A stretch of DNA of 53,675 nt from a virus. Lineage: Duplodnaviria > Caudoviricetes. Of this stretch, positions 1-53,675 are shown one piece after another. How positions within the stretch are numbered: the stretch's first letter is position 1; every line of letters begins with the position of its first letter. A program made the translations under genes and the position numbers. The stretch spans positions 1 through 53,675 of IMG/VR virus record IMGVR_UViG_3300009180_000052. One strand, 5' to 3'. Below the pieces are notes generated by a model that saw only the letters and a program-made list of their open reading frames with translations, was not told where the DNA came from and did no database searches.

Positions 1-3000
1 ATACCCATCTGCATAAGACATTACAGATGCTAATACTGAACTTGCAGCACCACTATTGTTTGCAGTTATTATACCACCTGCAGTTACACTACTAGAGAAT
101 GTAGCAGCACCTGTGGATGCTATGGTAAGAGCAGTAGTTGGGTTTGCACCATTGCCAATGCCAAATGTTATTTGACCATCAGTTAATCCAATTACCGAAC
201 TTCCATATCCTACATAATCTCTTGCAGTACCATTCCAATTGAATGATAATATTGAAGCATCTCCACTTGTTGGGACTCCAAATCTATGCTTTGCACCATT
301 CCAACCCGAAGGTGTCAATGAATAAGTTAAATTTGTTCCTGTACCTGTTGAAATATCTAATGCACCTGTTAAAGTTCCACCTGTTAATGGTAGGTAACCA
401 CTTAACGCACTTCCATAATTAGGAATATTCAATGTTGCACCTACCAATGTTGCAGCACCTGAAGTGCCTGTTGTTGTAAGACTAAGGGTGGCTTGTTTAT
501 TATTAAATGTACTCCAATCCGCACTTGATAATGCACCTCTATTTGTTGCACTTGCAGTTGGTACATTTAAAGTAATTACAGGAGTTGTAGTACTTGTTGC
601 AACTGTTGAACTTAAATCCGTTCCACTTGTTCCTATTGTTAAAGCAGCAACACTTGTAACTGTTCCTACACCACTACCACCTACTAATGCTATTGTTCCA
701 CTTGCATCAGGGAATGTAAATGTTCTATTAGCTGTTAATGTTGCTGAATTTAATAAAATAATATTAGTAGTACCAAAACTTATACCTAAAGCAGTATTTA
801 CTGCAAATAATGAAGTATAACCTGTACCCGTAAATCCTGCACTTGAATATTGTTTAAATTCTAATGCAATACCTGTAGCACCATTATCCGTAATAATATT
901 GTTAGTAAATGTCTTTGAACCTCCTATTGTTTGAGAGCCTGCTGTTATTAAACCTCTATTTGTAGATGATGCAGATGGTATATTTAAAGTTATAACAGGA
1001 GTTGTTGTACTATTAGCAACAGTACTTGTTACATCCGTTCCACTTGTTCCTATTGTTAAAGCAGCTACGCTTGTAACCGTTCCCACACCCGAACCGCCAA
1101 CTAAAGCCAATGTACCACTTGTATCAGGAAAAGTGTAAGTTCTATTTGCACTTAATGAAGAACCTGATAATATAGCTACTTTTGTACTGCCACCAAAATA
1201 TATACTTAAAGAATCAGTTGCTATTGATGTTAATGAAATATATCCAACCCCACTTATCGATGCAGATGTTGCAATTTCAATATTTAATGAATTAGCAGTG
1301 GTACTTGATTTATTAACTATTATACCTTTATTATATTGTAAATTAGAAGTTAAATTATAAACACCTAAATCAACATTTGCTGTAGCCCCTGTATATGGCA
1401 CGTAGCCTGTTAAAGCAGAACCATAATTAGGGATATTCAAAGTAGCACCTACTAAAGTTGCTGCTCCTGAAGTGCCTGTTGTTGTTAATGTTAAGGCGTT
1501 TTGTTTATTATTAAATGTTGTAAAATCAGTAAATGATACCCAACCACTAACAGTAGTTGATGCTTGATTAATATTAAAAACACCTGTTGTGTTATTATAT
1601 AATAATGGACCAATAACTGATAAAGAAGTTAAAGCAATATAGTTAGAACCATTTGTTATTTGGTTGTTGTTTGTGGGGATTGTTATAACACCTGTTGCAG
1701 AGTTGTAAGCACCGATACCTGCTGCAAATGATAAGGCTAATCTTGACCTTGTATCAGTATAATATAAATTTGTGACTCCTTCAGAAATATTGTCAGTAGT
1801 TAAACTAACAGCACCTGTCTGTCCGTTCACACTTATAACAGAATCTGTGTTATCAACCTTCTGCCATACGCCACCATTAAATATAGCCCAATCCCCCACT
1901 TGCCAATCAGTAATTCCATTAAGGTTTGTATTACCCGCAACTGAAACAATGTAGTAATATCCTTGCGTACCAACTGAACTTGTTAATGTAGGCGTGTTGG
2001 TAGATGCGTTCCACGTTCCTTGATATATTGACCCACCAATAAGTCCATTAATTTGATTCTGTAACTTACCAAATGCTGTAAGCATTGTGTCAGTAGCAAG
2101 CACTGTTCCTCCTGTGATATTAACACCGGTAAGAATCTTAGCTGTTACTGATGCGTTGTTTAATGTTACTGCTGTCGCTCCCGGACCCGTGCCCGTAGCC
2201 TCACCCGTAAGAGAGGTAATATAACTTCCCGCTGCTTGTTTATTATTAAAAGTAGTCCAATCAGTTGAACTTAAATATCCTGCCTGACTACCACTTGACT
2301 GTTGAATTGTAAGGTTTGGCGTAGACCCACCGCTTGAAAATAAAGGAGACGTAGCTGTAACTCCACCTACCTTAGTATTAAATGTGGACCAATCAGCAGC
2401 ACTTAAAGCACCACGATTAGCAGCACTTGCTGTAGGTACGTTTAATGTAATTACAGGAGTTGTTGTTCCTGTAGCTACAGATGAACTTAAATCAGTCCCT
2501 GTCGTTCCTAATGTTAATGCAGCTACCGATGTAACTGTACCAACACTCCAACTTCTATCTGCACTTAAGTCATAAGCAGTACCATTGATAGTCAATTGTC
2601 TACTTGTAGGTACATATCCACTTAAAGCAGACCCGTAATCAGGAATATTTAAAGTATTTGAAATTAATGTAGCTGCACCACTTGAACCCGTAGTTGTAAG
2701 AGTTATTGTTGCCTGCTTATTATTAAATGTATTCCAATCTGTTGAAGAAAGGTATCCATTAGTTGATGCTCCTGATTGACTAATGGTAAAGACACCCGTA
2801 GTGTTATTATATGACAATGGAGCCGTAGCACTAAGTGAACCCAATACAATATATGCACTTGAGTCAACACTACCATCAGCTTTTAAAAATTGACCTGATG
2901 TTCCGCCATTTTTAATTAAAGAAGCAGCCGTTAAATTATATATCCCTAAGTCAACATTCTGAGTTGCTCCCGTATAAGGCACGTATCCTGTTAAAGATGG

Positions 3001-5124
3001 AAATGTTTGAAGTGCTCCCGTTCCATCAATATATTGAAGTGTATTCCCCGACCCTGTAATAGCGATTGTGCCATTTGAAGTCAATGGTGAGTTTGCAACA
3101 CTAAACGCTGATGGCATACTTACCCCAACTGATGTTAGTCCCGTATCAATATCAGACCAACTTGCAGTAATTGTGCCACCATCTTGTTGGTTAAGTGTTA
3201 ATGTCTTTGTTGCTGTACCCGTAACTGCAGCACTTACAATTGAATCATTGTATGCTGTATTCCAATTAGCTGAGTTGTCAGTAATATATGAAATAACACC
3301 GGCAACAGATTTAACTAAACCCGTGCCGCCTAAAAATGGTTGCTTACCATTAAATGTGTTCCAATCAGTACTACTTAAATAACCATCTTGAGTAGTATTT
3401 GCTACTTGAATAGCAAATGCTCCTGTAGTATTGTTATAAGTTAACGGAGATGTCGCACTCAATGATACTAATGTAATATATCCTGCTCCATTTAATATCT
3501 GACTATTGTCAGTTGGTATTGTAATTACCCCTGTTGTACCATTGTACGCTCCTGAGCCTGCCGCAAATGAAAGTGCCGCTCTTGCTCTTGAGTCTAAGTA
3601 ATATAAATTTGTTGCTCCTTCCGGTATGTTGTCAGTCGTAAGACTTACCGCTCCAACTTGTCCATTGACAGAAGTAACTAAGTCTGTATTGTCTACTTTG
3701 TTCCACGTAGAGCCATTAAATATTGCCCAATCACCTACCTGCCAATCAGTAATACCATTTAAGTTAGTATTTCCTGCTACATCTACAATATAATAATATC
3801 CTTGCGTACCTACACTACTTACTAAAGCAGGTGTGTTAGTAGCTGCATTCCATACGCCTTGGAATTGAACACCGCCAATTAATCCATTGATTTGATTTTG
3901 TACTTTACCAAAAGCTGTTAAAATACTATCCGAAGAAGTTATTGCACTTCCTGTTATGCTTAATCCTGTTAAAAGTTTTCCTATTACAGCAGCATTACTA
4001 AGTATAACTGATGCTGCTCCCGGACCCGCACCTGTAGCTTCGCCTGTTAACGAAGTGATATAGTTGCCTGCCGGTTGCTTACTGTTAAATGTCAACCAAT
4101 CAGTACTTGATAGGTATCCATCTAAGCTACTGCTTGATTGTTGTATTGATATGTCAGGATTAACGCCTCCTGTTGAAGACAATGGAGTTGTCGCTGTAAC
4201 AGATGAAACACCTGTAGCAAGCGTCCAAGACCTATCTGCTGCTAAATTATAAGTAACACCATTAATCGTAAGCGTCCTTGTTAGTGGTACACCACCAAGC
4301 CCTGACAATGTATAGTTAGGAACATTAATTGTAGCCCCAACAAGAGTTGACGCTCCACTATTTCCCGTTGTTGTTAAACTTATAGCAGTTTGCTTGCCAT
4401 CAAATGTTATCCAATCAGCACTTGATAAATATCCATTCTGAGAAGCATTTGCTTGCTGAATACTAAATACGCCTGTGCCTGAGTTGTATAACAAAGGTGA
4501 CGTAGCACTATAAACAGGTAAATTTATCCATCTAACTCCCGTTACATTTGAAGATAATACCTGATTATTTGTTCCAACTGAACTTAGTCCATCTCTCAAC
4601 GTCCCAAGCAAAGTAAGGCTTGTAGAAATAGTAGATGTTAATAAAGCTGCGTTGTTAGCACTTAAGTTACCTGTTAATATTATATTATTTACAGCCGTAT
4701 TGCCCGATGTCAAAACTTGTTGTAAGTCAGGTATAACCGTTGGAATAGTGTACCACTCTACTTGAGTTCCGGTGCTTCTTAATATCTGACCGGCTGTTCC
4801 TACTGAGTTTAATCTATCGTATAAACCACCGGTAATATGAGTATCACCTGTTAAAAAACTATCTAAAATAGTTGCAGTATCTGTTACCTCAAGATATGTT
4901 GTAAATATTGTGCCATTCAAGATAATATCCTGAGTTGCGGTATTGCCAAAGTCCAATACTCCTTGTAATGTATTTCCCGGAATATTAGGGATGAACAAAT
5001 TCAATAACTCACTTAACGTAAAGTTGTATGTTATATCCTCGGGGTCTCCGCCCACGCTTGTACCTACTAACTTATCAGCTAATTTGGGTACAGGGACAAC
5101 TTCGTATATACTAATCTTTGACAT
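1..5124 (-). CDS. Long repetitive tail fibre/adhesin protein, partial (C-terminus beyond window start), at least 1708 aa
   Basis: Not in the ORF track. ATG at 5124 (MSKISIYEVVPVPKLADKLVGTS...); the same frame is still open at base 1 (checked at both ends and in several internal stretches). T/S/G/A/N-rich with recurring 'GYLSSTDWxTFNxKQ', 'VTSVNGQxGAV' and 'WNAxTNTP' fibre motifs. Confidence 0.85.
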   Translation of the reverse strand, partial: MSKISIYEVVPVPKLADKLVGTSVGGDPEDITYNFTLSELLNLFIPNIPGNTLQGVLDFGNTATQDIILNGTIFTTYLEVTDTATILDSFLTGDTHITGGLYDRLNSVGTAGQILRSTGTQVEWYTIPTVIPDLQQVLTSGNTAVNNIILTGNLSANNAALLTSTISTSLTLLGTLRDGLSSVGTNNQVLSSNVTGVRWINLPVYSATSPLLYNSGTGVFSIQQANASQNGYLSSADWITFDGKQTAISLTTTGNSGASTLVGATINVPNYTLSGLGGVPLTRTLTINGVTYNLAADRSWTLATGVSSVTATTPLSSTGGVNPDISIQQSSSSLDGYLSSTDWLTFNSKQPAGNYITSLTGEATGAGPGAASVILSNAAVIGKLLTGLSITGSAITSSDSILTAFGKVQNQINGLIGGVQFQGVWNAATNTPALVSSVGTQGYYYIVDVAGNTNLNGITDWQVGDWAIFNGSTWNKVDNTDLVTSVNGQVGAVSLTTDNIPEGATNLYYLDSRARAALSFAAGSGAYNGTTGVITIPTDNSQILNGAGYITLVSLSATSPLTYNNTTGAFAIQVANTTQDGYLSSTDWNTFNGKQPFLGGTGLVKSVAGVISYITDNSANWNTAYNDSIVSAAVTGTATKTLTLNQQDGGTITASWSDIDTGLTSVGVSMPSAFSVANSPLTSNGTIAITGSGNTLQYIDGTGALQTFPSLTGYVPYTGATQNVDLGIYNLTAASLIKNGGTSGQFLKADGSVDSSAYIVLGSLSATAPLSYNNTTGVFTISQSGASTNGYLSSTDWNTFNNKQATITLTTTGSSGAATLISNTLNIPDYGSALSGYVPTSRQLTINGTAYDLSADRSWSVGTVTSVAALTLGTTGTDLSSSVATGTTTPVITLNVPTASAANRGALSAADWSTFNTKVGGVTATSPLFSSGGSTPNLTIQQSSGSQAGYLSSTDWTTFNNKQAAGSYITSLTGEATGTGPGATAVTLNNASVTAKILTGVNITGGTVLATDTMLTAFGKLQNQINGLIGGSIYQGTWNASTNTPTLTSSVGTQGYYYIVSVAGNTNLNGITDWQVGDWAIFNGGVWQKVDNTDSVISVNGQTGAVSLTTDNISEGVTNLYYTDTRSRLALSFAAGIGAYNSATGVITIPTNNNQITNGSNYIALTSLSVIGPLLYNNTTGVFNINQASTTVSGWVSFTDFTTFNNKQNALTLTTTGTSGAATLVGATLNIPNYGSALTGYVPYTGATANVDLGVYNLTSNLQYNKGIIVNKSSTTANSLNIEIATSASISGVGYISLTSIATDSLSIYFGGSTKVAILSGSSLSANRTYTFPDTSGTLALVGGSGVGTVTSVAALTIGTSGTDVTSTVANSTTTPVITLNIPSASSTNRGLITAGSQTIGGSKTFTNNIITDNGATGIALEFKQYSSAGFTGTGYTSLFAVNTALGISFGTTNIILLNSATLTANRTFTFPDASGTIALVGGSGVGTVTSVAALTIGTSGTDLSSTVATSTTTPVITLNVPTASATNRGALSSADWSTFNNKQATLSLTTTGTSGAATLVGATLNIPNYGSALSGYLPLTGGTLTGALDISTGTGTNLTYSLTPSGWNGAKHRFGVPTSGDASILSFNWNGTARDYVGYGSSVIGLTDGQITFGIGNGANPTTALTIASTGAATFSSSVTAGGIITANNSGAASSVLASVMSYADGY
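1570..4130 (-). repeat. Internal duplication (~700 bp units at ~1570-2290 and ~3420-4130) in the fibre gene
   Basis: Both units encode near-identical peptides (AFGK.QNQINGLIGG..QG.WNA.TNTP.L.SSVGTQGYYYIV.VAGNTNLNGITDWQVGDWAIFNG..W.KVDNTD.V.SVNGQ.GAVSLTTDNI.EG.TNLYY.D.R.R.ALSFAAG.GAYN..TGVITIPT). Confidence 0.85.
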
Positions 5125-5137
5125 CCGCTATAAAATT

Positions 5138-5407
5138 TTAAACGTGAACTATCTTCAAAGCATCTCCTGTTCTGTAAATTTGTCCTACTGCCAAACCTCC
5201 GGCAACAGCAGCAGCATTATCTGCATAAATTGGGACACTTCCTATTATAATAGTTGAAGCACTAAAATTTGCGGAAAATAAATTTAATAGCTGCTGTAAC
5301 GTAAAATTATAAGTGACATCCGCAGGAACACCATCAATGCTTGTTCCTACAAGTTTGTCTGTTAGTTTTGGTACCGCAACAACACTATATGAATTAATTT
5401 TACTCAT
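5138..5407 (-). CDS. Short fibre-like protein, paralogous to the N-terminus of the long fibre
   Basis: First ~45 aa match the long fibre N-terminus (MSKI..Y.VV.VPKL.DKLVGTS..G.P.D.TYNFTL..LLNLF). C-terminal YADNAAAVAGGLAVGQIYRTG resembles fibre-type motifs. Confidence 0.7.
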   Translation of the reverse strand: MSKINSYSVVAVPKLTDKLVGTSIDGVPADVTYNFTLQQLLNLFSANFSASTIIIGSVPIYADNAAAVAGGLAVGQIYRTGDALKIVHV

Positions 5408-5642
5408 TTTTTTCTTGTTCTTTTTGGGTTACTTCGCCCGTTTGCATATTAATTACTGAATCAGCACCATACTTCTCAATAAGAATCTTCTCATTGTTGG
5501 TAAAGGCTTCAACAATACTATGTGCTTGTTTGATTAACCCTTGTTTTTGTAATTCAAGTTCACCAAGACCTATTTTAATCTTAGTGTACTCTGCTGAACC
5601 TGTCTTAATAAAGTCTAATTCTTCTGCTGTTAAATTTGCCAT
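5400..5642 (-). CDS. Small coiled-coil hypothetical protein (possible fibre chaperone)
   Basis: 80-aa ORF preceded by an (AAATC)n leader and a TATATTTG element. Confidence 0.6.
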   Translation of the reverse strand: MANLTAEELDFIKTGSAEYTKIKIGLGELELQKQGLIKQAHSIVEAFTNNEKILIEKYGADSVINMQTGEVTQKEQEKNE

Positions 5643-5665
5643 TTGATTTGATTTTTTAATTTATA

Positions 5666-5673
5666 CAAATATA
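5666..5673 (-). promoter_or_regulatory. Bacteroidota-type -7 promoter element (TATATTTG)
   Basis: Matches TAnnTTTG; intergenic, ~25 nt upstream of the 80-aa ORF. Confidence 0.55.
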
Positions 5674-5687
5674 GTAAATAAAAATTA

Positions 5688-6143
5688 TCATTTTAGGAGA
5701 TACTTTCTGCCAAACCATATCCCTATTGGAATCAAAAGCAACCACAAAAACACAAAATAGTTTGCTTTTTTGTCGACCTTCTTCTCAAAACCTTTAGCCT
5801 TAATGTCCTTCTTGACGGAAATGGTATTCTCAGACGACTTAGATACAGTAGATTTTGAAGAATCTACTATGTGTCTTCGTGTTTTCTTAAGCCTAACTGT
5901 CGCATTGAAGTACTGCTTACCATCAATTACTAATGGCTTAGCTGTATCAATAGGGACTATCTCAATCTCATCAATGTCCTCTTTAATAGAAATAGCGTTC
6001 TGCTGTACAGAAACGCTATCCTTTTTTTCGACAGCCGTGCTGTCAATATGTGTCTCTACTTGTGTCTTGGTAACCATTACCTTCCTTGAGGCACAAGAGA
6101 ATAGTAAGAAACTAAGTAATATTAGTATAAGATGTTTTACCAT
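5688..6143 (-). CDS. Lipoprotein with C-terminal TM helix; candidate unimolecular spanin
   Basis: Signal peptide with lipobox LFSC, C-terminal hydrophobic segment (YFVFLWLLLIPIGIWF); overlaps the end of the endolysin gene. Confidence 0.6.
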   Translation of the reverse strand: MVKHLILILLSFLLFSCASRKVMVTKTQVETHIDSTAVEKKDSVSVQQNAISIKEDIDEIEIVPIDTAKPLVIDGKQYFNATVRLKKTRRHIVDSSKSTVSKSSENTISVKKDIKAKGFEKKVDKKANYFVFLWLLLIPIGIWFGRKYLLK

Positions 6144-6576
6144 TTGATTTGATTGCTTTTAAAATTTGACCCCTGTTTTTACCTTCACTATAAGAAACGT
6201 GAACCCAATCAGGATTCTCTTCACTACCAAACTCCCAAATTAATTGGTCAAACTCCAAGTTATTTTTGATATATTCAAAGACCATCTTGTTAGTTACTCC
6301 ATTTGGAGTGCCATCCATATCAATGTCAATTGCTTGACCTTTGCAGTGCTGAGATGTAGCTGACCCACCAATACACTTATTAAGTTCAGTAGACCTGTAT
6401 CCACTTGAAATGTGAATTGGGCATCTAAAATTTGCTCTAATAGGCTCGAAAACCTTCTCTGCTAATTCCTTAAAATTTGCAATATGCTCATCTGTAGGCA
6501 TATTACTAATACCATTACGTTTTGCTGATTCGCTTCTGATTAACTCAGACAAATCTAAATGTTCGCTGATTTTCAT
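6112..6576 (-). CDS. Endolysin, peptidase M15A-like Zn peptidase
   Basis: SSGYRS, SQHCKGQAIDID and WVHVSY motifs typical of Peptidase_M15_3. Confidence 0.85.
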   Translation of the reverse strand: MKISEHLDLSELIRSESAKRNGISNMPTDEHIANFKELAEKVFEPIRANFRCPIHISSGYRSTELNKCIGGSATSQHCKGQAIDIDMDGTPNGVTNKMVFEYIKNNLEFDQLIWEFGSEENPDWVHVSYSEGKNRGQILKAIKSNGKTSYTNIT

Positions 6577-6842
6577 TATTCTTCTTTTTTAGTATCTGTT
6601 CCTTTAAATCCTTTTACAAGGGTTGTTACTGACTCAATGGTTGTAAGACCTAATGCCACAGCACTAAGTGCAAACGTTGCCCATACAAGTGAATCTGCCG
6701 GAGCAAAATTACCTGTAGTCTTTGAGTTGTCATACAAAGTATAAAATAGTACAAACGCACCAATTATACCTACTAATCTCTTGCTTGATGTTCCGCTTTC
6801 TGAGGAAAAAAATCCTGAAAGCCATACAAAAATCTTTTTCAT
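6576..6842 (-). CDS. Probable holin (two TM helices)
   Basis: SSKR motif followed by two hydrophobic segments and a charged C-terminus; directly upstream of the endolysin. Confidence 0.6.
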   Translation of the reverse strand: MKKIFVWLSGFFSSESGTSSKRLVGIIGAFVLFYTLYDNSKTTGNFAPADSLVWATFALSAVALGLTTIESVTTLVKGFKGTDTKKEE

Positions 6843-7199
6843 TTATTCGTTATTTGTAGTGTCAACTTTAGTCTTACCCCAAAAACTCTTCTTCTCTTTA
6901 ATCTGAATAGTGTCGTGTATGTATATTGTATCTATTCTAACTTTTATTCCACTAATCTCACTAATCTCGTTTTTAAGGTCTTTAACTTCTTCCTTTAATG
7001 TTACAATTTTATTAATTGTTTGAGAAACAATTCTTTTTTCTTTAGCCTCAGCTTTGGAATGTACTTTTTTAAAAGTGCTTTGATTTTGTTTTGCATTATC
7101 AATTAGTTTATTAAACTCAGCATCTTTCTGCTGCTCAGCATTTTGTTGTTGAGCGGTTAAAGTACAACCTGTTAAAAAAAGAAAAATTAAGTATCTCAT
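6843..7199 (-). CDS. Coiled-coil lipoprotein/secreted protein (lysis-associated?)
   Basis: Short hydrophobic N-terminus with LTGC followed by a coiled coil. Confidence 0.5.
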   Translation of the reverse strand: MRYLIFLFLTGCTLTAQQQNAEQQKDAEFNKLIDNAKQNQSTFKKVHSKAEAKEKRIVSQTINKIVTLKEEVKDLKNEISEISGIKVRIDTIYIHDTIQIKEKKSFWGKTKVDTTNNE

Positions 7200-7492
7200 T
7201 ACTTAATGTTTTGAATTTTACCTAATTGCTCTAACGTGCTCAATTTTGACGTAGCTGCTGCTAATGACGAGTCAGTCCTTCTAAGTGTAATTTGCATTAT
7301 CTCAACCTTACCCTCTAACTTCTCTACCTTTACATTTTGAGATACTATTTGCTCTTTAAAAGTAGACTTAACGTCTATGTATAGGTACGATATTGCTATC
7401 AATACCAAGAATAACGTAGCTACAATTGGATTTTTCGCAAATGTTTTGAAGTCCATTATACTCGTTACAGGATTTAGGTTTTTAACTGCCAT
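7199..7492 (-). CDS. Membrane-anchored coiled-coil protein (i-spanin-like?)
   Basis: One TM segment followed by a coiled coil, within the lysis cluster. Confidence 0.5.
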   Translation of the reverse strand: MAVKNLNPVTSIMDFKTFAKNPIVATLFLVLIAISYLYIDVKSTFKEQIVSQNVKVEKLEGKVEIMQITLRRTDSSLAAATSKLSTLEQLGKIQNIK

Positions 7493-7503
7493 AGTTGTAT
7501 TAT

Positions 7504-7635
7504 TTATCGTCCTTGACCTCTATATTGTTTCTTATAAAGTTTACTTGTCTTGGTCTTGCTCGTTTGTGTCTTTGCCGCAAGTCCCCTTTTTTTTGGCTTG
7601 CTAATATAAGCATTGCCACTTGTTGCTTTTGCCAT
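7504..7635 (-). CDS. Small basic protein (43 aa)
   Basis: Read manually: MAKATSGNAYISKPKKRG...KLYKKQYRGQGR; fills the gap between neighbours. Confidence 0.65.
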   Translation of the reverse strand: MAKATSGNAYISKPKKRGLAAKTQTSKTKTSKLYKKQYRGQGR

Positions 7636-7637
7636 TC

Positions 7638-8216
7638 CTAATTCTTTTTAAAATTTGGTACAACTGTTCCTACAGGATAAGTTGCTCCTAATGGTGCCTG
7701 CGTAACAGACGTCATTCCGGGAATCACTCTAACTGCTTTATCTAATGGAAATGCTGACTCATTAATAGGACCCTCACACTCTGCAAGCGTTACGCCATTT
7801 ACTTTCTTAGGTAATATCTTACAAGGCATACACCACATATTACTCATTCCACCACCCGGTTCATTTGTTACAACAAAAGTACGGTTTTGTGTAGGTGCGG
7901 TTTTCCAACTTGGTGCTTGAACTACTGAGTCGTAATACCAAAACAATGACCATACAGTTTTTGCTGTTCCGTCAGGAGTAATAGTTGGATTGCTAATCAA
8001 ATATGTATTTACAACAGAAGGACCATCTAATACAGGACAAGTTGCAATTCCTTTTAAGAATTTCTTGCCAAGCACAACTATAGAGTCTTTTGTTGCCTGC
8101 GTTGCACTTGCTCCACAATAAGCAAACTTACCAACTACAATTGCTAATCCTTTTTCTTGAGCAAATCCAATAGTTGTTAAACCTAATAAGAATAATATCC
8201 CAAGTAATTTTTTCAT
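7638..8216 (-). CDS. Secreted Cys-containing hypothetical protein
   Basis: Signal peptide MKKLLGILFLLGLTTIGFA; several Cys residues. Confidence 0.6.
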   Translation of the reverse strand: MKKLLGILFLLGLTTIGFAQEKGLAIVVGKFAYCGASATQATKDSIVVLGKKFLKGIATCPVLDGPSVVNTYLISNPTITPDGTAKTVWSLFWYYDSVVQAPSWKTAPTQNRTFVVTNEPGGGMSNMWCMPCKILPKKVNGVTLAECEGPINESAFPLDKAVRVIPGMTSVTQAPLGATYPVGTVVPNFKKN

Positions 8217-8221
8217 TGCAT

Positions 8222-8515
8222 TTATTTTTTAACTATAAATTCAGTAATAACTTTTAATGCTCCGAGTCCAACCAATGTAACCAATGCATAGAAGTAAGAC
8301 TTATATCTTTTTAGTTCTGTCTTTACATCAGATAACTGCTTCTTTACTTCTTTAAACTCACTTATTAAACCATTTGAATCTTTGTCAATGGGATTGCCGG
8401 CTAAAAGTGTATAGACATCTTTAAGCATAGCTTTCATCTCAGCCATATTGCCCTTAATGGACTCTAATTCGTCTGCCATAATATCAAGTCTGCTATTTTC
8501 TTGGTTGCTCATCAT
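8222..8515 (-). CDS. Coiled-coil protein with C-terminal TM
   Basis: ORF track; hydrophobic C-terminus. Confidence 0.55.
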   Translation of the reverse strand: MMSNQENSRLDIMADELESIKGNMAEMKAMLKDVYTLLAGNPIDKDSNGLISEFKEVKKQLSDVKTELKRYKSYFYALVTLVGLGALKVITEFIVKK

Positions 8516-8525
8516 AGTAGTTGAA

Positions 8526-9011
8526 TTACCAAAGTGCGTTAATAAGAGTTGCTGTAGTACCTGTTGCTTTAACTTTTAAAACTTGTACAGGTAAAACTGT
8601 TCCAATTGGAGTAGCGTTAAATGTAACATCATCACCACCAATAGTAGTAACTGCAACATTACCTGCACCACCAATAAATAAGAAAGCACCCGTATTACCA
8701 AGACCTGTTTGAGGTGATTGTTGGTAAATTCTGAATGTTTGACCTCCTGTTGGAAAAATGTTGGCATTTAAGGTAAGTTGAGTTTGACTATCAACAGTTA
8801 CTACTGTTGCTGCTGTTGATGCAGAAATATTATAAACAACATCACCTGTTTTTACATTGTCAAAAATAAAATCACCTGTAACGGTAATTAATTTATTTGT
8901 TACAACACTTGTATTAGCACCTGTATGTATAAGATACGGAGAAGGTACTACTGCGTTATCCGAAGGAATAACCGCCAATGCTCTTGAAAAAGTTGTTTTA
9001 AAAACTGACAT
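8526..9011 (-). CDS. Probable virion structural protein (beta-rich)
   Basis: T/V/G-rich; 'LFIGGAGNVAV...GTVLPVQV.KV.ATGTTA' phage structural-type motif. Confidence 0.6.
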   Translation of the reverse strand: MSVFKTTFSRALAVIPSDNAVVPSPYLIHTGANTSVVTNKLITVTGDFIFDNVKTGDVVYNISASTAATVVTVDSQTQLTLNANIFPTGGQTFRIYQQSPQTGLGNTGAFLFIGGAGNVAVTTIGGDDVTFNATPIGTVLPVQVLKVKATGTTATLINALW

Positions 9012-9016
9012 ATTTT

Positions 9017-9190
9017 TTATTTTTTATCTTGATAAGGAAATGCTCTATTTAATGCGTCTCTTCTTGCCTTGCATCCACAATCTTTTCCTGTAACCTTAGT
9101 TATAGCTTCAGCAACTTTTTTAATTCCTGTTATAGTTGTAATTTTCTCAATTGTGTCTCCAAGACCTTTGCTTTTATTTTGTTGCTCCAT
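9017..9190 (-). CDS. Phage hypothetical protein (SKGLGDT...DCGC motif)
   Basis: Start revised to MEQQNKSKGLGDT, which follows an AAATC-type leader. Confidence 0.65.
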   Translation of the reverse strand: MEQQNKSKGLGDTIEKITTITGIKKVAEAITKVTGKDCGCKARRDALNRAFPYQDKK

Positions 9191-9200
9191 TTGATTAGAT

Positions 9201-9491
9201 TTAATATTTGCCTTTACGACCTTTAGGATTACTTGTTGTTGAACCACCCGGTCCTGCCCATAAGTTTTTGCAAGCCCAATACCTTGGAGTTAATTTATCT
9301 GTAGCTGTATCGCAACTATGTCTTGCTTTAAAACTTTTGCGAGCAGCAGCAGAGTAATTATTCCCATATCCCTTTGCTCCAAAGTGGAGGAGTTTCTCCT
9401 CCCCATTGGAACAGGCTTTAACCATCTTCTTTTTCCCCGGTCTATCCGAAGCAGTAGGACGGTTACATTGCATTTTTGACTTATCAGCCAT
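9201..9491 (-). CDS. Small basic phage protein (RKSFKARH.C...YWAC motif)
   Basis: ORF track; K/R-rich, motif seen in aquatic phage late genes. Confidence 0.65.
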   Translation of the reverse strand: MADKSKMQCNRPTASDRPGKKKMVKACSNGEEKLLHFGAKGYGNNYSAAARKSFKARHSCDTATDKLTPRYWACKNLWAGPGGSTTSNPKGRKGKY

Positions 9492-9532
9492 ATCTTAACA
9501 GTTTCTGATTCTGTATGCTACGCACACAGAAA

Positions 9533-9715
9533 TTAGTTTCTAAAGTCTCTTCTTGAATGTCCCGGGTCTTGACGTTTGTCTTTTTCTTTTATCTCAGGAA
9601 TAACATATTCATCCTTTGGGGCTTTCGCCTTAGGAATTTCTGCTAATACCTCTTCAGAAATTTCAAGGTTGTCTTGAATAATTTCATCTTTTGATTTTTT
9701 TAATCCGTTTGCCAT
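9533..9715 (-). CDS. Hypothetical protein
   Basis: 60-aa ORF in the tightly packed minus-strand cluster. Confidence 0.55.
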   Translation of the reverse strand: MANGLKKSKDEIIQDNLEISEEVLAEIPKAKAPKDEYVIPEIKEKDKRQDPGHSRRDFRN

Positions 9716-9736
9716 AACTTTTTTTTTAAAAATTAA

Positions 9737-9913
9737 TTACATTGCTTTCTTAGTAGCACCTTTGCCTGCACCTTTGATAGGTCCTTTAGAAGGAACACCA
9801 CCTGTCATAGCTAATGGTTTTGCTTTTAATGCATTTTTAATTGAAGGAGCCACCGGTCCTGAAGGCATTTTCATTCTTGATGATGCCGGTAAGTTTGGAG
9901 TTGACTTTGCCAT
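9737..9913 (-). CDS. Small basic protein (58 aa)
   Basis: Read manually: MAKSTPNLPASSRMKMPSGP...KGATKKAM; A-rich leader. Confidence 0.6.
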   Translation of the reverse strand: MAKSTPNLPASSRMKMPSGPVAPSIKNALKAKPLAMTGGVPSKGPIKGAGKGATKKAM

Positions 9914-9933
9914 TTTTTTGTTTTTTATTTTTT

Positions 9934-10128
9934 TTATAATGATTGTAAACCTTGTAAGCCTTTAATACGAGTAAAGCTACTTTGTTTTGTATTTTTGTTC
10001 CTACCTATTCTGTCTTTTAACTTTTCTTTACCTTCTTGAATAGCTTTAATTTTTCTTGCTTGCTCATTCTTAAATGTAATAGCATCTAGTGTTTCTTGCA
10101 GGGTCTCTGCTTTTTTACCTTGTACCAT
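9934..10128 (-). CDS. Hypothetical basic protein
   Basis: ORF track; TACATTTG element just upstream. Confidence 0.55.
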   Translation of the reverse strand: MVQGKKAETLQETLDAITFKNEQARKIKAIQEGKEKLKDRIGRNKNTKQSSFTRIKGLQGLQSL

Positions 10129-10177
10129 AAATTAAAATTATTAACTTTACAGTACAAATGTAATAAAATTTAATGAA

Positions 10178-10642
10178 ATGAAATCACCTCCTAGCGACTA
10201 CCTAAAATTTTGGCGGGTCATCCGTTATTATATGAAAGCAAAACACGGCTTAGGTCAAGCTGACTTAGACATTATCCTGTTCCTTTACTCAGAAAGCTAC
10301 TTTGGAAGAAAAGACTTTGACAGATTTGCCGAACTTGTAAGTTGGGAAGTAAATAGATTTGTTAGGCTACACCAAGAAGGGTGGATTGAAACGTTCAGAA
10401 AAGGGCGTGGACCTAGGAGCAGAGCCCTATACCAACTATCATTCAAGGCTACCCGTGTCGTACTTGACATCTATAGAAAACTAAATGGGGATGAAATCCC
10501 CACTAGCTTATCATCTAACCCTATGTTTTTAAAAAATGTCTCCTACAACGATAAAGTTTATCGCAATATGATTTTGGAAATGAATAAGTACCAAAAAGCA
10601 AAAAGGATAATAGCACGAACAGCTACAAAAGATGATGATTAA
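10178..10642 (+). CDS. Winged-helix (MarR-like) DNA-binding protein
   Basis: 'L..ADLDIILFLY...L.QEGWIETFRK......LYQLS.KA' wHTH pattern; lone plus-strand gene within the late block. Confidence 0.55.
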   Translation: MKSPPSDYLKFWRVIRYYMKAKHGLGQADLDIILFLYSESYFGRKDFDRFAELVSWEVNRFVRLHQEGWIETFRKGRGPRSRALYQLSFKATRVVLDIYRKLNGDEIPTSLSSNPMFLKNVSYNDKVYRNMILEMNKYQKAKRIIARTATKDDD

Positions 10643-10896
10643 ATAACAACTACCACATCCCTCTCGGATATAATGGTATATTGAGCGTCATCAATCAGCA
10701 TCGTAAAACTATGTGCCTTATCGTAGTACAACTCATCACCTTCGTGAATAACACTTACGTCAGTGCCGGGGGCTATCACCATACCACGCTTGTAGCGTAA
10801 CTGATTGGTATCCTCACCTGACAAAATCAATCCCGACTCAGTCTTAATGTTTTCTTGAACGTCTTTAACAATCAAGTATTTGCCTATTGGTTTCAT
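10639..10896 (-). CDS. groES: Co-chaperonin GroES (Cpn10)
   Basis: MKPIGKYLIV, KTESGLIL mobile loop, GMVIAPG, IISERDVVVV. Confidence 0.85.
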   Translation of the reverse strand: MKPIGKYLIVKDVQENIKTESGLILSGEDTNQLRYKRGMVIAPGTDVSVIHEGDELYYDKAHSFTMLIDDAQYTIISERDVVVVI

Positions 10897-10906
10897 TTGT
10901 TTTGTT

Positions 10907-11425
10907 TTATTTCCAATGATTATTGTCAGTCTCCCACCAAAAAGTTAAGTCCTCAGTGCTGTCGTTGTAATACTCACCTACATAGTTTGAGTTATACACA
11001 GACCCCACATTCTCAAACATTGCCACCGTGTATATGTCAGTGATACCCATATCTTTTAAATACTTATCTAAAAAAGTATAGTTACCACCTTTGATAACAC
11101 CTGCTTCAACCAATAATACCCTTTTGTTTTGCAGCTTATGCCCGTAAATAGCCATAATACTATTCAGTTCACCTAAGTATTTATCGTCCCAATGCTCGTC
11201 AGGATAGGGTACATCGACCCCAAATCCATCACAAATCTCACCATTTAAACTAAGTAAGTGCCTCAAAGTCTGACCAATTATAGACGAATAGTCTGTAGAT
11301 ACAGTTATGATAACCGTATTGTCAGCACTAAACCCATCTCTGCTTAACTCAGTAGCTATGTTATCTATCAAGAACTGCTCGTCATTGAACGATACGTTCA
11401 ATATTTTTTTATTGCTGTTGCTCAT
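10907..11425 (-). CDS. Type I phosphoribosyltransferase-like protein
   Basis: VLLVEAGVIKGGN resembles the PRPP-binding loop; start revised to MSNSNKK, overlapping the groEL stop. Confidence 0.55.
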   Translation of the reverse strand: MSNSNKKILNVSFNDEQFLIDNIATELSRDGFSADNTVIITVSTDYSSIIGQTLRHLLSLNGEICDGFGVDVPYPDEHWDDKYLGELNSIMAIYGHKLQNKRVLLVEAGVIKGGNYTFLDKYLKDMGITDIYTVAMFENVGSVYNSNYVGEYYNDSTEDLTFWWETDNNHWK

Positions 11426-13025
11426 AAGTACGTGCCATTGTAATGATTGCATTAGTGCTTAAAATAGTTACCGCTACACTGACAGCATTTTGTAATGCTG
11501 ACCTTGTAACTTTTAATGGGTCAATAACACCCATCTCAATCAAGTCACCCATCTGACCTGTCTTCAGATTATACCCGTGACCAACCGGAGTGCTGTCCTT
11601 GTACACATCACTTGGTTTAAGACCTGCGTTAGCCAATATCTGTTGGAATGGAGACATCAGTGCATTGCGAACAATAGCAACTGCTGCATCATACTCAGGA
11701 CTTTGACTTGGTCCTCCAATCTCAGCACTCTCATCAAGTAGTGCCTTGCCCGCACCCGGTAATATCCCTTCCTCAAGTGCAGACCTTACTGCACACACAG
11801 CGTCATCAACCCTGTCGTACAACTCTTTTTGCTCAAGGTCAGTCTGACCACCCACAAATATCACACCTATACCACCCGTAAGTGATGCAATACGCTCCAA
11901 CAAAAAGTCTTTGTCACCTTTCTTAGTCGCTTCTTTGTGTGCGTCCCACAACTGCTTAACCCTTTCGTCAACCATTTTCTCATCAGCTTTAGCTGTACTT
12001 CTGATAATAACAGTTTTGTCTTTGCCAACAATAACTTTACTTGCGTGACCCAAGTCACCATAGTTGATATGGCTTAAGTCATCACCCGTCTTCTCGCTAT
12101 AGTAAGTTGCACCTACACTAATTGCAATGTCCTGCATCAACTCGTGCTGCTTGTAGCCAAAATTTGGCGGAGGCACAGCCACCACTTTCAAATTCCCCTT
12201 AACTGAGTTTGCTGCAAGTGTATTTACCACGTTAGTGTTGCACGGAGAAATAATCAACAGCTTTTTTCCTTCTGATATAATTGGTTTCAACACATTCTCA
12301 ATCTGTAAAATATTAGCTATCTCAATGTCACACACCAAAACCATAGTGTCTTCAAAGACACACTCGTCTTTCTTTTGGTCGTTGATAAACATTGAACTCA
12401 AATACCCTCTGTCAAACTTTAACCCTTTAGTCGTCTCTGCATATGTCTCTGATGTTTGACTACGCTCAACCGTTACAATACCGGTCTTACCCACATCCTT
12501 ATAAACCTCTGCAATAATCCTACCTATCTCTCTGTCATTGTTAGCTGATAATGCCGCCACGTCCAATAGCATTGCACTACTAACCTTCTTTGCCTTACGT
12601 CTTAACTTCTCCACCACCTTATTGCTTATGTCCACCATATGTCTCAGTACCTCCGTTCTGTTCATATCATCTTTGATATGCTCAAGACCACCAAGTACCA
12701 ATCCCTCTGTCAAAACAATAGCTGTTGTCGTGCCATCACCCGCAGCGGTAGCTGTCTTGTCTGCCGCCTCTTTCATCATCTTAACCGCAAGGTTCTCTGA
12801 TGGGTCAATCAAGTCAATTGACTTAGCAACTGTTACACCATCCTTAGTAACTGTGATGCCGTGTGTGTGATGTGGACTCTCAATGAGCACCGTGTTACCA
12901 CTTGGTCCAAGAGTTGACTTAACAGCCTTTGACATCTTGATGACACCACTGATAAGTTTCTTTCTTCCTTCACTTCCGAACTGCAAATCCTTGGGTGAGT
13001 ACCCAATTCCTGATGTTTCTACCAT
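11409..13025 (-). CDS. groEL: Chaperonin GroEL (Cpn60)
   Basis: VKSTLGP, VTKDGVTVAK, AGDGTTTA, FDRGY, GVIDPLKVTRSAL motifs. Start revised to MVETSG (13025), downstream of a TATATTTG element. Confidence 0.95.
   Translation of the reverse strand: MVETSGIGYSPKDLQFGSEGRKKLISGVIKMSKAVKSTLGPSGNTVLIESPHHTHGITVTKDGVTVAKSIDLIDPSENLAVKMMKEAADKTATAAGDGTTTAIVLTEGLVLGGLEHIKDDMNRTEVLRHMVDISNKVVEKLRRKAKKVSSAMLLDVAALSANNDREIGRIIAEVYKDVGKTGIVTVERSQTSETYAETTKGLKFDRGYLSSMFINDQKKDECVFEDTMVLVCDIEIANILQIENVLKPIISEGKKLLIISPCNTNVVNTLAANSVKGNLKVVAVPPPNFGYKQHELMQDIAISVGATYYSEKTGDDLSHINYGDLGHASKVIVGKDKTVIIRSTAKADEKMVDERVKQLWDAHKEATKKGDKDFLLERIASLTGGIGVIFVGGQTDLEQKELYDRVDDAVCAVRSALEEGILPGAGKALLDESAEIGGPSQSPEYDAAVAIVRNALMSPFQQILANAGLKPSDVYKDSTPVGHGYNLKTGQMGDLIEMGVIDPLKVTRSALQNAVSVAVTILSTNAIITMARTYEQQQ
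12346..12361. repeat. 16-bp palindrome GTGTCTTCAAAGACAC (copy 1, inside groEL)
   Basis: Direct read; consensus GTGTCTTYRAAGACAC. Confidence 0.9.
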
Positions 13026-13052
13026 TTCATTAAGTTTAATTTTACTATTGTA

Positions 13053-13060
13053 CAAATATA
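13053..13060 (-). promoter_or_regulatory. Bacteroidota -7 element TATATTTG upstream of groEL
   Basis: Consensus match ~28 nt upstream of the ATG. Confidence 0.6.
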
Positions 13061-13149
13061 GTCAATGCGTGGTATATTAACCACTATTTTAGAAAAATTT
13101 TTATTAACCAAGTATATATTTACCCGTTAGGGTTAAAATGATATTCTGT

Positions 13150-13480
13150 GTTATGTCGGTGTCTATGTCGATATTTCACACATAAATGTCGGTTTATGAC
13201 GATTTTATGTCGGTTTAAAAAAAAACGACATTGACTTAAGTTAATTAGTACCAATGAGTTACACAGTTATCAGCATCTAAATGCCGATAATGCGGAAAAT
13301 TTTCCTATACTTCTATCTATATATTACTACTCTTCTTATTATTTTTATTACTCTATAATCTATTTAAAATCGACATTTTCGACATTAAAATAATAAAGTA
13401 TTAATAATCAATAAGTTAAAAAAATAAAATCGACATAAAATCGACATAAAAACTATACTAAAATGTCGATATTGACATTA
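13150..13480. repeat. CGACAT/ATGTCG iteron-like cluster with AT-rich core and IHF-consensus site; candidate origin or packaging locus
   Basis: ATGTCG at 13153, 13165, 13186, 13207, 13463; CGACAT at 13226, 13371, 13380, 13431, 13442; AATCAATAAGTTA (WATCAANNNNTTR) at 13406-13418. Confidence 0.65.
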
Positions 13481-13486
13481 ATGGGC

Positions 13487-13518
13487 AAAAAGAAACCCAA
13501 CACGCTAATGTTGGGTCT
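13487..13518 (-). terminator. Intrinsic terminator after the 76-aa gene
   Basis: Minus strand GACCCAACAT-TAGC-GTGTTGGGTT followed by TCTTTTT. Confidence 0.65.
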
Positions 13519-13548
13519 GTCAAATGATACTATCCTAAGAGGGGTTCT

Positions 13549-13779
13549 TTAATCCATCTCAGGACCTTCCATCATCTCAGAACGAATGTTACCCAAGTAA
13601 ACAGCCTCAGCCATACGACTTACCTTCTCTGCATTATGCATAGCCTTCTTAACCTGTGCTGCCTTTTGGATTCCTGTCATACTGTTAGGACGATTGTTAA
13701 TCAACATACCATCCTCGATAGTTAAACCGGGACCGGCTTTCTTTTGCTGATAGATACTGTCTTGTAATCTAAGTTTCAT
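13549..13779 (-). CDS. Hypothetical protein
   Basis: 76-aa ORF with A-rich leader and a downstream terminator. Confidence 0.65.
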   Translation of the reverse strand: MKLRLQDSIYQQKKAGPGLTIEDGMLINNRPNSMTGIQKAAQVKKAMHNAEKVSRMAEAVYLGNIRSEMMEGPEMD

Positions 13780-13894
13780 AATAATTTTTTTTGAAGTTTG
13801 AAATATTTCAAGGTAAAGATAAGAAATTTATTAGATGGTTTTAGTGTTTGGGCTATATAGCGGTTTGGCGAAGCGAGCCGTCAACCGGAAGTGA

Positions 13895-14045
13895 CATTTT
13901 TTTTAGGGGGTGGGGGTCTGCTTTCAAAATTTCCGTCCGATATTTTTGGCGTTTTGCTTAGCCACTACGTGCCTGCCTGCCTGCCTTACATTGCGTCCCT
14001 GCATCCTGCCTGCCTGCATCCCCTTTGCCATTGCCTGCATCCCCT
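13895..14045. repeat. GC-rich non-coding tract: T-run, GGGGGTGGGGG and about eight CCTGC repeats at the late/early strand switch
   Basis: Direct read; composition differs sharply from its surroundings. Confidence 0.6.
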
Positions 14046-14051
14046 TCGTTA

Positions 14052-14067
14052 GTGTCTTTGAAGACAC
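14052..14067. repeat. 16-bp palindrome GTGTCTTTGAAGACAC (copy 2)
   Basis: Direct read; intergenic, upstream of the early promoter. Confidence 0.9.
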
Positions 14068-14199
14068 AAAGCCCTAAGAAAGAAGGCTTTATCCCCCTCC
14101 TATTAATATTAAACTTAAACATAGTACGGGATTATCGAAGCCTCAAGCCCTTTATTTGCAAGGGTTTGCGTATAAACAATAAAAAAAAGCAAATATTTA

Positions 14200-14230
14200 T
14201 TTGGTGGAATGGAGTAATAAACTATATTTG
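14200..14230 (+). promoter_or_regulatory. Early promoter, Bacteroidota consensus TTTG-N19-TATATTTG
   Basis: -33 TTTG at 14200-14203, -7 TATATTTG at 14223-14230, first ATG at 14269. Confidence 0.8.
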
Positions 14231-14268
14231 TGAAAGAATTAATCAAATAACAATCAAAATTTAAACAA

Positions 14269-14907
14269 ATGAGTCAATTACTATCAATCGAAACGGCTTT
14301 CTTAAGCCTGCCTCAAGTCAAGCAGGGCTTGAATTTGAGCGAAATTAGGAGCGTGCAAAGGACTATCACCAATGCCAAAAAGAAAAAATTTGAACAAACT
14401 ATTGCCTTGAGTAAGTTAGTTACTACGGCTGTAGATTGGTTTCAGTCGGAGGAAGGGCAAAGAGTTTGCACCGATGAGGGTATTGCTTGGAGCAATGAGG
14501 AGATTGGAAAGAAAGTTTTTGGATGGCAAAAAAGTTTTTTCTACAAAGTAGTGAAAGCAGGACGCCTACAGCCCGAGGTTATCGAGTCGTTCAATGTTAA
14601 GTGCAATGAGGTTGAGGCACAAGGTGAGGAGCCAAATAGAAGCCTTGAGGGTTTATTAAAGTTTGCAAAGCAGGTGGAATCGGGCACCAATGCAGGTGGA
14701 GAAGGCGGAGACGCTGAAAGCGGAGAAAGTGAAAGTGAGCCTCAAGTTGAAACACGTGTTGAAACCATTTTAACTTTCACGTACAAAAGCGAAGGCGGAA
14801 ACGTTTCAGTGAGAATCGATGCGAACGGCTTAGTAAAAACCACAAACAGCGATGAGCAAATCAGGGAGGCAATCGCTGTATTGAATTTCAGTTTACAAAA
14901 TAGATAA
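14269..14907 (+). CDS. Early hypothetical protein (possible HTH: SNEEIGKKVFGWQKSFFYKVVKA)
   Basis: 212-aa ORF, first gene after the early promoter. Confidence 0.75.
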   Translation: MSQLLSIETAFLSLPQVKQGLNLSEIRSVQRTITNAKKKKFEQTIALSKLVTTAVDWFQSEEGQRVCTDEGIAWSNEEIGKKVFGWQKSFFYKVVKAGRLQPEVIESFNVKCNEVEAQGEEPNRSLEGLLKFAKQVESGTNAGGEGGDAESGESESEPQVETRVETILTFTYKSEGGNVSVRIDANGLVKTTNSDEQIREAIAVLNFSLQNR

Positions 14908-14926
14908 CCACTTAAAATTTACCACT

Positions 14927-15805
14927 ATGAACGGAATCATTTATTCAACAACAGGAGAAAGTCGAAGGGGTCAAGTAGCAAGCTACCACTCAAAGCCTTC
15001 GCCATTATTTTTAAACAAAAGCAAACACGCTGTCGATATTGCAGGGCTTAAGCCCGCTCAACAACGTAGTGCAATCAAGTTTGAGGGTGGTGAGTATGAA
15101 TCGAAATTCACTATCGGGTTTGAGGTTGAGAAAAACCAATTAAGCCGTAATGCGGTGAGAGAGTATGAATTATTTTGTGGGTTTGAGCGTGATGGGTCGT
15201 GCGGATACGAAGCCGTTACCCACGTGCTCCCTTTGTTACCTGCAGGTGGGTGGAGGACAAAGGTTTACGATATGATGCACAAAGCCGAAAAGATTATCGA
15301 TGATAGGTTTAGCCCTTCTGATAGGAGATGCGGTGGTCACATCACCATAGCGTGTGAGGGGATGAGTGGTGATGCCTTGAGGGATGCCATCCGTAAAAAT
15401 TGCGGTATTATCCTTGCTCTATTCAAAAAGCGTGTTACTAACAGCTATTGCAGTTACAATAGCAGGATGCAAAATTCAACCGAGTCCACCAATTGGCACC
15501 ACAAGTACCAATTAGCCCTTGTAAAGGGTGGATGCCTTGAGTTTAGGGTTCCGTCTCGCTTTCAGTCAGTTAAGCAAATGATGAGGAGATATGAGCTAAT
15601 GTATGAGATTGTGAGCTACAGCATCGCAACGCCAAATGGCTCCCACGATGGCTTACTTAAGAAAATCAAGCCTATCATTGTTTCAATGTACAACGGCAAC
15701 GAGGATGACGCCAACGAGGTGTTGAGGTTATCAAAGTTATTCAGGGCGTACATTCTGAAAGGTGAGGTGCATCAAGATATTGCACCATACGTGAGAAACT
15801 ATTAA
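14927..15805 (+). CDS. Putative amidoligase (COOH-NH2 ligase, amidoligase_2-like)
   Basis: IGFEVE, ERDGS, YEAVT, CGGHIT and LEFR motifs. Confidence 0.75.
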   Translation: MNGIIYSTTGESRRGQVASYHSKPSPLFLNKSKHAVDIAGLKPAQQRSAIKFEGGEYESKFTIGFEVEKNQLSRNAVREYELFCGFERDGSCGYEAVTHVLPLLPAGGWRTKVYDMMHKAEKIIDDRFSPSDRRCGGHITIACEGMSGDALRDAIRKNCGIILALFKKRVTNSYCSYNSRMQNSTESTNWHHKYQLALVKGGCLEFRVPSRFQSVKQMMRRYELMYEIVSYSIATPNGSHDGLLKKIKPIIVSMYNGNEDDANEVLRLSKLFRAYILKGEVHQDIAPYVRNY

Positions 15806-15813
15806 TCACGAGA

Positions 15814-15837
15814 GGGAGTGTCTTCAAAGACACTTCC
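15814..15837 (+). repeat. Palindrome copy 3 (core 15818-15833) extended into a hairpin, immediately 5' of hammerhead 1
   Basis: GGGAGTGTCTT-CA-AAGACACTTCC, with a G-U pair on the + strand. Confidence 0.9.
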
Positions 15838-15888
15838 GCTGTCGGGGGATGGTTATCCTCCCTGATGAGTTCTAAAGAACGAAACAGC
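15838..15888 (+). ncRNA. Type III hammerhead ribozyme 1 (predicted cleavage after GUC at 15843)
   Basis: Stem III GCUGU/ACAGC; stem I GGGGGA/UCCUCC with loop UGGUUA; core CUGAUGA; stem II GUUC-UAAA-GAAC; GAA. Confidence 0.92.
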
Positions 15889-15908
15889 AACCACAAAAAT
15901 GTAATCAA

Positions 15909-16037
15909 ATGGAATCAGTAATCTACAACGGGATGACATTTCCCAACGAGCAAGCCCTTCACGAGTGGCGTCTTATTTTTGAGTTCGACTACTTTATGGA
16001 GCAAGCGGAACAAAATTTATTAATCAATCAAATCTAA
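15909..16037 (+). CDS. Small hypothetical protein (42 aa)
   Basis: Read manually; AATCAA leader. Confidence 0.55.
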   Translation: MESVIYNGMTFPNEQALHEWRLIFEFDYFMEQAEQNLLINQI

Positions 16038-16041
16038 TCAA

Positions 16042-16146
16042 ATGGGACAAACAATTACAATCCTCGAGGCTGTAGCTATTAGCGTGATAACCATAGTGTT
16101 ATACGCCTTACTTAAATCTTTAATTGAACACTTTAAATCTAATTAA
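16042..16146 (+). CDS. Small membrane peptide (34 aa)
   Basis: Read manually; one hydrophobic helix, AATCAA leader. Confidence 0.5.
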   Translation: MGQTITILEAVAISVITIVLYALLKSLIEHFKSN

Positions 16147-16148
16147 CT

Positions 16149-16718
16149 ATGAGACAGATAACACGAGACATTGTGAACGCTTTTCAGAATAGCCGTTCAC
16201 TACGAATTGACAACAGCAGGACGGATGGTGAGAGTTTATGGCTATTCAACAATAAGATAGCAGAAATTAGGAGGGATGGCTTATGGATAACTAATGCAGG
16301 ATGGAAGAGCAGGACAACAAAGGAAAGATTGAACGGGCTTTCAGGTGTTCATATTCAGAGTGTCAGGGGCAATTGGTTCCTCAATGGCAGGGCTTGGGAT
16401 GGTGGATGGGTGCAGATGGATGCGTGGAATGATGGTGCTGAGTCAGTCCCTGAGGAGAATGTGCAGGAGCCTGAGTTCGATGTGACAAGCGAGTGGATGC
16501 CGGAGGGTTACAGCAAGCCGGTGTATGCGGTGTATCATACGTTATTGGAAGCAGGGTTGAGGGCGGTTGAGATATTGCTAAACGATGTCAATATACCAAC
16601 AAGAAGGGCGGAGTCAGATACTGATGGTGTGTACCGACCTAACTATTTTATAGTTGTACGTCCTGAGGATGTAGACAAGGCGGTTGAAAAGTTATCTGAG
16701 TATTATTGTCTTTCATAG
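16149..16718 (+). CDS. Hypothetical early protein
   Basis: 189-aa ORF; 'GW.SRTTKERLNGL' motif. Confidence 0.75.
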   Translation: MRQITRDIVNAFQNSRSLRIDNSRTDGESLWLFNNKIAEIRRDGLWITNAGWKSRTTKERLNGLSGVHIQSVRGNWFLNGRAWDGGWVQMDAWNDGAESVPEENVQEPEFDVTSEWMPEGYSKPVYAVYHTLLEAGLRAVEILLNDVNIPTRRAESDTDGVYRPNYFIVVRPEDVDKAVEKLSEYYCLS

Positions 16719-16737
16719 GTTCGGTAAATATACGTAT

Positions 16738-16761
16738 GGCGGTGTCTTTAAAGACACTGCC
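16738..16761 (+). repeat. Palindrome copy 4 (core 16742-16757) extended into a hairpin, 5' of hammerhead 2
   Basis: GGCGGTGTCTT-TA-AAGACACTGCC. Confidence 0.9.
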
Positions 16762-16812
16762 TCCGTCCCTAAGTGTATGCTTAGGCTGATGAGTCCCAAA
16801 GGACGAAACGGA
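16762..16812 (+). ncRNA. Type III hammerhead ribozyme 2 (predicted cleavage after GUC at 16767)
   Basis: Stem III UCCGU/ACGGA; stem I CCUAAG/CUUAGG with loop UGUAUG; CUGAUGA; stem II GUCC-CAAA-GGAC; GAA. Confidence 0.93.
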
Positions 16813-16855
16813 ATCTTAAACCGAAGGTTTTAAACCCTTCACTAAATCAAATCAA

Positions 16856-17035
16856 ATGGACACACAAGAACGGATGGAGTATTTGCAAGACGTAATCGAT
16901 AGATTATTGTACTTGAAAGGTGAGAAATTAACCGAGTATCAACACTACTTGGACGTATTGAAAGACGTTTATCCCATTGACGTAACAATGGAGAATGGTA
17001 TCAGAGTTTATCACACTAAAACCGAAAGCAAATGA
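16856..17035 (+). CDS. Small hypothetical protein (59 aa)
   Basis: Read manually; (AAATC)2 leader; ATGA overlap with the next gene. Confidence 0.6.
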   Translation: MDTQERMEYLQDVIDRLLYLKGEKLTEYQHYLDVLKDVYPIDVTMENGIRVYHTKTESK

Positions 17036-17322
17036 CAAGACCAAATGACGTGTGGGAGTGCTCAAGTTGTTCACGCCTGCAGGGACGCCACGATATGTGG
17101 TTTGAGGATAACCTTTGTGAAAGGTGCTACGAGAATCTACCGAGGTGTAGAGGATGCGAGACCAAAGACACGAAGGAGATAGTCGAAAGCAGATGTGACG
17201 CCTACGGCTACGGGACGGGAGATTGGTGCGACAAGTGTTATGACAGCGACAAGTATCCATATCGTAAGGATAGGTACTTCGACCCATCGTATGCAGGTGA
17301 GAGATTGGAGGATGATTATTGA
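17032..17322 (+). CDS. Cys-rich zinc-finger-like protein
   Basis: Four CxxC pairs. Confidence 0.65.
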   Translation: MTRPNDVWECSSCSRLQGRHDMWFEDNLCERCYENLPRCRGCETKDTKEIVESRCDAYGYGTGDWCDKCYDSDKYPYRKDRYFDPSYAGERLEDDY

Positions 17323-17342
17323 AAACTTAAATCAAATCAGAT

Positions 17343-17504
17343 ATGGAAAGCCAACACTATTTTAAAATCTATTACGCTCAGGAGTTCGTTTGGTCAGTAG
17401 TCGCCCACACAAAGTGGGAGGCTATTGACAAAGCGTTCTGCAAATTCATCGGGGATTGCCCCCATTTAGAGCGTACAAAGTTCAAGGCAAAGAAAGTTTA
17501 TTGA
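17343..17504 (+). CDS. Small hypothetical protein (53 aa)
   Basis: Read manually; AAATC leader. Confidence 0.55.
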   Translation: MESQHYFKIYYAQEFVWSVVAHTKWEAIDKAFCKFIGDCPHLERTKFKAKKVY

Positions 17505-17512
17505 AAAATAAA

Positions 17513-17544
17513 TTTGGCAATGTCTAAATTATGTCGTATCTTCG
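17513..17544 (+). promoter_or_regulatory. Probable promoter TTTG-N20-TATCTTCG
   Basis: Near-consensus Bacteroidota promoter upstream of the GATase-GGCT gene. Confidence 0.5.
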
Positions 17545-17611
17545 TTCATTATCAGTTCATTAACAAGGGTTCTATGCCTTCATAGGTATTGCCCACAAAT
17601 CAATTTAGCTT

Positions 17612-18730
17612 ATGTGTGTAATCATTATCAAGCAGACAGGGAAAAAAGTTCCTCAGGAGGTTGCAAAGACCTCAGCACGAATCAATCCCCACGGATTGGG
17701 TATTGTATGGCTCGACACTTTCGAGGTAACGTATCACAAATCAGCAGAATACAAAGTATTGGAGACCGAAAGACCATTCATTGCTCACTTTAGATATGCG
17801 ACTATTGGTGCAGTCAACAAAGAGAACACGCATCCATTCAGATGCGGGAGCAACAAACAAGAGTGGCTTATGATGAACGGCACTATCAGAGCACTTGGTA
17901 ACTTCAAGAAGAGTGACTCAAAAGTATTAGCAGAGAACTTGGGCGAGATACCACGCCACAAATGGAAGAAGGAGTTAGAGCAGTATGAGTGCAGGTTCGT
18001 GTCAGTTAACACGCACAGCAGGACATACCAAATTTACAATAAAGAGTTGTGGACTCAAAGAGATGGCGTATGGTATAGCAAGGACAATGTCATTGAGGAC
18101 AATTTAATCGCTGTCTACGGCACGTTAAAGAAAGGGTACAGCAATTACCATAGCTATCTTAGTTCCTCCAAATTTATAGCCAAAGGCAACACGAAGAGCA
18201 AGTATCCGCTTGTCATCAGTGGACTACCTTACTTGATTGAGAAGAGTGGACAAGGTCATCACGTGGAGGTGGACATATTCAAAGTCAGTTCAGGTGTATT
18301 TGCTCAGTTAGATAGGTTGGAGGGTCATCCTGATTGGTACCGGAGGAAGCAGGTTGATGTGACTACTAAGAACGGAGTGCTTAAGTGTTGGATATACTTC
18401 AACATACGTGAGACAGCAGACGGCAAAGAGCATCATAAGACATACACGCAGAAGGCAAAGCCTTATAGTTTTTGGGAGAAGGAGGATGAGAAAGAGAGTG
18501 AAAAGTATGTAAGCATATTCAGTAACTACGGGTACGAGGAGCCGAAGAGTGTGTTCTTAACAAGTATATTGGATGAGGAGTGTGATGATTGTGAGTTTGA
18601 CATAGAGAATGAGAAGCCTATATGTGTCAATTGCTTTCACGATTTAGAGCACGATATGTTCGCAAATTATCATTGTAGTGGTTGCGATGAGTGGTTCACT
18701 GAGTCTGAGGTTTTACGATTCCGACCTTAG
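17612..18730 (+). CDS. Class II glutamine amidotransferase fused to gamma-glutamylcyclotransferase (AIG2-like) and a C-terminal Zn ribbon
   Basis: N-terminal Cys (MCVIII), NPHGLG, AHFRYAT, NTHPF, NGT; GGCT motifs VYGTLKKG..N and LDRLEG; C-terminal CxxC...CxxC. Confidence 0.85.
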   Translation: MCVIIIKQTGKKVPQEVAKTSARINPHGLGIVWLDTFEVTYHKSAEYKVLETERPFIAHFRYATIGAVNKENTHPFRCGSNKQEWLMMNGTIRALGNFKKSDSKVLAENLGEIPRHKWKKELEQYECRFVSVNTHSRTYQIYNKELWTQRDGVWYSKDNVIEDNLIAVYGTLKKGYSNYHSYLSSSKFIAKGNTKSKYPLVISGLPYLIEKSGQGHHVEVDIFKVSSGVFAQLDRLEGHPDWYRRKQVDVTTKNGVLKCWIYFNIRETADGKEHHKTYTQKAKPYSFWEKEDEKESEKYVSIFSNYGYEEPKSVFLTSILDEECDDCEFDIENEKPICVNCFHDLEHDMFANYHCSGCDEWFTESEVLRFRP

Positions 18731-18740
18731 TCTTAGTCTT

Positions 18741-18768
18741 AGGGTGGTGTCTTCAAAGACACTGCCCT
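18741..18768 (+). repeat. Palindrome copy 5 (core 18747-18762) extended into a hairpin, 5' of hammerhead 3
   Basis: AGGGTGGTGTCTT-CA-AAGACACTGCCCT with G-U pairs. Confidence 0.9.
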
Positions 18769-18819
18769 CCGTATCGGGATGAGTTGTCCCGACTGATGAT
18801 TCTGAAAAGATGAAACGGA
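18768..18819 (+). ncRNA. Type III hammerhead ribozyme 3, variant (GUA cleavage after 18773; U-U at the base of stem II)
   Basis: Stem III UCCGU/ACGGA; stem I UCGGGA/UCCCGA with loop UGAGUUG; CUGAUGA; U-UCU-GAAA-AGA-U; GAA. Confidence 0.82.
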
Positions 18820-18857
18820 AAATTTATTAAATTTAACAAACATTAAAACCACTAAAA

Positions 18858-19082
18858 ATGCAAGTATTTAAAATCAACACGACTGCTTGGGCGGAAGAAG
18901 ACTTCTACCTGATGACAACCTTAGACGAGGAGCAAATCAAAAAAATCATTCAGCCAATGGTCGACTACGAAAGGGCGAATGACATTATGTATGACAATGA
19001 CGACTACATATTTGAGTTGCAAAATGCTTATCCTAAAGCAACCATTGAGATGTATCAGGACTTTGATGTTATTTCATTTTAA
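18858..19082 (+). CDS. Hypothetical protein
   Basis: ORF track; acidic, 74 aa. Confidence 0.7.
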   Translation: MQVFKINTTAWAEEDFYLMTTLDEEQIKKIIQPMVDYERANDIMYDNDDYIFELQNAYPKATIEMYQDFDVISF

Positions 19083-19092
19083 ACCAAGTAAG

Positions 19093-19260
19093 ATGAGAAA
19101 TAATATAAAAGTTTTTACGGGACTTATCTACTTTATTGGGTCGATGCTATATTTTTTTATAGTATCGGTACCGGTAGCTGTATTGGTGTACTTAGCTGTA
19201 CTTATAATTTATTTAATTAATCAAATCAAATCAATATGTCAAAAAATCACTACGAGATGA
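19093..19260 (+). CDS. Small membrane protein
   Basis: Start revised to MRNNIKVF; long hydrophobic stretch. Confidence 0.5.
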   Translation: MRNNIKVFTGLIYFIGSMLYFFIVSVPVAVLVYLAVLIIYLINQIKSICQKITTR

Positions 19261-19550
19261 CACAGAGTGCTACGGCACAAATCGAAATCGACTTTCTTCG
19301 GGATGAGGTAAGGCGATTAAGGATACAATCGAAAGATGTTTCAGTGGCAAGGGAATTGCTCAAGCGTAATGGCTATTACGTTAACAACCTATGGACTACG
19401 GGAGATGTCACTCAGAACTACGATTGTAGTGATGAGGTGGCATACGAGGTGCTTGATAGAGCAATGCACAACGATGCTACAATGGAGCAAATCTTTCTTG
19501 CCATTGACGATGTGTGTGACGATTTAGAAATCAAAAAAATTAAAGACTAA
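19236..19550 (+). CDS. Hypothetical protein
   Basis: ORF track; (AAATC)n leader. Confidence 0.7.
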   Translation: MSKNHYEMTQSATAQIEIDFLRDEVRRLRIQSKDVSVARELLKRNGYYVNNLWTTGDVTQNYDCSDEVAYEVLDRAMHNDATMEQIFLAIDDVCDDLEIKKIKD

Positions 19551-19738
19551 TGGAAAGTAAAAAAATGCCTTTAGCGGTTAAAAAGCAAGTTGATGTGTAC
19601 TTTCTTATGCTCTATGAGTTTATGGGAGACTTTCAGGACAAGCTAACAAAGGAGTACGAGGCTATTCCAAAAAGAAAAAAGAAATTCAGCTATGAACAAT
19701 TCGTAGTTGCTGTATTCACTAATTTAATATTAAAGTAA
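19550..19738 (+). CDS. Hypothetical protein
   Basis: ORF track; TAATG overlap with the previous gene. Confidence 0.65.
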   Translation: MESKKMPLAVKKQVDVYFLMLYEFMGDFQDKLTKEYEAIPKRKKKFSYEQFVVAVFTNLILK

Positions 19739-19739
19739 A

Positions 19740-19961
19740 ATGGAAAATGTAATTAATGGCACGCCAAAAGCCACGTTCTACCTGAACGAATTGGCATCAG
19801 AGATAGCAGACTTTGTTATCGAAAAAAAATATGAGAATACCGGAGTTGTAACTATGGTAGAGAAAAGGGGTGTAATGGTTTATAGTGGGCATATTCAGTA
19901 TGAGTATGACACAATCTATGACGAAGTATTTCAATATCTAACTAATAATCAAATCAAATAA
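19740..19961 (+). CDS. Hypothetical protein
   Basis: ORF track; tight packing. Confidence 0.65.
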   Translation: MENVINGTPKATFYLNELASEIADFVIEKKYENTGVVTMVEKRGVMVYSGHIQYEYDTIYDEVFQYLTNNQIK

Positions 19962-19962
19962 A

Positions 19963-20121
19963 ATGGAAAATCAAAAAACAACAATCGAAGTAAACGTATG
20001 TTTTTACGTAGATGAGGTAACGGGTAAAAAAGTTTATGACTTTGAAGAGATGGCTGATGAGTTTGAGCAGAAGCTATCCGAGTTAGATGAAAGCGTAGTA
20101 GTAATGGTATCAATTCAATAA
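19963..20121 (+). CDS. Small acidic protein (52 aa)
   Basis: Read manually: MENQKTTIEVNVCFYVDEVTGKKVYDFEEMADEFEQKL... Confidence 0.6.
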   Translation: MENQKTTIEVNVCFYVDEVTGKKVYDFEEMADEFEQKLSELDESVVVMVSIQ

Positions 20122-20137
20122 AATCAAATCAAATAAA

Positions 20138-20533
20138 ATGGAAATCAAAATCATTCAAGGAGTAAAGCGAGAAGTCTTAGAAGATATTTTCGTAACAGCA
20201 TTAGAGGGAGGCAGTAACTATTGGTACTACCTACCTGAGGAGTCAATCAAAGCAATCCGTAAGGCAGTTCCTAAAGAGGAAGACCCGTACCTAAGCACAG
20301 CCATTTTAAAGGCTATTTTAGACCACGATGTAAAGGTGGCTATCAATGATGCCGAAGAGGAAGATGAGGTCATAGGCGTCATTACACGTGGCACTATGCA
20401 AGCACGATTGCAGTTGCTTGCAGAGAGCGAAAATAGATGGGCGTTGGAAAGGCATATAAAGGAAGAGGGTGATGGCGACTCAGCAGATGTGGTGTTCCAA
20501 TACCTAACTATGGGTGAGGTAGTTTATGGGTAA
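20138..20533 (+). CDS. Hypothetical phage protein (TALEGGSNYW...QY...GEVVYG motif)
   Basis: ORF track; (AAATC)n leader. Confidence 0.75.
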   Translation: MEIKIIQGVKREVLEDIFVTALEGGSNYWYYLPEESIKAIRKAVPKEEDPYLSTAILKAILDHDVKVAINDAEEEDEVIGVITRGTMQARLQLLAESENRWALERHIKEEGDGDSADVVFQYLTMGEVVYG

Positions 20534-20560
20534 TTAATTAAAAATTTAAATTTAAAAAAA

Positions 20561-20782
20561 ATGGAGAAGTTTATTGACAGCGGAAGGTTTATACCAAGAG
20601 TGGTGTTCCTTGAAAAGAATCCAAATGAGCAGTTGCTTGACGATTGCACTGATGTGGTTCAGTATAGTGGAGGTGCATACGTACAAGTTTTAAAGTCAGG
20701 TGTATTTTATTTAGATGAGAGTTTCAGCAGTCGCTCGCTTGATGAAGTCGAGGTGAAATTGTTGGAAAAAATTAACAAATAA
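20561..20782 (+). CDS. Hypothetical protein
   Basis: ORF track. Confidence 0.65.
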   Translation: MEKFIDSGRFIPRVVFLEKNPNEQLLDDCTDVVQYSGGAYVQVLKSGVFYLDESFSSRSLDEVEVKLLEKINK

Positions 20783-20838
20783 ATGAACGATATGTGAACA
20801 TATTGTCGTATGTTTGTTGTCTTAAATTAAATTATATT

Positions 20839-21141
20839 ATGAAGCACGATGTTTTCAATCAGTACGTAGAAAGGGTGTCAGACTTGTTTGGAATAAGCAA
20901 GGATGAAATCTTTTCTAAGTCGAAGAAGAGGGAGTTGGTAGATGCGAGGCATCTTGTGTACTACCTATGTTCAAAGAGACCTATGCAAGTTACCTATATC
21001 CAAAAGTATATGAACGAAGCGGGGTATGACATTAAGCACTCATCCATTATCCACGGAATCTCTGCGGTTGAGCAGAAGATTGCAGAAGACAAGGACTATG
21101 TCTCAGTGGTGAAGGAGGTGGAGAGGGCGGTTTTTATTTAG
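20839..21141 (+). CDS. DnaA C-terminal (domain IV)-like HTH protein
   Basis: FGISKDEIFSKSKKRELVDARHLVYYLC...HSSIIHGI resembles DnaA domain IV. Start revised to MKHDVF, downstream of TATGTTTG (20809-20816). Confidence 0.7.
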   Translation: MKHDVFNQYVERVSDLFGISKDEIFSKSKKRELVDARHLVYYLCSKRPMQVTYIQKYMNEAGYDIKHSSIIHGISAVEQKIAEDKDYVSVVKEVERAVFI

Positions 21142-21209
21142 TTCAATCAATCAAATCAAATACTTGCAGACTTTAGTCTGAAAGAACTTAATCAATCAAA
21201 TCAAATCAA

Positions 21210-21854
21210 ATGGAAAAGAAACTTCCGGTTTTTGAAAGGCTATCCGCCATCAACGTCAATGAGCACGTTGAAAAGAAAAGCAATCTAACTTATTTATCTT
21301 GGGCTTGGGCTTGGTCAAAAACAAAGACCGAGTGTCCTGATGCCACGTACAAAATCTTAGAGACTGAGTATGACGAGGCTCTTGGATTTATGTGCCACAC
21401 TAATGTAACCATCGAGGGCGAGACGCTTGAGATGTGGTTGCCGGTGATGGATGGTGCGAACAAGTCAATGAAGAAGATAGCGTATAGTTATAGCTCACGC
21501 TATGGCGATAAGCAAGTTGATTCTGCGACTACGTTCGACATTAACAAAACCATTATGCGTTGCTTAGTTAAGAACTTAGCGATGTTTGGGTTGGGGATTT
21601 ATATCTATGCCGGTGAGGATTTACCTGAGGGAGAGACACACTATAAGGCTGAGGCTCCTAAGAAGACAGCAGTTGCAACAGCAGATGGGTTGACTGACTT
21701 AAAGAAGGGTACTGACAATTGGGATGCGGTAATCAAGTACGTAACAGCTAACAAGTCTTTAGGTATTGAGAAGATTGGAGCACAAATTACACGCAAGTAC
21801 AAGGTGAGCCCTACATTAAAGAAAGAAATTGCTAACCTAATAACAGCATCGTAA
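21210..21854 (+). CDS. Sak/DUF1071 ssDNA-annealing protein (Rad52-like)
   Basis: VEKK.NLTYLSWAWAW, MWLPVMD, DINKTIMRCLVKNLAMFGLG.YIYAGEDLP. Confidence 0.88.
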   Translation: MEKKLPVFERLSAINVNEHVEKKSNLTYLSWAWAWSKTKTECPDATYKILETEYDEALGFMCHTNVTIEGETLEMWLPVMDGANKSMKKIAYSYSSRYGDKQVDSATTFDINKTIMRCLVKNLAMFGLGIYIYAGEDLPEGETHYKAEAPKKTAVATADGLTDLKKGTDNWDAVIKYVTANKSLGIEKIGAQITRKYKVSPTLKKEIANLITAS

Positions 21855-22600
21855 TGGAAAAGCAAGTATCAGAAATTATAACGTTGCTCAGAGATGACAA
21901 CGAGTATTACAATGGGTATGGCAAGAACTATTTATCTAATTCAGATATTGGTGTGTTACTTAGCAATCCTCAGGACTTCGGTAAGGAGCGAGAAGACAAC
22001 AAAGCATTTATGGATGGCAGATACTTTCATCAGCTAATATTGGAGCCTGAGAAGGCAAAGGGTATGCCATCAGTAGACGTAAGTACACGTACTACTAAAG
22101 AGTATAAGGCATTCTGCGAAACCAATAACTTACCATTTTGTATGTTAAAGAAGGAGCAAGACGAGATTCAAAACCTTGTTAGTATTATCAACGGGAACAT
22201 TGCGTTCTATGATGAGATTTATAAAGCAGGTAATGAGTATGAGACTCCGGCAGTTGCAGAGATTCAAGGTATGATGTGGAAGGGGAAGGCTGACATTGTC
22301 ACTGACAATGCTGTGATTGACCTTAAGACTACGAGTGACATTCATAAGTTTAAGTACACAGCAAAGCAGTACAATTATGATTCTCAGTGCTATATTTATC
22401 AGGAGTTATTTGGTAAGCCATTGGTGTTCTACGTTATTGACAAAGGCACCGGAGTACTTGGTATTTTTAGACCAACAGAAGACTTTGTAAAAGGTGGCGA
22501 AATCAAAGTAGGCAAAGCAATTGAGGTGTATAACAAATACTTTAGTTCTAAGCCAACGGATGATATAGTGAACTACTACATTGACGAATATTTATTATAA
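21854..22600 (+). CDS. RecE/DUF3799-like PD-(D/E)XK exonuclease
   Basis: LSNSDI, G..FH.LILEP, KGKAD, IDLKTT, Y.YD.Q..IY. Confidence 0.8.
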   Translation: MEKQVSEIITLLRDDNEYYNGYGKNYLSNSDIGVLLSNPQDFGKEREDNKAFMDGRYFHQLILEPEKAKGMPSVDVSTRTTKEYKAFCETNNLPFCMLKKEQDEIQNLVSIINGNIAFYDEIYKAGNEYETPAVAEIQGMMWKGKADIVTDNAVIDLKTTSDIHKFKYTAKQYNYDSQCYIYQELFGKPLVFYVIDKGTGVLGIFRPTEDFVKGGEIKVGKAIEVYNKYFSSKPTDDIVNYYIDEYLL

Positions 22601-22620
22601 TATTGCATCCCCCGAAGCAA

Positions 22621-22636
22621 GTGTCTTCAAAGACAC
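22621..22636. repeat. Palindrome copy 6, 4 nt upstream of the tRNA-like element
   Basis: GTGTCTTCAAAGACAC. Confidence 0.9.
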
Positions 22637-22640
22637 AGGG

Positions 22641-22749
22641 AGTCAGGTGGCGGAGTGGTAGACGCAACCGTTAACGGATAAGTTCGTGCAGACGTGTACC
22701 TACGGTGTTATATCCTAAACAAATACAGGTTCGATTCCTGTCCTGACTA
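22641..22749 (+). tRNA. tRNA-like element with intact acceptor, D and T arms but no canonical anticodon arm
   Basis: Acceptor AGTCAGG/CCTGACT plus A; D arm GCG-GAGTGGTAGA-CGC; T arm ACAGG-TTCGATT-CCTGT; 58 nt between the D and T arms with no 7-nt anticodon loop; no CCA directly after the discriminator. Confidence 0.75.
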
Positions 22750-22825
22750 CAACCAATTGTTAACTTAGCCTCAGAGTTTAATGATTGGTATAAATAGACT
22801 GAGGCAAACAATAAATTTAAACACT

Positions 22826-23125
22826 ATGGCACAAGATGAAAAAATCTTTGCAGACGGATTCTCATTTAAGAGAAACGAAAAAGCCCCCGACTTTGTAGTT
22901 GGGCGATTATCAATCAAGGCAGAAGATGGAGTAGCCTTCATCAGACAGCACGAGAAAGGTGGGTGGGTTAACCTCAACATTAAGACTGCACGCAGTGGCA
23001 ATCATTACGTTGAGTTGGATACCTACGAGCCAACACAAAGTGGGGCGAAGCCTCAGTCAGAACCTAAACCAAAGGCACAGCCTAAGGTAGAGGATGCCGA
23101 AGATGGCGATGAACTTCCATTTTAG
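22826..23125 (+). CDS. Probable single-stranded DNA-binding protein
   Basis: Beta-rich small domain, P/K/Q linker and acidic tail ending DGDELPF; start revised to MAQDEK. Confidence 0.7.
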   Translation: MAQDEKIFADGFSFKRNEKAPDFVVGRLSIKAEDGVAFIRQHEKGGWVNLNIKTARSGNHYVELDTYEPTQSGAKPQSEPKPKAQPKVEDAEDGDELPF

Positions 23126-23153
23126 AATTGACACCCATTTAGAAACAAGGATT

Positions 23154-23180
23154 GGGGGAGTGAAAACTTCCCCTTTTTTT
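23154..23180 (+). terminator. Intrinsic terminator
   Basis: GGGGGAGT-GAAA-ACTTCCCC followed by T7. Confidence 0.85.
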
Positions 23181-23194
23181 GCCCCTAATCCGTG

Positions 23195-23352
23195 ACGAAA
23201 ATGTCGATGTGTTTTCCCTATATTCTCTATAGGGGTTTTTATATTCTTTATTATTTTTTTAAATTAATAATTGAACTTAAAATCGACATAATCGACATAA
23301 GTATTAGTAATCAGATAGTTAGATAGTTTAAAACGACATAAAACCGACATAA
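23195..23352. repeat. Second CGACAT iteron-like cluster, upstream of the primase-helicase
   Basis: ATGTCG at 23201; CGACAT at 23284, 23293, 23334, 23345; AT-rich core; IHF-like AATCAGATAGTTA. Confidence 0.65.
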
Positions 23353-23353
23353 G

Positions 23354-25777
23354 ATGGTACATAATGTGACGATATTCCAAAATATTAGAGACACTGACAC
23401 TCCATTCTTCCGAGACGTACACGTTATACTCGAGAGAATCAAGGAGGGAGCCGGTGCTACTAAGGACTTGGTGAAAAGAATAAGGTTGGAGAAGAGTAAA
23501 CCTGAGAGACAAGAATTAAAGAAAGGACTTCCGGCAATATGTTTCAGTGGTACATTTAATAAAAGAACAGACGTATCCATAATACAGCATTCAGGATTGA
23601 TATGTTTAGACTTCGATGGCTATACCAAGCAGAAAGAGTTATTGCACGACAAGGAGAACTTATCAAAGAACAAGTATGTGTTCTCAGTATTCATTTCCCC
23701 TTCGGGTAATGGTTTAAAAGTGTTGGTCAAGATTCCGGCAGATGCAGAGAATCACACGATGTACTTCAATAGCTTAGAAAAGTACTTTAATTCGGCTTAT
23801 TTCGACAAGACGAGCAAGAACCTCAGCCGAGTATGTTACGAGTCGTATGACCCTCTAATTGCGATTAATGAGAATAGCAGTATTTGGGATGTTATCGAGG
23901 AGCCTGAGTACACTGAGGTGAGTAGAACAAGAGACAAGGCAACCATACCCATCACGGATGAGAATAAGATTGTGGAGATACTTGTAAAGTGGTGGGAGAA
24001 AAAGTATCCTATGCACGAGGGACAACGTAATCAGAATACGTATGTGCTTGCGATGGCATTTAATGACTTCGGTATAAACAAGAGCCTTGCATCTTACGTT
24101 ATTAATCAGTTTGCTACGGAGGACTTTACACTAAGAGAGATTGGTGTAACCATTGACTCTGCATATAGGCATACAACAAACTTTGGTACTAAGTACTACG
24201 AGGATGAGGAGCGTATTAATACCATTAAAGCAAAGCTGAGGAGAGGTGTATCAAAAAAAGAAATTCGCATCCAATTGCAAGACTCCAACTTGGAGAGCGA
24301 GACTATTGAATCGGTGCTTAATAAGGTAGAGGAAGAGAATGAGATGCAAACCTTTTGGGACAGAAACGATAGAGGAGTTATAAAGGTGGTACACATACAG
24401 CTAAAGCAGTTTTTAGAAGACAATGGCTTTTACAAGTATTGCCCTGAGGGTGGTAAGAACTACATCTTTGTGAAGGTGACTAATAATTTAATTGACCACA
24501 CGTCTGACAAAGAGATTAAAGACTTTGTGCTTACGCACTTGTTGGAGTTAGATGACATTGGTGTATATAATTACTTCGCTGACAACACAAGATTTTTTAG
24601 AGAAGAGTTCTTGTCAATGCTGTCAACGATTGAGATTTATTTTATTGCTGATAGCAAGTACGCATCATACTTGTACTACAAGAATTGTGCTGTGAAGATT
24701 ACCAAGGATGGGGTAACAACGCTTGACTACTTGGACTTGGGAGGATACGTGTGGAAAGACCACGTGATAGATAGGAACTTTAACATTTGTAGTGTGACTG
24801 AGAGGTGTGACTTCAAAAAGTTTGTTAACAATATCAATGGAGGAGATGAGCCTCGAGTTAAAACAATGGAGAGTACGCTTGGATTTTTAATGCACGGGTA
24901 CAAGAACCTATCATTTTGTCCGGCTGTGATTCTGAACGATGAGGTAATTAGCGACAATCCTGAGGGTGGAACGGGTAAGGGACTACTTATGAACGCACTT
25001 AGTAAGATGAAGAAATTGGTTGTAATCGATGGCAAGTCATTTGCTTTTGAGCGTAGCTTCGCTTATCAGTTGGTGTCAGCAGATACGCAGATACTTTGCT
25101 TCGATGATGTGAGAAAACATTTTGACTTTGAGCGTTTGTTTTCTGCAGTTACTGAGGGGTTAACTTTAGAGAAAAAGAATAAGGATGCAATAAAAATTCC
25201 ATTTAGTCGTTCTCCTAAGATTGCTATTACAACGAACTATGCAATTAAGGGTGCCGGCAATTCATTTGCAAGAAGAAAGTGGGAGTTGGAGTTGCATCAG
25301 TATTATACCAAAGAGTTTACGCCACTTGATGAGTTTGGTAAGTTGATGTTTGGCGATTGGAACGATGAAGATTGGTGTGAGTTTGATAACTATATGATTG
25401 GTTGTTTAACGAACTATATCAAGACCGGACTTGTCAAGAGTAAGTTTGTGAACTTAAAGATTCGTCAGTTGTCAGCAGAGACTTGCCACGAGTTTATTGA
25501 GTGGTGTGGACTTGTTGATACGCATCAGAACAGAGAGGTGATGTTACAGACTGACACGAGACTTTATAAAAACGAGTTGTACTCAAACTTTGTGGATGAG
25601 TATCCTGACTACGGACCTCGAGGTAGGATGAGCGTGAGTCGAACCAAGTTCTATAAGTGGTTGATGGCTTATGGCGTTTACAAGGAGGGAGTGATGCCAC
25701 AGGAGGATAGAGACCAACAGGGTAGATGGATAATTATTAAAAGCAAACCTGAGGGGCTTGAAGAAGCACCTTTTTAA
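23354..25777 (+). CDS. Primase-helicase (VirE-N/BT4734-like primase, PriCT, SF3-like helicase)
   Basis: LPAICFSG.F, LICLDFD, FISPSGNGLKV; EGQRNQ (PriCT); Walker A GGTGKG, FDD, ITTN. Confidence 0.85.
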   Translation: MVHNVTIFQNIRDTDTPFFRDVHVILERIKEGAGATKDLVKRIRLEKSKPERQELKKGLPAICFSGTFNKRTDVSIIQHSGLICLDFDGYTKQKELLHDKENLSKNKYVFSVFISPSGNGLKVLVKIPADAENHTMYFNSLEKYFNSAYFDKTSKNLSRVCYESYDPLIAINENSSIWDVIEEPEYTEVSRTRDKATIPITDENKIVEILVKWWEKKYPMHEGQRNQNTYVLAMAFNDFGINKSLASYVINQFATEDFTLREIGVTIDSAYRHTTNFGTKYYEDEERINTIKAKLRRGVSKKEIRIQLQDSNLESETIESVLNKVEEENEMQTFWDRNDRGVIKVVHIQLKQFLEDNGFYKYCPEGGKNYIFVKVTNNLIDHTSDKEIKDFVLTHLLELDDIGVYNYFADNTRFFREEFLSMLSTIEIYFIADSKYASYLYYKNCAVKITKDGVTTLDYLDLGGYVWKDHVIDRNFNICSVTERCDFKKFVNNINGGDEPRVKTMESTLGFLMHGYKNLSFCPAVILNDEVISDNPEGGTGKGLLMNALSKMKKLVVIDGKSFAFERSFAYQLVSADTQILCFDDVRKHFDFERLFSAVTEGLTLEKKNKDAIKIPFSRSPKIAITTNYAIKGAGNSFARRKWELELHQYYTKEFTPLDEFGKLMFGDWNDEDWCEFDNYMIGCLTNYIKTGLVKSKFVNLKIRQLSAETCHEFIEWCGLVDTHQNREVMLQTDTRLYKNELYSNFVDEYPDYGPRGRMSVSRTKFYKWLMAYGVYKEGVMPQEDRDQQGRWIIIKSKPEGLEEAPF

Positions 25778-25788
25778 ATTAAATCAAT

Positions 25789-25926
25789 ATGAAAAACTTT
25801 ATTAAAAAATTAAGATGTAAATTATTTCACAAGCATTATTGGGTATATAACAGGAATCCTTGGGGACAAAGATTCTATCATTGTTCAAAATGTGACCAAG
25901 CATTTATAATAAAGTCTAAAAAATAA
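25789..25926 (+). CDS. Small Cys/His protein (45 aa)
   Basis: Read manually: MKNFIKKLRCKLFHKHYW...HCSKC. Confidence 0.55.
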   Translation: MKNFIKKLRCKLFHKHYWVYNRNPWGQRFYHCSKCDQAFIIKSKK

Positions 25927-25929
25927 ACT

Positions 25930-26163
25930 ATGAGAACAGCAATGCAAGAAGTCTTGTTATTGGTAGAACAAATGTACAAAGACGCCAAATCAATAATGGT
26001 TGAATCTGCAATGAATGATGTAATAAACATAATAACGCAGGAAGGATTGCCAAAAGAAAAAGAGCAGATAATGAATGCTTTTAGTAGAGGCTTAGGTACA
26101 GAATTAAGTGATTGGGAAAATTCACAACAATATTATGATAGAACCTATAACCAAAACAAATAA
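25930..26163 (+). CDS. Hypothetical cassette gene 1 (M.TAMQ...KEKEQI...NQNK)
   Basis: ORF track; paralogous to the next gene. Confidence 0.7.
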   Translation: MRTAMQEVLLLVEQMYKDAKSIMVESAMNDVINIITQEGLPKEKEQIMNAFSRGLGTELSDWENSQQYYDRTYNQNK

Positions 26164-26166
26164 CTT

Positions 26167-26532
26167 ATGAAAACAGCAATGCAACTAATGTTAGAAGATT
26201 TAGAATTAAGATATAAAGTACTATCTAATGCAGAAATGCTACAAGCGTGTGGTGCAATAGAAGGAACTATTGACTATGCTAAATCTTTAATTATAAAAGA
26301 AAAAGAGCAGATAATAGATGCTATGGAAAAAACTGCAATGTATGTATCAGCGGCTTCATTAGATAAAGAAATAGGTAAAATGAATTTTGAAGATTTTTAC
26401 AACCAAACCTATAACCAAAAAATACCTGAACTTTTATATAAAGATGGTACTCCAATGAGAAAGGTTAAGCTAGGTAAAGAAGCTGAAGAATTACTAGATG
26501 AAGCAACTAAAAGATTTAACCAAAACAAATAA
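26167..26532 (+). CDS. Hypothetical cassette gene 2
   Basis: MKTAMQ...KEKEQII...NQNK. Confidence 0.7.
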   Translation: MKTAMQLMLEDLELRYKVLSNAEMLQACGAIEGTIDYAKSLIIKEKEQIIDAMEKTAMYVSAASLDKEIGKMNFEDFYNQTYNQKIPELLYKDGTPMRKVKLGKEAEELLDEATKRFNQNK

Positions 26533-26535
26533 CCT

Positions 26536-26772
26536 ATGAAACAATGTACAGAAGAACAAGTAAATCGCTTAAAATATTGGAAGAACAATGCTGAAGAGGA
26601 TTATCTAACAACACCAATTAGTGTGTTAAAATATATTTCTGAACTTGAAAAATTAACACCAATAGAACTACCAAGTGATGAGGAGATAAGAATACAATTA
26701 CAATTCGCAACTAATGATTTTTATTGGGGTGCTAAATGGATGAAACAACATATACTTAACCAAAACAAATAA
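26536..26772 (+). CDS. Hypothetical cassette gene 3
   Basis: Ends NQNK; LPSDEEI...GAKWM motif. Confidence 0.65.
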   Translation: MKQCTEEQVNRLKYWKNNAEEDYLTTPISVLKYISELEKLTPIELPSDEEIRIQLQFATNDFYWGAKWMKQHILNQNK

Positions 26773-26775
26773 CCT

Positions 26776-28227
26776 ATGATACAACGTACTTCAGGATATG
26801 ACAACAAAGCAATGTGGGAATACTGCGAGACGCTTAAGAATGTTGTGACCCAAACCAAAGAGGTAAAGTCAGGCAGAGGTAAAGCTGTAGAGATTAGAAA
26901 AGTTTTAAAGTATAATACTGATATGCAAACAATAGCAAACATCATTGATAGTGCAAAGCATTATAGAGAGTCGTATGAGGCAGAGGAGAAGGGTAAGGTA
27001 ATACTTAGGGACTATCAGGTTGATATTGTCAACAAGGGGTATAAGATAATCAGCCAATATAGATTCTTATACCTTGCTATGGAGGTGCGTACCGGTAAGA
27101 CGCTAACAAGTCTTGCTATAGCAAAGCTATGCGGAGTAAAGAATGTTTTGTTTATAACAAAAAAGAAAGCAATTAGTTCAATTGAAGCCGACTACACTGC
27201 GTTAGACACTAACTACTCCCTATGTGTTATCAACTATGAAAGCCTACACCTCGTTATGAGCGACAAAAAGTGGGATATGGTTATCTGCGATGAGGCTCAT
27301 AGTATGGGAGCATTTCCTAAACCAAGTCAAAGAAGTATATTGGTAAGAGAAGTTTTAAGAAGATGTCAGCCATTGGTGATTTTATTATCAGGGACACCAA
27401 CACCCGAGTCGTACTCACAGATGTACCATCAAGTGTATGGTATTTACTCAAATCCGTTTAGGGAGTTCCAAAACTTTTATAGCTTTTGTAAAATGTATGT
27501 CAATGTAAAGCAACGAAAGATTAATGGGTTATTTATAAATGATTATGGTGGTGGATTGGATACCATACTTAAAGCGATGGAGCCATACACGATTAACTAC
27601 ACGCAGGCAGAGGCAGGGTTTAAGGCAGAGACCAACGAAGACATACTCGAGGTTGAGATGAGTGAGTTGACTTATAAGATTATAAAAAAATTAAAGAAAG
27701 ATTTAGTTGTAGAAGGAAAAGAAAATATAATTTTAGCAGACACTCCTGTTAAGTTGATGATGAAAGTGCATCAGTTGTGCTCAGGAACAATTAAATTTGA
27801 GAATGGAGAGTCGATGATACTCGACTTGACTAAGGCTGAATTTATAAAGAAAAGGTTTAAAGGGTGCAAGATTGGAATCTTTTATAAGTTTAAGGAAGAG
27901 TATAACGCACTTAAAAAAGTATTCGGTGACGACTTAACTTCTGAGTTAAGTGTCTTCGAAGACACTGACAAGAGCATAGCATTGCAGATTGTAAGTGGAC
28001 GTGAGGGGATTAGTTTGAGGCAAGCTAAGTACTTGGTTTACTACAACATTGACTTTAGTGCTACGAGTTATTGGCAGAGCAAAGACCGGATGACTACAAA
28101 GGAGAGGCTTGAGAATCAAGTGTATTGGATTTTCTCGAAGGGTGGCATTGAACACGACATCTACAAGGCTGTCACAAAGAAGAAAGACTATACAATTAAC
28201 CACTTTAAGCAAGATTTTTATCTATGA
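26776..28227 (+). CDS. SF2 (SNF2-like) helicase
   Basis: LRDYQ, MEVRTGKT, INYE, DEAH, LSGTP, GREGISL, QSKDR. Confidence 0.88.
   Translation: MIQRTSGYDNKAMWEYCETLKNVVTQTKEVKSGRGKAVEIRKVLKYNTDMQTIANIIDSAKHYRESYEAEEKGKVILRDYQVDIVNKGYKIISQYRFLYLAMEVRTGKTLTSLAIAKLCGVKNVLFITKKKAISSIEADYTALDTNYSLCVINYESLHLVMSDKKWDMVICDEAHSMGAFPKPSQRSILVREVLRRCQPLVILLSGTPTPESYSQMYHQVYGIYSNPFREFQNFYSFCKMYVNVKQRKINGLFINDYGGGLDTILKAMEPYTINYTQAEAGFKAETNEDILEVEMSELTYKIIKKLKKDLVVEGKENIILADTPVKLMMKVHQLCSGTIKFENGESMILDLTKAEFIKKRFKGCKIGIFYKFKEEYNALKKVFGDDLTSELSVFEDTDKSIALQIVSGREGISLRQAKYLVYYNIDFSATSYWQSKDRMTTKERLENQVYWIFSKGGIEHDIYKAVTKKKDYTINHFKQDFYL
27950..27965. repeat. Palindrome copy 7, GTGTCTTCGAAGACAC (inside the helicase CDS)
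   Basis: Direct read. Confidence 0.9.
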
Positions 28228-28314
28228 CACCAATAGAGGAAATATTTAAAGCATTAGAAACACTCAATCAAAATGACTTTATTGATTGGTTATTAATAAA
28301 CAAACAAGCACTAA

Positions 28315-28629
28315 TTGAAAGAGCAACAAATACAATCAAAGAAGATTAAAGAGTTAGAGGCTCAGGGCTATTACGTCATCAAACTTACAATGACAAACAA
28401 GAATGGAATACCGGACTTGCTTGCCATACCAAGGAATAGTGACGTGATATTTATTGAGGTCAAGGCAACGAATGGTAAGCTATCTAAGTTGCAAGAGTAC
28501 CGGTTAAAAGAACTACAAAACCACGGAGTAAAAGTGGAAGTATTTAAAGGAGAAGAAATCAAATCAAATGACAAAGAAAAAAGAAAAGTGGTACAAAGGA
28601 AAAGGGGCGATGCAGTTATTCAAAAATGA
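28315..28629 (+). CDS. VRR-NUC nuclease
   Basis: E..IQ, GIPDLL, FIEVK...GKLS.LQ; TTG start. Confidence 0.82.
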   Translation: MKEQQIQSKKIKELEAQGYYVIKLTMTNKNGIPDLLAIPRNSDVIFIEVKATNGKLSKLQEYRLKELQNHGVKVEVFKGEEIKSNDKEKRKVVQRKRGDAVIQK

Positions 28630-28771
28630 GAACTTAATTAGAGAATATCGTTACACTGATACATATGACAGGAAAAGGATGTATAAAATATGGATGTCTG
28701 AAATTAAACCAAATGGGATAGACTGCTATGAATTAATCATCAAACCTAATATAGATGTAGATATTGACTAA
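28568..28771 (+). CDS. Hypothetical protein
   Basis: ORF track; (AAATC)2 leader embedded in the previous gene. Confidence 0.55.
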   Translation: MTKKKEKWYKGKGAMQLFKNENLIREYRYTDTYDRKRMYKIWMSEIKPNGIDCYELIIKPNIDVDID

Positions 28772-28789
28772 AAATACTAATTTTGGAAT

Positions 28790-28984
28790 ATGGAAGACAA
28801 TGTTAATAGCGAAAATTCACGGGCACAACGTATCTGCTTTAGGGTACTTGAGCAACATTCGCTGTTGAATAACATATACGAAAATTTAGTAGATAGAGAG
28901 TTTTTATCTGCGGATAAAGATATTAGAAAATTAATCATAGACCTTAGACTAATATTAAAATCAATGGAAGATGATGACTTTTGA
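28790..28984 (+). CDS. Hypothetical protein
   Basis: ORF track. Confidence 0.6.
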   Translation: MEDNVNSENSRAQRICFRVLEQHSLLNNIYENLVDREFLSADKDIRKLIIDLRLILKSMEDDDF

Positions 28985-29387
28985 AACGGAGACAGACTTA
29001 ATCAGGGAGAAAAAAGCAATTGAACTATTCGTCAGCATCTTTGGAGGTTCATTTAAAAAACTAGACCCACAGGACATAGACTACAAGGTCTTTGATAAAG
29101 AGAAGAATCTAATAGCCTACGCAGAGGTTAAGGGTCGTATCCGTACAATGCACAACGCATACCCGCTTCCACTATCAGCAAGAAAGTTAGTTAAACTTAT
29201 AGACAAAAGAATTATGCCCGTACTTATATGGGCGTGTGAAGATGGTATCATCTACGGTAAAGCCAATAAATTACAAGGAGAGATTAAGTGGGGAGGGAGA
29301 CCTCCCCGTGAAAACTCATTCTCGGACTTAGAGATGATGGTGTACTATGATAAGCAAAAAGAACTTAAGTATGTTAGGTTCGTTTAG
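28971..29387 (+). CDS. PD-(D/E)XK nuclease-like protein
   Basis: IDY......YAEVKGR pattern. Confidence 0.6.
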   Translation: MMTFETETDLIREKKAIELFVSIFGGSFKKLDPQDIDYKVFDKEKNLIAYAEVKGRIRTMHNAYPLPLSARKLVKLIDKRIMPVLIWACEDGIIYGKANKLQGEIKWGGRPPRENSFSDLEMMVYYDKQKELKYVRFV

Positions 29388-29535
29388 CTTCTTTTTTCTT
29401 TATAATCTTTTCTTGCTTTAGCATTGCAGCAGTTGGCTTCTTTCCACTACCTGCATTAGCACGGATGTTATCCCACAAACCACGCTTTGATGTAGAGCCA
29501 TCGGCTCTCTTAATCATTTTTAAACCTTCTTTCAT
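29374..29535 (-). CDS. Small basic protein (53 aa)
   Basis: Read manually: MKEGLKMIKRADGSTSKRGLWDNIRANAGSGKKPTAAMLKQEKII... Confidence 0.65.
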   Translation of the reverse strand: MKEGLKMIKRADGSTSKRGLWDNIRANAGSGKKPTAAMLKQEKIIKKKEAKRT

Positions 29536-29546
29536 ACAATTTATAT

Positions 29547-32500
29547 TTAATTTTTACCAAATTTACTTGTTCCAAATCCACCTTTACTTTTACTTTGCGT
29601 TCCACCAAATCCTGAAGAGCCAAATCCTTTTTTAGATTTAGGAGTATAGTCATACATCTCATCTTTCATTGCTCTCTCCAAGCTATCTTTTGTTTTCTTA
29701 ATAGCTTTTTCTGCTTGCTTTGCATCAAAGTCAACAGCGTCAGGTCCGAATGTTCTATACCAAAGGTCGTAATCATAACGTTTCATATCCTCTTGGTTTT
29801 TAAATCCTTGAAGTTTTTCAGATTCAACTTTCTTTTTATCTCCTTTAGTCTTCTCAGCTTTCTCAAGGTCTTTATACATATCTTTCATTACAGCCTTACG
29901 AATATCTTTATACAAAGGAATAAGACCTGCATTACCTAATACCTCAAGAGGAACCCTTACCTTAAGTTCTCTTTCACTCCTCGCAATAGCTTCTTCTTGT
30001 ACTTTTTCTTTCTCTGTTGCTTTTTTAAAGATAAGAGCAGCAGTATTTAATGCAGGTGTATAAGAACCTCCCATATTCATAAGCAGTTTACCTAAATCTG
30101 TTTGTCTGCTATCGTCTCTTGGTATTAATGTATAAGCAATACCGTCTTTATACGGGTCATATTCTCCCTCTCTTAAAAAATCAAGGTATTTTTCATTTGC
30201 TTCTTCTATTCCATAGTTTAATACATTTTTAATAGCATTACCAAAGTCTCTTCCAATCAACAATGAACTAAATGCAGAAGCGAATGCTTGACCAAGTTTC
30301 TGCATAAATGACTTTTCTGTTTCAGGCTCATCATCATCAAAGAATAATCCCATAAGACCTGTGCCCATCATTTGAAGAACTAATCCATACAAAACCATAC
30401 GTGTTGCAACCGCTCCAAGAACAGCACCACCTTGTTCCTTAGTCAGTGAACCGTTACCAACCGCTGCATTAATAGCTGTACGTGCTGTAACGTATTCAAA
30501 TATCAAGAACTTTGTCATAAAGTTATTGAAGTTATTAAATGCTTTTAATGAAGAACTTTGGTCAGGCTTTACAGTTCCCTTTAAGATTCCCATAAATGGA
30601 TTGTCTGTAGCTCCAACCATTACAGACCTTTCATCTGCAAGCTCGGTAGCTTTATCAAGAGCCTCTTTATTTTCTTCCATATATGCCTCATCATTTGCTG
30701 CAATCTTATCAAAGTCAACTTCTTTGCCTGTTATATTTAAAAATTGATTAGCAAATGCTCCAAACCACATAGGTCTCATAGTAACCTTATCCGGTGTAGA
30801 TATTAAAGCATCAGCCTGAAGCTCAACTGCATTAACATATTTCTTACCGGATAAGTTATAAATCTGCTGAATTTTATTTTTTACAGGATTTTTTGATACA
30901 GCACCTCTAATACCGCTTGCTTGACCTAATATTGATGTATCGACTAATCTTCCTGATAATGTATCTGTAGGGAATATTCTATTAGTTTGTTTACTTTTTA
31001 AGTTCTCCATTATCATAGGAGCATCAGAAGACATAATAACACCTCTGTATTTTACACCTGTAGCAAGTGCTTTAGGGTCACTAATTACTGCAAAGCCAAT
31101 GTTTGAACTTAACTCAGATATAAACCTACTTGTTCCTGCAAGTACTGCACGGTATCCTTGTCTGCTTATATAATCAGAAGCTATATCAAAAAATGAATCT
31201 TGAGTAAATGTATTTGTCAATAATCCTTCAATAGTTTCTTCAAATGCAGCATTGATAGCATTTATTATTTGTCTTTTTTCTTTAGGCACTCTTCCTTTGC
31301 TTTCTAAATTAGCAATGGTGCCATTGATTGTCTTACGAGCTGTACGTATTGGTCTTGTTAAATTGTAATCCATCAATACAAACTTAGCACCACGCTGAGC
31401 ACTTGCAAATACGTCAAAGTTCAATGGAGATACTTTACCTGTTCTCGCTATCAAAGACTTTGCTTTAGTAGATGGTCTCATCGCATTGTTATACTCAGTT
31501 ACAAACGCACTGCCTGATGTTAAATCATTTGGCTGATACTCGTGTAATACATTCAAGTGCACATAGTTATTCAATGGGTCAATCCTATCACCACGAATAA
31601 TAGCTGCAGTAAATTCAGCCTTCTCTCTTAGTGATTCGTTTATACCACGAATATCTTTAATGGCATCTTTCTCAGCTTGATTAAATGAATTATACAATTT
31701 TTCGTTGTCAATGTTGCCATCAGGAGCAAATTCATTAAGTATTTTTTGCAGCATTTCTGCGTCACGTTCTCCAAATCGAGACTTGCCTGCGTCAATATGC
31801 TTGATGGTAGCTTTTAAATACTCAGATGCAGGATTTACTTCTTTATTCCCTTTGTTAGATTCAAATTCAAGCTGAACCATATAGGTCATCATCTTAAACT
31901 TAGACATTGTTGTCTTATTTGGGTCAAGTTTAAATGACTTTGAAACTTTTTGCTCTGCTTTCTCTAATATGTTTTGAACTCTATTTAATTGATTTTTAAA
32001 TATAGCAACAGCTTTTGCAGGCTCATTGAATAATGAATTAAATATTTCTTTCGTTTTAAAGTTTCCAAATAATTGGTCAATATAAAATAAAGGGTTTCTT
32101 CTAATCATTTCTAACACACCTGTTCTTCCTTGCATTGCAACTGCAGCTTTTACTTTTGAATACAACTGAGAAAACTTATACATCTTGCCTTTCTCAACAG
32201 CGTTAGTTAAAACCTTATCATTATTAATTCCATCTAACTTCTCTAACATTATTTCTCCGTAGTGAGGTAAGTAGTTATTGTTAATGTTATCAATAACTTT
32301 AAGCAGGTTTTTTAATTCAGTATTGGTTAAGCCATCTACTGCGTCAGTACCAATAAGTCTGCTTAATTCTTTTACTGTATCTCTTTCATCTTTAGTAGAA
32401 AGACCGGAGCCATCAATAGTAGATTTTTTTACTGCATCAGTTAGTTCTTTTCTTTCTGTCGCTAATTCATCTTCAGTAAGTTCAGTCTCTTCAACCTGAG

Positions 32501-35500
32501 GAGCAATGTCCTCTTTATATTTACGCATAGTCTCTGCTTCCTTCTCGTCAATCTCTTTACCGTCAAGCATTTTTTTAATTGATGCTGCGTAGTCTAACTC
32601 GTCATCTTTAAATACTTTATTCTCAGAAGCATTGAATCTATCAGCTAACTCATCAGCTTTTGACTGCTCGTTGTCAATCTCATCAAGAATTGCTTGAACA
32701 TCTTTAGTCACTGCAGACTTCTCGTCAAGCGTAAGCACTGCTTGTCTTGCACCAAACATATCAACTAATTCTAAGTAACGACCAAGATATTCATTAGGTA
32801 TAAGTGTTGGGTTCATCGAAAATAATTGATTTAATTTTCCAACTAAACCATCAGCAATACCAATCTTTGTAACAATATTTTTCTTAGCCATCTTTAATTT
32901 ACTCTTAGCTACGTCAATCTTATCAGCATACTCTGCGTTTGCAAATACTTTAGCCATATAGTCAACAAAGTTTGACACTGAAATCTCATTAAGCATATTT
33001 ACTTTGCCAAATCTTGATACAATATTAGCGGCTTGGATTGATGTAATCTTTCCTTTTGATGCCATTTCTCTAATATCCTTAGCTAATTCCTTAGCTGCAT
33101 CTCTTGATAAGTCTCTAATTTGCTTGATGACAAGCATCTTTTCTTCTCTTGATATATTGGTAATATCTTTTAATGCACCAAGTACACGCCCAATTGACAC
33201 GGCACGCTTGGCACTAACTCCCATTTTAAGCCTACTCTCACGCTCCATTATCTTTTTCTGTGCATCATTACTCTCTTTATAAATATCTGAGTTTCTAATA
33301 AACGTATCTAAGTTAGATACTATCTTAGCGTCAGCTATATTTCTTGATTTTTGACGTGCAATTAACTCATCAGCCTTTACCATTAATGCATCATACTGAG
33401 ATTGAATAGGAGAAATTTGACTAATGGCATTGATACCATCAATTACATCACGACTATTTACATTATTATCTTTGGCGACTCTTTTAATTGCATCTTGCAA
33501 TACAACACCTGCATCAACCAATACCTTAATTGCCTTAATGATGGTCTTCATTATGGGCAATGCTATATTTACACCAAGATTTTCTTTTTCAAACTTGTCA
33601 ATATCCTTAATTACTTGGTCAAGGCTGTTTGAGATTTTCTTTAATGTAGTTTTATCGTTAGGGTCTAATGCAAGTAAATCATCTAATGCACCTGTTACTT
33701 GTTCTTCCACTGTAGGCTGAGCCTTTGCTTTAGCTTTAGCTTTTTTAGCTTCAACTTTAGCTTTTTCTTTAGCTTGCTTCTTTTGCTCTTTATCAAATTC
33801 TTTCTTCTGAATTTTATTATTCTTGTCAGCAAGTGCTTGCTTGGCTTCTCCTAATGTCTCAAATCCATCAAAATTAATCTCATTACCATCAATATCTGTT
33901 GCAGTAAATGAGAATATTTTATCTTCATCAGTAAGTTTCGTTATTGTTCCAATAGGTTCACCATCTATATTACGTGCTTCAACGGTAAGTGATGAGATAT
34001 ATGTTACAGTTCTTCCGCTATCAGTGTCTTTTTCATCTTCAATATAGTCTATTGCGTTGTCTTTTGTAAACGCATCATTCTTAACATCAGACACTTTCAT
34101 AGGAACAAACTGCTCTTCTTCTATCATAAGTACAGCTTCAGCTTGAACAGGTTTATAATCTATTAAAGATTGTGGAGCCTTACCATTATTGCCTACGTCC
34201 CATTGTGATTTATCAGCAGCATCTACATTATTTTTAAATGCTTCTACATCATTCATAAATGATTCAGCAAGTGTAGACTTTGGATTGGTAAATCCATCGT
34301 AGTATAAGTCGCTTAATCTTGCAGCCTCATCTCTTAAAGTATCATCTACATTGGTATCTCTTTGAATCTCGTAAAAATAATGACCAAGCCCATCAGGGAT
34401 ATTCCATCCAAGACGAGCACGTACTGCATCTAATTTTTGTTTGGCTGTAGCTTTTTGTTTTTCATTTCCGGTAAATCCTTTGATACCATCCTTAGCCAAG
34501 TAGGCTTCATTGGTAATCACTTGAATTTCTGCAATCGTACCATTAGATGTACGAATCTCAATAAGTCTTTTTGGATAACCTAAGTCTGTAGTCTCGGTAA
34601 TTCTTCTTACTCCTGTATCACCCGGATACTTCTTGTCAATAATTTTAAATACTTTGTCAGCATTAGCGTCAGTATCTACTACTATATTTACACGTGAGCC
34701 ATCACCAAGTTTTTCGGTAAATGCATTATACCACCTGATAGCTTTAACAGATGCACGCTCGGCACGTTTGATTGGGAATGGAGATATGGATGCATCAACT
34801 TTAGAGATAGCATCTTGAGCGATACCCTCTACCTCAGCCTTAGCGTCTTCGTAAAGTTTTTTATTTGCCTCAAATGTACGTTGTACAACGGGCTGTACCT
34901 TTTTAATTAAATCGTTAAATCTAGTTTGGTCTTCAGGAGATAATTTTTTGCCTTCTTTTTGTAAGTCTATTTCTTTTTGACGTAAGTCAGCAAGTTCAAC
35001 TGCAAGTGTTTCTACTTTTGTGGTTGATTCTTGGAACGCTTTAAGAACGTCACTCCTATCGTATTGTCTTGTTTGGTCATCGGTGCCTTCATTGGTTGCT
35101 CCTTGGTAAGAAGATTTCTTGATGCGAATGTCGAGCGAGCCATTTCCATTGCTTCCGAATACGGAAAAGACAGCGTTTTCTGTTGATTCAAGTCTTGATT
35201 TGTAATCTCTTTTTCGTTCTTCATATTGTTCATCTTTAGTTAAATTAATATCTTGGTCTTGCGTAAAAATTACTGATACCTGAAGTTCATTATTATTTAT
35301 ATTAAATGCACTAATACCATTGTTTTCTAACTCTACAGACAGGTCTGACAATTGTTCGTCAGTTATTGGTTCAGCAAATGTATAAATAATTTGTGGATAA
35401 TTAGTTAATCCATTACTATCTTTTTCAGAAAGAGGTGTATTTATTTTGCCATCAACCCATTCATCGTGCAACTCTGATTCAGTTTCTAATATAAATGCAT

Positions 35501-37955
35501 CTTGAGAATACTTCTCTGCAAAGTCAAATAATAAATCGCTTAACTTTTTAGTATCAGCCTGAGGACTAACTGACAAAGTCATATTGAACGATGGTTCAAA
35601 CTTCTTATCCCATAAACCACGCTTAGTATCTTTAAACTGAACAGCCACACCATCCACTTGTGCAACTGAGTCGATAATCTCCTGCTTGGTATCATTTAAT
35701 ATTTGAGTCTCCGCAGTTTTTATTTTAGCAAGAACTTTAGGGTCTTTCTTTTTAGCGTATTGCTTAACAAGTTTATCATAGTTCAATGACAACTTCTTAA
35801 TCCTTTCAGTAATTGGACTAAATCCACGCACTGTAGCCGGAGTAATAAGGGCAGAGACGTCTCTAACAAACTTAGGTGCTTGTGTCTTTGAAGACACTTG
35901 CTGTGATTGTTTCCATTTCTTAAACCCTTCTATATCTGCTTTATTACCTAAGATATGAATTTGTTCGCTATTTGGTACTGAATATATCTTTTCCCCACCC
36001 ATTACCTCACTTGTTGTTCCATCTACTCCTTCATTCAAAACAAATCCTTCTCCTAAATTATTTACATTAAGAATAACCGGATATAAATTTTCTCCATATT
36101 GAACGTTATCTTTTGTTTTAGAAAAATCAAAAAGATTACCTGTTTCTTTATTTCTTTTGGTATCATCAAACTCTTCAAACTTTTCATTGCTTCTATGATA
36201 TACTATGTCTTTTACTTTGCTATTTGGAAATATAGATTTAAGATAATTTGCATATTCTTGTTCAGTTCCTATATCTGATAAATTATTATTAGTATTGTGA
36301 ACCTCTTTAATTGGTGGCGTTACTTCTTGCGTCCCACTTTCAGGAGCGACTTCTTGGGTCCCTGTGGCAGCGACTTCAAGTCCTTGGTCTCCTTCGACCA
36401 CTTGCTGCAATCCCACTTCGGGTTGTTCTGTGCGTAGCACGCTTTCATCTGTTGTTTGTTCTTGAATGGCATCTTGTTCTGTTTTAATTGGTTTACCAAT
36501 AACTTTATATGTAGTAGGTTTATATGGGTCTTCAGGCTCTACCTCTTCAACTGAAAACTCAATCTTTTTATATGTACTTGAAAGGTTTTTAATTATACCT
36601 TCTGCTTGTTCTTTAGTTATATCATCCTGTGCAAGTTCAAGATTCCCGTCAGTAGATTCCATAAAATTATACTCTGCACTACCATAAGCTAAAGTCCTTG
36701 GCTTAGATTGCTCAAGAATATTAATAGTTTCTACAAACTTTTTATTGTTAGAATCTACTTGCTCTACTTTCCCTTTTACATCTTGTATTGACTTATCTAA
36801 CTGCTCTTTTTCCTCTGTTGTTGTAGCCCTTGCTCTTCTTCCTAATAAAGCCGTAAGCACACCATTCATTATTGCACCAACAGTTCCGCCAACTGCAGAA
36901 GCGTTACCAACACCGTCAAGTATTTCTTTTGTCGTACCATAAATTTGATTGGCACTTACATTCTCATATATATTCTGAATACCTTCAGTGATGGCTTCTT
37001 CGGAACCGCCAATAACCGCTCTTTTTAAAATTTCAACTCCTTTATTCCCTACCAACGCCCTGTCTAATCTCTTAAACAACCCGTCTACAGGAAGCATTTC
37101 TATTGGGTAGGAAACCAACGCATTTTGAATAGCATAAGTTAATGCTTCATTTTCTGTAGCCCCTTCATTTTTAGCTTGCTCATAAGATGGTGCAGCTACT
37201 TGAGAAATTGTTAACGCACCTTGAGGCGTAGCCATTCTTGATGCCAACCCCTTACCATAGTTTATAACTGACTCAAGTTTTGTTCCTTTCTTTGCTGCAG
37301 CCATAGCTACTGTTTTGGCTCCTCCTGCTGTAAATCCTGATAGAATAATTGGAACCATTTCACCAATAGCCTTTGCAGTTTGTCCCCAAAAACCACTTGA
37401 AATATCTTTATCCGTTGGGATTACTTCATCTAATAATTTTTTGTATTCTTGAGCACCCTTGTATATGGTAAACTTTGAAGCATCGGACTCTTCTACTGCT
37501 CCCGTCTTGGCTATTAAATTTTTTATTCCTGCAGTTGCTATTGATGCTGTTTCTAAAACATCTGCAGGGAATTTAACCGCACCCTTTCCTGCCGTCTTAA
37601 GTAAATCTCCTACAATATACCCAACGCCCTTACCTTCAAACTCGTCTGCGGGCTTATATTCTTTTGTTCTTTGCAAACCCGTCATCCCCATTGGACCAAC
37701 AATAACTGTTTCAGTAGGTTTTTGTGAAGCCAAAGAACCATTTGCCAAAGGAGATTCCGTACCGACTTTTTTTTTACCAACTAAAGATGAAAAGTCATCA
37801 GGCGTTTTTTGGTAACCTTTTTCTTTTACGTATGAATACATATCGTTAAAGACTTCATTATCGCTATGAAGTAACTGAACAAACTCTCCTTTACTTTTTG
37901 CATAACCTTTTGAGACTGCTCTACTATATAAGTCATCAATTACTTGTTCGTCCAT
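29547..37955 (-). CDS. Giant internal-virion/ejection (polyvalent) protein, 2802 aa
   Basis: Position at the end of a podovirus-like structural operon; helical and A/G-rich segments; embedded enzyme-like modules (see findings). Confidence 0.75.
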   Translation of the reverse strand: MDEQVIDDLYSRAVSKGYAKSKGEFVQLLHSDNEVFNDMYSYVKEKGYQKTPDDFSSLVGKKKVGTESPLANGSLASQKPTETVIVGPMGMTGLQRTKEYKPADEFEGKGVGYIVGDLLKTAGKGAVKFPADVLETASIATAGIKNLIAKTGAVEESDASKFTIYKGAQEYKKLLDEVIPTDKDISSGFWGQTAKAIGEMVPIILSGFTAGGAKTVAMAAAKKGTKLESVINYGKGLASRMATPQGALTISQVAAPSYEQAKNEGATENEALTYAIQNALVSYPIEMLPVDGLFKRLDRALVGNKGVEILKRAVIGGSEEAITEGIQNIYENVSANQIYGTTKEILDGVGNASAVGGTVGAIMNGVLTALLGRRARATTTEEKEQLDKSIQDVKGKVEQVDSNNKKFVETINILEQSKPRTLAYGSAEYNFMESTDGNLELAQDDITKEQAEGIIKNLSSTYKKIEFSVEEVEPEDPYKPTTYKVIGKPIKTEQDAIQEQTTDESVLRTEQPEVGLQQVVEGDQGLEVAATGTQEVAPESGTQEVTPPIKEVHNTNNNLSDIGTEQEYANYLKSIFPNSKVKDIVYHRSNEKFEEFDDTKRNKETGNLFDFSKTKDNVQYGENLYPVILNVNNLGEGFVLNEGVDGTTSEVMGGEKIYSVPNSEQIHILGNKADIEGFKKWKQSQQVSSKTQAPKFVRDVSALITPATVRGFSPITERIKKLSLNYDKLVKQYAKKKDPKVLAKIKTAETQILNDTKQEIIDSVAQVDGVAVQFKDTKRGLWDKKFEPSFNMTLSVSPQADTKKLSDLLFDFAEKYSQDAFILETESELHDEWVDGKINTPLSEKDSNGLTNYPQIIYTFAEPITDEQLSDLSVELENNGISAFNINNNELQVSVIFTQDQDINLTKDEQYEERKRDYKSRLESTENAVFSVFGSNGNGSLDIRIKKSSYQGATNEGTDDQTRQYDRSDVLKAFQESTTKVETLAVELADLRQKEIDLQKEGKKLSPEDQTRFNDLIKKVQPVVQRTFEANKKLYEDAKAEVEGIAQDAISKVDASISPFPIKRAERASVKAIRWYNAFTEKLGDGSRVNIVVDTDANADKVFKIIDKKYPGDTGVRRITETTDLGYPKRLIEIRTSNGTIAEIQVITNEAYLAKDGIKGFTGNEKQKATAKQKLDAVRARLGWNIPDGLGHYFYEIQRDTNVDDTLRDEAARLSDLYYDGFTNPKSTLAESFMNDVEAFKNNVDAADKSQWDVGNNGKAPQSLIDYKPVQAEAVLMIEEEQFVPMKVSDVKNDAFTKDNAIDYIEDEKDTDSGRTVTYISSLTVEARNIDGEPIGTITKLTDEDKIFSFTATDIDGNEINFDGFETLGEAKQALADKNNKIQKKEFDKEQKKQAKEKAKVEAKKAKAKAKAQPTVEEQVTGALDDLLALDPNDKTTLKKISNSLDQVIKDIDKFEKENLGVNIALPIMKTIIKAIKVLVDAGVVLQDAIKRVAKDNNVNSRDVIDGINAISQISPIQSQYDALMVKADELIARQKSRNIADAKIVSNLDTFIRNSDIYKESNDAQKKIMERESRLKMGVSAKRAVSIGRVLGALKDITNISREEKMLVIKQIRDLSRDAAKELAKDIREMASKGKITSIQAANIVSRFGKVNMLNEISVSNFVDYMAKVFANAEYADKIDVAKSKLKMAKKNIVTKIGIADGLVGKLNQLFSMNPTLIPNEYLGRYLELVDMFGARQAVLTLDEKSAVTKDVQAILDEIDNEQSKADELADRFNASENKVFKDDELDYAASIKKMLDGKEIDEKEAETMRKYKEDIAPQVEETELTEDELATERKELTDAVKKSTIDGSGLSTKDERDTVKELSRLIGTDAVDGLTNTELKNLLKVIDNINNNYLPHYGEIMLEKLDGINNDKVLTNAVEKGKMYKFSQLYSKVKAAVAMQGRTGVLEMIRRNPLFYIDQLFGNFKTKEIFNSLFNEPAKAVAIFKNQLNRVQNILEKAEQKVSKSFKLDPNKTTMSKFKMMTYMVQLEFESNKGNKEVNPASEYLKATIKHIDAGKSRFGERDAEMLQKILNEFAPDGNIDNEKLYNSFNQAEKDAIKDIRGINESLREKAEFTAAIIRGDRIDPLNNYVHLNVLHEYQPNDLTSGSAFVTEYNNAMRPSTKAKSLIARTGKVSPLNFDVFASAQRGAKFVLMDYNLTRPIRTARKTINGTIANLESKGRVPKEKRQIINAINAAFEETIEGLLTNTFTQDSFFDIASDYISRQGYRAVLAGTSRFISELSSNIGFAVISDPKALATGVKYRGVIMSSDAPMIMENLKSKQTNRIFPTDTLSGRLVDTSILGQASGIRGAVSKNPVKNKIQQIYNLSGKKYVNAVELQADALISTPDKVTMRPMWFGAFANQFLNITGKEVDFDKIAANDEAYMEENKEALDKATELADERSVMVGATDNPFMGILKGTVKPDQSSSLKAFNNFNNFMTKFLIFEYVTARTAINAAVGNGSLTKEQGGAVLGAVATRMVLYGLVLQMMGTGLMGLFFDDDEPETEKSFMQKLGQAFASAFSSLLIGRDFGNAIKNVLNYGIEEANEKYLDFLREGEYDPYKDGIAYTLIPRDDSRQTDLGKLLMNMGGSYTPALNTAALIFKKATEKEKVQEEAIARSERELKVRVPLEVLGNAGLIPLYKDIRKAVMKDMYKDLEKAEKTKGDKKKVESEKLQGFKNQEDMKRYDYDLWYRTFGPDAVDFDAKQAEKAIKKTKDSLERAMKDEMYDYTPKSKKGFGSSGFGGTQSKSKGGFGTSKFGKN
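35882..35897. repeat. Palindrome copy 8 (inside the 2802-aa CDS)
   Basis: GTGTCTTTGAAGACAC on the + strand. Confidence 0.9.
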
Positions 37956-37966
37956 TTTTTCAATTT

Positions 37967-39754
37967 TTATTTGTTACCGTAATCAACCCCACCACCACCT
38001 GAACCACCTGCCGGTGCTCCATTAACTTTTATAAATTGTTCAAGGTCTGCTTTTGCTATTGCAGCTTCATCTTTCTTTAAGTTTGCATTATAAGTAAATT
38101 TCTGACCATTTGGTGCAGTAACTTCAACATCATTTCCAAAAGGACCTCCCATATCGGTTACTTTAAAAGAAGGACCCAATAAACTTTGTAATGATTTAGT
38201 TGACGGTCCTGACCTTACGGTAAACAATTCAGGCAGTATATTTACTACAGGAGCAATTCCTCCGCCTCCTGTTCTTGTAGCTTTAACGTCTTTTAATTGC
38301 TCTTTTGTTAATGCACCATATCCACTTCCGCCACCACCTGCTTTTACAGCTTCATTTCTATCTGTTACTCCGTGAAGTTCTGTTCCTATAGCAGCAAAAT
38401 CATATATGCTAATAGGTTTACCACTTGCGTCAATCATTGGAATATCTCTATTCTTTTTAGAGTCAGCATACGTAAGTTTAACACGACCCGGAGTGCTTAC
38501 ATCAATACCAAGTAACCCTAAACTCTGAGCATTTGGAGTACCTAATAATATATCTGCTGCTGCTTGCTTTTCAGCCGCTGTTTTGCCTGTATATAATTGA
38601 TTCCAAGCACCTACTGCAGCTTTCCCTGCTTTTCTAGCATCTGCTCTCTCATATTCATATTGAGATGGCTGTCTTGGTTGTGGAGCAAATCCTCCTAAGT
38701 CAACCTCTACTTTGCTATCCATTTTAGCTAACAATTGAGTCTTAACCCAATCCTTAGCTTCTTGTTCTTGTGCTTTATAATGAGCACCTGATTCATCTAA
38801 TATACCAAGACCTGTGCTTGGATTTATTTTTAAAAGCAATTTGCTTGGGTCTTTTTTAGCTAACTCTTTATCATACGTAAATGATGTACCATCATAATTA
38901 CCTACCTGCATTGTAAGTACAGATGATAAATGATATGGGTCTGCAAAATAAGACTTTACAGTTTCATCTACTGCTTTATTAAATTTATCTACATCATCTT
39001 TAAATTGAGGATATTTTGCAGAATCTATTGCTCCTCCTGTTAGTTTTGTAATGCTTCCTGCTTTTGTTTGAGTTGCAATTTCTTGTAATACTTTTATTCT
39101 ATTTCCTAAAGTTTTAACAGTGCTATTCATTGCCTCTTCAACTTTAAAAGCGGGTATATTTGTTAATATTTTTCCCCTAATAACATTAACAGGAACTACA
39201 TCATTGGTTAATCTCATTACACCCTGATTGTTTGGGTCAGGTTCTAATATACCAACATTTACAACTCCTGTTGCAGGGTCAATTACGGCTTTTGATTTTG
39301 AAAAATCACCAAATCCCTCAACTGATGCCATATTAGCACCTGTTAATGGTTGAAATTCTCCGGTTTGAACACCTTCCATTTTTTGTCTATAATTCTCTTG
39401 ATATAGTTTTTGTAAATCAAATAACGTATTTGTTCCGTCTATATAGTTTTGTCTTCTTAATGTATAATCCTGCAACTTCATTTTACCCGACTTTAATAAC
39501 TTGGTATCAATCATTTGCTGCTCCATCATAGAATGAGCATAGTCATTGGTAAACTTATTAGCATCTTGAAATTGACCTTGAGGAGCATTCTGTAAAGTTT
39601 GCTGAAACTCACGTGTTGATTTATCAATTGCAGCTTTCTTTTCTTCACGAATCTTTACTTCGTCAGCAAGCATATCAGAGATACCCTTCCCTATTTCAGC
39701 CCAATTGACCTGACTGTCCGCACTTCGTTCTGCATATTTATAATATGTTGCCAT
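37967..39754 (-). CDS. Probable internal virion protein
   Basis: 595 aa; position between the 279-aa and 2802-aa proteins. Confidence 0.6.
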   Translation of the reverse strand: MATYYKYAERSADSQVNWAEIGKGISDMLADEVKIREEKKAAIDKSTREFQQTLQNAPQGQFQDANKFTNDYAHSMMEQQMIDTKLLKSGKMKLQDYTLRRQNYIDGTNTLFDLQKLYQENYRQKMEGVQTGEFQPLTGANMASVEGFGDFSKSKAVIDPATGVVNVGILEPDPNNQGVMRLTNDVVPVNVIRGKILTNIPAFKVEEAMNSTVKTLGNRIKVLQEIATQTKAGSITKLTGGAIDSAKYPQFKDDVDKFNKAVDETVKSYFADPYHLSSVLTMQVGNYDGTSFTYDKELAKKDPSKLLLKINPSTGLGILDESGAHYKAQEQEAKDWVKTQLLAKMDSKVEVDLGGFAPQPRQPSQYEYERADARKAGKAAVGAWNQLYTGKTAAEKQAAADILLGTPNAQSLGLLGIDVSTPGRVKLTYADSKKNRDIPMIDASGKPISIYDFAAIGTELHGVTDRNEAVKAGGGGSGYGALTKEQLKDVKATRTGGGGIAPVVNILPELFTVRSGPSTKSLQSLLGPSFKVTDMGGPFGNDVEVTAPNGQKFTYNANLKKDEAAIAKADLEQFIKVNGAPAGGSGGGGVDYGNK

Positions 39755-39756
39755 AG

Positions 39757-40596
39757 TTAATTTCTTTTACCGTATATATCAAAAGGATTGTTATACGTAG
39801 ATGGATTATAAAATCTAAAATCTTGTTGTTTTTGTAAATAAAGAGGCATTGGGGCTTGATAACCTTGAAAAGGTGCTTTAGCAGATGCTCCTATTGGACT
39901 AATATTAGCAGGCTGAAGATTTGGATTAATAGTCTGAGGAGCAGCAGGCATAGTTAAATTTGCTTTAGGCATATATTCGGGCTGTCCTAGTGATGTAGCA
40001 CTTACGCCACTTACATCGGCTGCACCTGCACCATACAATGGAAGAGCAGCGGCTGCTTGTTTTGCAAAACTTGTTATCCCTTGCACGCCTTGTTCTATTG
40101 ATTGTGCTCTTAATCTTTCTGCATTTGCTGCAGCTAATTGAGCACCTTCTACTTCGCCTAAATCTAATTGAACACCAACATCACGTAAACGACTTTCTTC
40201 CGCTAATTGTTTGTTTTCTAATGCCATCATCTCTTGACCCATAGCTGTTCTAACTCCTGCTTGTCCTTGTTGTTGTGCTAATTGAACACGACCCGCTGTT
40301 GCAGCAGCACCTCTTTCACTCTCTACGCCTGCTTGAATAGCTTGAGCACCCTGAGCCAACAATGCTTCTCTTTCTAATTCGTATGGTTCTTTTTTTATGC
40401 CTTGTGCAGCATAAAAGTTTGTTTCTAATTTTTTACGTGCATTAGCCATAGCCTCATCAGCATCTTTTTCAGCTTGACGCTGTGCTTTTTTTTGCTTGCC
40501 TGCCTGAACAAATGACATTGTAGTTGTAGCTGCCGTTGCTGCCAAACTTGTAGCTGCTGCTATTGTTGCTGCTGTTGCTGCTGTTATTGCTGCCAT
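39757..40596 (-). CDS. Probable internal virion/ejection protein
   Basis: Ala-rich hydrophobic N-terminus, A/Q-rich coiled coil. Confidence 0.6.
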   Translation of the reverse strand: MAAITAATAATIAAATSLAATAATTTMSFVQAGKQKKAQRQAEKDADEAMANARKKLETNFYAAQGIKKEPYELEREALLAQGAQAIQAGVESERGAAATAGRVQLAQQQGQAGVRTAMGQEMMALENKQLAEESRLRDVGVQLDLGEVEGAQLAAANAERLRAQSIEQGVQGITSFAKQAAAALPLYGAGAADVSGVSATSLGQPEYMPKANLTMPAAPQTINPNLQPANISPIGASAKAPFQGYQAPMPLYLQKQQDFRFYNPSTYNNPFDIYGKRN

Positions 40597-40597
40597 A

Positions 40598-41008
40598 TTA
40601 TAATTTTTTTATCATTTCTGTTGTGTAATTATCTCCTTTTTCATAGCCTAATTCCTGATACGTATTTATAAGACTTTCGTTTTTTATTAATGCATAAATA
40701 TATTTATTGCCTGCCGTCTTGCATATATCTGTTAATGCTGATACCAATAACTTAATGGCGTCTTTTCTTTGTGGCTTCTTAGTATATTCCTTGTTCGATA
40801 TTATCCAATCTACCCAAGCTACCTTTGAATTAGTGATATACATAAACCCTGCACAAACCGGAACCTCATCATCTAAAACCATTATCCCTCCCTTACCATC
40901 ACGAGGAAGAAAATCTCTTGGAGGAGCACTCCATCCCCAATCTTTCCACCATCCTACAAGTATCTCATCGTAGTCTGTTTCGTTCAGTTCTCGTATATAT
41001 AATTCCAT
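40598..41008 (-). CDS. GNAT-fold acetyltransferase-like protein
   Basis: IREL..D, AWVDWIISN, LL..L.......G.K, YQELGY pattern; TATCTTTG element at 41016-41023. Confidence 0.6.
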   Translation of the reverse strand: MELYIRELNETDYDEILVGWWKDWGWSAPPRDFLPRDGKGGIMVLDDEVPVCAGFMYITNSKVAWVDWIISNKEYTKKPQRKDAIKLLVSALTDICKTAGNKYIYALIKNESLINTYQELGYEKGDNYTTEMIKKL

Positions 41009-41029
41009 ATTCTTACAAAGATATTAAAT

Positions 41030-41803
41030 TTAAGGAAAACTTTTCATAACATCTGACTGCACCGCAAACAACTCAACTTTACTTGTAGAAGTGTTTGATA
41101 GTGTAAATGTACAATAATGTCCTAACACCCCGTGAGACTCAGCTACTGAGTTTTTAATGTACAAGAAAAACGCATCTTGTATTGGTATAGGTGTTGTTCC
41201 TGAAATTGTGCTATCTATAGTAAGTTGATTGATTGCATTTGGCGTGTCAATAGTTATTGCTGTTACCTTACCCGCAAGTATTGGTGTCACATAAGGAGAT
41301 ACTGAATAGTACAAATAGTCCCCAATACTAATAATGCTTCCTATTTCTACAGCAAACTTAACTATAACAGCCACGCCTGAACCCGTTACTTGGTAGCTTT
41401 TACCAATACCATTAACACTTCTAAGTGCAAGTTCGCCAACTGAGTCGTTTCTTATAAACGCAAAAAAAGCAGCTTCCTTTTTTGAAAACCAATTCACGTC
41501 TATAAATCCTGAGTACTGTAAGTCTGTCTCTAATGTCGCAGCCCAAGCAGCATCCCCTTGTATGTTAATGGTCTTAAATAGCTTGTTTTCAAGGGGTGCT
41601 GTGTTAAATACACTTTGTATAGACGAAGCCGTAAAAGTGCCGTAGAATGTGTTCCTATTAGCATTTACGTTATGTCTGTAAAGATTACCACCTTTGAACG
41701 TGTAAAAATAGTTGTTCATCCCTATCATAAAGTCAGGATTGTAAGAGTAGAAGGATACCCATCCCCCTACTAAATCGCTATATGATAATGTATAATTTGA
41801 CAT
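41030..41803 (-). CDS. Tail stabilisation/nozzle protein, C-terminal-like module as a separate ORF
   Basis: TLSYS...GWVSFYSY.P..MIGMNN.FYTFKGG.LY.HN, K.FKTI..G, F.KKE motifs. Confidence 0.6.
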   Translation of the reverse strand: MSNYTLSYSDLVGGWVSFYSYNPDFMIGMNNYFYTFKGGNLYRHNVNANRNTFYGTFTASSIQSVFNTAPLENKLFKTINIQGDAAWAATLETDLQYSGFIDVNWFSKKEAAFFAFIRNDSVGELALRSVNGIGKSYQVTGSGVAVIVKFAVEIGSIISIGDYLYYSVSPYVTPILAGKVTAITIDTPNAINQLTIDSTISGTTPIPIQDAFFLYIKNSVAESHGVLGHYCTFTLSNTSTSKVELFAVQSDVMKSFP

Positions 41804-41812
41804 AGTTATTTA

Positions 41813-42439
41813 TTAGCAAGTTACATAATTTGTAAGTTCTCCTGTAGCGTCAACTTCTCCTGCATAGTTTGTAGTACCATTTGTAAATTTACGCCATCCC
41901 ACACCACCAACATAAGGAGTTGTTAAAGCCAAATCGGTATAAAAAATCATTGTAACAATTGGAACCGTATATCCCGGTAGTGCATAAATAGTAACTGATG
42001 GGCTTCCTGTAGTGCAGGCAAGAATCGATGAACCTGTTGCAAATGAATCAATAGTATATACCTCAGGATTACAAGCACTCTCACACCCTTCTAATGTAGC
42101 ATATGTTCCGCTACCATCTCCCGGGTCAACGCAAACTCCGTCTATACAGTTGTATGACTCACCTGAACCACATACCGCTTGGCAAGCCACTAATGTTGCA
42201 TATGTTCCGCTACCATCTCCCGGGTCTGTACAAGTTCCTTCAACACAGTTATACGAAACGCCATCACACGCAGGGCAAGTTTGTTGTGGTAATAAAACAC
42301 ACCCAACCTGCTCTCTTGTAATTACTCCATCTGAATAGAATCCATCCGCAGCACAAGTTGCTAGTGTGCTATTTGTAAACACGGCAGTTGCCGAACCAAG
42401 TGATGGTGCATTTAAATAATATACTGAACTTGTTGCCAT
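41813..42439 (-). CDS. Cys-rich virion accessory protein with two YNC..G.C.DPGDGSG.Y...C...C repeats
   Basis: Direct repeat visible at both nucleotide and protein level. Confidence 0.7.
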   Translation of the reverse strand: MATSSVYYLNAPSLGSATAVFTNSTLATCAADGFYSDGVITREQVGCVLLPQQTCPACDGVSYNCVEGTCTDPGDGSGTYATLVACQAVCGSGESYNCIDGVCVDPGDGSGTYATLEGCESACNPEVYTIDSFATGSSILACTTGSPSVTIYALPGYTVPIVTMIFYTDLALTTPYVGGVGWRKFTNGTTNYAGEVDATGELTNYVTC

Positions 42440-42458
42440 TTTTTATATTTTATTTTAA

Positions 42459-45400
42459 TTATACAGGACAAGTAGGTGGTGTTACATTCTGTGCAGTTAG
42501 ATTTACTAATCCGTGAACAGGGGTTGGGCTAACTAAATAGTCCTCATAACCCTCTACGTTAGTAATCTCTCCACTTGTAAATATTGTTCCGCCACCTATT
42601 ATATCACATAAGTTAAATTGTATAATGTTTCCTGAACCTGACACCCACTCACCACGGATGGTGTAAGGTAACTCGCTTATCAATGGATATATTGTTCCAC
42701 TTTGAGCACTTCCTGCTGTAGATGTTACGCTTAATATTTGAGACATCACGTTATTATATATCGTTAATGCTCCACCTGATTGCTGACCAACGTTCCAATC
42801 TAATGTAACCGTTGTTGGTGCAGCACAATTGGCTTCACAAGACTCTAAGTTATCATACGTTCCTGTTCCATCTCCCGGGTCTATACAATTACCATCAATG
42901 CAATTATATGAAATAGGGGATAATTCACAACCACAACAAGCATCTTCTGTATTTAAATTTGAATAACATAGTTCTACAGCTACTGAAGACCTAAAATCCC
43001 ATACTAAATACAAATAAGTTTGAAGAGCAGGCACCGTAAAGTTTGCATAATTATTACTGCCACCACCTTGATTAGGCGTAGCAATTGTTGTTAATGCTAA
43101 CAATGAATTTATGTTTGCCGTAGTATTGTTATATAAAGTATTGCTAACAAGATATCTAAATTTATCGGTAGCAGGGTTAAACACAAAAGTATCAGTAGCA
43201 AGTTTATTTGAAATCAAACTCATTGTGCTTCCTGCAGGAGGGAAACCACCCGTACCTACATAATTTGTTGTTATATTATATAACGATACAAGCGGATTCG
43301 TTGTTCCACTAGCAAATGTCACAAATGTTGATTGTAATGGAGATGTAAATGAACCACTTACATACCTATACTGACTATTAATGGTTTGACCTGAATCATA
43401 ATCATTAGTAAGTACAATTTGAACAATACTTAATGATGCAGCTTGAACACACTCTACCTCTACGCTTAATGTAATATCGCCTATATAAGTTATTACAAGA
43501 GTTACAGTTTCTACTGATACATTATTCTTATTAAAAGTCAACGTACCACTTGTAGTAACTACTCCTGTAGAATAAGCTATTGCATTGTAAGTCGCCACTA
43601 TTTGGAAATTACCACTTGCACTTATTGAAGAAACAGTATAGTTAATGTCTGTGTTTCCTACAGTTGGACCTAAGTCAACGCAATAAGTTGTTGTTGCACT
43701 TGTAGCAGATGACAATGTAAATGTCTGAGTAATACCACAATTTATACACTGAGGATTTGATGGTATAGCGATAGTGTTACTTGTTAAAACATACTCATTC
43801 ATATAAGGGTCAAAACCACCAAGTTTTTGAGTATTAAAAGATTCATTAAATGTATCTCTAAACCAAGTCCTCATATTCATTTCAGACACAACTTTTAGTT
43901 CCTCACTAGAATATGAAGTTCCACGTAGTTGGATAACAGCCCCACGCTTTACGTCAGTAAAATATCTATCGTATCCCCATTGAATATAACTCTCAGGATT
44001 AAAACTAATACCATACTTTTCGCTACGAGCAATCTGTGTGCCTAATACCTCAGGAACTGAAGCCACAACACCACCGCCCGTAGAGTCTGACAATAAATTT
44101 TTATCAGCTAATACGTATGAAATCTTATCTTCTTGTAATACAAGGACGTCCGTTTGTCTTCCGTCTAATATAAATATCTCTCCAAAAGATGGCTCACAAA
44201 CTTTATAGTTAAGCAACCCTAAATTAAATTCATTTAATTTATTTACGTTTGACTCAGCACTATATATGCCACTATATGTAATATCAGCAAATCTATCTGC
44301 TGCCTTATAGTCTTGAGCGGAAACGCTTGTCACTCTGTTTCCAAAGTTAAAAGAGTTCCCAATGATTGAGTCACGAATCTTATAACTCTCTGCCCCGTTT
44401 CCAAATGCAAAACAATTAAAAAACTTAGTATCAATTATAGCAGATGTACCTGCTCCTATATTTTGGTTTTGGATGTTACCCATATGGTTACCACCCGTAA
44501 TAGCAAAAGACATTTCATTTTCAAAAAATACATCAGGAAGAGCGTCAGTTGGTTCTGTTTCAAATATTAAATTCTTTTCAGAACGGAATACGGTAATATT
44601 AACCTCAACATTAGAAGCACGTGAACCGGGGAAGTTAATTCCCGGACAACTTCTAGTGCCTGTTATCATTAAATACAATTCATTCGTTGTCGGATTCCTG
44701 TAAAATTGATAATAGTTAATTCCACCATCAGTAGGAACTACGGGATTTCCCGTGCCCGCAACAAATGTATTTTCAGGTATAGCATCTCCACAAGAAGCAT
44801 ATCTAAGACCATCATCTAAAAATTGCTCTATATTATCTCCAACAAACCAATCATACATATTATCATATGTAGTTGAAGAAACAAGTGTTTTTTCTAAAGT
44901 ATTTGTTCTCTCTTCACACTGACATCCGCTACCATTTCTAAATTGTTTTATATCTAATACAATTCTGCTTCCTGCAGGAACTGTGTAATCAGAAAACTCC
45001 CAAGTTGGATGAGCAGGGTCGAATCCTGCTGTTTGAGCAGTATTCATTGGATAATCTAAAATAGGGAAAGTACCCGGTCCAATTGGTCCCGGACTTGCCG
45101 CTCTTGCTGTTTTTTTACCCGGAGCAATAATAGCATTCTCATCTTGAACTGTATTAAAGCTATTTGGGTTTATTTTCATATAAACTCCCGCAGGAATTGG
45201 TATAAATACTGAAGGGTCTAATTCAGTTGGTATTTCAATAAAGTCTGACGCTTGAGAGGACTTCTCAAGAACAGTTGCATATACGCAAGATGATGTTGCT
45301 CCACTTGAATCAGCTTTCACAATTAATCTATCTCCTGCTTCTACCTTTCTTGCATTCTCTCCTTCTAATAAAAAGTATGCATTGTTGGTTAAAGGGTCTT

Positions 45401-47351
45401 GGAAGAATATGCTACAATAAATTGTCTCATAATTCTCTTGGTCAGGTTTTATTACAAACTTATACCTAGTAGCCCATCCCGGAGGTTTTTGAGTAGCAGG
45501 TATTGTTACTTTGATTGAATTTTTAAATGCAGACAATCCACAAGGAACGTGCTCTGTATTATTAGGACTAACAAGAGCAGTTGATGCTCTATTAAACTCA
45601 TCCATATAAACTATACCAATCTCATAATCACGATTGCTATGTAAACTCTGAGGATTAGCTACTTCTTGAAAAGTAGCCTCTGCTAGAACAACTTGATAGT
45701 ACTCATAAAAAGTTTGAGTAGGGCTAGGTACATTATTAACAAATTTTTGTGCAATAAATTGGAATCCAATCCAATTACTGCTTGGGCTTGTTACAATACC
45801 AATAGGTTGTGCAACTGCACTTATACCACTTCCTATAGCTGTATTTGAATCTAAAGTATTTGGCAACAAGCAGTTAACTGAATCAGTAAATGTTGTTCCT
45901 GTACAAGCGGTTGCAAATGATTGAATGTTTGCTGATGTACCAACTGCAGTTTGAAACTCTACACTTGTCGCTAATGCATATACAGATGTGTACGTTTTAG
46001 TTAAAAAAAATGAAAAGTTTAAACTTACGTCAGTAGTTTCTTGTGTAGGGAATGGAGTTTGACCTGAAAATTGAGCGTGCTCAATTGTTACTGCCAAACT
46101 AACAGCAGAACCTGCAACTAAATTTTGACCTGTTAAATCAAATGAAACTATTGAACTTGGAACACTTACGCTTCCGTCAATATTATAATTTCCTGTTGAA
46201 GTAGCATCATTTATATTAGAATTACCAATAGGTAATGAAACCAAATCAGTAGTATATTCAAACTTAACGGGAACACCATATTGGTCTACCAAATCGTATC
46301 CTTCAATGTAATTACCATACATCAATCTATTTCCCATAATAGTCTGAGCCTTAGCGTATCTAGGTACGTTATCATACAATCTTAATAATTCAGACTCAGA
46401 TAGTATTGTAAATATTTTACTATTGGTAAATATATATTGGTATTCTGTATTATTTGCAAGACCTAAGTTAGCCTTGTCAAGTTTTTCAATAACTTTTATA
46501 ACAGTACCATCTGCTCTTTTAAATAGCAAATCAACACCAACTACAAGAGAACTTCCTGAGTTATATGTAATTCTTGCTGAGTTGCAGAAGTTGGTCATAC
46601 CCTCATTTAAAAAACTCTCAGTACTAAAACTAAACGCATTAGGTACAAAAGCAGGTTGAGACCACTGAGATGTAGCACTATACTCTCCGTCAATATATTT
46701 GTATCTATAAGCAAAACAAATAAATCTTGTAGTTAAAAAATTCTCCTGTCCATTAGTTACAATAGGCTCTACATCAGGAGATTCTACCGGTGGCTTCTTA
46801 ATCACAAGCAAAGATTCTGCTGTAAATTGGTCTATATTAGATACGGGGTTAGCGTAATTTCTATTGGTATTTATAAATCTAGGTGCATTGTAGTCATCCG
46901 TAAAAAACAATAAATCGTTTAATATATTTACACCCGTAATCAAATAACTTGGGTTAAAGTTTAACACAGTATTAACGTTTGCACCATCGTTAATGCTTAT
47001 TACGTGATAGGTTAATATGTTGGTAAAAACGTTAAAAGAAACAATTAGGTCAAGTTTACCTGTAGCACCTACCGGGAAAGCTGAGTCGTGAACAAACCAA
47101 TATATGGTTTCATTTGCACTATCCTCAATTGCACCGATACATCTTGCTGATGAACTAAGAGATGTTCCATTATATTTTAATGTAGTAAGAGAAAGATTAC
47201 CTTTTGTATTCTCTATTACTCCCATCTCAGCGTTCTCGGTTGAACCCATCCTAATATTCATAGCGTCAACATACTCACCCTCAGGAAGCAAACGTTCGTC
47301 TACTACCTTATTCATTCTACCTGCTATGAAGTTTCTTGTAAAATTTGCCAT
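42459..47351 (-). CDS. Large tail stabilisation/nozzle-like protein with inserted accessory domains
   Basis: F..GRMNK..DERL.P.GEY.DAMNI N-terminus; FAYRYKY.DGEYS, GNRLMYGNY..GY, YGIS.NPES, GGFDP...EY motifs. Confidence 0.7.
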   Translation of the reverse strand: MANFTRNFIAGRMNKVVDERLLPEGEYVDAMNIRMGSTENAEMGVIENTKGNLSLTTLKYNGTSLSSSARCIGAIEDSANETIYWFVHDSAFPVGATGKLDLIVSFNVFTNILTYHVISINDGANVNTVLNFNPSYLITGVNILNDLLFFTDDYNAPRFINTNRNYANPVSNIDQFTAESLLVIKKPPVESPDVEPIVTNGQENFLTTRFICFAYRYKYIDGEYSATSQWSQPAFVPNAFSFSTESFLNEGMTNFCNSARITYNSGSSLVVGVDLLFKRADGTVIKVIEKLDKANLGLANNTEYQYIFTNSKIFTILSESELLRLYDNVPRYAKAQTIMGNRLMYGNYIEGYDLVDQYGVPVKFEYTTDLVSLPIGNSNINDATSTGNYNIDGSVSVPSSIVSFDLTGQNLVAGSAVSLAVTIEHAQFSGQTPFPTQETTDVSLNFSFFLTKTYTSVYALATSVEFQTAVGTSANIQSFATACTGTTFTDSVNCLLPNTLDSNTAIGSGISAVAQPIGIVTSPSSNWIGFQFIAQKFVNNVPSPTQTFYEYYQVVLAEATFQEVANPQSLHSNRDYEIGIVYMDEFNRASTALVSPNNTEHVPCGLSAFKNSIKVTIPATQKPPGWATRYKFVIKPDQENYETIYCSIFFQDPLTNNAYFLLEGENARKVEAGDRLIVKADSSGATSSCVYATVLEKSSQASDFIEIPTELDPSVFIPIPAGVYMKINPNSFNTVQDENAIIAPGKKTARAASPGPIGPGTFPILDYPMNTAQTAGFDPAHPTWEFSDYTVPAGSRIVLDIKQFRNGSGCQCEERTNTLEKTLVSSTTYDNMYDWFVGDNIEQFLDDGLRYASCGDAIPENTFVAGTGNPVVPTDGGINYYQFYRNPTTNELYLMITGTRSCPGINFPGSRASNVEVNITVFRSEKNLIFETEPTDALPDVFFENEMSFAITGGNHMGNIQNQNIGAGTSAIIDTKFFNCFAFGNGAESYKIRDSIIGNSFNFGNRVTSVSAQDYKAADRFADITYSGIYSAESNVNKLNEFNLGLLNYKVCEPSFGEIFILDGRQTDVLVLQEDKISYVLADKNLLSDSTGGGVVASVPEVLGTQIARSEKYGISFNPESYIQWGYDRYFTDVKRGAVIQLRGTSYSSEELKVVSEMNMRTWFRDTFNESFNTQKLGGFDPYMNEYVLTSNTIAIPSNPQCINCGITQTFTLSSATSATTTYCVDLGPTVGNTDINYTVSSISASGNFQIVATYNAIAYSTGVVTTSGTLTFNKNNVSVETVTLVITYIGDITLSVEVECVQAASLSIVQIVLTNDYDSGQTINSQYRYVSGSFTSPLQSTFVTFASGTTNPLVSLYNITTNYVGTGGFPPAGSTMSLISNKLATDTFVFNPATDKFRYLVSNTLYNNTTANINSLLALTTIATPNQGGGSNNYANFTVPALQTYLYLVWDFRSSVAVELCYSNLNTEDACCGCELSPISYNCIDGNCIDPGDGTGTYDNLESCEANCAAPTTVTLDWNVGQQSGGALTIYNNVMSQILSVTSTAGSAQSGTIYPLISELPYTIRGEWVSGSGNIIQFNLCDIIGGGTIFTSGEITNVEGYEDYLVSPTPVHGLVNLTAQNVTPPTCPV

Positions 47352-47352
47352 T

Positions 47353-48276
47353 TTATTTTATTTGCTTGTCCATACCTCTCATATTCATTAAGAGTCTACC
47401 GGGATGAATGTTACTGATTCTTATTTTAGCATTACTTAACAAAGCCTTTCTTTTTTTACGAGAACGGGCAACAATATATTCTTGGACACCAAGTTTAGAA
47501 CTAAGTATCTCATATTCAACTGCTGCATAAATATATGCTTCAAATAACTTATTTACCGTAATCAAAGAATTGTCTCCCTGCTCCATACCATCAGACACAT
47601 ACTCAAGAATACAAGACAACCCCGACATCGATGAGTCAAAGTTAATAACTCCTGACTTTCTATCAATATTAAAAGTAGGATTAAAATTTGCAGTCTCTGT
47701 ATTTAGTCCATATGCCGCCCCAATGTTTGCTTCAAAATACCACATCCCATCGTAGTTCCATCCTAACTGCCCATTATATTGATTACCTTGATTAAGGTAA
47801 ATACTCTTTTTTGTTTTAGCTAATCTCTCCAAGTCAATAGTTGAGTATTGTGGAGATAAAGCATTCCCGTATTGGTCAAATAAAATACGACCCGTATTGT
47901 CTTGAAGATAAGCCTTAGATGAAAGTGTTTGAATATTCTCGGTTAAAGGTCTAAGCCAACCATCTTTGTATAAAGATACACGCACCCAATTGACATAGTC
48001 AGAAGGTAAAATAAATCTTAATGTGTCAGGAACAGTTAACTCTAATACTTTAATTTCTTTAAAAGCATCATAATTTAATTCCTGAATAGCACGCTTTGCG
48101 TGAAATAATATTTTATAACGTTCTTCGTTATTAACTAAAGAATGGTTTCCTGCATACATCAATAAGAAGTTATTGACTATGTCAGTTAGGCTAATGAATT
48201 GATAAGACCCCCAATTGGCGTCCTCAGGTACTACACCTCCATTCTCGTAATATTGATACTGTGATATATATGCCAT
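47353..48276 (-). CDS. Probable head-tail connector/ring protein
   Basis: FHAKRAIQELNYD, LP.DYVNWVR, LEY.SDG motifs; position after the capsid genes. Confidence 0.6.
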   Translation of the reverse strand: MAYISQYQYYENGGVVPEDANWGSYQFISLTDIVNNFLLMYAGNHSLVNNEERYKILFHAKRAIQELNYDAFKEIKVLELTVPDTLRFILPSDYVNWVRVSLYKDGWLRPLTENIQTLSSKAYLQDNTGRILFDQYGNALSPQYSTIDLERLAKTKKSIYLNQGNQYNGQLGWNYDGMWYFEANIGAAYGLNTETANFNPTFNIDRKSGVINFDSSMSGLSCILEYVSDGMEQGDNSLITVNKLFEAYIYAAVEYEILSSKLGVQEYIVARSRKKRKALLSNAKIRISNIHPGRLLMNMRGMDKQIK

Positions 48277-48287
48277 ATCTTAAATTT

Positions 48288-49226
48288 TTATGGATTTTGT
48301 TCTTGTTGTTCTTTCGCCATACTAAATTGTGTAACCTCAGTCTCACGAATAGATACACCACAATACTGAAGAATCCTTGTAATTAACTTATATTCATCTT
48401 CAGGAGGCAGTTCAAAGTCTTGATAATCATTTTGAGATTGGTCAAACACCGGCTCACCATTAGTAAGTGTTATATATGTCCATTTTGGAACTGCAGGATA
48501 CCTAAAATAGGTTGATTCTACTTGCCCCTTATTACTTATAGTTGTAGGATAAAAAGTCAATTCTGAGCCTTGTAATGCGTAAACAGGGAACTCATTTGTT
48601 GGTTGCGTTAAATTTGAATTAACCAACAACGTAAGTTTATTATTAATTACCTTTTCCGCTTGAACATTAGTAGATGAAGAAAAAACTCCATAAGAGTTTG
48701 CAGAAGCTAAAAATATATTTGAGTCTAATGCTAATACGGTATTACTAACTACTGATGTTACGGTAGATACTAAGCCTGTTGTTATGTTAGTAACAACGTC
48801 ACCTGCTGAAATATCATCTGATAAAAATGTAGCAGTACTATCAACTAACTGACTACTAACTACGGATGTATTTGTTCCTGTTTTCAATGTAACCGGTCTA
48901 CACTTAACGTCCAATAACATATAAGTATAATAACCTGTTGTCGCAGGAGTAGGCATTGAGAATTTGTTAGCAGCTATTTTTGTTAAATAGTCTGTTCGTA
49001 GAAAATATTCTAATACTTCTGCTGTTGGTTGTTCCATATCAGCATAGTCTACACCCGACAATCGAGCATTTTCTGCATTTATAACCTTATTGTAACTATT
49101 AAAATACTCCTCATAAATTTCCATCTGTGCATTTTGAGCATACAGATTGAAATCAGAAGGAGAGATATATCCATAGTTGTTCTTATTCAACACAGACAAT
49201 ACCGCATTTCTTACTGAGTTTATCAT
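48288..49226 (-). CDS. Probable head-tail adaptor/ring protein
   Basis: Start revised to MINSVRNAVL; NKNNYGYISP.DFN.YA..AQ, Y.RYP..P.W.Y, DFELP, IL.Y.GVSIRE. Confidence 0.6.
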   Translation of the reverse strand: MINSVRNAVLSVLNKNNYGYISPSDFNLYAQNAQMEIYEEYFNSYNKVINAENARLSGVDYADMEQPTAEVLEYFLRTDYLTKIAANKFSMPTPATTGYYTYMLLDVKCRPVTLKTGTNTSVVSSQLVDSTATFLSDDISAGDVVTNITTGLVSTVTSVVSNTVLALDSNIFLASANSYGVFSSSTNVQAEKVINNKLTLLVNSNLTQPTNEFPVYALQGSELTFYPTTISNKGQVESTYFRYPAVPKWTYITLTNGEPVFDQSQNDYQDFELPPEDEYKLITRILQYCGVSIRETEVTQFSMAKEQQEQNP

Positions 49227-49239
49227 TAGTTCTTTTTTA

Positions 49240-49280
49240 CAAATATACATAAAAAAAAGAGGGCACAATCAGTACCCTCT
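49240..49280 (-). terminator. Intrinsic terminator followed by a TATATTTG promoter element
   Basis: Minus strand AGAGGGTAC-TGATT-GTGCCCTCT plus T-run, then TATATTTG at 49247-49240. Confidence 0.7.
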
Positions 49281-49313
49281 CTAACCTATCAATCTATCAA
49301 TAACCAAATATAT

Positions 49314-50057
49314 CTACGACAAAGTTGCTTCTAACATTTTTAGCGAATCTATGCCTTCATCACTTTGTAAGAAATGGGCTACCATACTAAAAGGGTCTTC
49401 TCCAAAAGGAACCGACAACATCTTCTTTTTATTAGTAGCTGTATTAAACCATACTTCTTTCTCGCCATTTCTTAATACCAATAACTTGTTTTCAAAAAAT
49501 GTACGGACTTTGGCTTGGAATTTTAATTCAGGGTCATTCAATATATTTAAAAACTCTCTTGGGTCTCTTTTAGCAAATACCAATATATCACGCTTTAACT
49601 CAGCAGTAGATACGGTAGATGGGTCTTTACCAAACATCACTCTTGTTAGAGTTTCAATTTGGTCAAGTGTAAGCTGACGAGCCTCCACTAAGGCATCAAC
49701 TTCAATGTTTAAATCTTCAACCTCAGCACTTGCGTCTTTCTCTTTGTCTATTTCAACAAAAATATTGCCATTTAATGGATGGTAATGTAAAAACTGCTGT
49801 AGTACGGGGTTTGTTCTTGGCACTCTTAAGAACCCATCTTCAAAGATGATTGGTTCAATAATAGCATTCCCATCTTGTTCGTCCTCGAAAGGAGACTTCT
49901 GATTTATGGAATACCTAAGAGCACGGTTTTGGTTGTTTTTCTCGTCAAACCACATTAGTGGGAATCGAGGATGGTTTCTTGACGCTAACGTATATGATAG
50001 CGGATTACCTATTTTTAATCTGTAAACTTTATCTACAGAAGATATAACTTTTGACAT
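49314..50057 (-). CDS. Hypothetical protein downstream of the capsid gene
   Basis: RALRY..NQKSPF.DEQ, I.FEDG.L.V, LQ.FL..HP motifs. Confidence 0.7.
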   Translation of the reverse strand: MSKVISSVDKVYRLKIGNPLSYTLASRNHPRFPLMWFDEKNNQNRALRYSINQKSPFEDEQDGNAIIEPIIFEDGFLRVPRTNPVLQQFLHYHPLNGNIFVEIDKEKDASAEVEDLNIEVDALVEARQLTLDQIETLTRVMFGKDPSTVSTAELKRDILVFAKRDPREFLNILNDPELKFQAKVRTFFENKLLVLRNGEKEVWFNTATNKKKMLSVPFGEDPFSMVAHFLQSDEGIDSLKMLEATLS

Positions 50058-50085
50058 TTTTATAAGATTTAATTTGATTTAATTT

Positions 50086-50118
50086 AAAAAAAGGAGAGTG
50101 TCTTTGAAGACACCCTCC
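50086..50118 (-). terminator. Capsid-gene terminator whose stem contains palindrome copy 9 (50098-50113)
   Basis: Minus strand GGAGGGTGTCTT-CA-AAGACACTCTCC followed by T7. Confidence 0.8.
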
Positions 50119-50136
50119 AATTATATTTACCACCTA

Positions 50137-51555
50137 TTATCCATAACGGAATAACACGAAGTTGTTAGCACCCAAGGTACATACGCAACGCTCAGAAAGG
50201 AAGTTAACCTCCATTGCATCTAAGTCGCTTGTAGCGGCACCACCGGCAGAACCTGTAATCCAAGTCTTGTATCTGCGGTCTTCAGCTTCAGAAGCACGGT
50301 AACGAACGTGTAAGAAAGGACGCTTAGCATTCTTTCCCATTATTTGGTCGTACACTGAAGTAGAACCTGCAGGAACCATTAAACCTGTAATAGTACCGGT
50401 TGCAGTTGCAGCAGCACTGCTTAAACCACCACGCATTGTTGGGTCATTTAAGTATTTCCAATCAGACTTGTAGAAATCATAACCTCTACGGAATCCTGTG
50501 AAACCTAAATTTAACGCCATATCAACATCGTTATCGAAAAGACCGTATGAAGCTGATTGAGAAGCACTACCTGCGGTATAGCCATTCAATTGAGCCAACA
50601 TATTGTCAATATCGAAACTCAATCCACGATTTACGAATACTACGTTCTCTTCGATAGCACCTTGCTTATCTAAACGAGAAACGATAGAATCCCAATCAGA
50701 TAAAGTTGTTGGAGTACCACCACCCCAAACGTTACCACGATTGTTTACAACGTAGAAAATACCTTGAGAACCAATAAAGCCTGCAGTTGCAGCACCTGAA
50801 GCAGATGCAGCGGGAACAGCTTCAATCATTGAAGTCTCTAAGTAATCTTCAAAACGTAAACGAGTCTCGTGCTCTGATTTCAAATACCACAAGTAACCTG
50901 TAGCACCGTTCTCAGTAGTAACTTCAACCCAACCGATTTGAGCCATATCTGAACCATTAACCGCATACTTATCTTTAATGATAATAGGGTTGTTGCTGTA
51001 GATATCATCTTCTGATTCTAATGAACCAACCATTCCGTTAGTTCCTTTCTTAAACTCAGAACCATAAATGAATACGGTACAAGCTGTAGAAACAGCGAAT
51101 GCTTGACCTGCAGTCTCGTAGTAAGCTACTGTGAAAGTAGTTGCTGAAGGAACTGCAGTTACGATAGCCTTGTTGAAAACACCTGTTGAGTTGTTTTGAA
51201 TCATCAACGTTTGTCCAACACGAATAGCGATATAAGTCACACCACTATCAGCCACAGTAAAAGTAGCTGTTGAAGCTGCTGCTGCTGCTGCTGAAGTACA
51301 ACTTGTGTACTTAATGTGTAAACGTCCTTGTTCTGCCCATTTGATTTGGTCAGAATTAGAAGGCATCTCTGCTCCTACCATACGTAAGAAAGATGCGATT
51401 GTTCTATTACCATAACGCTCAAATTCTTTCTCATAAGTATCAGGAAGATACTGATTTAAGAAGTCGAAGTTGGTAATGTAGTTTGTTTGTAAGGCTACCT
51501 GTTCTGCAGAAGGCTGCAGGGCGAAGGTAGGGTTACTTAAAAGTGCACTTGCCAT
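50137..51555 (-). CDS. Major capsid protein
   Basis: 472 aa after the scaffold-like gene, followed by a terminator; QYLPD.YEKEFERYGNR, W.EQGRLH, LGF.GFRRG.YDF, FLSERC....GANNF motifs. Confidence 0.8.
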   Translation of the reverse strand: MASALLSNPTFALQPSAEQVALQTNYITNFDFLNQYLPDTYEKEFERYGNRTIASFLRMVGAEMPSNSDQIKWAEQGRLHIKYTSCTSAAAAAASTATFTVADSGVTYIAIRVGQTLMIQNNSTGVFNKAIVTAVPSATTFTVAYYETAGQAFAVSTACTVFIYGSEFKKGTNGMVGSLESEDDIYSNNPIIIKDKYAVNGSDMAQIGWVEVTTENGATGYLWYLKSEHETRLRFEDYLETSMIEAVPAASASGAATAGFIGSQGIFYVVNNRGNVWGGGTPTTLSDWDSIVSRLDKQGAIEENVVFVNRGLSFDIDNMLAQLNGYTAGSASQSASYGLFDNDVDMALNLGFTGFRRGYDFYKSDWKYLNDPTMRGGLSSAAATATGTITGLMVPAGSTSVYDQIMGKNAKRPFLHVRYRASEAEDRRYKTWITGSAGGAATSDLDAMEVNFLSERCVCTLGANNFVLFRYG

Positions 51556-51574
51556 TTTTTTTAAATTTTATTGT

Positions 51575-52660
51575 TTATATTTTTTTTATACTGCGTATTT
51601 TCAGGTTTCGTCCTGAATCAGGGTTTAACGCTTTCACCTGCATTCCATTCGTTGATTTGCTAACCTCGGGTGCTTTACGCTCTGACATATTGATGTTTTT
51701 GGTTTTACGCATAACATCTTCAGTAGCATCAGATAACCCTTGTTCATAAAAGAATTTAGCAAATTTGTCAGGATGCATTGCTATCGACAATGACCTATGA
51801 TAGCCTGCTGCGTCTTTCATCAAACCTTGCCCATCTAAGAACTTGTTAATAAAGTTCTGTGGTGTAGCTTGGTTCTTTTTCAACTCACTAGCGTCTCCGG
51901 GAGCAAACGTGAACTTCTTGTCATTAACATTGAACTCAAAACCTTTGAACTCTCCGCTAAAAACATCGTTCGTCTTTTGGTCAAACCATTGACGTTTACG
52001 ATTGTTCTCCTCTTCTATGGTCTTTGCCTGTTGGGTATATTGCTTATAGCTGTCGTATATTTCTTTCTCCTCATTTGGAATAAATGCCGTTCTTGACTCA
52101 AGGGGCATTTTATATTGTTCCTTTTGGGAAGTGAAATATTTCTTGGCTTCAGCAAGAACTTTCTTTTTTGCGATTTTTGCCTTTTTAACGGTTGACTCAT
52201 CATCTAAATCAGTGTCAAACTTGTACTCATCCATTAACGTCTCAATGTCATCACTATCAAGACCTTCCTGTGTGGAAGAAAGGTATTCTTTAAGGAGTTG
52301 GTCAGGACTCATTGTATCAAAGTCTTTATTTAACTTTAAAAAATCGTCAAACCCACGTCCCGTATCCTTTTTGTATTTCATATAAGCAGCTACATCTTCA
52401 GGCAATTGCTCAGCTTCTTTACGCTCAGCTACCAATTCATCCAATGAATTTATCTGCTTATTATATCTCTTACCAATATATGAAAGAACATCTTCATCCT
52501 TTAAATCAACACCTGCAGGTACGGGGTCTATTATAACCTCTTTATCTGCTTCATTATTTTCTTGACTTAACGAATCTTCGTGTTTATCAAGTAACTGCTT
52601 CTCTACTTCTTGAACACTTTTTGGTTCAAGCATTTCTACGGCTCTAACTTTATATTCCAT
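51575..52660 (-). CDS. Probable capsid scaffolding protein
   Basis: Acidic and helical; between portal and capsid; TATTTTTG element at 52681-52688. Confidence 0.6.
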   Translation of the reverse strand: MEYKVRAVEMLEPKSVQEVEKQLLDKHEDSLSQENNEADKEVIIDPVPAGVDLKDEDVLSYIGKRYNKQINSLDELVAERKEAEQLPEDVAAYMKYKKDTGRGFDDFLKLNKDFDTMSPDQLLKEYLSSTQEGLDSDDIETLMDEYKFDTDLDDESTVKKAKIAKKKVLAEAKKYFTSQKEQYKMPLESRTAFIPNEEKEIYDSYKQYTQQAKTIEEENNRKRQWFDQKTNDVFSGEFKGFEFNVNDKKFTFAPGDASELKKNQATPQNFINKFLDGQGLMKDAAGYHRSLSIAMHPDKFAKFFYEQGLSDATEDVMRKTKNINMSERKAPEVSKSTNGMQVKALNPDSGRNLKIRSIKKI

Positions 52661-52706
52661 TTGATTTGATTTTATTTATACAAAAATAGATAAAAATTTC
52701 GACATT

Positions 52707-53675
52707 TTAACGAGGCTCAAATTCAGCTAAATCAAAACCATCCAAGCTATCCTCATTTGATTCAAAACTTATTGGAGGTAGATTGTTCTTCCTTTGATTA
52801 ATTAATTTAGATTGTTCTGTATTTTGTTGGCTAATTCTTTTGGCTTTAGCATCTTCTTTTGTCTGCTCTCTAGTATTTATATTACTTGTCTCCATACCAC
52901 GAAGCTGCAAATTATAATCAAACTCCTCACGCATTAGATAAGATTTCATCTCTGCTTCTTTCTCCATTTTTTGAATATCAAAAGCTACCTCTGCTTGTTT
53001 AATCTGCATCTTAGACCTTGTCTCCAAGTCAATCTTCTGCATTGCAACCTGTCCTGCCATTTCTTGAGACTTTAATTGTTGCTGAGCAATCATTGCTTGC
53101 TTCTGCATTTCATTCTTCTCTAAACGCTCTTGAGTCTTAATACGCTTCATCTTTAATAATTGATTAGCAAGTTTAATGTTGCGAATCTCACGTATGTCAA
53201 TTGCGTCTTCAAGGTTAATGTCACCTTTAGACAATGCCATTTGGATATTGCCTTCTAATTGTGCTTTTTGCTCTTCATCAGGTGAAACCTCAATGAATAT
53301 ACCAAAGTCATAAATATATAAGTCTTTAATCTCGTCTAATATAGATACATTGTATTTACCAATTTGATTAGCAAACTCATCTTTAAAGTCAGCATATTGC
53401 AAAATGTCTGCAACTCTATAAGTTAAAGCCTCTGCTAATGAACGATAAACATACAAAGAACCATCAAGTATATGTCTTGTAGCAGTATTTGAGTTTAATG
53501 CAGCCATCTTTTGCAGACCAACTAATGAGTTAGGGTCAGGATTAGAGCCATCTCTCGCTTCGTTAAGACCGGTCACAGACCTAATCATATCAACGTAGTG
53601 GTTCATATTAGTAATCAACATCTGCGTTTTAGCAGCACCTGAGTTAGAGTTTAACTGAGTGATAGGCACTCTTGC
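52707..53675 (-). CDS. Portal protein, C-terminal part (partial)
   Basis: TGLNEARDGS.PD..SLVGLQK.AA.NSN.ATRHI, DFGIF.E..PDEE.KA.LE.NIQ.AL motifs; frame open to the window end. Confidence 0.75.
   Translation of the reverse strand, partial: ARVPITQLNSNSGAAKTQMLITNMNHYVDMIRSVTGLNEARDGSNPDPNSLVGLQKMAALNSNTATRHILDGSLYVYRSLAEALTYRVADILQYADFKDEFANQIGKYNVSILDEIKDLYIYDFGIFIEVSPDEEQKAQLEGNIQMALSKGDINLEDAIDIREIRNIKLANQLLKMKRIKTQERLEKNEMQKQAMIAQQQLKSQEMAGQVAMQKIDLETRSKMQIKQAEVAFDIQKMEKEAEMKSYLMREEFDYNLQLRGMETSNINTREQTKEDAKAKRISQQNTEQSKLINQRKNNLPPISFESNEDSLDGFDLAEFEPR

Follow-up and report, generated by a model that had tools for sequence, protein, structure and literature searches.

A recurrent palindrome in a phage genome and the predicted RNA hairpins and ribozymes associated with it

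Copies of the palindrome and their surroundings

The window, meaning the whole stretch of DNA that we analyzed, is the entire 53,675-nt virus record, estimated to be 89% complete, of a phage whose host group is Bacteroidota-type bacteria. An exact scan of the record for the palindrome GTGTCTTYRAAGACAC returned nine copies, at positions 12346, 14052, 15818, 16742, 18747, 22621, 27950, 35882 and 50098, whereas 100 dinucleotide-preserving shuffles gave a mean of 0.00; an earlier note on this DNA had placed nine palindromes at these positions and judged them far beyond chance, and was right on both points, while the widening spacings it gave agree arithmetically with the coordinates. When the centre was left free and up to 2 mismatches were allowed, the whole record yielded none beyond the same nine (0.26 expected), so by this measure there are no sequence-degenerate copies. 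These copies, a tenth and diverged one, and the elements beside them are as follows.

12346–12361, minus strand: copy 1, in a groEL-like CDS (11409–13055, minus strand); TGT GTC TTT GAA GAC ACT, encoding C-VFEDT; sense-strand centre TG
14052–14067, no strand assigned: copy 2, intergenic, flanked by two divergent genes, an ORF (13549–13779, minus strand) and the first early gene (14269, plus strand)
14269–14907, plus strand: first early gene, encoding p212 (212 aa), lead candidate for a palindrome-reading factor
15818–15833, plus strand: copy 3, core of the extended hairpin GGGA-core-UUCC (15814–15837), -15.2 kcal/mol, past the stop of ORF 14927–15805
15836–15890, plus strand: ribozyme 1, a predicted type III hammerhead expected to cleave after GUC, 15843/15844
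16742–16757, plus strand: copy 4, core of the hairpin GGCG-core-UGCC, -17.0 kcal/mol, past the stop of ORF 16149–16718
16763–16811, plus strand: ribozyme 2, a predicted type III hammerhead expected to cleave after GUC, 16767/16768
17574–17589, plus strand: diverged copy ATGCCTTCATAGGTAT, the tenth, within the leader 5' to a GATase/GGACT gene (ATG at 17612)
18747–18762, plus strand: copy 5, core of the hairpin GGGUG-core-UGCCC, -18.2 kcal/mol, past the stop of ORF 17612–18730
18766–18821, plus strand: ribozyme 3, a predicted type III hammerhead expected to cleave after GUA, 18773/18774
22621–22636, plus strand: copy 6, past the stop of an exonuclease-like ORF (21854–22600) and 4 nt 5' of a tRNA-like element
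22641–22749, plus strand: tRNA-like element with an acceptor stem and T arm, a 30-nt insert replacing the anticodon loop (computed fold)
27950–27965, plus strand: copy 7, in a SNF2/ResIII helicase-like CDS (26776–28227); AGT GTC TTC GAA GAC ACT, encoding SVFEDT
35882–35897, minus strand: copy 8, in a CDS of 2802 aa (29547–37955, minus strand); encoding VSSKT; sense-strand centre CA
50098–50113, within 50086–50118, minus strand: copy 9, core of GGAGgGUGUCUUCAAAGACACuCUCC, followed by U7, -18.2 kcal/mol

The three copies that the earlier note had assigned to coding sequences, with the peptides VFEDT, VFEDT and VSSKT, are correctly placed and translated. Copies do lie close together near the strand switch, as it also said, but this density reflects how short the early-operon genes are, since it is the junctions between these genes that carry the hairpins. 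The note made no mention of the hammerheads (copies at 15818, 16742 and 18747), the tRNA-like element (22621) or the U-run hairpin (50098).

Copy 2 is followed by a second hairpin, AAAGCC..GGCTTT, at about 14068–14098, and a full match to a Bacteroidota-type promoter (14200–14230, plus strand) begins 133 nt downstream of it. Equivalents of this copy are found in 6/6 palindrome-bearing genomes, three of them with a symmetric TA centre. As the copy may fall outside the early transcript, it is the best candidate for a DNA-level operator. At the other end of the window, GGAGgGUGUCUUCAAAGACACuCUCC and its U7 look like an intrinsic terminator after the gene for a 472-aa virion protein (50137–51555, minus strand), and this position is also occupied by a copy in four relatives (G001–G004).

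For comparisons between complete genomes, the window and five palindrome-bearing relatives were set against five palindrome-free relatives. More broadly, 164 exact copies in 80 related loci have the centres CA (85), TG (58), TA (20) and CG (1). As the relatives are not independent of one another, counts across them, here and below, exceed the number of separate evolutionary events. The central YR reported for the window therefore holds in 164/164 copies, with RY in none. Some genomes (L006, L016, L055 and L028) retain GTGTC-N6-GACAC rather than the full palindrome. Among the matches listed, which cover at least 120 genomic stretches, we saw neither enrichment in bacterial genomes nor an array-like cluster.

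Predicted ribozymes and hairpins on the sense strand

Directly after copies 3, 4 and 5, with a gap of 0–1 nt, begins a predicted type III hammerhead ribozyme. Ribozyme 1 matches the Rfam Hammerhead_3 model with 45.9 bits (E 1.3e-7; gathering score 48.5) and ribozyme 3 with 35.6 bits (E 1.1e-4), while ribozyme 2 gives a weak match to Hammerhead_1 (21.2 bits), so that all three score under the Rfam gathering thresholds. With our own covariance model, R1, ribozyme 1 reaches 71.2 bits, ribozyme 2 (over 16758–16815) 73.1 bits and ribozyme 3 74.0 bits. The first pair of stem II in ribozyme 3 is an unpaired U/U, and 13 of the 43 hairpin-plus-ribozyme units lack a pair at position 10.1-11.1. R1 identified 20 hammerheads in the window and the five complete palindrome-bearing relatives, and none in the five complete palindrome-free relatives. 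A hairpin precedes 20/20 of these hammerheads, a tally that includes one overlap case judged by eye; 17 of the hairpins have the palindrome core and three are unrelated and G+C-rich. Across the 43 units, 97.3% of cells are paired, compared with 36–47% in slid controls, and 173 cells changed on both sides, compared with 43 in shuffles, a number that 0 of 500 shuffles reached. Judged by these alignments, the hammerheads are genuine. Contigs from RNA libraries span the predicted cleavage sites; such contigs cannot reveal RNA ends and may be DNA-derived.

The element after copy 6 scores 42.1 bits with the Rfam tRNA model (gathering score 29), and ARAGORN made no tRNA call at 22641–22749. We presume that it is a substrate of RNase P.

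The hairpin shows further RNA-level signals. In intergenic copies, the sense-strand centre is CA in 74, TA in 14, TG in 9 and CG in 1, and the bias remains in copies without a hammerhead (CA 32, TG 6). Outer-stem pairs in 86 unique copies are G-U in 70 cases and A-C in 27, and the pair adjacent to the core is G-U in 24 and A-C in 2. At the GGACT-gene leader, the 16-nt slot of ATGCCTTCATAGGTAT holds the exact palindrome in 14 of 22 sequences retrieved by pattern search, and several of the 8 non-canonical versions retain the hairpin through compensatory changes; that of ATGCCTTCATAGGTAT itself is preserved via two compensatory changes and one change from G-C to G-U. The earlier note rightly described the sites as reused in RNA stems, but ranked this use as secondary. 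Given the contact with ribozymes, tRNA-like element and U-run, the strand bias of CA over TG and the sense-strand G-U pairs of the outer stems, the RNA role is instead the best-shown part of the system.

Constraint on the core and a candidate factor

While the adjacent ribozyme stems covary freely, the core shows no covariation, and 5 of its 7 pairs are invariant in the 43 units. Inside the genes, constraint is clearest in the helicase. Among 41 unique helicase sequences encoding SVFEDT or GVFEDT, codon entropy inside the palindrome is 0.35 bits for S, 0.76 for V, 0.46 for E and 0.17 for D, compared with 1.80 for the adjoining T and, nearby, 2.17 for S, 1.41–1.48 for V and 0.76–0.93 for D. Synonymous conservation in relatives, whose absence the earlier note had listed among the findings that would speak against its reading, is seen for the helicase copy. 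A palindrome-free relative (G006) encodes the same SVFEDT with GTA, which breaks the palindrome, and of 27 loci that have two or more upstream copies, 23 carry the helicase palindrome, as do 2 of the 13 that have fewer. The groEL-like peptide, CVFED followed by T or V, is kept in 11/11 genomes; its palindromic codons are limited to three of them (G000, G003 and G005), which makes the copy facultative. Both the helicase and the groEL copies have the minority sense-strand centre TG, and no RNA role is evident for these two. Copies in the giant gene of relatives are exact amid flanks that cannot be aligned, with a sense-strand centre of CA or TA in 9/9 of the minus-strand copies listed. Together, these comparisons indicate that the sequence of the core, beyond its pairing, is under selection.

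Three binders had been proposed earlier, of which the first early protein, p212, has held up. It is encoded in 6/6 genomes with the palindrome and 0/5 without, although this does not single it out, because the whole seven-gene early module co-occurs with the palindrome and is missing from the five complete palindrome-free relatives. It is predicted to form a symmetric homodimer with a score of 0.57 (best control 0.02); between runs, contacts agree by 96% or more, and pLDDT is 80 or higher. Among proteins of solved structure, the mark set for this score was attained by 20 of 30 known as one-chain pairs and by 1 of 23 known as single chains. Its likeness to the KorB/Spo0J DNA-binding domain is weak (Z 4.7–5.2, under the tool's own caution line), and the searches made returned no family match and no recognisable nucleic-acid-binding family. 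The other two proposals, encoded at 10178 (wHTH protein) and 20839 (DnaA-CTD-like protein), make poor candidates, because both are also present in 5/5 palindrome-free genomes (43–77% identity). The gene content of the early region varies strongly among relatives, with palindromes at gene junctions, and among the proteins of the phage are an annealing protein of the Sak type and a PDDEXK exonuclease.

Interpretation and related systems

The reading that we prefer, with a probability of roughly 0.58, is that of an mRNA punctuation hairpin whose core is also recognised by a lineage-specific trans-acting factor, p212 being the lead candidate. We infer such a factor because the core is constant though a hammerhead can be served by any stable hairpin, because codons within genes retain it synonymously, and because it co-occurs genome-wide with the early module.

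It is unlikely that the palindrome is purely a DNA site, that is, a set of operators or parS/OB-like sites for a symmetric dimer such as p212, with RNA hairpins as by-products that were later lengthened. Several features are as such a site would have them: perfectly two-fold arms with an invariant GTGTC-N6-GACAC, a spacing that puts half-sites on one helix face; YR at every central step; copies in three CDSs, the helicase one synonymously constrained; a copy beside the p212 gene in the divergent promoter region; and the predicted symmetry and weak KorB/Spo0J likeness of p212. However, a symmetric dimer leaves the 74 CA versus 9 TG centres unexplained, and the sense-strand G-U excess, the position 0–1 nt 5' of 17/20 hammerheads and the compensatory replacement of the hairpin at an orthologous site are not accounted for either. 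The reading of the earlier note is supported in part: the sequence itself is under selection, but a parS/matS-like symmetric DNA organiser, which predicts no strand bias of this kind, finds no support. The KorB operators (OB) of RK2 and the parS sites of ParB are likewise dispersed short palindromes, some in genes, and are recognised by a dimeric HTH protein whose gene lies nearby. The phage resembles them in that a single short, perfect palindrome recurs about ten times across the replicon, in part intragenically; it differs in that the proteins scanned contain no ParB-type domain, the likeness of p212 is weak, and the sites are strand-biased and tied to RNA-processing elements.

We consider it quite improbable that RNA structure alone suffices, as a 3'-end cap and ribozyme insulator read by no trans factor, with identity due to descent or duplication of hairpin-plus-ribozyme modules. 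The three hammerheads with unrelated hairpins, the site at 17574, which changed sequence and retained its fold, and the inner-position changes tolerated in several genomes would all suit this. It sits poorly with a core that stayed identical as the adjacent ribozyme stems diverged and covaried, with exact copies persisting even where genomes share only 82% identity in the primase-like protein, with the exact giant-gene copy in its unalignable surroundings, and with synonymously constrained in-CDS copies that co-occur with intergenic ones genome-wide. In enterobacteria, the imperfect palindromes known as REP/BIME are repeated at gene 3' ends, where they stabilise upstream mRNA, and their sequence is kept because proteins read them; REPs are chromosomal and extragenic and are mobilised by RAYT transposases. 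The repeats described here would be analogous in position and sequence conservation, but they are phage-borne, include three copies in CDSs and show no enrichment in bacterial genomes among the matches listed.

The remaining explanations carry little weight. T4-type phages have promoter/stem-loop cassettes, and a comparable cassette boundary, a short repeat at which related phages recombine and which persists by travelling with modules, could draw on the variable early region with its junctional copies and on the encoded annealing protein and exonuclease; this is very doubtful, as 16 nt is a very short stretch for homologous exchange and the idea accounts neither for the strand bias nor for the copies in CDSs and in the capsid-gene terminator. 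More doubtful still is a signal for priming or packaging in the form of a hairpin in single-stranded DNA of the lagging-strand template, in which case the strand bias would stem from replication. The ORF map suggests that all gene blocks could be co-oriented with forks from the divergent region; if they are, their orientation does not by itself distinguish RNA from single-stranded DNA. Yet G-U pairs, U-runs and contact with ribozymes and the tRNA-like element follow RNA logic, and the primase-like protein is equally found in palindrome-free genomes. Finally, a decoy or target RNA, mimicking a hairpin of the host, for instance that of a CRISPR repeat (Racr-like), or cut by a hairpin-specific endoribonuclease, is just as remote, for although one hairpin is transcribed in many copies and solitary repeat units are reported from phages (PMC10651486), the conserved stretch spans only 16 nt, the matches listed hold no array-like cluster and a decoy is at odds with in-CDS copies.

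Under the preferred reading of a punctuation hairpin with a factor, the palindrome would supply the constant core GUGUCU-UYRA-AGACAC (a 6-bp stem and 4-nt loop) of a hairpin that punctuates polycistronic phage mRNAs. At gene junctions, this core lies directly 5' of a presumed device for making RNA ends, namely a hammerhead (three here), a tRNA-like presumed RNase P substrate (one) or a U-run (one), so that the upstream mRNA would end up with a stable hairpin. A variable G+C-rich outer stem would often extend it to 10–12 bp, leaving a tail of 5–6 nt past the extended hairpin or 10–11 nt past the core alone, and the hairpin probably stacks on the ribozyme's short stem III, guarding it against misfolding. 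The comparisons show the anatomy and covariation, as well as the strand bias and co-occurrence; that the ribozymes cleave in vivo and that the hairpin protects the 3' end of the mRNA is what we infer from them. In phage T7, RNase III cuts early polycistronic mRNA at intergenic hairpins, which remain on the upstream 3' end and stabilise it. The parallel would be an early polycistronic mRNA cut at intergenic hairpins; the T7 cut falls within the hairpin and is the work of a host enzyme, whereas the one predicted here falls 5–6 nt past the extended hairpin, or 10–11 nt past the core, and depends on self-cleaving RNA or a tRNA-like element. Multiple hammerheads flanking genes in phage and prophage operons, with a proposed processing of long transcripts to gene-length mRNAs, were described by Perreault et al. 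2011 (PMC3088659), and several likewise lie between genes of one transcription unit here. The parts of that report considered here describe these arrangements without a conserved hairpin before the ribozymes, which in this lineage is present in 20/20 cases, 17 with the invariant 16-nt core, and here the core also occurs ribozyme-free, inside CDSs and in a terminator.

As the lead candidate, p212 would act on the palindrome as a symmetric dimer. Its target would be either duplex DNA, as a KorB-like operator or roadblock, or the RNA hairpin, in the manner of lambda N or SLBP. In mitochondrial transcripts, tRNA punctuation marks cut sites; in histone mRNA, a sequence-conserved stem-loop of 6 bp and 4 nt is read by SLBP a few nt before the processing site; and in lambda, the first early gene product, N, reads a repeated hairpin, boxB. 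The likeness to these three would be one of logic, with no homology. We lean slightly towards arms, GTGTC/GACAC, that are read as DNA and a loop that is under RNA-level selection.

Palindrome copies and genome layout

The 16-nt palindrome GTGTCTTYRAAGACAC matches exactly at nine sites in the window (12346, 14052, 15818, 16742, 18747, 22621, 27950, 35882 and 50098), as against a mean of 0.00 in shuffled sequence (exact pattern scan), and a search with a free centre and up to two mismatches returns only the same nine sites. The nine dispersed copies described in the earlier note are therefore all present, and its peptide readings of the three copies inside coding sequences were confirmed in their ORFs, namely a GroEL-like (12346), a helicase-like (27950) and a 2802-aa "giant" ORF (35882). 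The record of 53,675 nt, with an estimated completeness of 89% and a G+C content of 37%, is the genome of a tailed phage, judging by family scans and an ORF map (ORFs called by a simple longest-ORF rule), and falls into three blocks.

Gene blocks of the window (ORF map and family scans)
5-13.8 kb, minus strand: block including the GroEL-like chaperonin
14.2-29.4 kb, plus strand: early and replication block
29.5-53.7 kb, minus strand: virion block, with proteins of 2802, 1630 and more than 1708 aa

The early and replication block encodes a GATase/GGACT fusion, a Sak-type annealing protein and a PDDEXK exonuclease, as well as an 807-aa primase/helicase-like protein and an SNF2/ResIII helicase. 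With the 807-aa protein as query, 335 relatives were found among viral contigs, and our comparisons use the loci of the best 80 of these 335 (79-96% identity to the 807-aa protein); these relatives share ancestry, and counts across them are not counts of independent events. Each of five complete relatives has 9-12 exact copies of the palindrome, and five other complete relatives do not contain even GTGTC-N6-GACAC, with the exception of one variant. The two groups overlap in primase identity (82-96% for the palindrome-bearing and 80-86% for the palindrome-free genomes).

A DNA-level search for close cultured relatives found none. Protein searches reached cultured phages only at a distance, namely those of Flavobacterium, Cellulophaga, Polaribacter and Maribacter, which makes a Bacteroidota host likely; one uncultured record is also among these distant kin. 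Bacterial genomes were scanned for the CA-centred 16-mer only, and gave scattered single matches in diverse taxa, with neither a host repeat family nor CRISPR-array-like clustering seen among the at least 120 stretches listed. Among the matches listed, the only contigs with several copies were the 56-kb contig WTJX01000555.1 (L138/L167; five copies), binned with a Cytophagales metagenome-assembled genome (MAG), and the 32-kb contig L190 (two copies), binned with a Flavobacteriaceae MAG. Both are probably relatives of the window phage that were binned with bacteria, and the bins they fell into are a faint clue to the host group.

Other elements of the window were recorded alongside. The heptamer TCGACAT occurs 12 times (3.5 expected), with six copies within 300 bp in the A+T-rich non-coding region 13165-13469 between the groEL-like gene and ORF 13549, which also holds an 11-nt tandem repeat (13424-13451), and three copies just upstream of the primase-like gene (23201-23298). 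These sites resemble iterons or a shared promoter element, and as a candidate origin or organiser they are to be preferred to the palindrome. Just upstream of copy 14052, the divergent control region contains some 12 imperfect TGCC/CCTG units (13970-14017), where relatives have pyrimidine-rich tracts. Residues 1034-1221 of the 2802-aa virion protein (29547-37955, minus strand) match the PDB chain of the (p)ppApp-synthesising interbacterial effector Tas1 (E 7.5e-5); this stretch may be an ejected enzyme domain.

Hammerhead ribozymes and the RNA hairpin

Inspection of the flanks revealed CUGAUGA...GAAA shortly 3' of three copies, where variable outer stems extend the core hairpin, which by itself reaches -5.6 kcal/mol, to 10-12 bp.

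Ribozyme-linked copies: Rfam match, outer stem and predicted cleavage
Copy 15818: type III hammerhead at 15836-15890 (E-value mode, 45.9 bits); outer stem GGGA/UUCC, -15.2 kcal/mol; cleavage after 15843
Copy 16742: weak hammerhead match at 16780-16821, to Hammerhead_1 only (21.2 bits, gathering score 34); outer stem GGCG/UGCC, -17.0 kcal/mol; cleavage after 16767
Copy 18747: type III hammerhead at 18766-18821 (E-value mode, 35.6 bits); outer stem GGGUG/UGCCC, -18.2 kcal/mol; cleavage after 18773

None of the three reaches its Rfam gathering score (48.5 bits for the two type III matches). R1, a covariance model of the hammerhead built in this analysis, scores them at 71-74 bits, the window copies having been part of its seed. 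Support for the fold comes from covariation in 43 distinct hairpin and ribozyme units from the window and its relatives, in which 97.3% of the cells in the three hammerhead stems and the hairpin are paired, compared with 36-47% in slid-alignment controls. Changes on both sides of a pair were found in 173 cells, against 43 in shuffles (none of 500 shuffles reached 173), and they affect all six pairs of stem I, three of the four of stem II and three of the five of stem III. This covariation sets three helices around the core, with stem III open, as in a type III hammerhead; the catalytic core CUGAUGA...GAAA is constant in all 43 units, apart from CUGACGA variants, and the cleavage triplets in the window (NUH) are GUC, GUC and GUA. 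As read from sequence, the window ribozymes are real hammerhead folds, with self-cleavage predicted. The predicted cuts lie 10-11 nt past the 16-nt core, and the upstream RNA would end in the extended hairpin plus a tail of 5-6 nt. There, the hairpin would protect the RNA 3' end, going by established knowledge of RNA decay, and, going by that of ribozyme folding, it would stack on and insulate the short stem III. RNA-library contigs of relatives from four studies run through the early region and across its ribozyme sites, in data where RNA ends are invisible and DNA is a possible source.

With R1, which models the ribozyme only, we obtained 20 matches (E <= 1.8e-13) in the window and the five complete palindrome-bearing relatives, and no hammerhead in the five complete palindrome-free relatives. 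A hairpin lies directly 5' of all 20; it has the palindrome core in 17 (one of which overlaps the start of the R1 match and was read by eye) and is an unrelated G+C-rich hairpin in three. By-eye reading of the 80 loci added about 18 ribozymes with unrelated hairpins. Because some hammerheads use such hairpins, hairpin and hammerhead form a generic module, in which the palindrome is the usual but not the obligatory hairpin. A second hammerhead-like motif, GGUUAA CUGAUGAG-hairpin-CGAAA, was observed in relatives (L040 3688 and 4517, L047 1986 and 2336, L063 3911, L079 3627, L031 3203), its first strand overlapping the TAA stop of the upstream gene; this could be a hammerhead of type I or type II.

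Two further copies adjoin other RNA elements.

RNA elements at copies 22621 and 50098
22641-22749: tRNA-like element, 4 nt 3' of copy 22621 (Rfam tRNA, 42.1 bits, gathering score 29)
50098, minus strand: copy forming the core of an 11-bp hairpin followed by U7 (-18.2 kcal/mol), 3' of the 472-aa virion gene 50137-51555

The former is called tRNA-like because the Rfam alignment has a 30-nt insert in its anticodon loop and ARAGORN finds no tRNA in it, while the latter has the G+C-rich stem and U-run on the transcribed strand of an intrinsic terminator. Counting the hammerheads, the tRNA-like element and U7, five of the six intergenic copies stand directly 5' of a device that makes RNA 3' ends.

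Several side observations concern the tRNA-like element and its counterparts. Summing contig depth in one RNA library gives 858 over the element (22592-22905), compared with about 8-136 elsewhere in the stretch, and in many contigs 47-96 nt of the element are missing; the peak may come from a stable RNA or from tRNAs of other organisms that cross-match. In relatives, minimal tRNA mimics consisting of a 7-bp acceptor stem and a T arm with GGTTCGAGTC, lacking D and anticodon arms, lie 3' of the palindrome (L053 2529-2590, L056 2946-3005, L075 1394-1450) and look like bare RNase P substrates serving as cut sites. In several others, the place of the window's tRNA-like element is taken by a conserved structured RNA (..AGCCUCAG AGG .. 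AAUAGA CUGAGGC..) 3' of the palindrome after the exonuclease gene (L012 9319-9390, L010 9392-, L017 2119-, L036 8000-, L070 9339-, L074 4223-), for which a search of Rfam with the L012 site gave no family match.

The copies are also biased in strand. Among exact intergenic copies between ORFs of the same strand (14 ambiguous copies set aside), the sense-strand centre is CA in 74, TA in 14, TG in 9 and CG in 1. After deduplication, CA outnumbers TG by 31 to 1 at hammerhead-linked copies and by 32 to 6 at copies without a ribozyme. In 86 unique copies, G-U pairs exceed A-C pairs at the six positions outside the core (70 versus 27), and at the pair adjoining the core by 24 to 2. The leader of the GGACT gene contains the exact palindrome in 14 of 22 sequences, and of the eight others several (window 17574-17589, L009, L064, L020) retain a hairpin with altered sequence. 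Taken together, the anatomy and these comparative signals give good support to an RNA role of the hairpin on the sense strand. A symmetric site that acts on DNA only would leave the strand bias unexplained; among the observations that fit a DNA site is the copy by the gene of the first early protein, which may be untranscribed, as it lies 133 nt upstream of a promoter match (14200-14230), and so would fit an operator. That match is the only one to the full consensus in the region, and the promoter pattern, based on the Bacteroidota consensus, occurs 8 times in the window (3.9 expected).

Constraint on the core and its candidate reader

Beyond its pairing, the core appears to be read as sequence. 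Five of its seven pairs are invariant in the 43 units, while the adjoining ribozyme stems covary. The earlier note had proposed synonymous-site conservation of the in-gene copies as a check, which the helicase copy passed.

Codon entropy at the helicase copy (41 unique sequences coding [SG]VFEDT)
S codon: 0.35 bits inside the palindrome, 2.17 bits for S nearby
V codon: 0.76 bits inside the palindrome, 1.41-1.48 bits for V nearby
E codon: 0.46 bits inside the palindrome
D codon: 0.17 bits inside the palindrome, 0.76-0.93 bits for D nearby
T codon, just outside the palindrome: 1.80 bits

The palindrome-free genome G006 encodes the same helicase peptide with a GTA codon, which breaks the palindrome. 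In a set of 40 loci whose upstream sequence extends for 6 kb or more, 23 of the 27 with two or more upstream copies have the helicase palindrome, compared with 2 of the 13 with fewer, and in the two genomes in which all intergenic copies are relaxed variants (L006 and L055) the helicase copy is relaxed too. The giant-gene copy is exact, with a sense centre of CA or TA, despite unalignable flanks. The groEL copy is facultative: all 11 genomes encode CVFED[TV], with palindromic codons in three of the six palindrome-bearing genomes. An RNA element that acts through its structure only, to which the unrelated hairpins at some hammerheads would conform, leaves the invariant core and the copies inside coding sequences unexplained. 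From core constancy, synonymous constraint and genome-wide co-occurrence we infer that a trans-acting factor reads the core, either as DNA or as RNA.

Three proteins had been put forward as binders. The wHTH and DnaA-CTD-like proteins are found in all ten relatives and hence are not specific to the palindrome. The third, p212 (212 aa, 14269-14907, plus strand, the first early protein), is our lead candidate for the reader. Gene presence was compared on whole genomes, as a locus-based table is confounded by locus coverage. The window and its five complete palindrome-bearing relatives all have the 212-aa, 53-aa, 104-aa, 292-aa and 372-aa proteins, and four of these five relatives have the 189-aa and 93-aa proteins; in the five palindrome-free genomes, the proteins of this early module are absent or have remote matches of 23-28%, except for one 51% match of the 104-aa protein. 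Since the whole module co-varies with the palindrome, the presence profile does not single out p212. Two of its other members, the 292-aa (14927-15805, plus strand) and 372-aa (17612-18730, plus strand) proteins, are confined to palindrome-bearing genomes, barring such remote matches, and the latter combines a class-II glutamine amidotransferase-like N-terminus (weak match) with a gamma-glutamyl cyclotransferase-like GGACT domain (E 1.6e-22).

A palindrome copy adjoins the p212 gene in six of six palindrome-bearing genomes, with a symmetric TA centre in three. The protein has no PHROGs or Pfam match, its profiles gave nothing meaningful against PDB sequences, and Foldseek found nothing in the PDB at E <= 0.001; a profile search returned 282 unnamed relatives, and the ESM Atlas pointed to DUF3102 clusters at 0.91, a weak lead with only 133 of 256 features shared. 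Its structure model, a confident one (pLDDT 83.7), weakly resembles KorB/Spo0J DNA-binding domains, with Z values of 5.2, 4.8 and 4.7 over 84-97 aligned residues, lower than the level under which the tool urges caution for helical proteins. It is also predicted to form a symmetric homodimer, with a score of 0.57 (best control 0.02), contact agreement between runs of at least 96% and pLDDT of at least 80, a mark that was reached by 20 of 30 solved same-chain pairs and by 1 of 23 solved single chains.

Readings of the palindrome and known systems

The reading that would join these strands, to which we give roughly a one-in-five chance, is a dedicated mRNA punctuation system, in which the first early product, as a symmetric dimer, reads the palindrome as both DNA and RNA. 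The DNA would act as a transcription throttle or roadblock, at gene junctions and inside the three long genes, and the RNA as a 3'-end mark or guard, with the hairpin marking ends made by hammerheads and tRNA mimics. A hairpin promoter or terminator for a virion RNA polymerase was rejected, as the four large virion proteins contain no DxDGD motif and no family match to such an enzyme was found.

The nearest analogies to the palindrome system are T7 RNase III sites, REP elements, KorB/ParB sites, mitochondrial tRNA punctuation, the histone stem-loop and lambda N/boxB, all six of which share only its logic. At parS/ParB and OB/KorB sites orientation is irrelevant, whereas the palindrome has a sense centre of CA in 74 copies and TG in 9; no Pfam or PHROG ParB match was found among the subset of ORFs whose proteins were scanned. 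REP elements are extragenic only and have many copies in host chromosomes, whereas three of the nine palindrome copies lie inside coding sequences. A solitary CRISPR repeat acting as an RNA anti-CRISPR would resemble a host CRISPR repeat over nearly its full length; the at least 120 stretches listed for the CA-centred 16-mer did not cluster as in an array. Our literature search found no conserved hairpin coupled to phage hammerheads or tRNA mimics in the texts it covered, and the supplementary alignments of Perreault 2011, outside that search, might show some. A description of hammerheads on either side of phage genes appeared in 2011, with transcript processing proposed for them (PMC3088659), and a 2019 review still called the function of bacterial and phage hammerheads an open question (PMC6765202).

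If the punctuation reading is true, the phage itself would encode a self-contained system with the logic of histone stem-loop/SLBP or lambda N/boxB, built around catalytic RNA. More generally, a perfect DNA palindrome inside a gene need not be a protein site alone. The phage group looks common in freshwater, with its 335 relatives and RNA-library contigs from four studies, and offers a compact natural system: each ribozyme is coupled to a hairpin, most hairpins have one invariant core, tRNA mimics stand in for ribozymes at some junctions, and the whole hairpin and ribozyme set is present or absent en bloc between close relatives. Because the system is compact and block-wise, its function can be tested by exchanging its cores, its ribozymes and the candidate protein, and its hairpin and ribozyme parts may serve as natural insulators in Bacteroidota genetics.

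What the first reader, a model, noticed from the sequence alone, without database searches (positions are those of the whole stretch)
15814..22749. Hairpin + cleavage-element cassettes (three hammerheads, one tRNA mimic) punctuating the early operon
Seen: four intergenic sites share one architecture. A stop codon is followed by the GTGTCTTYRAAGACAC palindrome and then an RNA-cleavage device. In three cases the device is a type III hammerhead cutting 10, 10 and 11 nt after the palindrome. In the fourth it is a tRNA-like element starting 4 nt after it, where RNase P would cut. The three ribozymes differ in stem sequence but keep pairing, the CUGAUGA/GAA core, UG-initiated loop 1 and NAAA loop 2, which suggests selection. 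The hairpin extensions contain G-U pairs on the sense strand only. Known: hammerhead cleavage yields 2',3'-cyclic phosphate and 5'-OH ends. Inference: a programmed mRNA-segmentation system, giving each upstream piece a common 3' hairpin tag and each downstream piece a structured 5' end, analogous to T7 RNase III sites but largely self-encoded.
Basis: partly seen in the sequence, partly recalled or inferred. Interest (0 to 1): 0.92.

Follow-up and report, generated by a model that had tools for sequence, protein, structure and literature searches.

The report
Hairpin-hammerhead cassettes cutting phage mRNA
In an uncultured Bacteroidota phage, three self-cleaving hammerhead ribozymes and one tRNA look-alike each sit directly behind the same 16-base RNA hairpin between genes, an arrangement that recurs across about 60-kb relatives and would cut the long early transcript into pieces that end in that hairpin.

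Summary
The palindrome GTGTCTTYRAAGACAC occurs 9 times (0.05 expected). Behind four copies lie three type III hammerheads (predicted cuts 15843/4, 16767/8, 18773/4) and one tRNA-like element (22641-22749).

A covariance model built only from relatives finds exactly these three hammerheads in the window (65-71 bits, E about 1e-15).

In relatives, 90 of 98 unique type III hammerheads have a hairpin of 6 bp or more ending within 8 nt upstream (random positions 302 of 2000). In 69 of 78 no unpaired base separates hairpin and stem III. G·U pairs lie on the sense strand (76 against 5).

Fifteen type I hammerheads were found in relatives; in most, the palindromic hairpin itself forms stem III. In both layouts the cut falls just 3' of the hairpin.

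I read this as self-encoded mRNA segmentation that leaves hairpin-ended upstream pieces (confidence 0.6). Cleavage itself is untested.

Multiple hammerheads flanking phage genes were already described in 2011. The hairpin coupling and its permuted form appear new.

The hairpin is also uniform within each genome, including a copy inside the helicase gene. That suggests an unidentified sequence-specific reader.

The parts
15814..15837 (+). Extended hairpin 1: 4-bp flank (GGGA/UUCC, with one G·U) around palindrome 15818-15833. It is a 10-bp stem with a UCAA loop and begins 8 nt after the stop of ORF 14927-15805.
   Evidence: minimum-energy fold
15838..15888 (+). Type III hammerhead 1: GUC triplet, predicted cut 15843/15844. 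Stem III starts directly after the hairpin with no unpaired base.
   Evidence: Rfam Hammerhead_3 45.9 bits, E 1.3e-7; own model R1 64.7 bits; fold
16738..16761 (+). Extended hairpin 2: flank GGCG/UGCC around palindrome 16742-16757.
16762..16812 (+). Type III hammerhead 2: GUC triplet, predicted cut 16767/16768.
   Evidence: R1 70.8 bits, E 1.3e-16; regex scan; fold. Rfam gives only a partial Hammerhead_1 hit of 21 bits.
18742..18767 (+). Extended hairpin 3: flank GGGUG/UGCCC, with two G·U, around palindrome 18747-18762; 11 bp in all.
18768..18819 (+). Type III hammerhead 3: GUA triplet, predicted cut 18773/18774. The first pair of stem II is U·U instead of G-C.
   Evidence: Rfam 35.6 bits, E 1e-4; R1 68.5 bits. 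The same U·U plus GUA form occurs in 24 of 84 hammerheads of relatives.
22611..22640 (+). Hairpin 4: palindrome 22621-22636, with an outer CCC/GGG pairing across an internal loop.
   Evidence: the same layout is seen in relatives
22641..22749 (+). tRNA-like element. Acceptor, D and T arms are present, but about 30 extra bases replace a normal anticodon loop. The 5' end lies 4 nt after the palindrome.
   Evidence: Rfam tRNA 42.1 bits; ARAGORN finds none; family of 25 unique relatives, 72-131 nt long
50093..50118 (-). The same palindrome with a 5-bp flank and a run of 7 T on the minus strand. It is terminator-like and lies behind the virion structural gene 50137-51555.
   Evidence: 11 pairs, T tract
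27950..27965 (+). Palindrome copy inside the helicase ORF 26776-28227, encoding VFEDT.
   Evidence: A palindrome sits at these codons in 33 of 80 orthologues and follows each genome's own hairpin variant.
14052..14067 (.). Palindrome copy in the divergent region between the leftward and rightward gene blocks.
   Evidence: A copy appears at the corresponding place in relatives, judged by eye only.
35882..35897 (-). Palindrome copy inside the 2802-aa ORF, encoding VSSKT. On the sense strand the inner six bases are UUCAAA.
12346..12361 (-). Palindrome copy inside the GroEL gene, encoding CVFEDT. It is probably a by-product of a conserved peptide and not a working copy.
   Evidence: In the 15 GroEL orthologues examined, 1 carries the exact palindrome and 1 a one-base variant.

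Best explanation
The region holds cis-acting RNA processing cassettes. Each is a stable hairpin placed directly 5' of a device that cuts the transcript a few bases further on. Three sites use a type III hammerhead. One uses a tRNA-like fold that RNase P would cut at its 5' end.

Proposed sequence of events:
- The rightward block (replication and recombination genes, 14.2-29.4 kb) is transcribed as long RNA.
- Behind an ORF, the 10-11 bp hairpin forms and stacks end to end on the short stem III of the hammerhead.
- The ribozyme cleaves itself.
- The upstream mRNA piece then ends in the hairpin plus about 6 nt and a 2',3'-cyclic phosphate. This is an end that 3' exonucleases handle poorly.
- The downstream piece starts with a 5'-OH.

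The result would be separate mRNA segments with their own lifetimes, made without a host nuclease.

What is shown:
- the elements, their covariation and their linkage;
- the strand on which the hairpin pairs;
- the two ribozyme layouts.

What is inferred:
- self-cleavage in the cell and RNase P cutting;
- protection of the 3' end;
- co-transcription of the block.

The hairpin's sequence is uniform within each genome, so something sequence-specific (a protein or active homogenisation) probably also reads it.
For: 1. Genuine hammerheads.
- The core and all three stems are present in the window.
- Model R1, built from 84 hammerheads of relatives, hits only these three places in the window, with filters off.
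- Alignment A1 (18 sequences): 96.4% of cells paired, 14 of 22 pairs changed on both sides, stem I 6 of 6, 0 of 500 shuffles as high.
- Alignment A2 (84 sequences): covariation score 0.652 against 0.217 in shuffles.

2. Linkage to a hairpin.
- A regex scan of loci L005-L285 found 127 type III hammerheads in 70 loci, 98 of them unique.
- 90 of 98 have a hairpin of at least 6 bp ending within 8 nt upstream, and 76 of 98 one of at least 8 bp. Random positions give 302 and 66 of 2000.
- Where the usual palindrome is missing, an unrelated G+C-rich hairpin usually stands in its place.
- No unpaired base lies between hairpin and stem III in 69 of 78.
- The scissile bond lies 5-14 nt after the palindrome in 75 of 78, most often 10-11 nt.

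3. An RNA-level hairpin on the sense strand.
- G·U pairs number 76 against 5 A·C in flank positions 1-4.
- The inner six bases on the sense strand read TTCAAA 99 times and TTTGAA 16 times outside long ORFs.

4. A permuted layout.
- 15 unique type I hammerheads occur in relatives. In 11 of them a 16-nt palindromic hairpin closes stem III: the window's own exact palindrome in L229:6-65 and L239:1306-1369, and the relative's own variant in 9 others. In the remaining 4, other hairpins close it.
- L243 and L252 carry this form at the site that corresponds to the window's third hammerhead.
- 100% of cells pair and 12 of 14 pairs change on both sides.
- In both layouts the cut is just 3' of the hairpin.

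5. The tRNA-like site.
- 11 of 25 unique tRNA-like relatives also sit within 5 nt of the palindrome.

6. No T tract.
- The early-block hairpins lack a T tract, so they are not standard terminators. The copy at 50093-50118 has one.

7. Literature.
- Processing of long phage transcripts by several hammerheads has been proposed, and three such arrays cleaved in vitro (PMC3088659, passages).
Against: - There is no direct evidence of cleavage. The four RNA libraries that hold relatives are kept only as assembled contigs.
- X1 record 1 (14040-16006) and X3 record 16 (15090-16228, 16362-16684, 16967-19087) run across the predicted cut sites. These may be DNA carry-over or uncleaved RNA.
- Rfam scores are below the gathering score, and the second hammerhead is not reported as type III.
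- The third hammerhead has U·U at the first pair of stem II, a position that is normally G-C. It may be slow.
- Five of the nine palindromes in the window have no cleavage device, and three lie inside ORFs.
- The GenBank relative MW202828.1 has 14 copies of its own palindrome and no hammerhead in the 27 kb examined.
- Behind the GGACT gene, 45 of 78 relatives showed no type III hammerhead in my regex scan. At least 4 of these look like misses and 2 are type I.
- A plain protective hairpin would not need a fixed sequence, yet the 16-mer is uniform within each genome.
- My regex scans required paired stems. The high share of paired cells is therefore partly built in, though the variety of pair types is not.
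Confidence: 0.6

Rival explanations
1. The hairpin is mainly a folding clamp or insulator for the ribozyme. By stacking on the 4-5 bp stem III it keeps the hammerhead from mispairing with the upstream ORF. Protection of the 3' end is incidental. The other palindrome copies do unrelated jobs.
For: No unpaired base lies between hairpin and stem III in 69 of 78 cases. In type I relatives the hairpin is itself stem III. All three minimum-energy folds show the two structures abutting. Unrelated hairpins can replace the palindrome.
Against: The same hairpin stands before a tRNA-like element, before plain A-rich leaders, and as a terminator-like structure, all without a ribozyme. A clamp needs no genome-wide fixed sequence.
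Confidence: 0.15
2. The palindrome acts on DNA. It could be an operator for a dimeric phage DNA-binding protein, a hairpin promoter for a phage RNA polymerase, or a single-strand hairpin used in replication. On this view it lies next to ribozymes only because both occupy intergenic gaps.
For: The 16-mer is uniform within each genome and differs between genomes: GTCTC-type in 10 of 10, 7 of 7, 11 of 11 and 12 of 12 copies; GTGTC-type in 12 of 12, 17 of 17, 4 of 4 and 2 of 2. MW202828.1 has 14 identical copies. One copy sits in the divergent control region and others inside ORFs. ORF 20794-21141 is a small DnaA C-terminal helix-turn-helix protein. Gene direction and replication direction could coincide, so strand bias alone does not exclude a single-stranded DNA role (inference).
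Against: G·U pairs are on the sense strand, 76 against 5. Unrelated hairpins take the same place before hammerheads. The hairpin is built into the ribozyme as stem III in type I relatives, so it must be transcribed and folded there. A G·U variant of the core occurs (L088). No DFDxD motif of the crAss-type virion polymerase is present in the three largest ORFs.
Confidence: 0.1
3. The hairpin-ribozyme units are chiefly recombination junctions, that is, portable cassette borders like the PeSLs of T4-like phages. They persist because they shuffle genes, not because cleavage helps expression.
For: In RNA-library contigs of relatives, gene-content breakpoints fall at the borders of the modules: 17557 or 17559 to 18747, 16813 to 19217, 18821 to 19218, 14069 to 16763. 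The genes between modules differ among relatives. The phage carries a Sak annealase and an exonuclease. PeSLs are described as mediating such shuffling (PMC4122927, abstract).
Against: Recombination needs sequence identity, not a catalytic core with covarying stems and conserved loops. The two roles do not exclude each other.
Confidence: 0.1
4. The hammerhead-like motifs are inactive relics or chance matches.
For: Rfam scores are below the gathering score. The third motif has U·U at the first pair of stem II.
Against: The three hits have E about 1e-15 with an independent model and nothing else in 53.7 kb scores above 12.7 bits. Covariation is extensive in 84 relatives. The position is fixed relative to the hairpin.
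Confidence: 0.03

Closest known systems
Arrays of several hammerheads flanking genes in prophages (Perreault et al. 2011, PMC3088659; passages read)
   Same: Several hammerheads lie between genes of one phage transcription unit. They were proposed to cut long transcripts into gene-length mRNAs, and three such arrays cleaved in vitro.
   Different: The passages I read mention no obligatory upstream hairpin, no permuted type I/type III pair built on one hairpin, and no tRNA-like alternative. The supplementary alignments could not be opened, so a hairpin in those examples cannot be excluded. The 2019 review PMC6765202 (passages) still calls the purpose undefined.
RNase III processing sites of phage T7 early mRNA (recalled, no call)
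   Same: A polycistronic early transcript is cut between genes, and the upstream products keep a 3' stem-loop that stabilises them.
   Different: T7 uses a host enzyme on longer double-stranded structures. Here the stem is only 10-11 bp and the cut is made by the RNA itself or, at one site, presumably by RNase P.
PeSL promoter/stem-loop cassettes of T4-like phages (PMC4122927, abstract; PMC2839356, search listing only)
   Same: A short conserved intergenic motif with a stem-loop is repeated many times among early genes and coincides with gene-swap borders.
   Different: PeSLs are terminator-plus-promoter motifs with no ribozyme. No promoter was shown here. The sigma-70 scan found no more sites than its shuffles and does not cover Bacteroidota promoters.
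tRNA punctuation of mitochondrial transcripts and tRNA-like 3'-end formation of some long non-coding RNAs (recalled, no call)
   Same: A tRNA-shaped fold inside a longer transcript serves as a cutting signal for RNase P.
   Different: Here only one such site is in the window. The element has no usable anticodon arm and stands in the same slot as ribozymes.
3' stem-loop of animal histone mRNAs and its binding protein (recalled, no call)
   Same: A short stem with a 4-nt loop and fixed sequence is followed by a cut a few bases downstream. The stem-loop then marks the mRNA's 3' end and is read by a dedicated protein.
   Different: This is only an analogy. No binding protein is known here, and the cut is made by a ribozyme.
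REP elements and their RAYT transposases in bacteria (recalled, no call)
   Same: Palindromic hairpins lie behind stop codons in many copies. Their sequence is specific to the genome, and they have known effects on mRNA 3' stability.
   Different: No Y1 transposase was seen among the 28 ORFs scanned with Pfam; the other ORFs were not scanned. One copy evolves in place inside an orthologous helicase codon block, which is not the behaviour of a transposing element.
HDV-like theta ribozymes next to phage tRNAs (PMC10879173; title and start of abstract seen)
   Same: A small self-cleaving ribozyme is tied to a second RNA element in phage genomes and is thought to shape RNA ends.
   Different: It is a different ribozyme class, with a different partner (true suppressor tRNAs) and purpose (tRNA maturation).

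Membership tests
Hammerhead ribozyme, type III (Rfam RF00008) | Catalytic core: CUGANGA between stems I and II, GAAA between stems II and III, and a UH cleavage triplet | tested here: met
   All three sites carry CUGAUGA, GAAA and GUC, GUC or GUA.
Hammerhead ribozyme, type III (Rfam RF00008) | Three helices around the core, with stems I and II closed by loops and stem III open | tested here: met
   Minimum-energy folds show this. Covariation is seen in A1 and A2.
Hammerhead ribozyme, type III (Rfam RF00008) | Score at or above Rfam's curated gathering threshold (48.5 bits) | tested here: not met
   Scores are 45.9 and 35.6 bits, and the second site is not reported as type III. This is a curated cut-off, not a structural feature. 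E-values are 1e-7 and 1e-4, and the clade-specific model gives 65-71 bits.
Hammerhead ribozyme, type III (Rfam RF00008) | G-C as the first pair of stem II (positions 10.1/11.1; recalled as typical) | tested here: inconclusive
   Met in hammerheads 1 and 2. Hammerhead 3 has U·U. 30 of 84 relatives are non-canonical at this pair.
Hammerhead ribozyme, type III (Rfam RF00008) | Self-cleavage giving a 2',3'-cyclic phosphate and a 5'-OH | not testable with these tools
   Only assembled RNA contigs were available.
tRNA (Rfam RF00005) | Acceptor, D and T arms in cloverleaf order | tested here: met
   42.1 bits against a gathering score of 29.
tRNA (Rfam RF00005) | Anticodon stem with a 7-nt loop that presents an anticodon | tested here: not met
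   30 extra bases sit in the loop. ARAGORN finds no gene in the window and none in 18 of 25 relatives' loci. The 7 calls it does make are inconsistent or undefined, and one of them lies elsewhere in its locus. The middle part varies so that total length runs from 72 to 131 nt. I therefore file it as tRNA-like, not as a tRNA.
Intrinsic (factor-independent) terminator | G+C-rich hairpin followed directly by a run of U | tested here: not met
   None of the palindromes at 15818, 16742, 18747, 22621 or 27950 is called. The copy at 50093-50118 on the minus strand does meet it.
RNase III site of the T7 type | About two turns of double-stranded RNA cut by host RNase III (recalled) | not tested
   The stems here are 10-11 bp. 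No enzyme test is possible.
PeSL cassette | Stem-loop joined to an early promoter | tested here: inconclusive
   The sigma-70-type scan found 42 sites against 42.4 expected, and it does not model Bacteroidota promoters.

The most novel reading that the evidence does not exclude
The 16-nt hairpin may be a genome-specific address tag read by a dedicated trans-acting factor that co-evolves with all 9-17 copies in a genome, including copies inside protein-coding sequence where keeping the tag costs amino-acid changes. On this reading the hammerheads, in either layout, and the tRNA-like element exist to place that tag at the 3' end of each mRNA segment. This would give the phage a histone-mRNA-like, self-encoded system of 3'-end formation and post-transcriptional control. 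Because the upstream stop codon lies only 3-20 nt before the hairpin, cleavage could also be coupled to termination of translation.
Probability: 0.3. Interest if true: 0.85.

Novelty: new variant of a known kind. Interest (0 to 1): 0.72.

Why it matters
What bacterial and phage hammerheads are for is still an open question. The 2019 review I read in passages says more work is needed to define their purpose (PMC6765202).

This phage clade offers a clean natural case:
- The ribozyme is tied, with no spacer, to one hairpin.
- It occurs in two circularly permuted layouts.
- In both, the cut falls just 3' of the hairpin.

That turns a vague idea ("they process operons") into a specific prediction: upstream mRNA pieces end in a defined hairpin with a cyclic phosphate. 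The prediction can be tested with three short transcripts and one end-mapping experiment.

The second point is the genome-wide uniformity of the hairpin, down to a copy inside the helicase gene that changes the protein from VFEDT to LFEET or LFSET. This points to an unknown sequence-specific reader.

The cassettes are also compact, natural parts for splitting operons in Bacteroidota.

Tried and rejected

2. RNA evidence.
- The look-up of sequencing runs gave four metatranscriptomes with small shares (0.07-0.18), all kept as contigs.
- Laid on 14000-23500, they cannot show ends. I draw no conclusion on cleavage from them.
- In X2 the summed depth in bin 22559-22875 is 796.6, against 97.5 and 69.1 in the neighbouring bins. 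That would fit a stable tRNA-like RNA. But the figure adds contigs of many relatives, and perhaps of true tRNAs, so I do not count it as support.

3. Virion RNA polymerase idea. No D[FYVIL]DxD motif is present in the 2802-, 1630- and 1708-aa ORFs. PHROGs and Pfam give only 'virion structural', 'tail' or unknown.

4. Search for an RNA ligase, kinase/phosphatase, RNase or RNA-binding domain. None was found among the 28 ORFs scanned with Pfam, 18 of them also scanned with PHROGs. The remaining ORFs were not scanned.
- The two leading ORFs of the block have only viral 'hypothetical' neighbours in the protein atlas.
- One of these has a weak lead to Amidoligase_2, in 12% of one cluster.

5. GenBank relative MW202828.1 has no hammerhead in record positions 33731-60850 with model R1.

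6. Bacterial and archaeal genomes. The composite pattern of palindrome plus hammerhead core hit one 56-kb contig of a Cytophagales MAG and nothing else. This gives a hint of the host phylum only.

7. GroEL copy at 12346. I judge it a coding by-product.

8. The loci were fetched because they hold the palindrome. I therefore did not use them to judge conservation of the helicase copy and made an independent fetch.

9. Rows dropped.
- L170 and L191, because the matches were truncated.
- L276 and L281, for the same reason.
- L206, L208, L209, L274 (closest relatives) and L243 from alignment A2, as well as the minus-strand L088 hammerheads.
- Palindromes with strand confidence under 0.75.

10. Literature. 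I found no paper linking hammerheads to an upstream hairpin in phages, or to Flavobacterium, Cellulophaga or crAss-like phages, in searches. The hammerhead alignments of PMC3088659 might show such hairpins.

Full report
**Source and setting.** The window is a 53,675-bp IMG/VR virus record, estimated 89% complete.
- Genes run leftward in 1-14,000, rightward in about 14,200-29,400 and leftward again to the end.
- The rightward block holds a Sak annealase, a PDDEXK exonuclease, a primase-helicase, an SNF2-type helicase, a DnaA C-terminal helix-turn-helix protein, two further nucleases and a GATase/GGACT protein.
- The flanks hold GroEL and virion genes.
- The nearest named record is MW202828.1, an uncultured podovirus of 60.8 kb, with 76% identity in the primase. 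More distant primase matches are phages of Flavobacterium, Polaribacter, Cellulophaga and Maribacter.
- The only bacterial-genome hit for the cassette is a 56-kb contig binned with a Cytophagales MAG.
- 'Early operon' is a reasonable label for the rightward block, but timing and co-transcription were not tested.

**Check of the observation.**
- The palindrome GTGTCTTYRAAGACAC occurs 9 times, against 0.05 expected.
- At 15818, 16742, 18747 and 22621 it lies 12-23 nt behind a stop codon.
- Type III hammerheads follow at 15838-15888, 16762-16812 and 18768-18819.
- A tRNA-like element follows at 22641-22749.
- Rfam places two of the hammerheads just below its gathering score (45.9 and 35.6 against 48.5 bits) and misses the second as type III.
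- To get an independent measure I built a covariance model from 84 hammerheads of relatives, leaving out the window and its four closest relatives. With filters off it finds exactly three hits in the window, at 64.7-70.8 bits. The next best scores 12.7 bits.
- Each cassette's minimum-energy fold is a 10-11 bp hairpin that abuts a canonical hammerhead.

**Relatives.**
Many single-copy hits there may be chance matches; that is my own estimate from collection size.
- Several contigs hold 3-14 copies.
- Fetching loci around homologues of the exonuclease, the GGACT protein and the helicase gave 240 loci from a large clade of roughly 60-kb phages.
- A regex scan of loci L005-L285 found 127 type III hammerheads in 70 loci, 98 of them unique.
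- Stems covary strongly. In A1, 14 of 22 pairs change on both sides, stem I 6 of 6, with 0 of 500 shuffles as high. In A2 the covariation score is 0.652 against 0.217.
- The scan required paired stems, so the share of paired cells (96-98%) is partly built in. The many different pair types and the conserved loops (loop 1 starting UG, loop 2 NAAA) are not.

**The linkage.**
- 90 of 98 unique hammerheads have a hairpin of at least 6 contiguous pairs ending within 8 nt upstream, and 76 have one of at least 8 pairs. At random positions of the same loci the figures are 302 and 66 of 2000.
- Of the 8 failures, 3 carry the palindrome with an insert and 2 an imperfect hairpin. Three (L254, L256, L267) show none.
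- 78 carry a hairpin of the GTSTC-N6-GASAC kind. The rest mostly carry unrelated G+C-rich hairpins.
- In 69 of 78 every base between palindrome and stem III is paired with the 5' flank, so the two helices can stack.
- The cut lies 5-14 nt after the palindrome in 75 of 78.

**RNA or DNA.**
- In flank positions 1-4 there are 207 Watson-Crick pairs, 76 G·U pairs on the sense strand, 5 A·C pairs and 24 other mismatches.
- Among 287 unique palindromes in relatives, those with a clear local gene strand read TTCAAA on the sense strand 99 times and TTTGAA 16 times outside long ORFs. Inside long ORFs the counts are 49 and 4.
- A core variant with a U·G pair occurs before a hammerhead in L088.
- These features fit a hairpin selected in the transcript. 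A single-stranded DNA form of the same strand cannot be fully excluded, because gene direction and replication direction may coincide (inference).

**A permuted layout.**
- While checking the site behind the GGACT gene I found that L243 and L252 carry a type I hammerhead there. Its closed stem III is those genomes' own palindromic hairpin.
- A scan found 15 unique type I hammerheads in relatives. Two (L229:6-65 and L239:1306-1369) use the exact window palindrome as stem III. Nine use their own genome's palindrome variant and four use other hairpins.
- All 204 cells pair and 12 of 14 pairs change on both sides. The same caveat about preselected pairing applies.
- Rfam sees the L243 example only weakly, and as type III.
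- In type III the ribozyme body goes with the downstream fragment; in type I it goes with the upstream fragment.
- In both layouts the cut falls just 3' of the hairpin: 2 nt in type I and about 6 nt in type III.
- This is my main reason to prefer 'make a hairpin-ended upstream RNA' over 'give the downstream RNA a structured 5' end'.

**The tRNA-like element.**
- Rfam scores it as tRNA (42.1 bits), but the anticodon loop holds 30 extra bases. ARAGORN finds nothing.
- Relatives carry a family with the same acceptor stem, D arm and T arm and a middle part that changes freely, giving total lengths of 72-131 nt in 25 unique members.
- ARAGORN finds no gene in 18 of 25 relatives' loci. Its 7 calls are inconsistent or undefined.
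- 11 of 25 lie within 5 nt of the palindrome. Several others follow a large hairpin with a U run, judged by eye.
- It is a tRNA-shaped signal, not a decoder. Cutting by RNase P at 22640/1, and possibly by RNase Z at the 3' side, is inferred from what is established for such folds.

**The hairpin beyond the cassettes.**
- Five window copies have no cleavage device.
- The copy at 50093-50118 (minus strand) has a 5-bp flank and seven T. It is terminator-like and lies behind a virion structural gene. None of the rightward-block copies is terminator-like.
- The GroEL copy seems to be a by-product of the peptide ECVFEDT. Of 15 orthologues, 1 has the exact palindrome and 1 a one-base variant.
- The helicase copy is different. 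In 80 orthologues fetched independently of the palindrome, 33 have a palindrome at the same codons. Some relatives encode the same peptide with other codons and so have no palindrome.
- L329 and L347 have GTCTC...GAGAC at that site, which changes the peptide to LFEET and LFSET.

**Uniformity within genomes.** Whole-record scans show that each genome is uniform.

| Type | Copies of that type per genome |
|---|---|
| GTCTC | 10 of 10, 7 of 7, 11 of 11, 12 of 12 |
| GTGTC | 12 of 12, 17 of 17, 4 of 4, 2 of 2 |

- In one genome even the inner bases of the helicase copy match the other copies.
- MW202828.1 has 14 identical copies of a third variant and no hammerhead in the part examined. Many of these copies begin 3-4 nt after a stop codon and lie about 20 nt before the next start.
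- More distant relatives have still other repeated arms.
- A merely protective hairpin would not need this. Either a sequence-specific reader or active homogenisation is at work. I could not identify a reader.

**RNA data.** Four metatranscriptomes hold relatives, but only as contigs.
- Two contigs cross the predicted cut sites. This could mean DNA carry-over or uncleaved molecules.
- Gene-content breakpoints between relatives fall at the borders of the modules. That fits a side role of the cassettes as recombination points, as described for PeSLs (PMC4122927, abstract).

**What is known.**
- Perreault et al. 2011 described several hammerheads flanking genes in prophages. They proposed processing of long transcripts and showed in vitro cleavage for three arrays (PMC3088659, passages).
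- A 2019 review still calls the purpose undefined (PMC6765202, passages).
- My searches found no report of the hairpin coupling, the permuted pair or the tRNA-like alternative. Supplements were closed.

**Verdict.**
- The kind of system is known; this composite hairpin form is a new variant.
- The genome-specific hairpin is an unexplained feature worth following.

Noticed in passing
window 22750-22825: A conserved structured leader lies before the gene that really starts at ATG 22826 (MAQDEK... in relatives), not at 22781 as the ORF list gives. GCCUCAG (22768-22774) pairs with CUGAGGC (22799-22805), and an outer ACCAAU/AUUGGU pairing is possible. It is present before this SSB-like gene in most relatives, with compensatory changes seen by eye. 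It may be a translational operator.
   Followed up: partly
alignment A2 (84 hammerheads of relatives); window 18768-18819: The first pair of stem II and the cleaved nucleotide go together: G-C with C (42) or A (11), U·U with A (24) or U (1), A·A with U (4) or C (1). This may reflect hammerhead lineages or a structural coupling.
   Followed up: partly
window 13970-14050: A TGCC/CCTGCATCC-rich repeat tract lies just left of the palindrome at 14052, in the divergent region between the two gene blocks (TRF: period 4, 11.8 copies, score 36). It may be an origin or control region.
   Followed up: no
L162, L153, L148, L161 (relatives): Some relatives carry two or three tRNA-like elements of the same family in a row, each with a different middle part.
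   Followed up: no
window 14927-15805, 16149-16718, 17612-18730: The genes separated by the hammerheads look like a peptide-modification set: a weak Amidoligase_2 lead, Kyano_Gp96, and a GATase plus gamma-glutamyl cyclotransferase fusion.
   Followed up: partly
window 14000-23500, joints: Contigs of relatives in RNA libraries differ from the window by whole gene cassettes whose borders fall at the palindrome or at hammerhead ends (for example 17559 to 18747 and 16813 to 19217).
   Followed up: partly
L272:601-635: Rfam DUF805b RNA motif, 39.0 bits, above its gathering score of 35.6, in a distant relative.
   Followed up: no
window 23154-23173 (+): A standard terminator-like hairpin with a T run lies behind the SSB-like gene, inside the rightward block. 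The block may therefore not be one single transcript.
   Followed up: no
downstream of the hammerheads, e.g. window 16835-16858: Start codons are preceded by A-rich, unstructured leaders with repeats of AAAUCA and no Shine-Dalgarno sequence. The same is seen in relatives.
   Followed up: no
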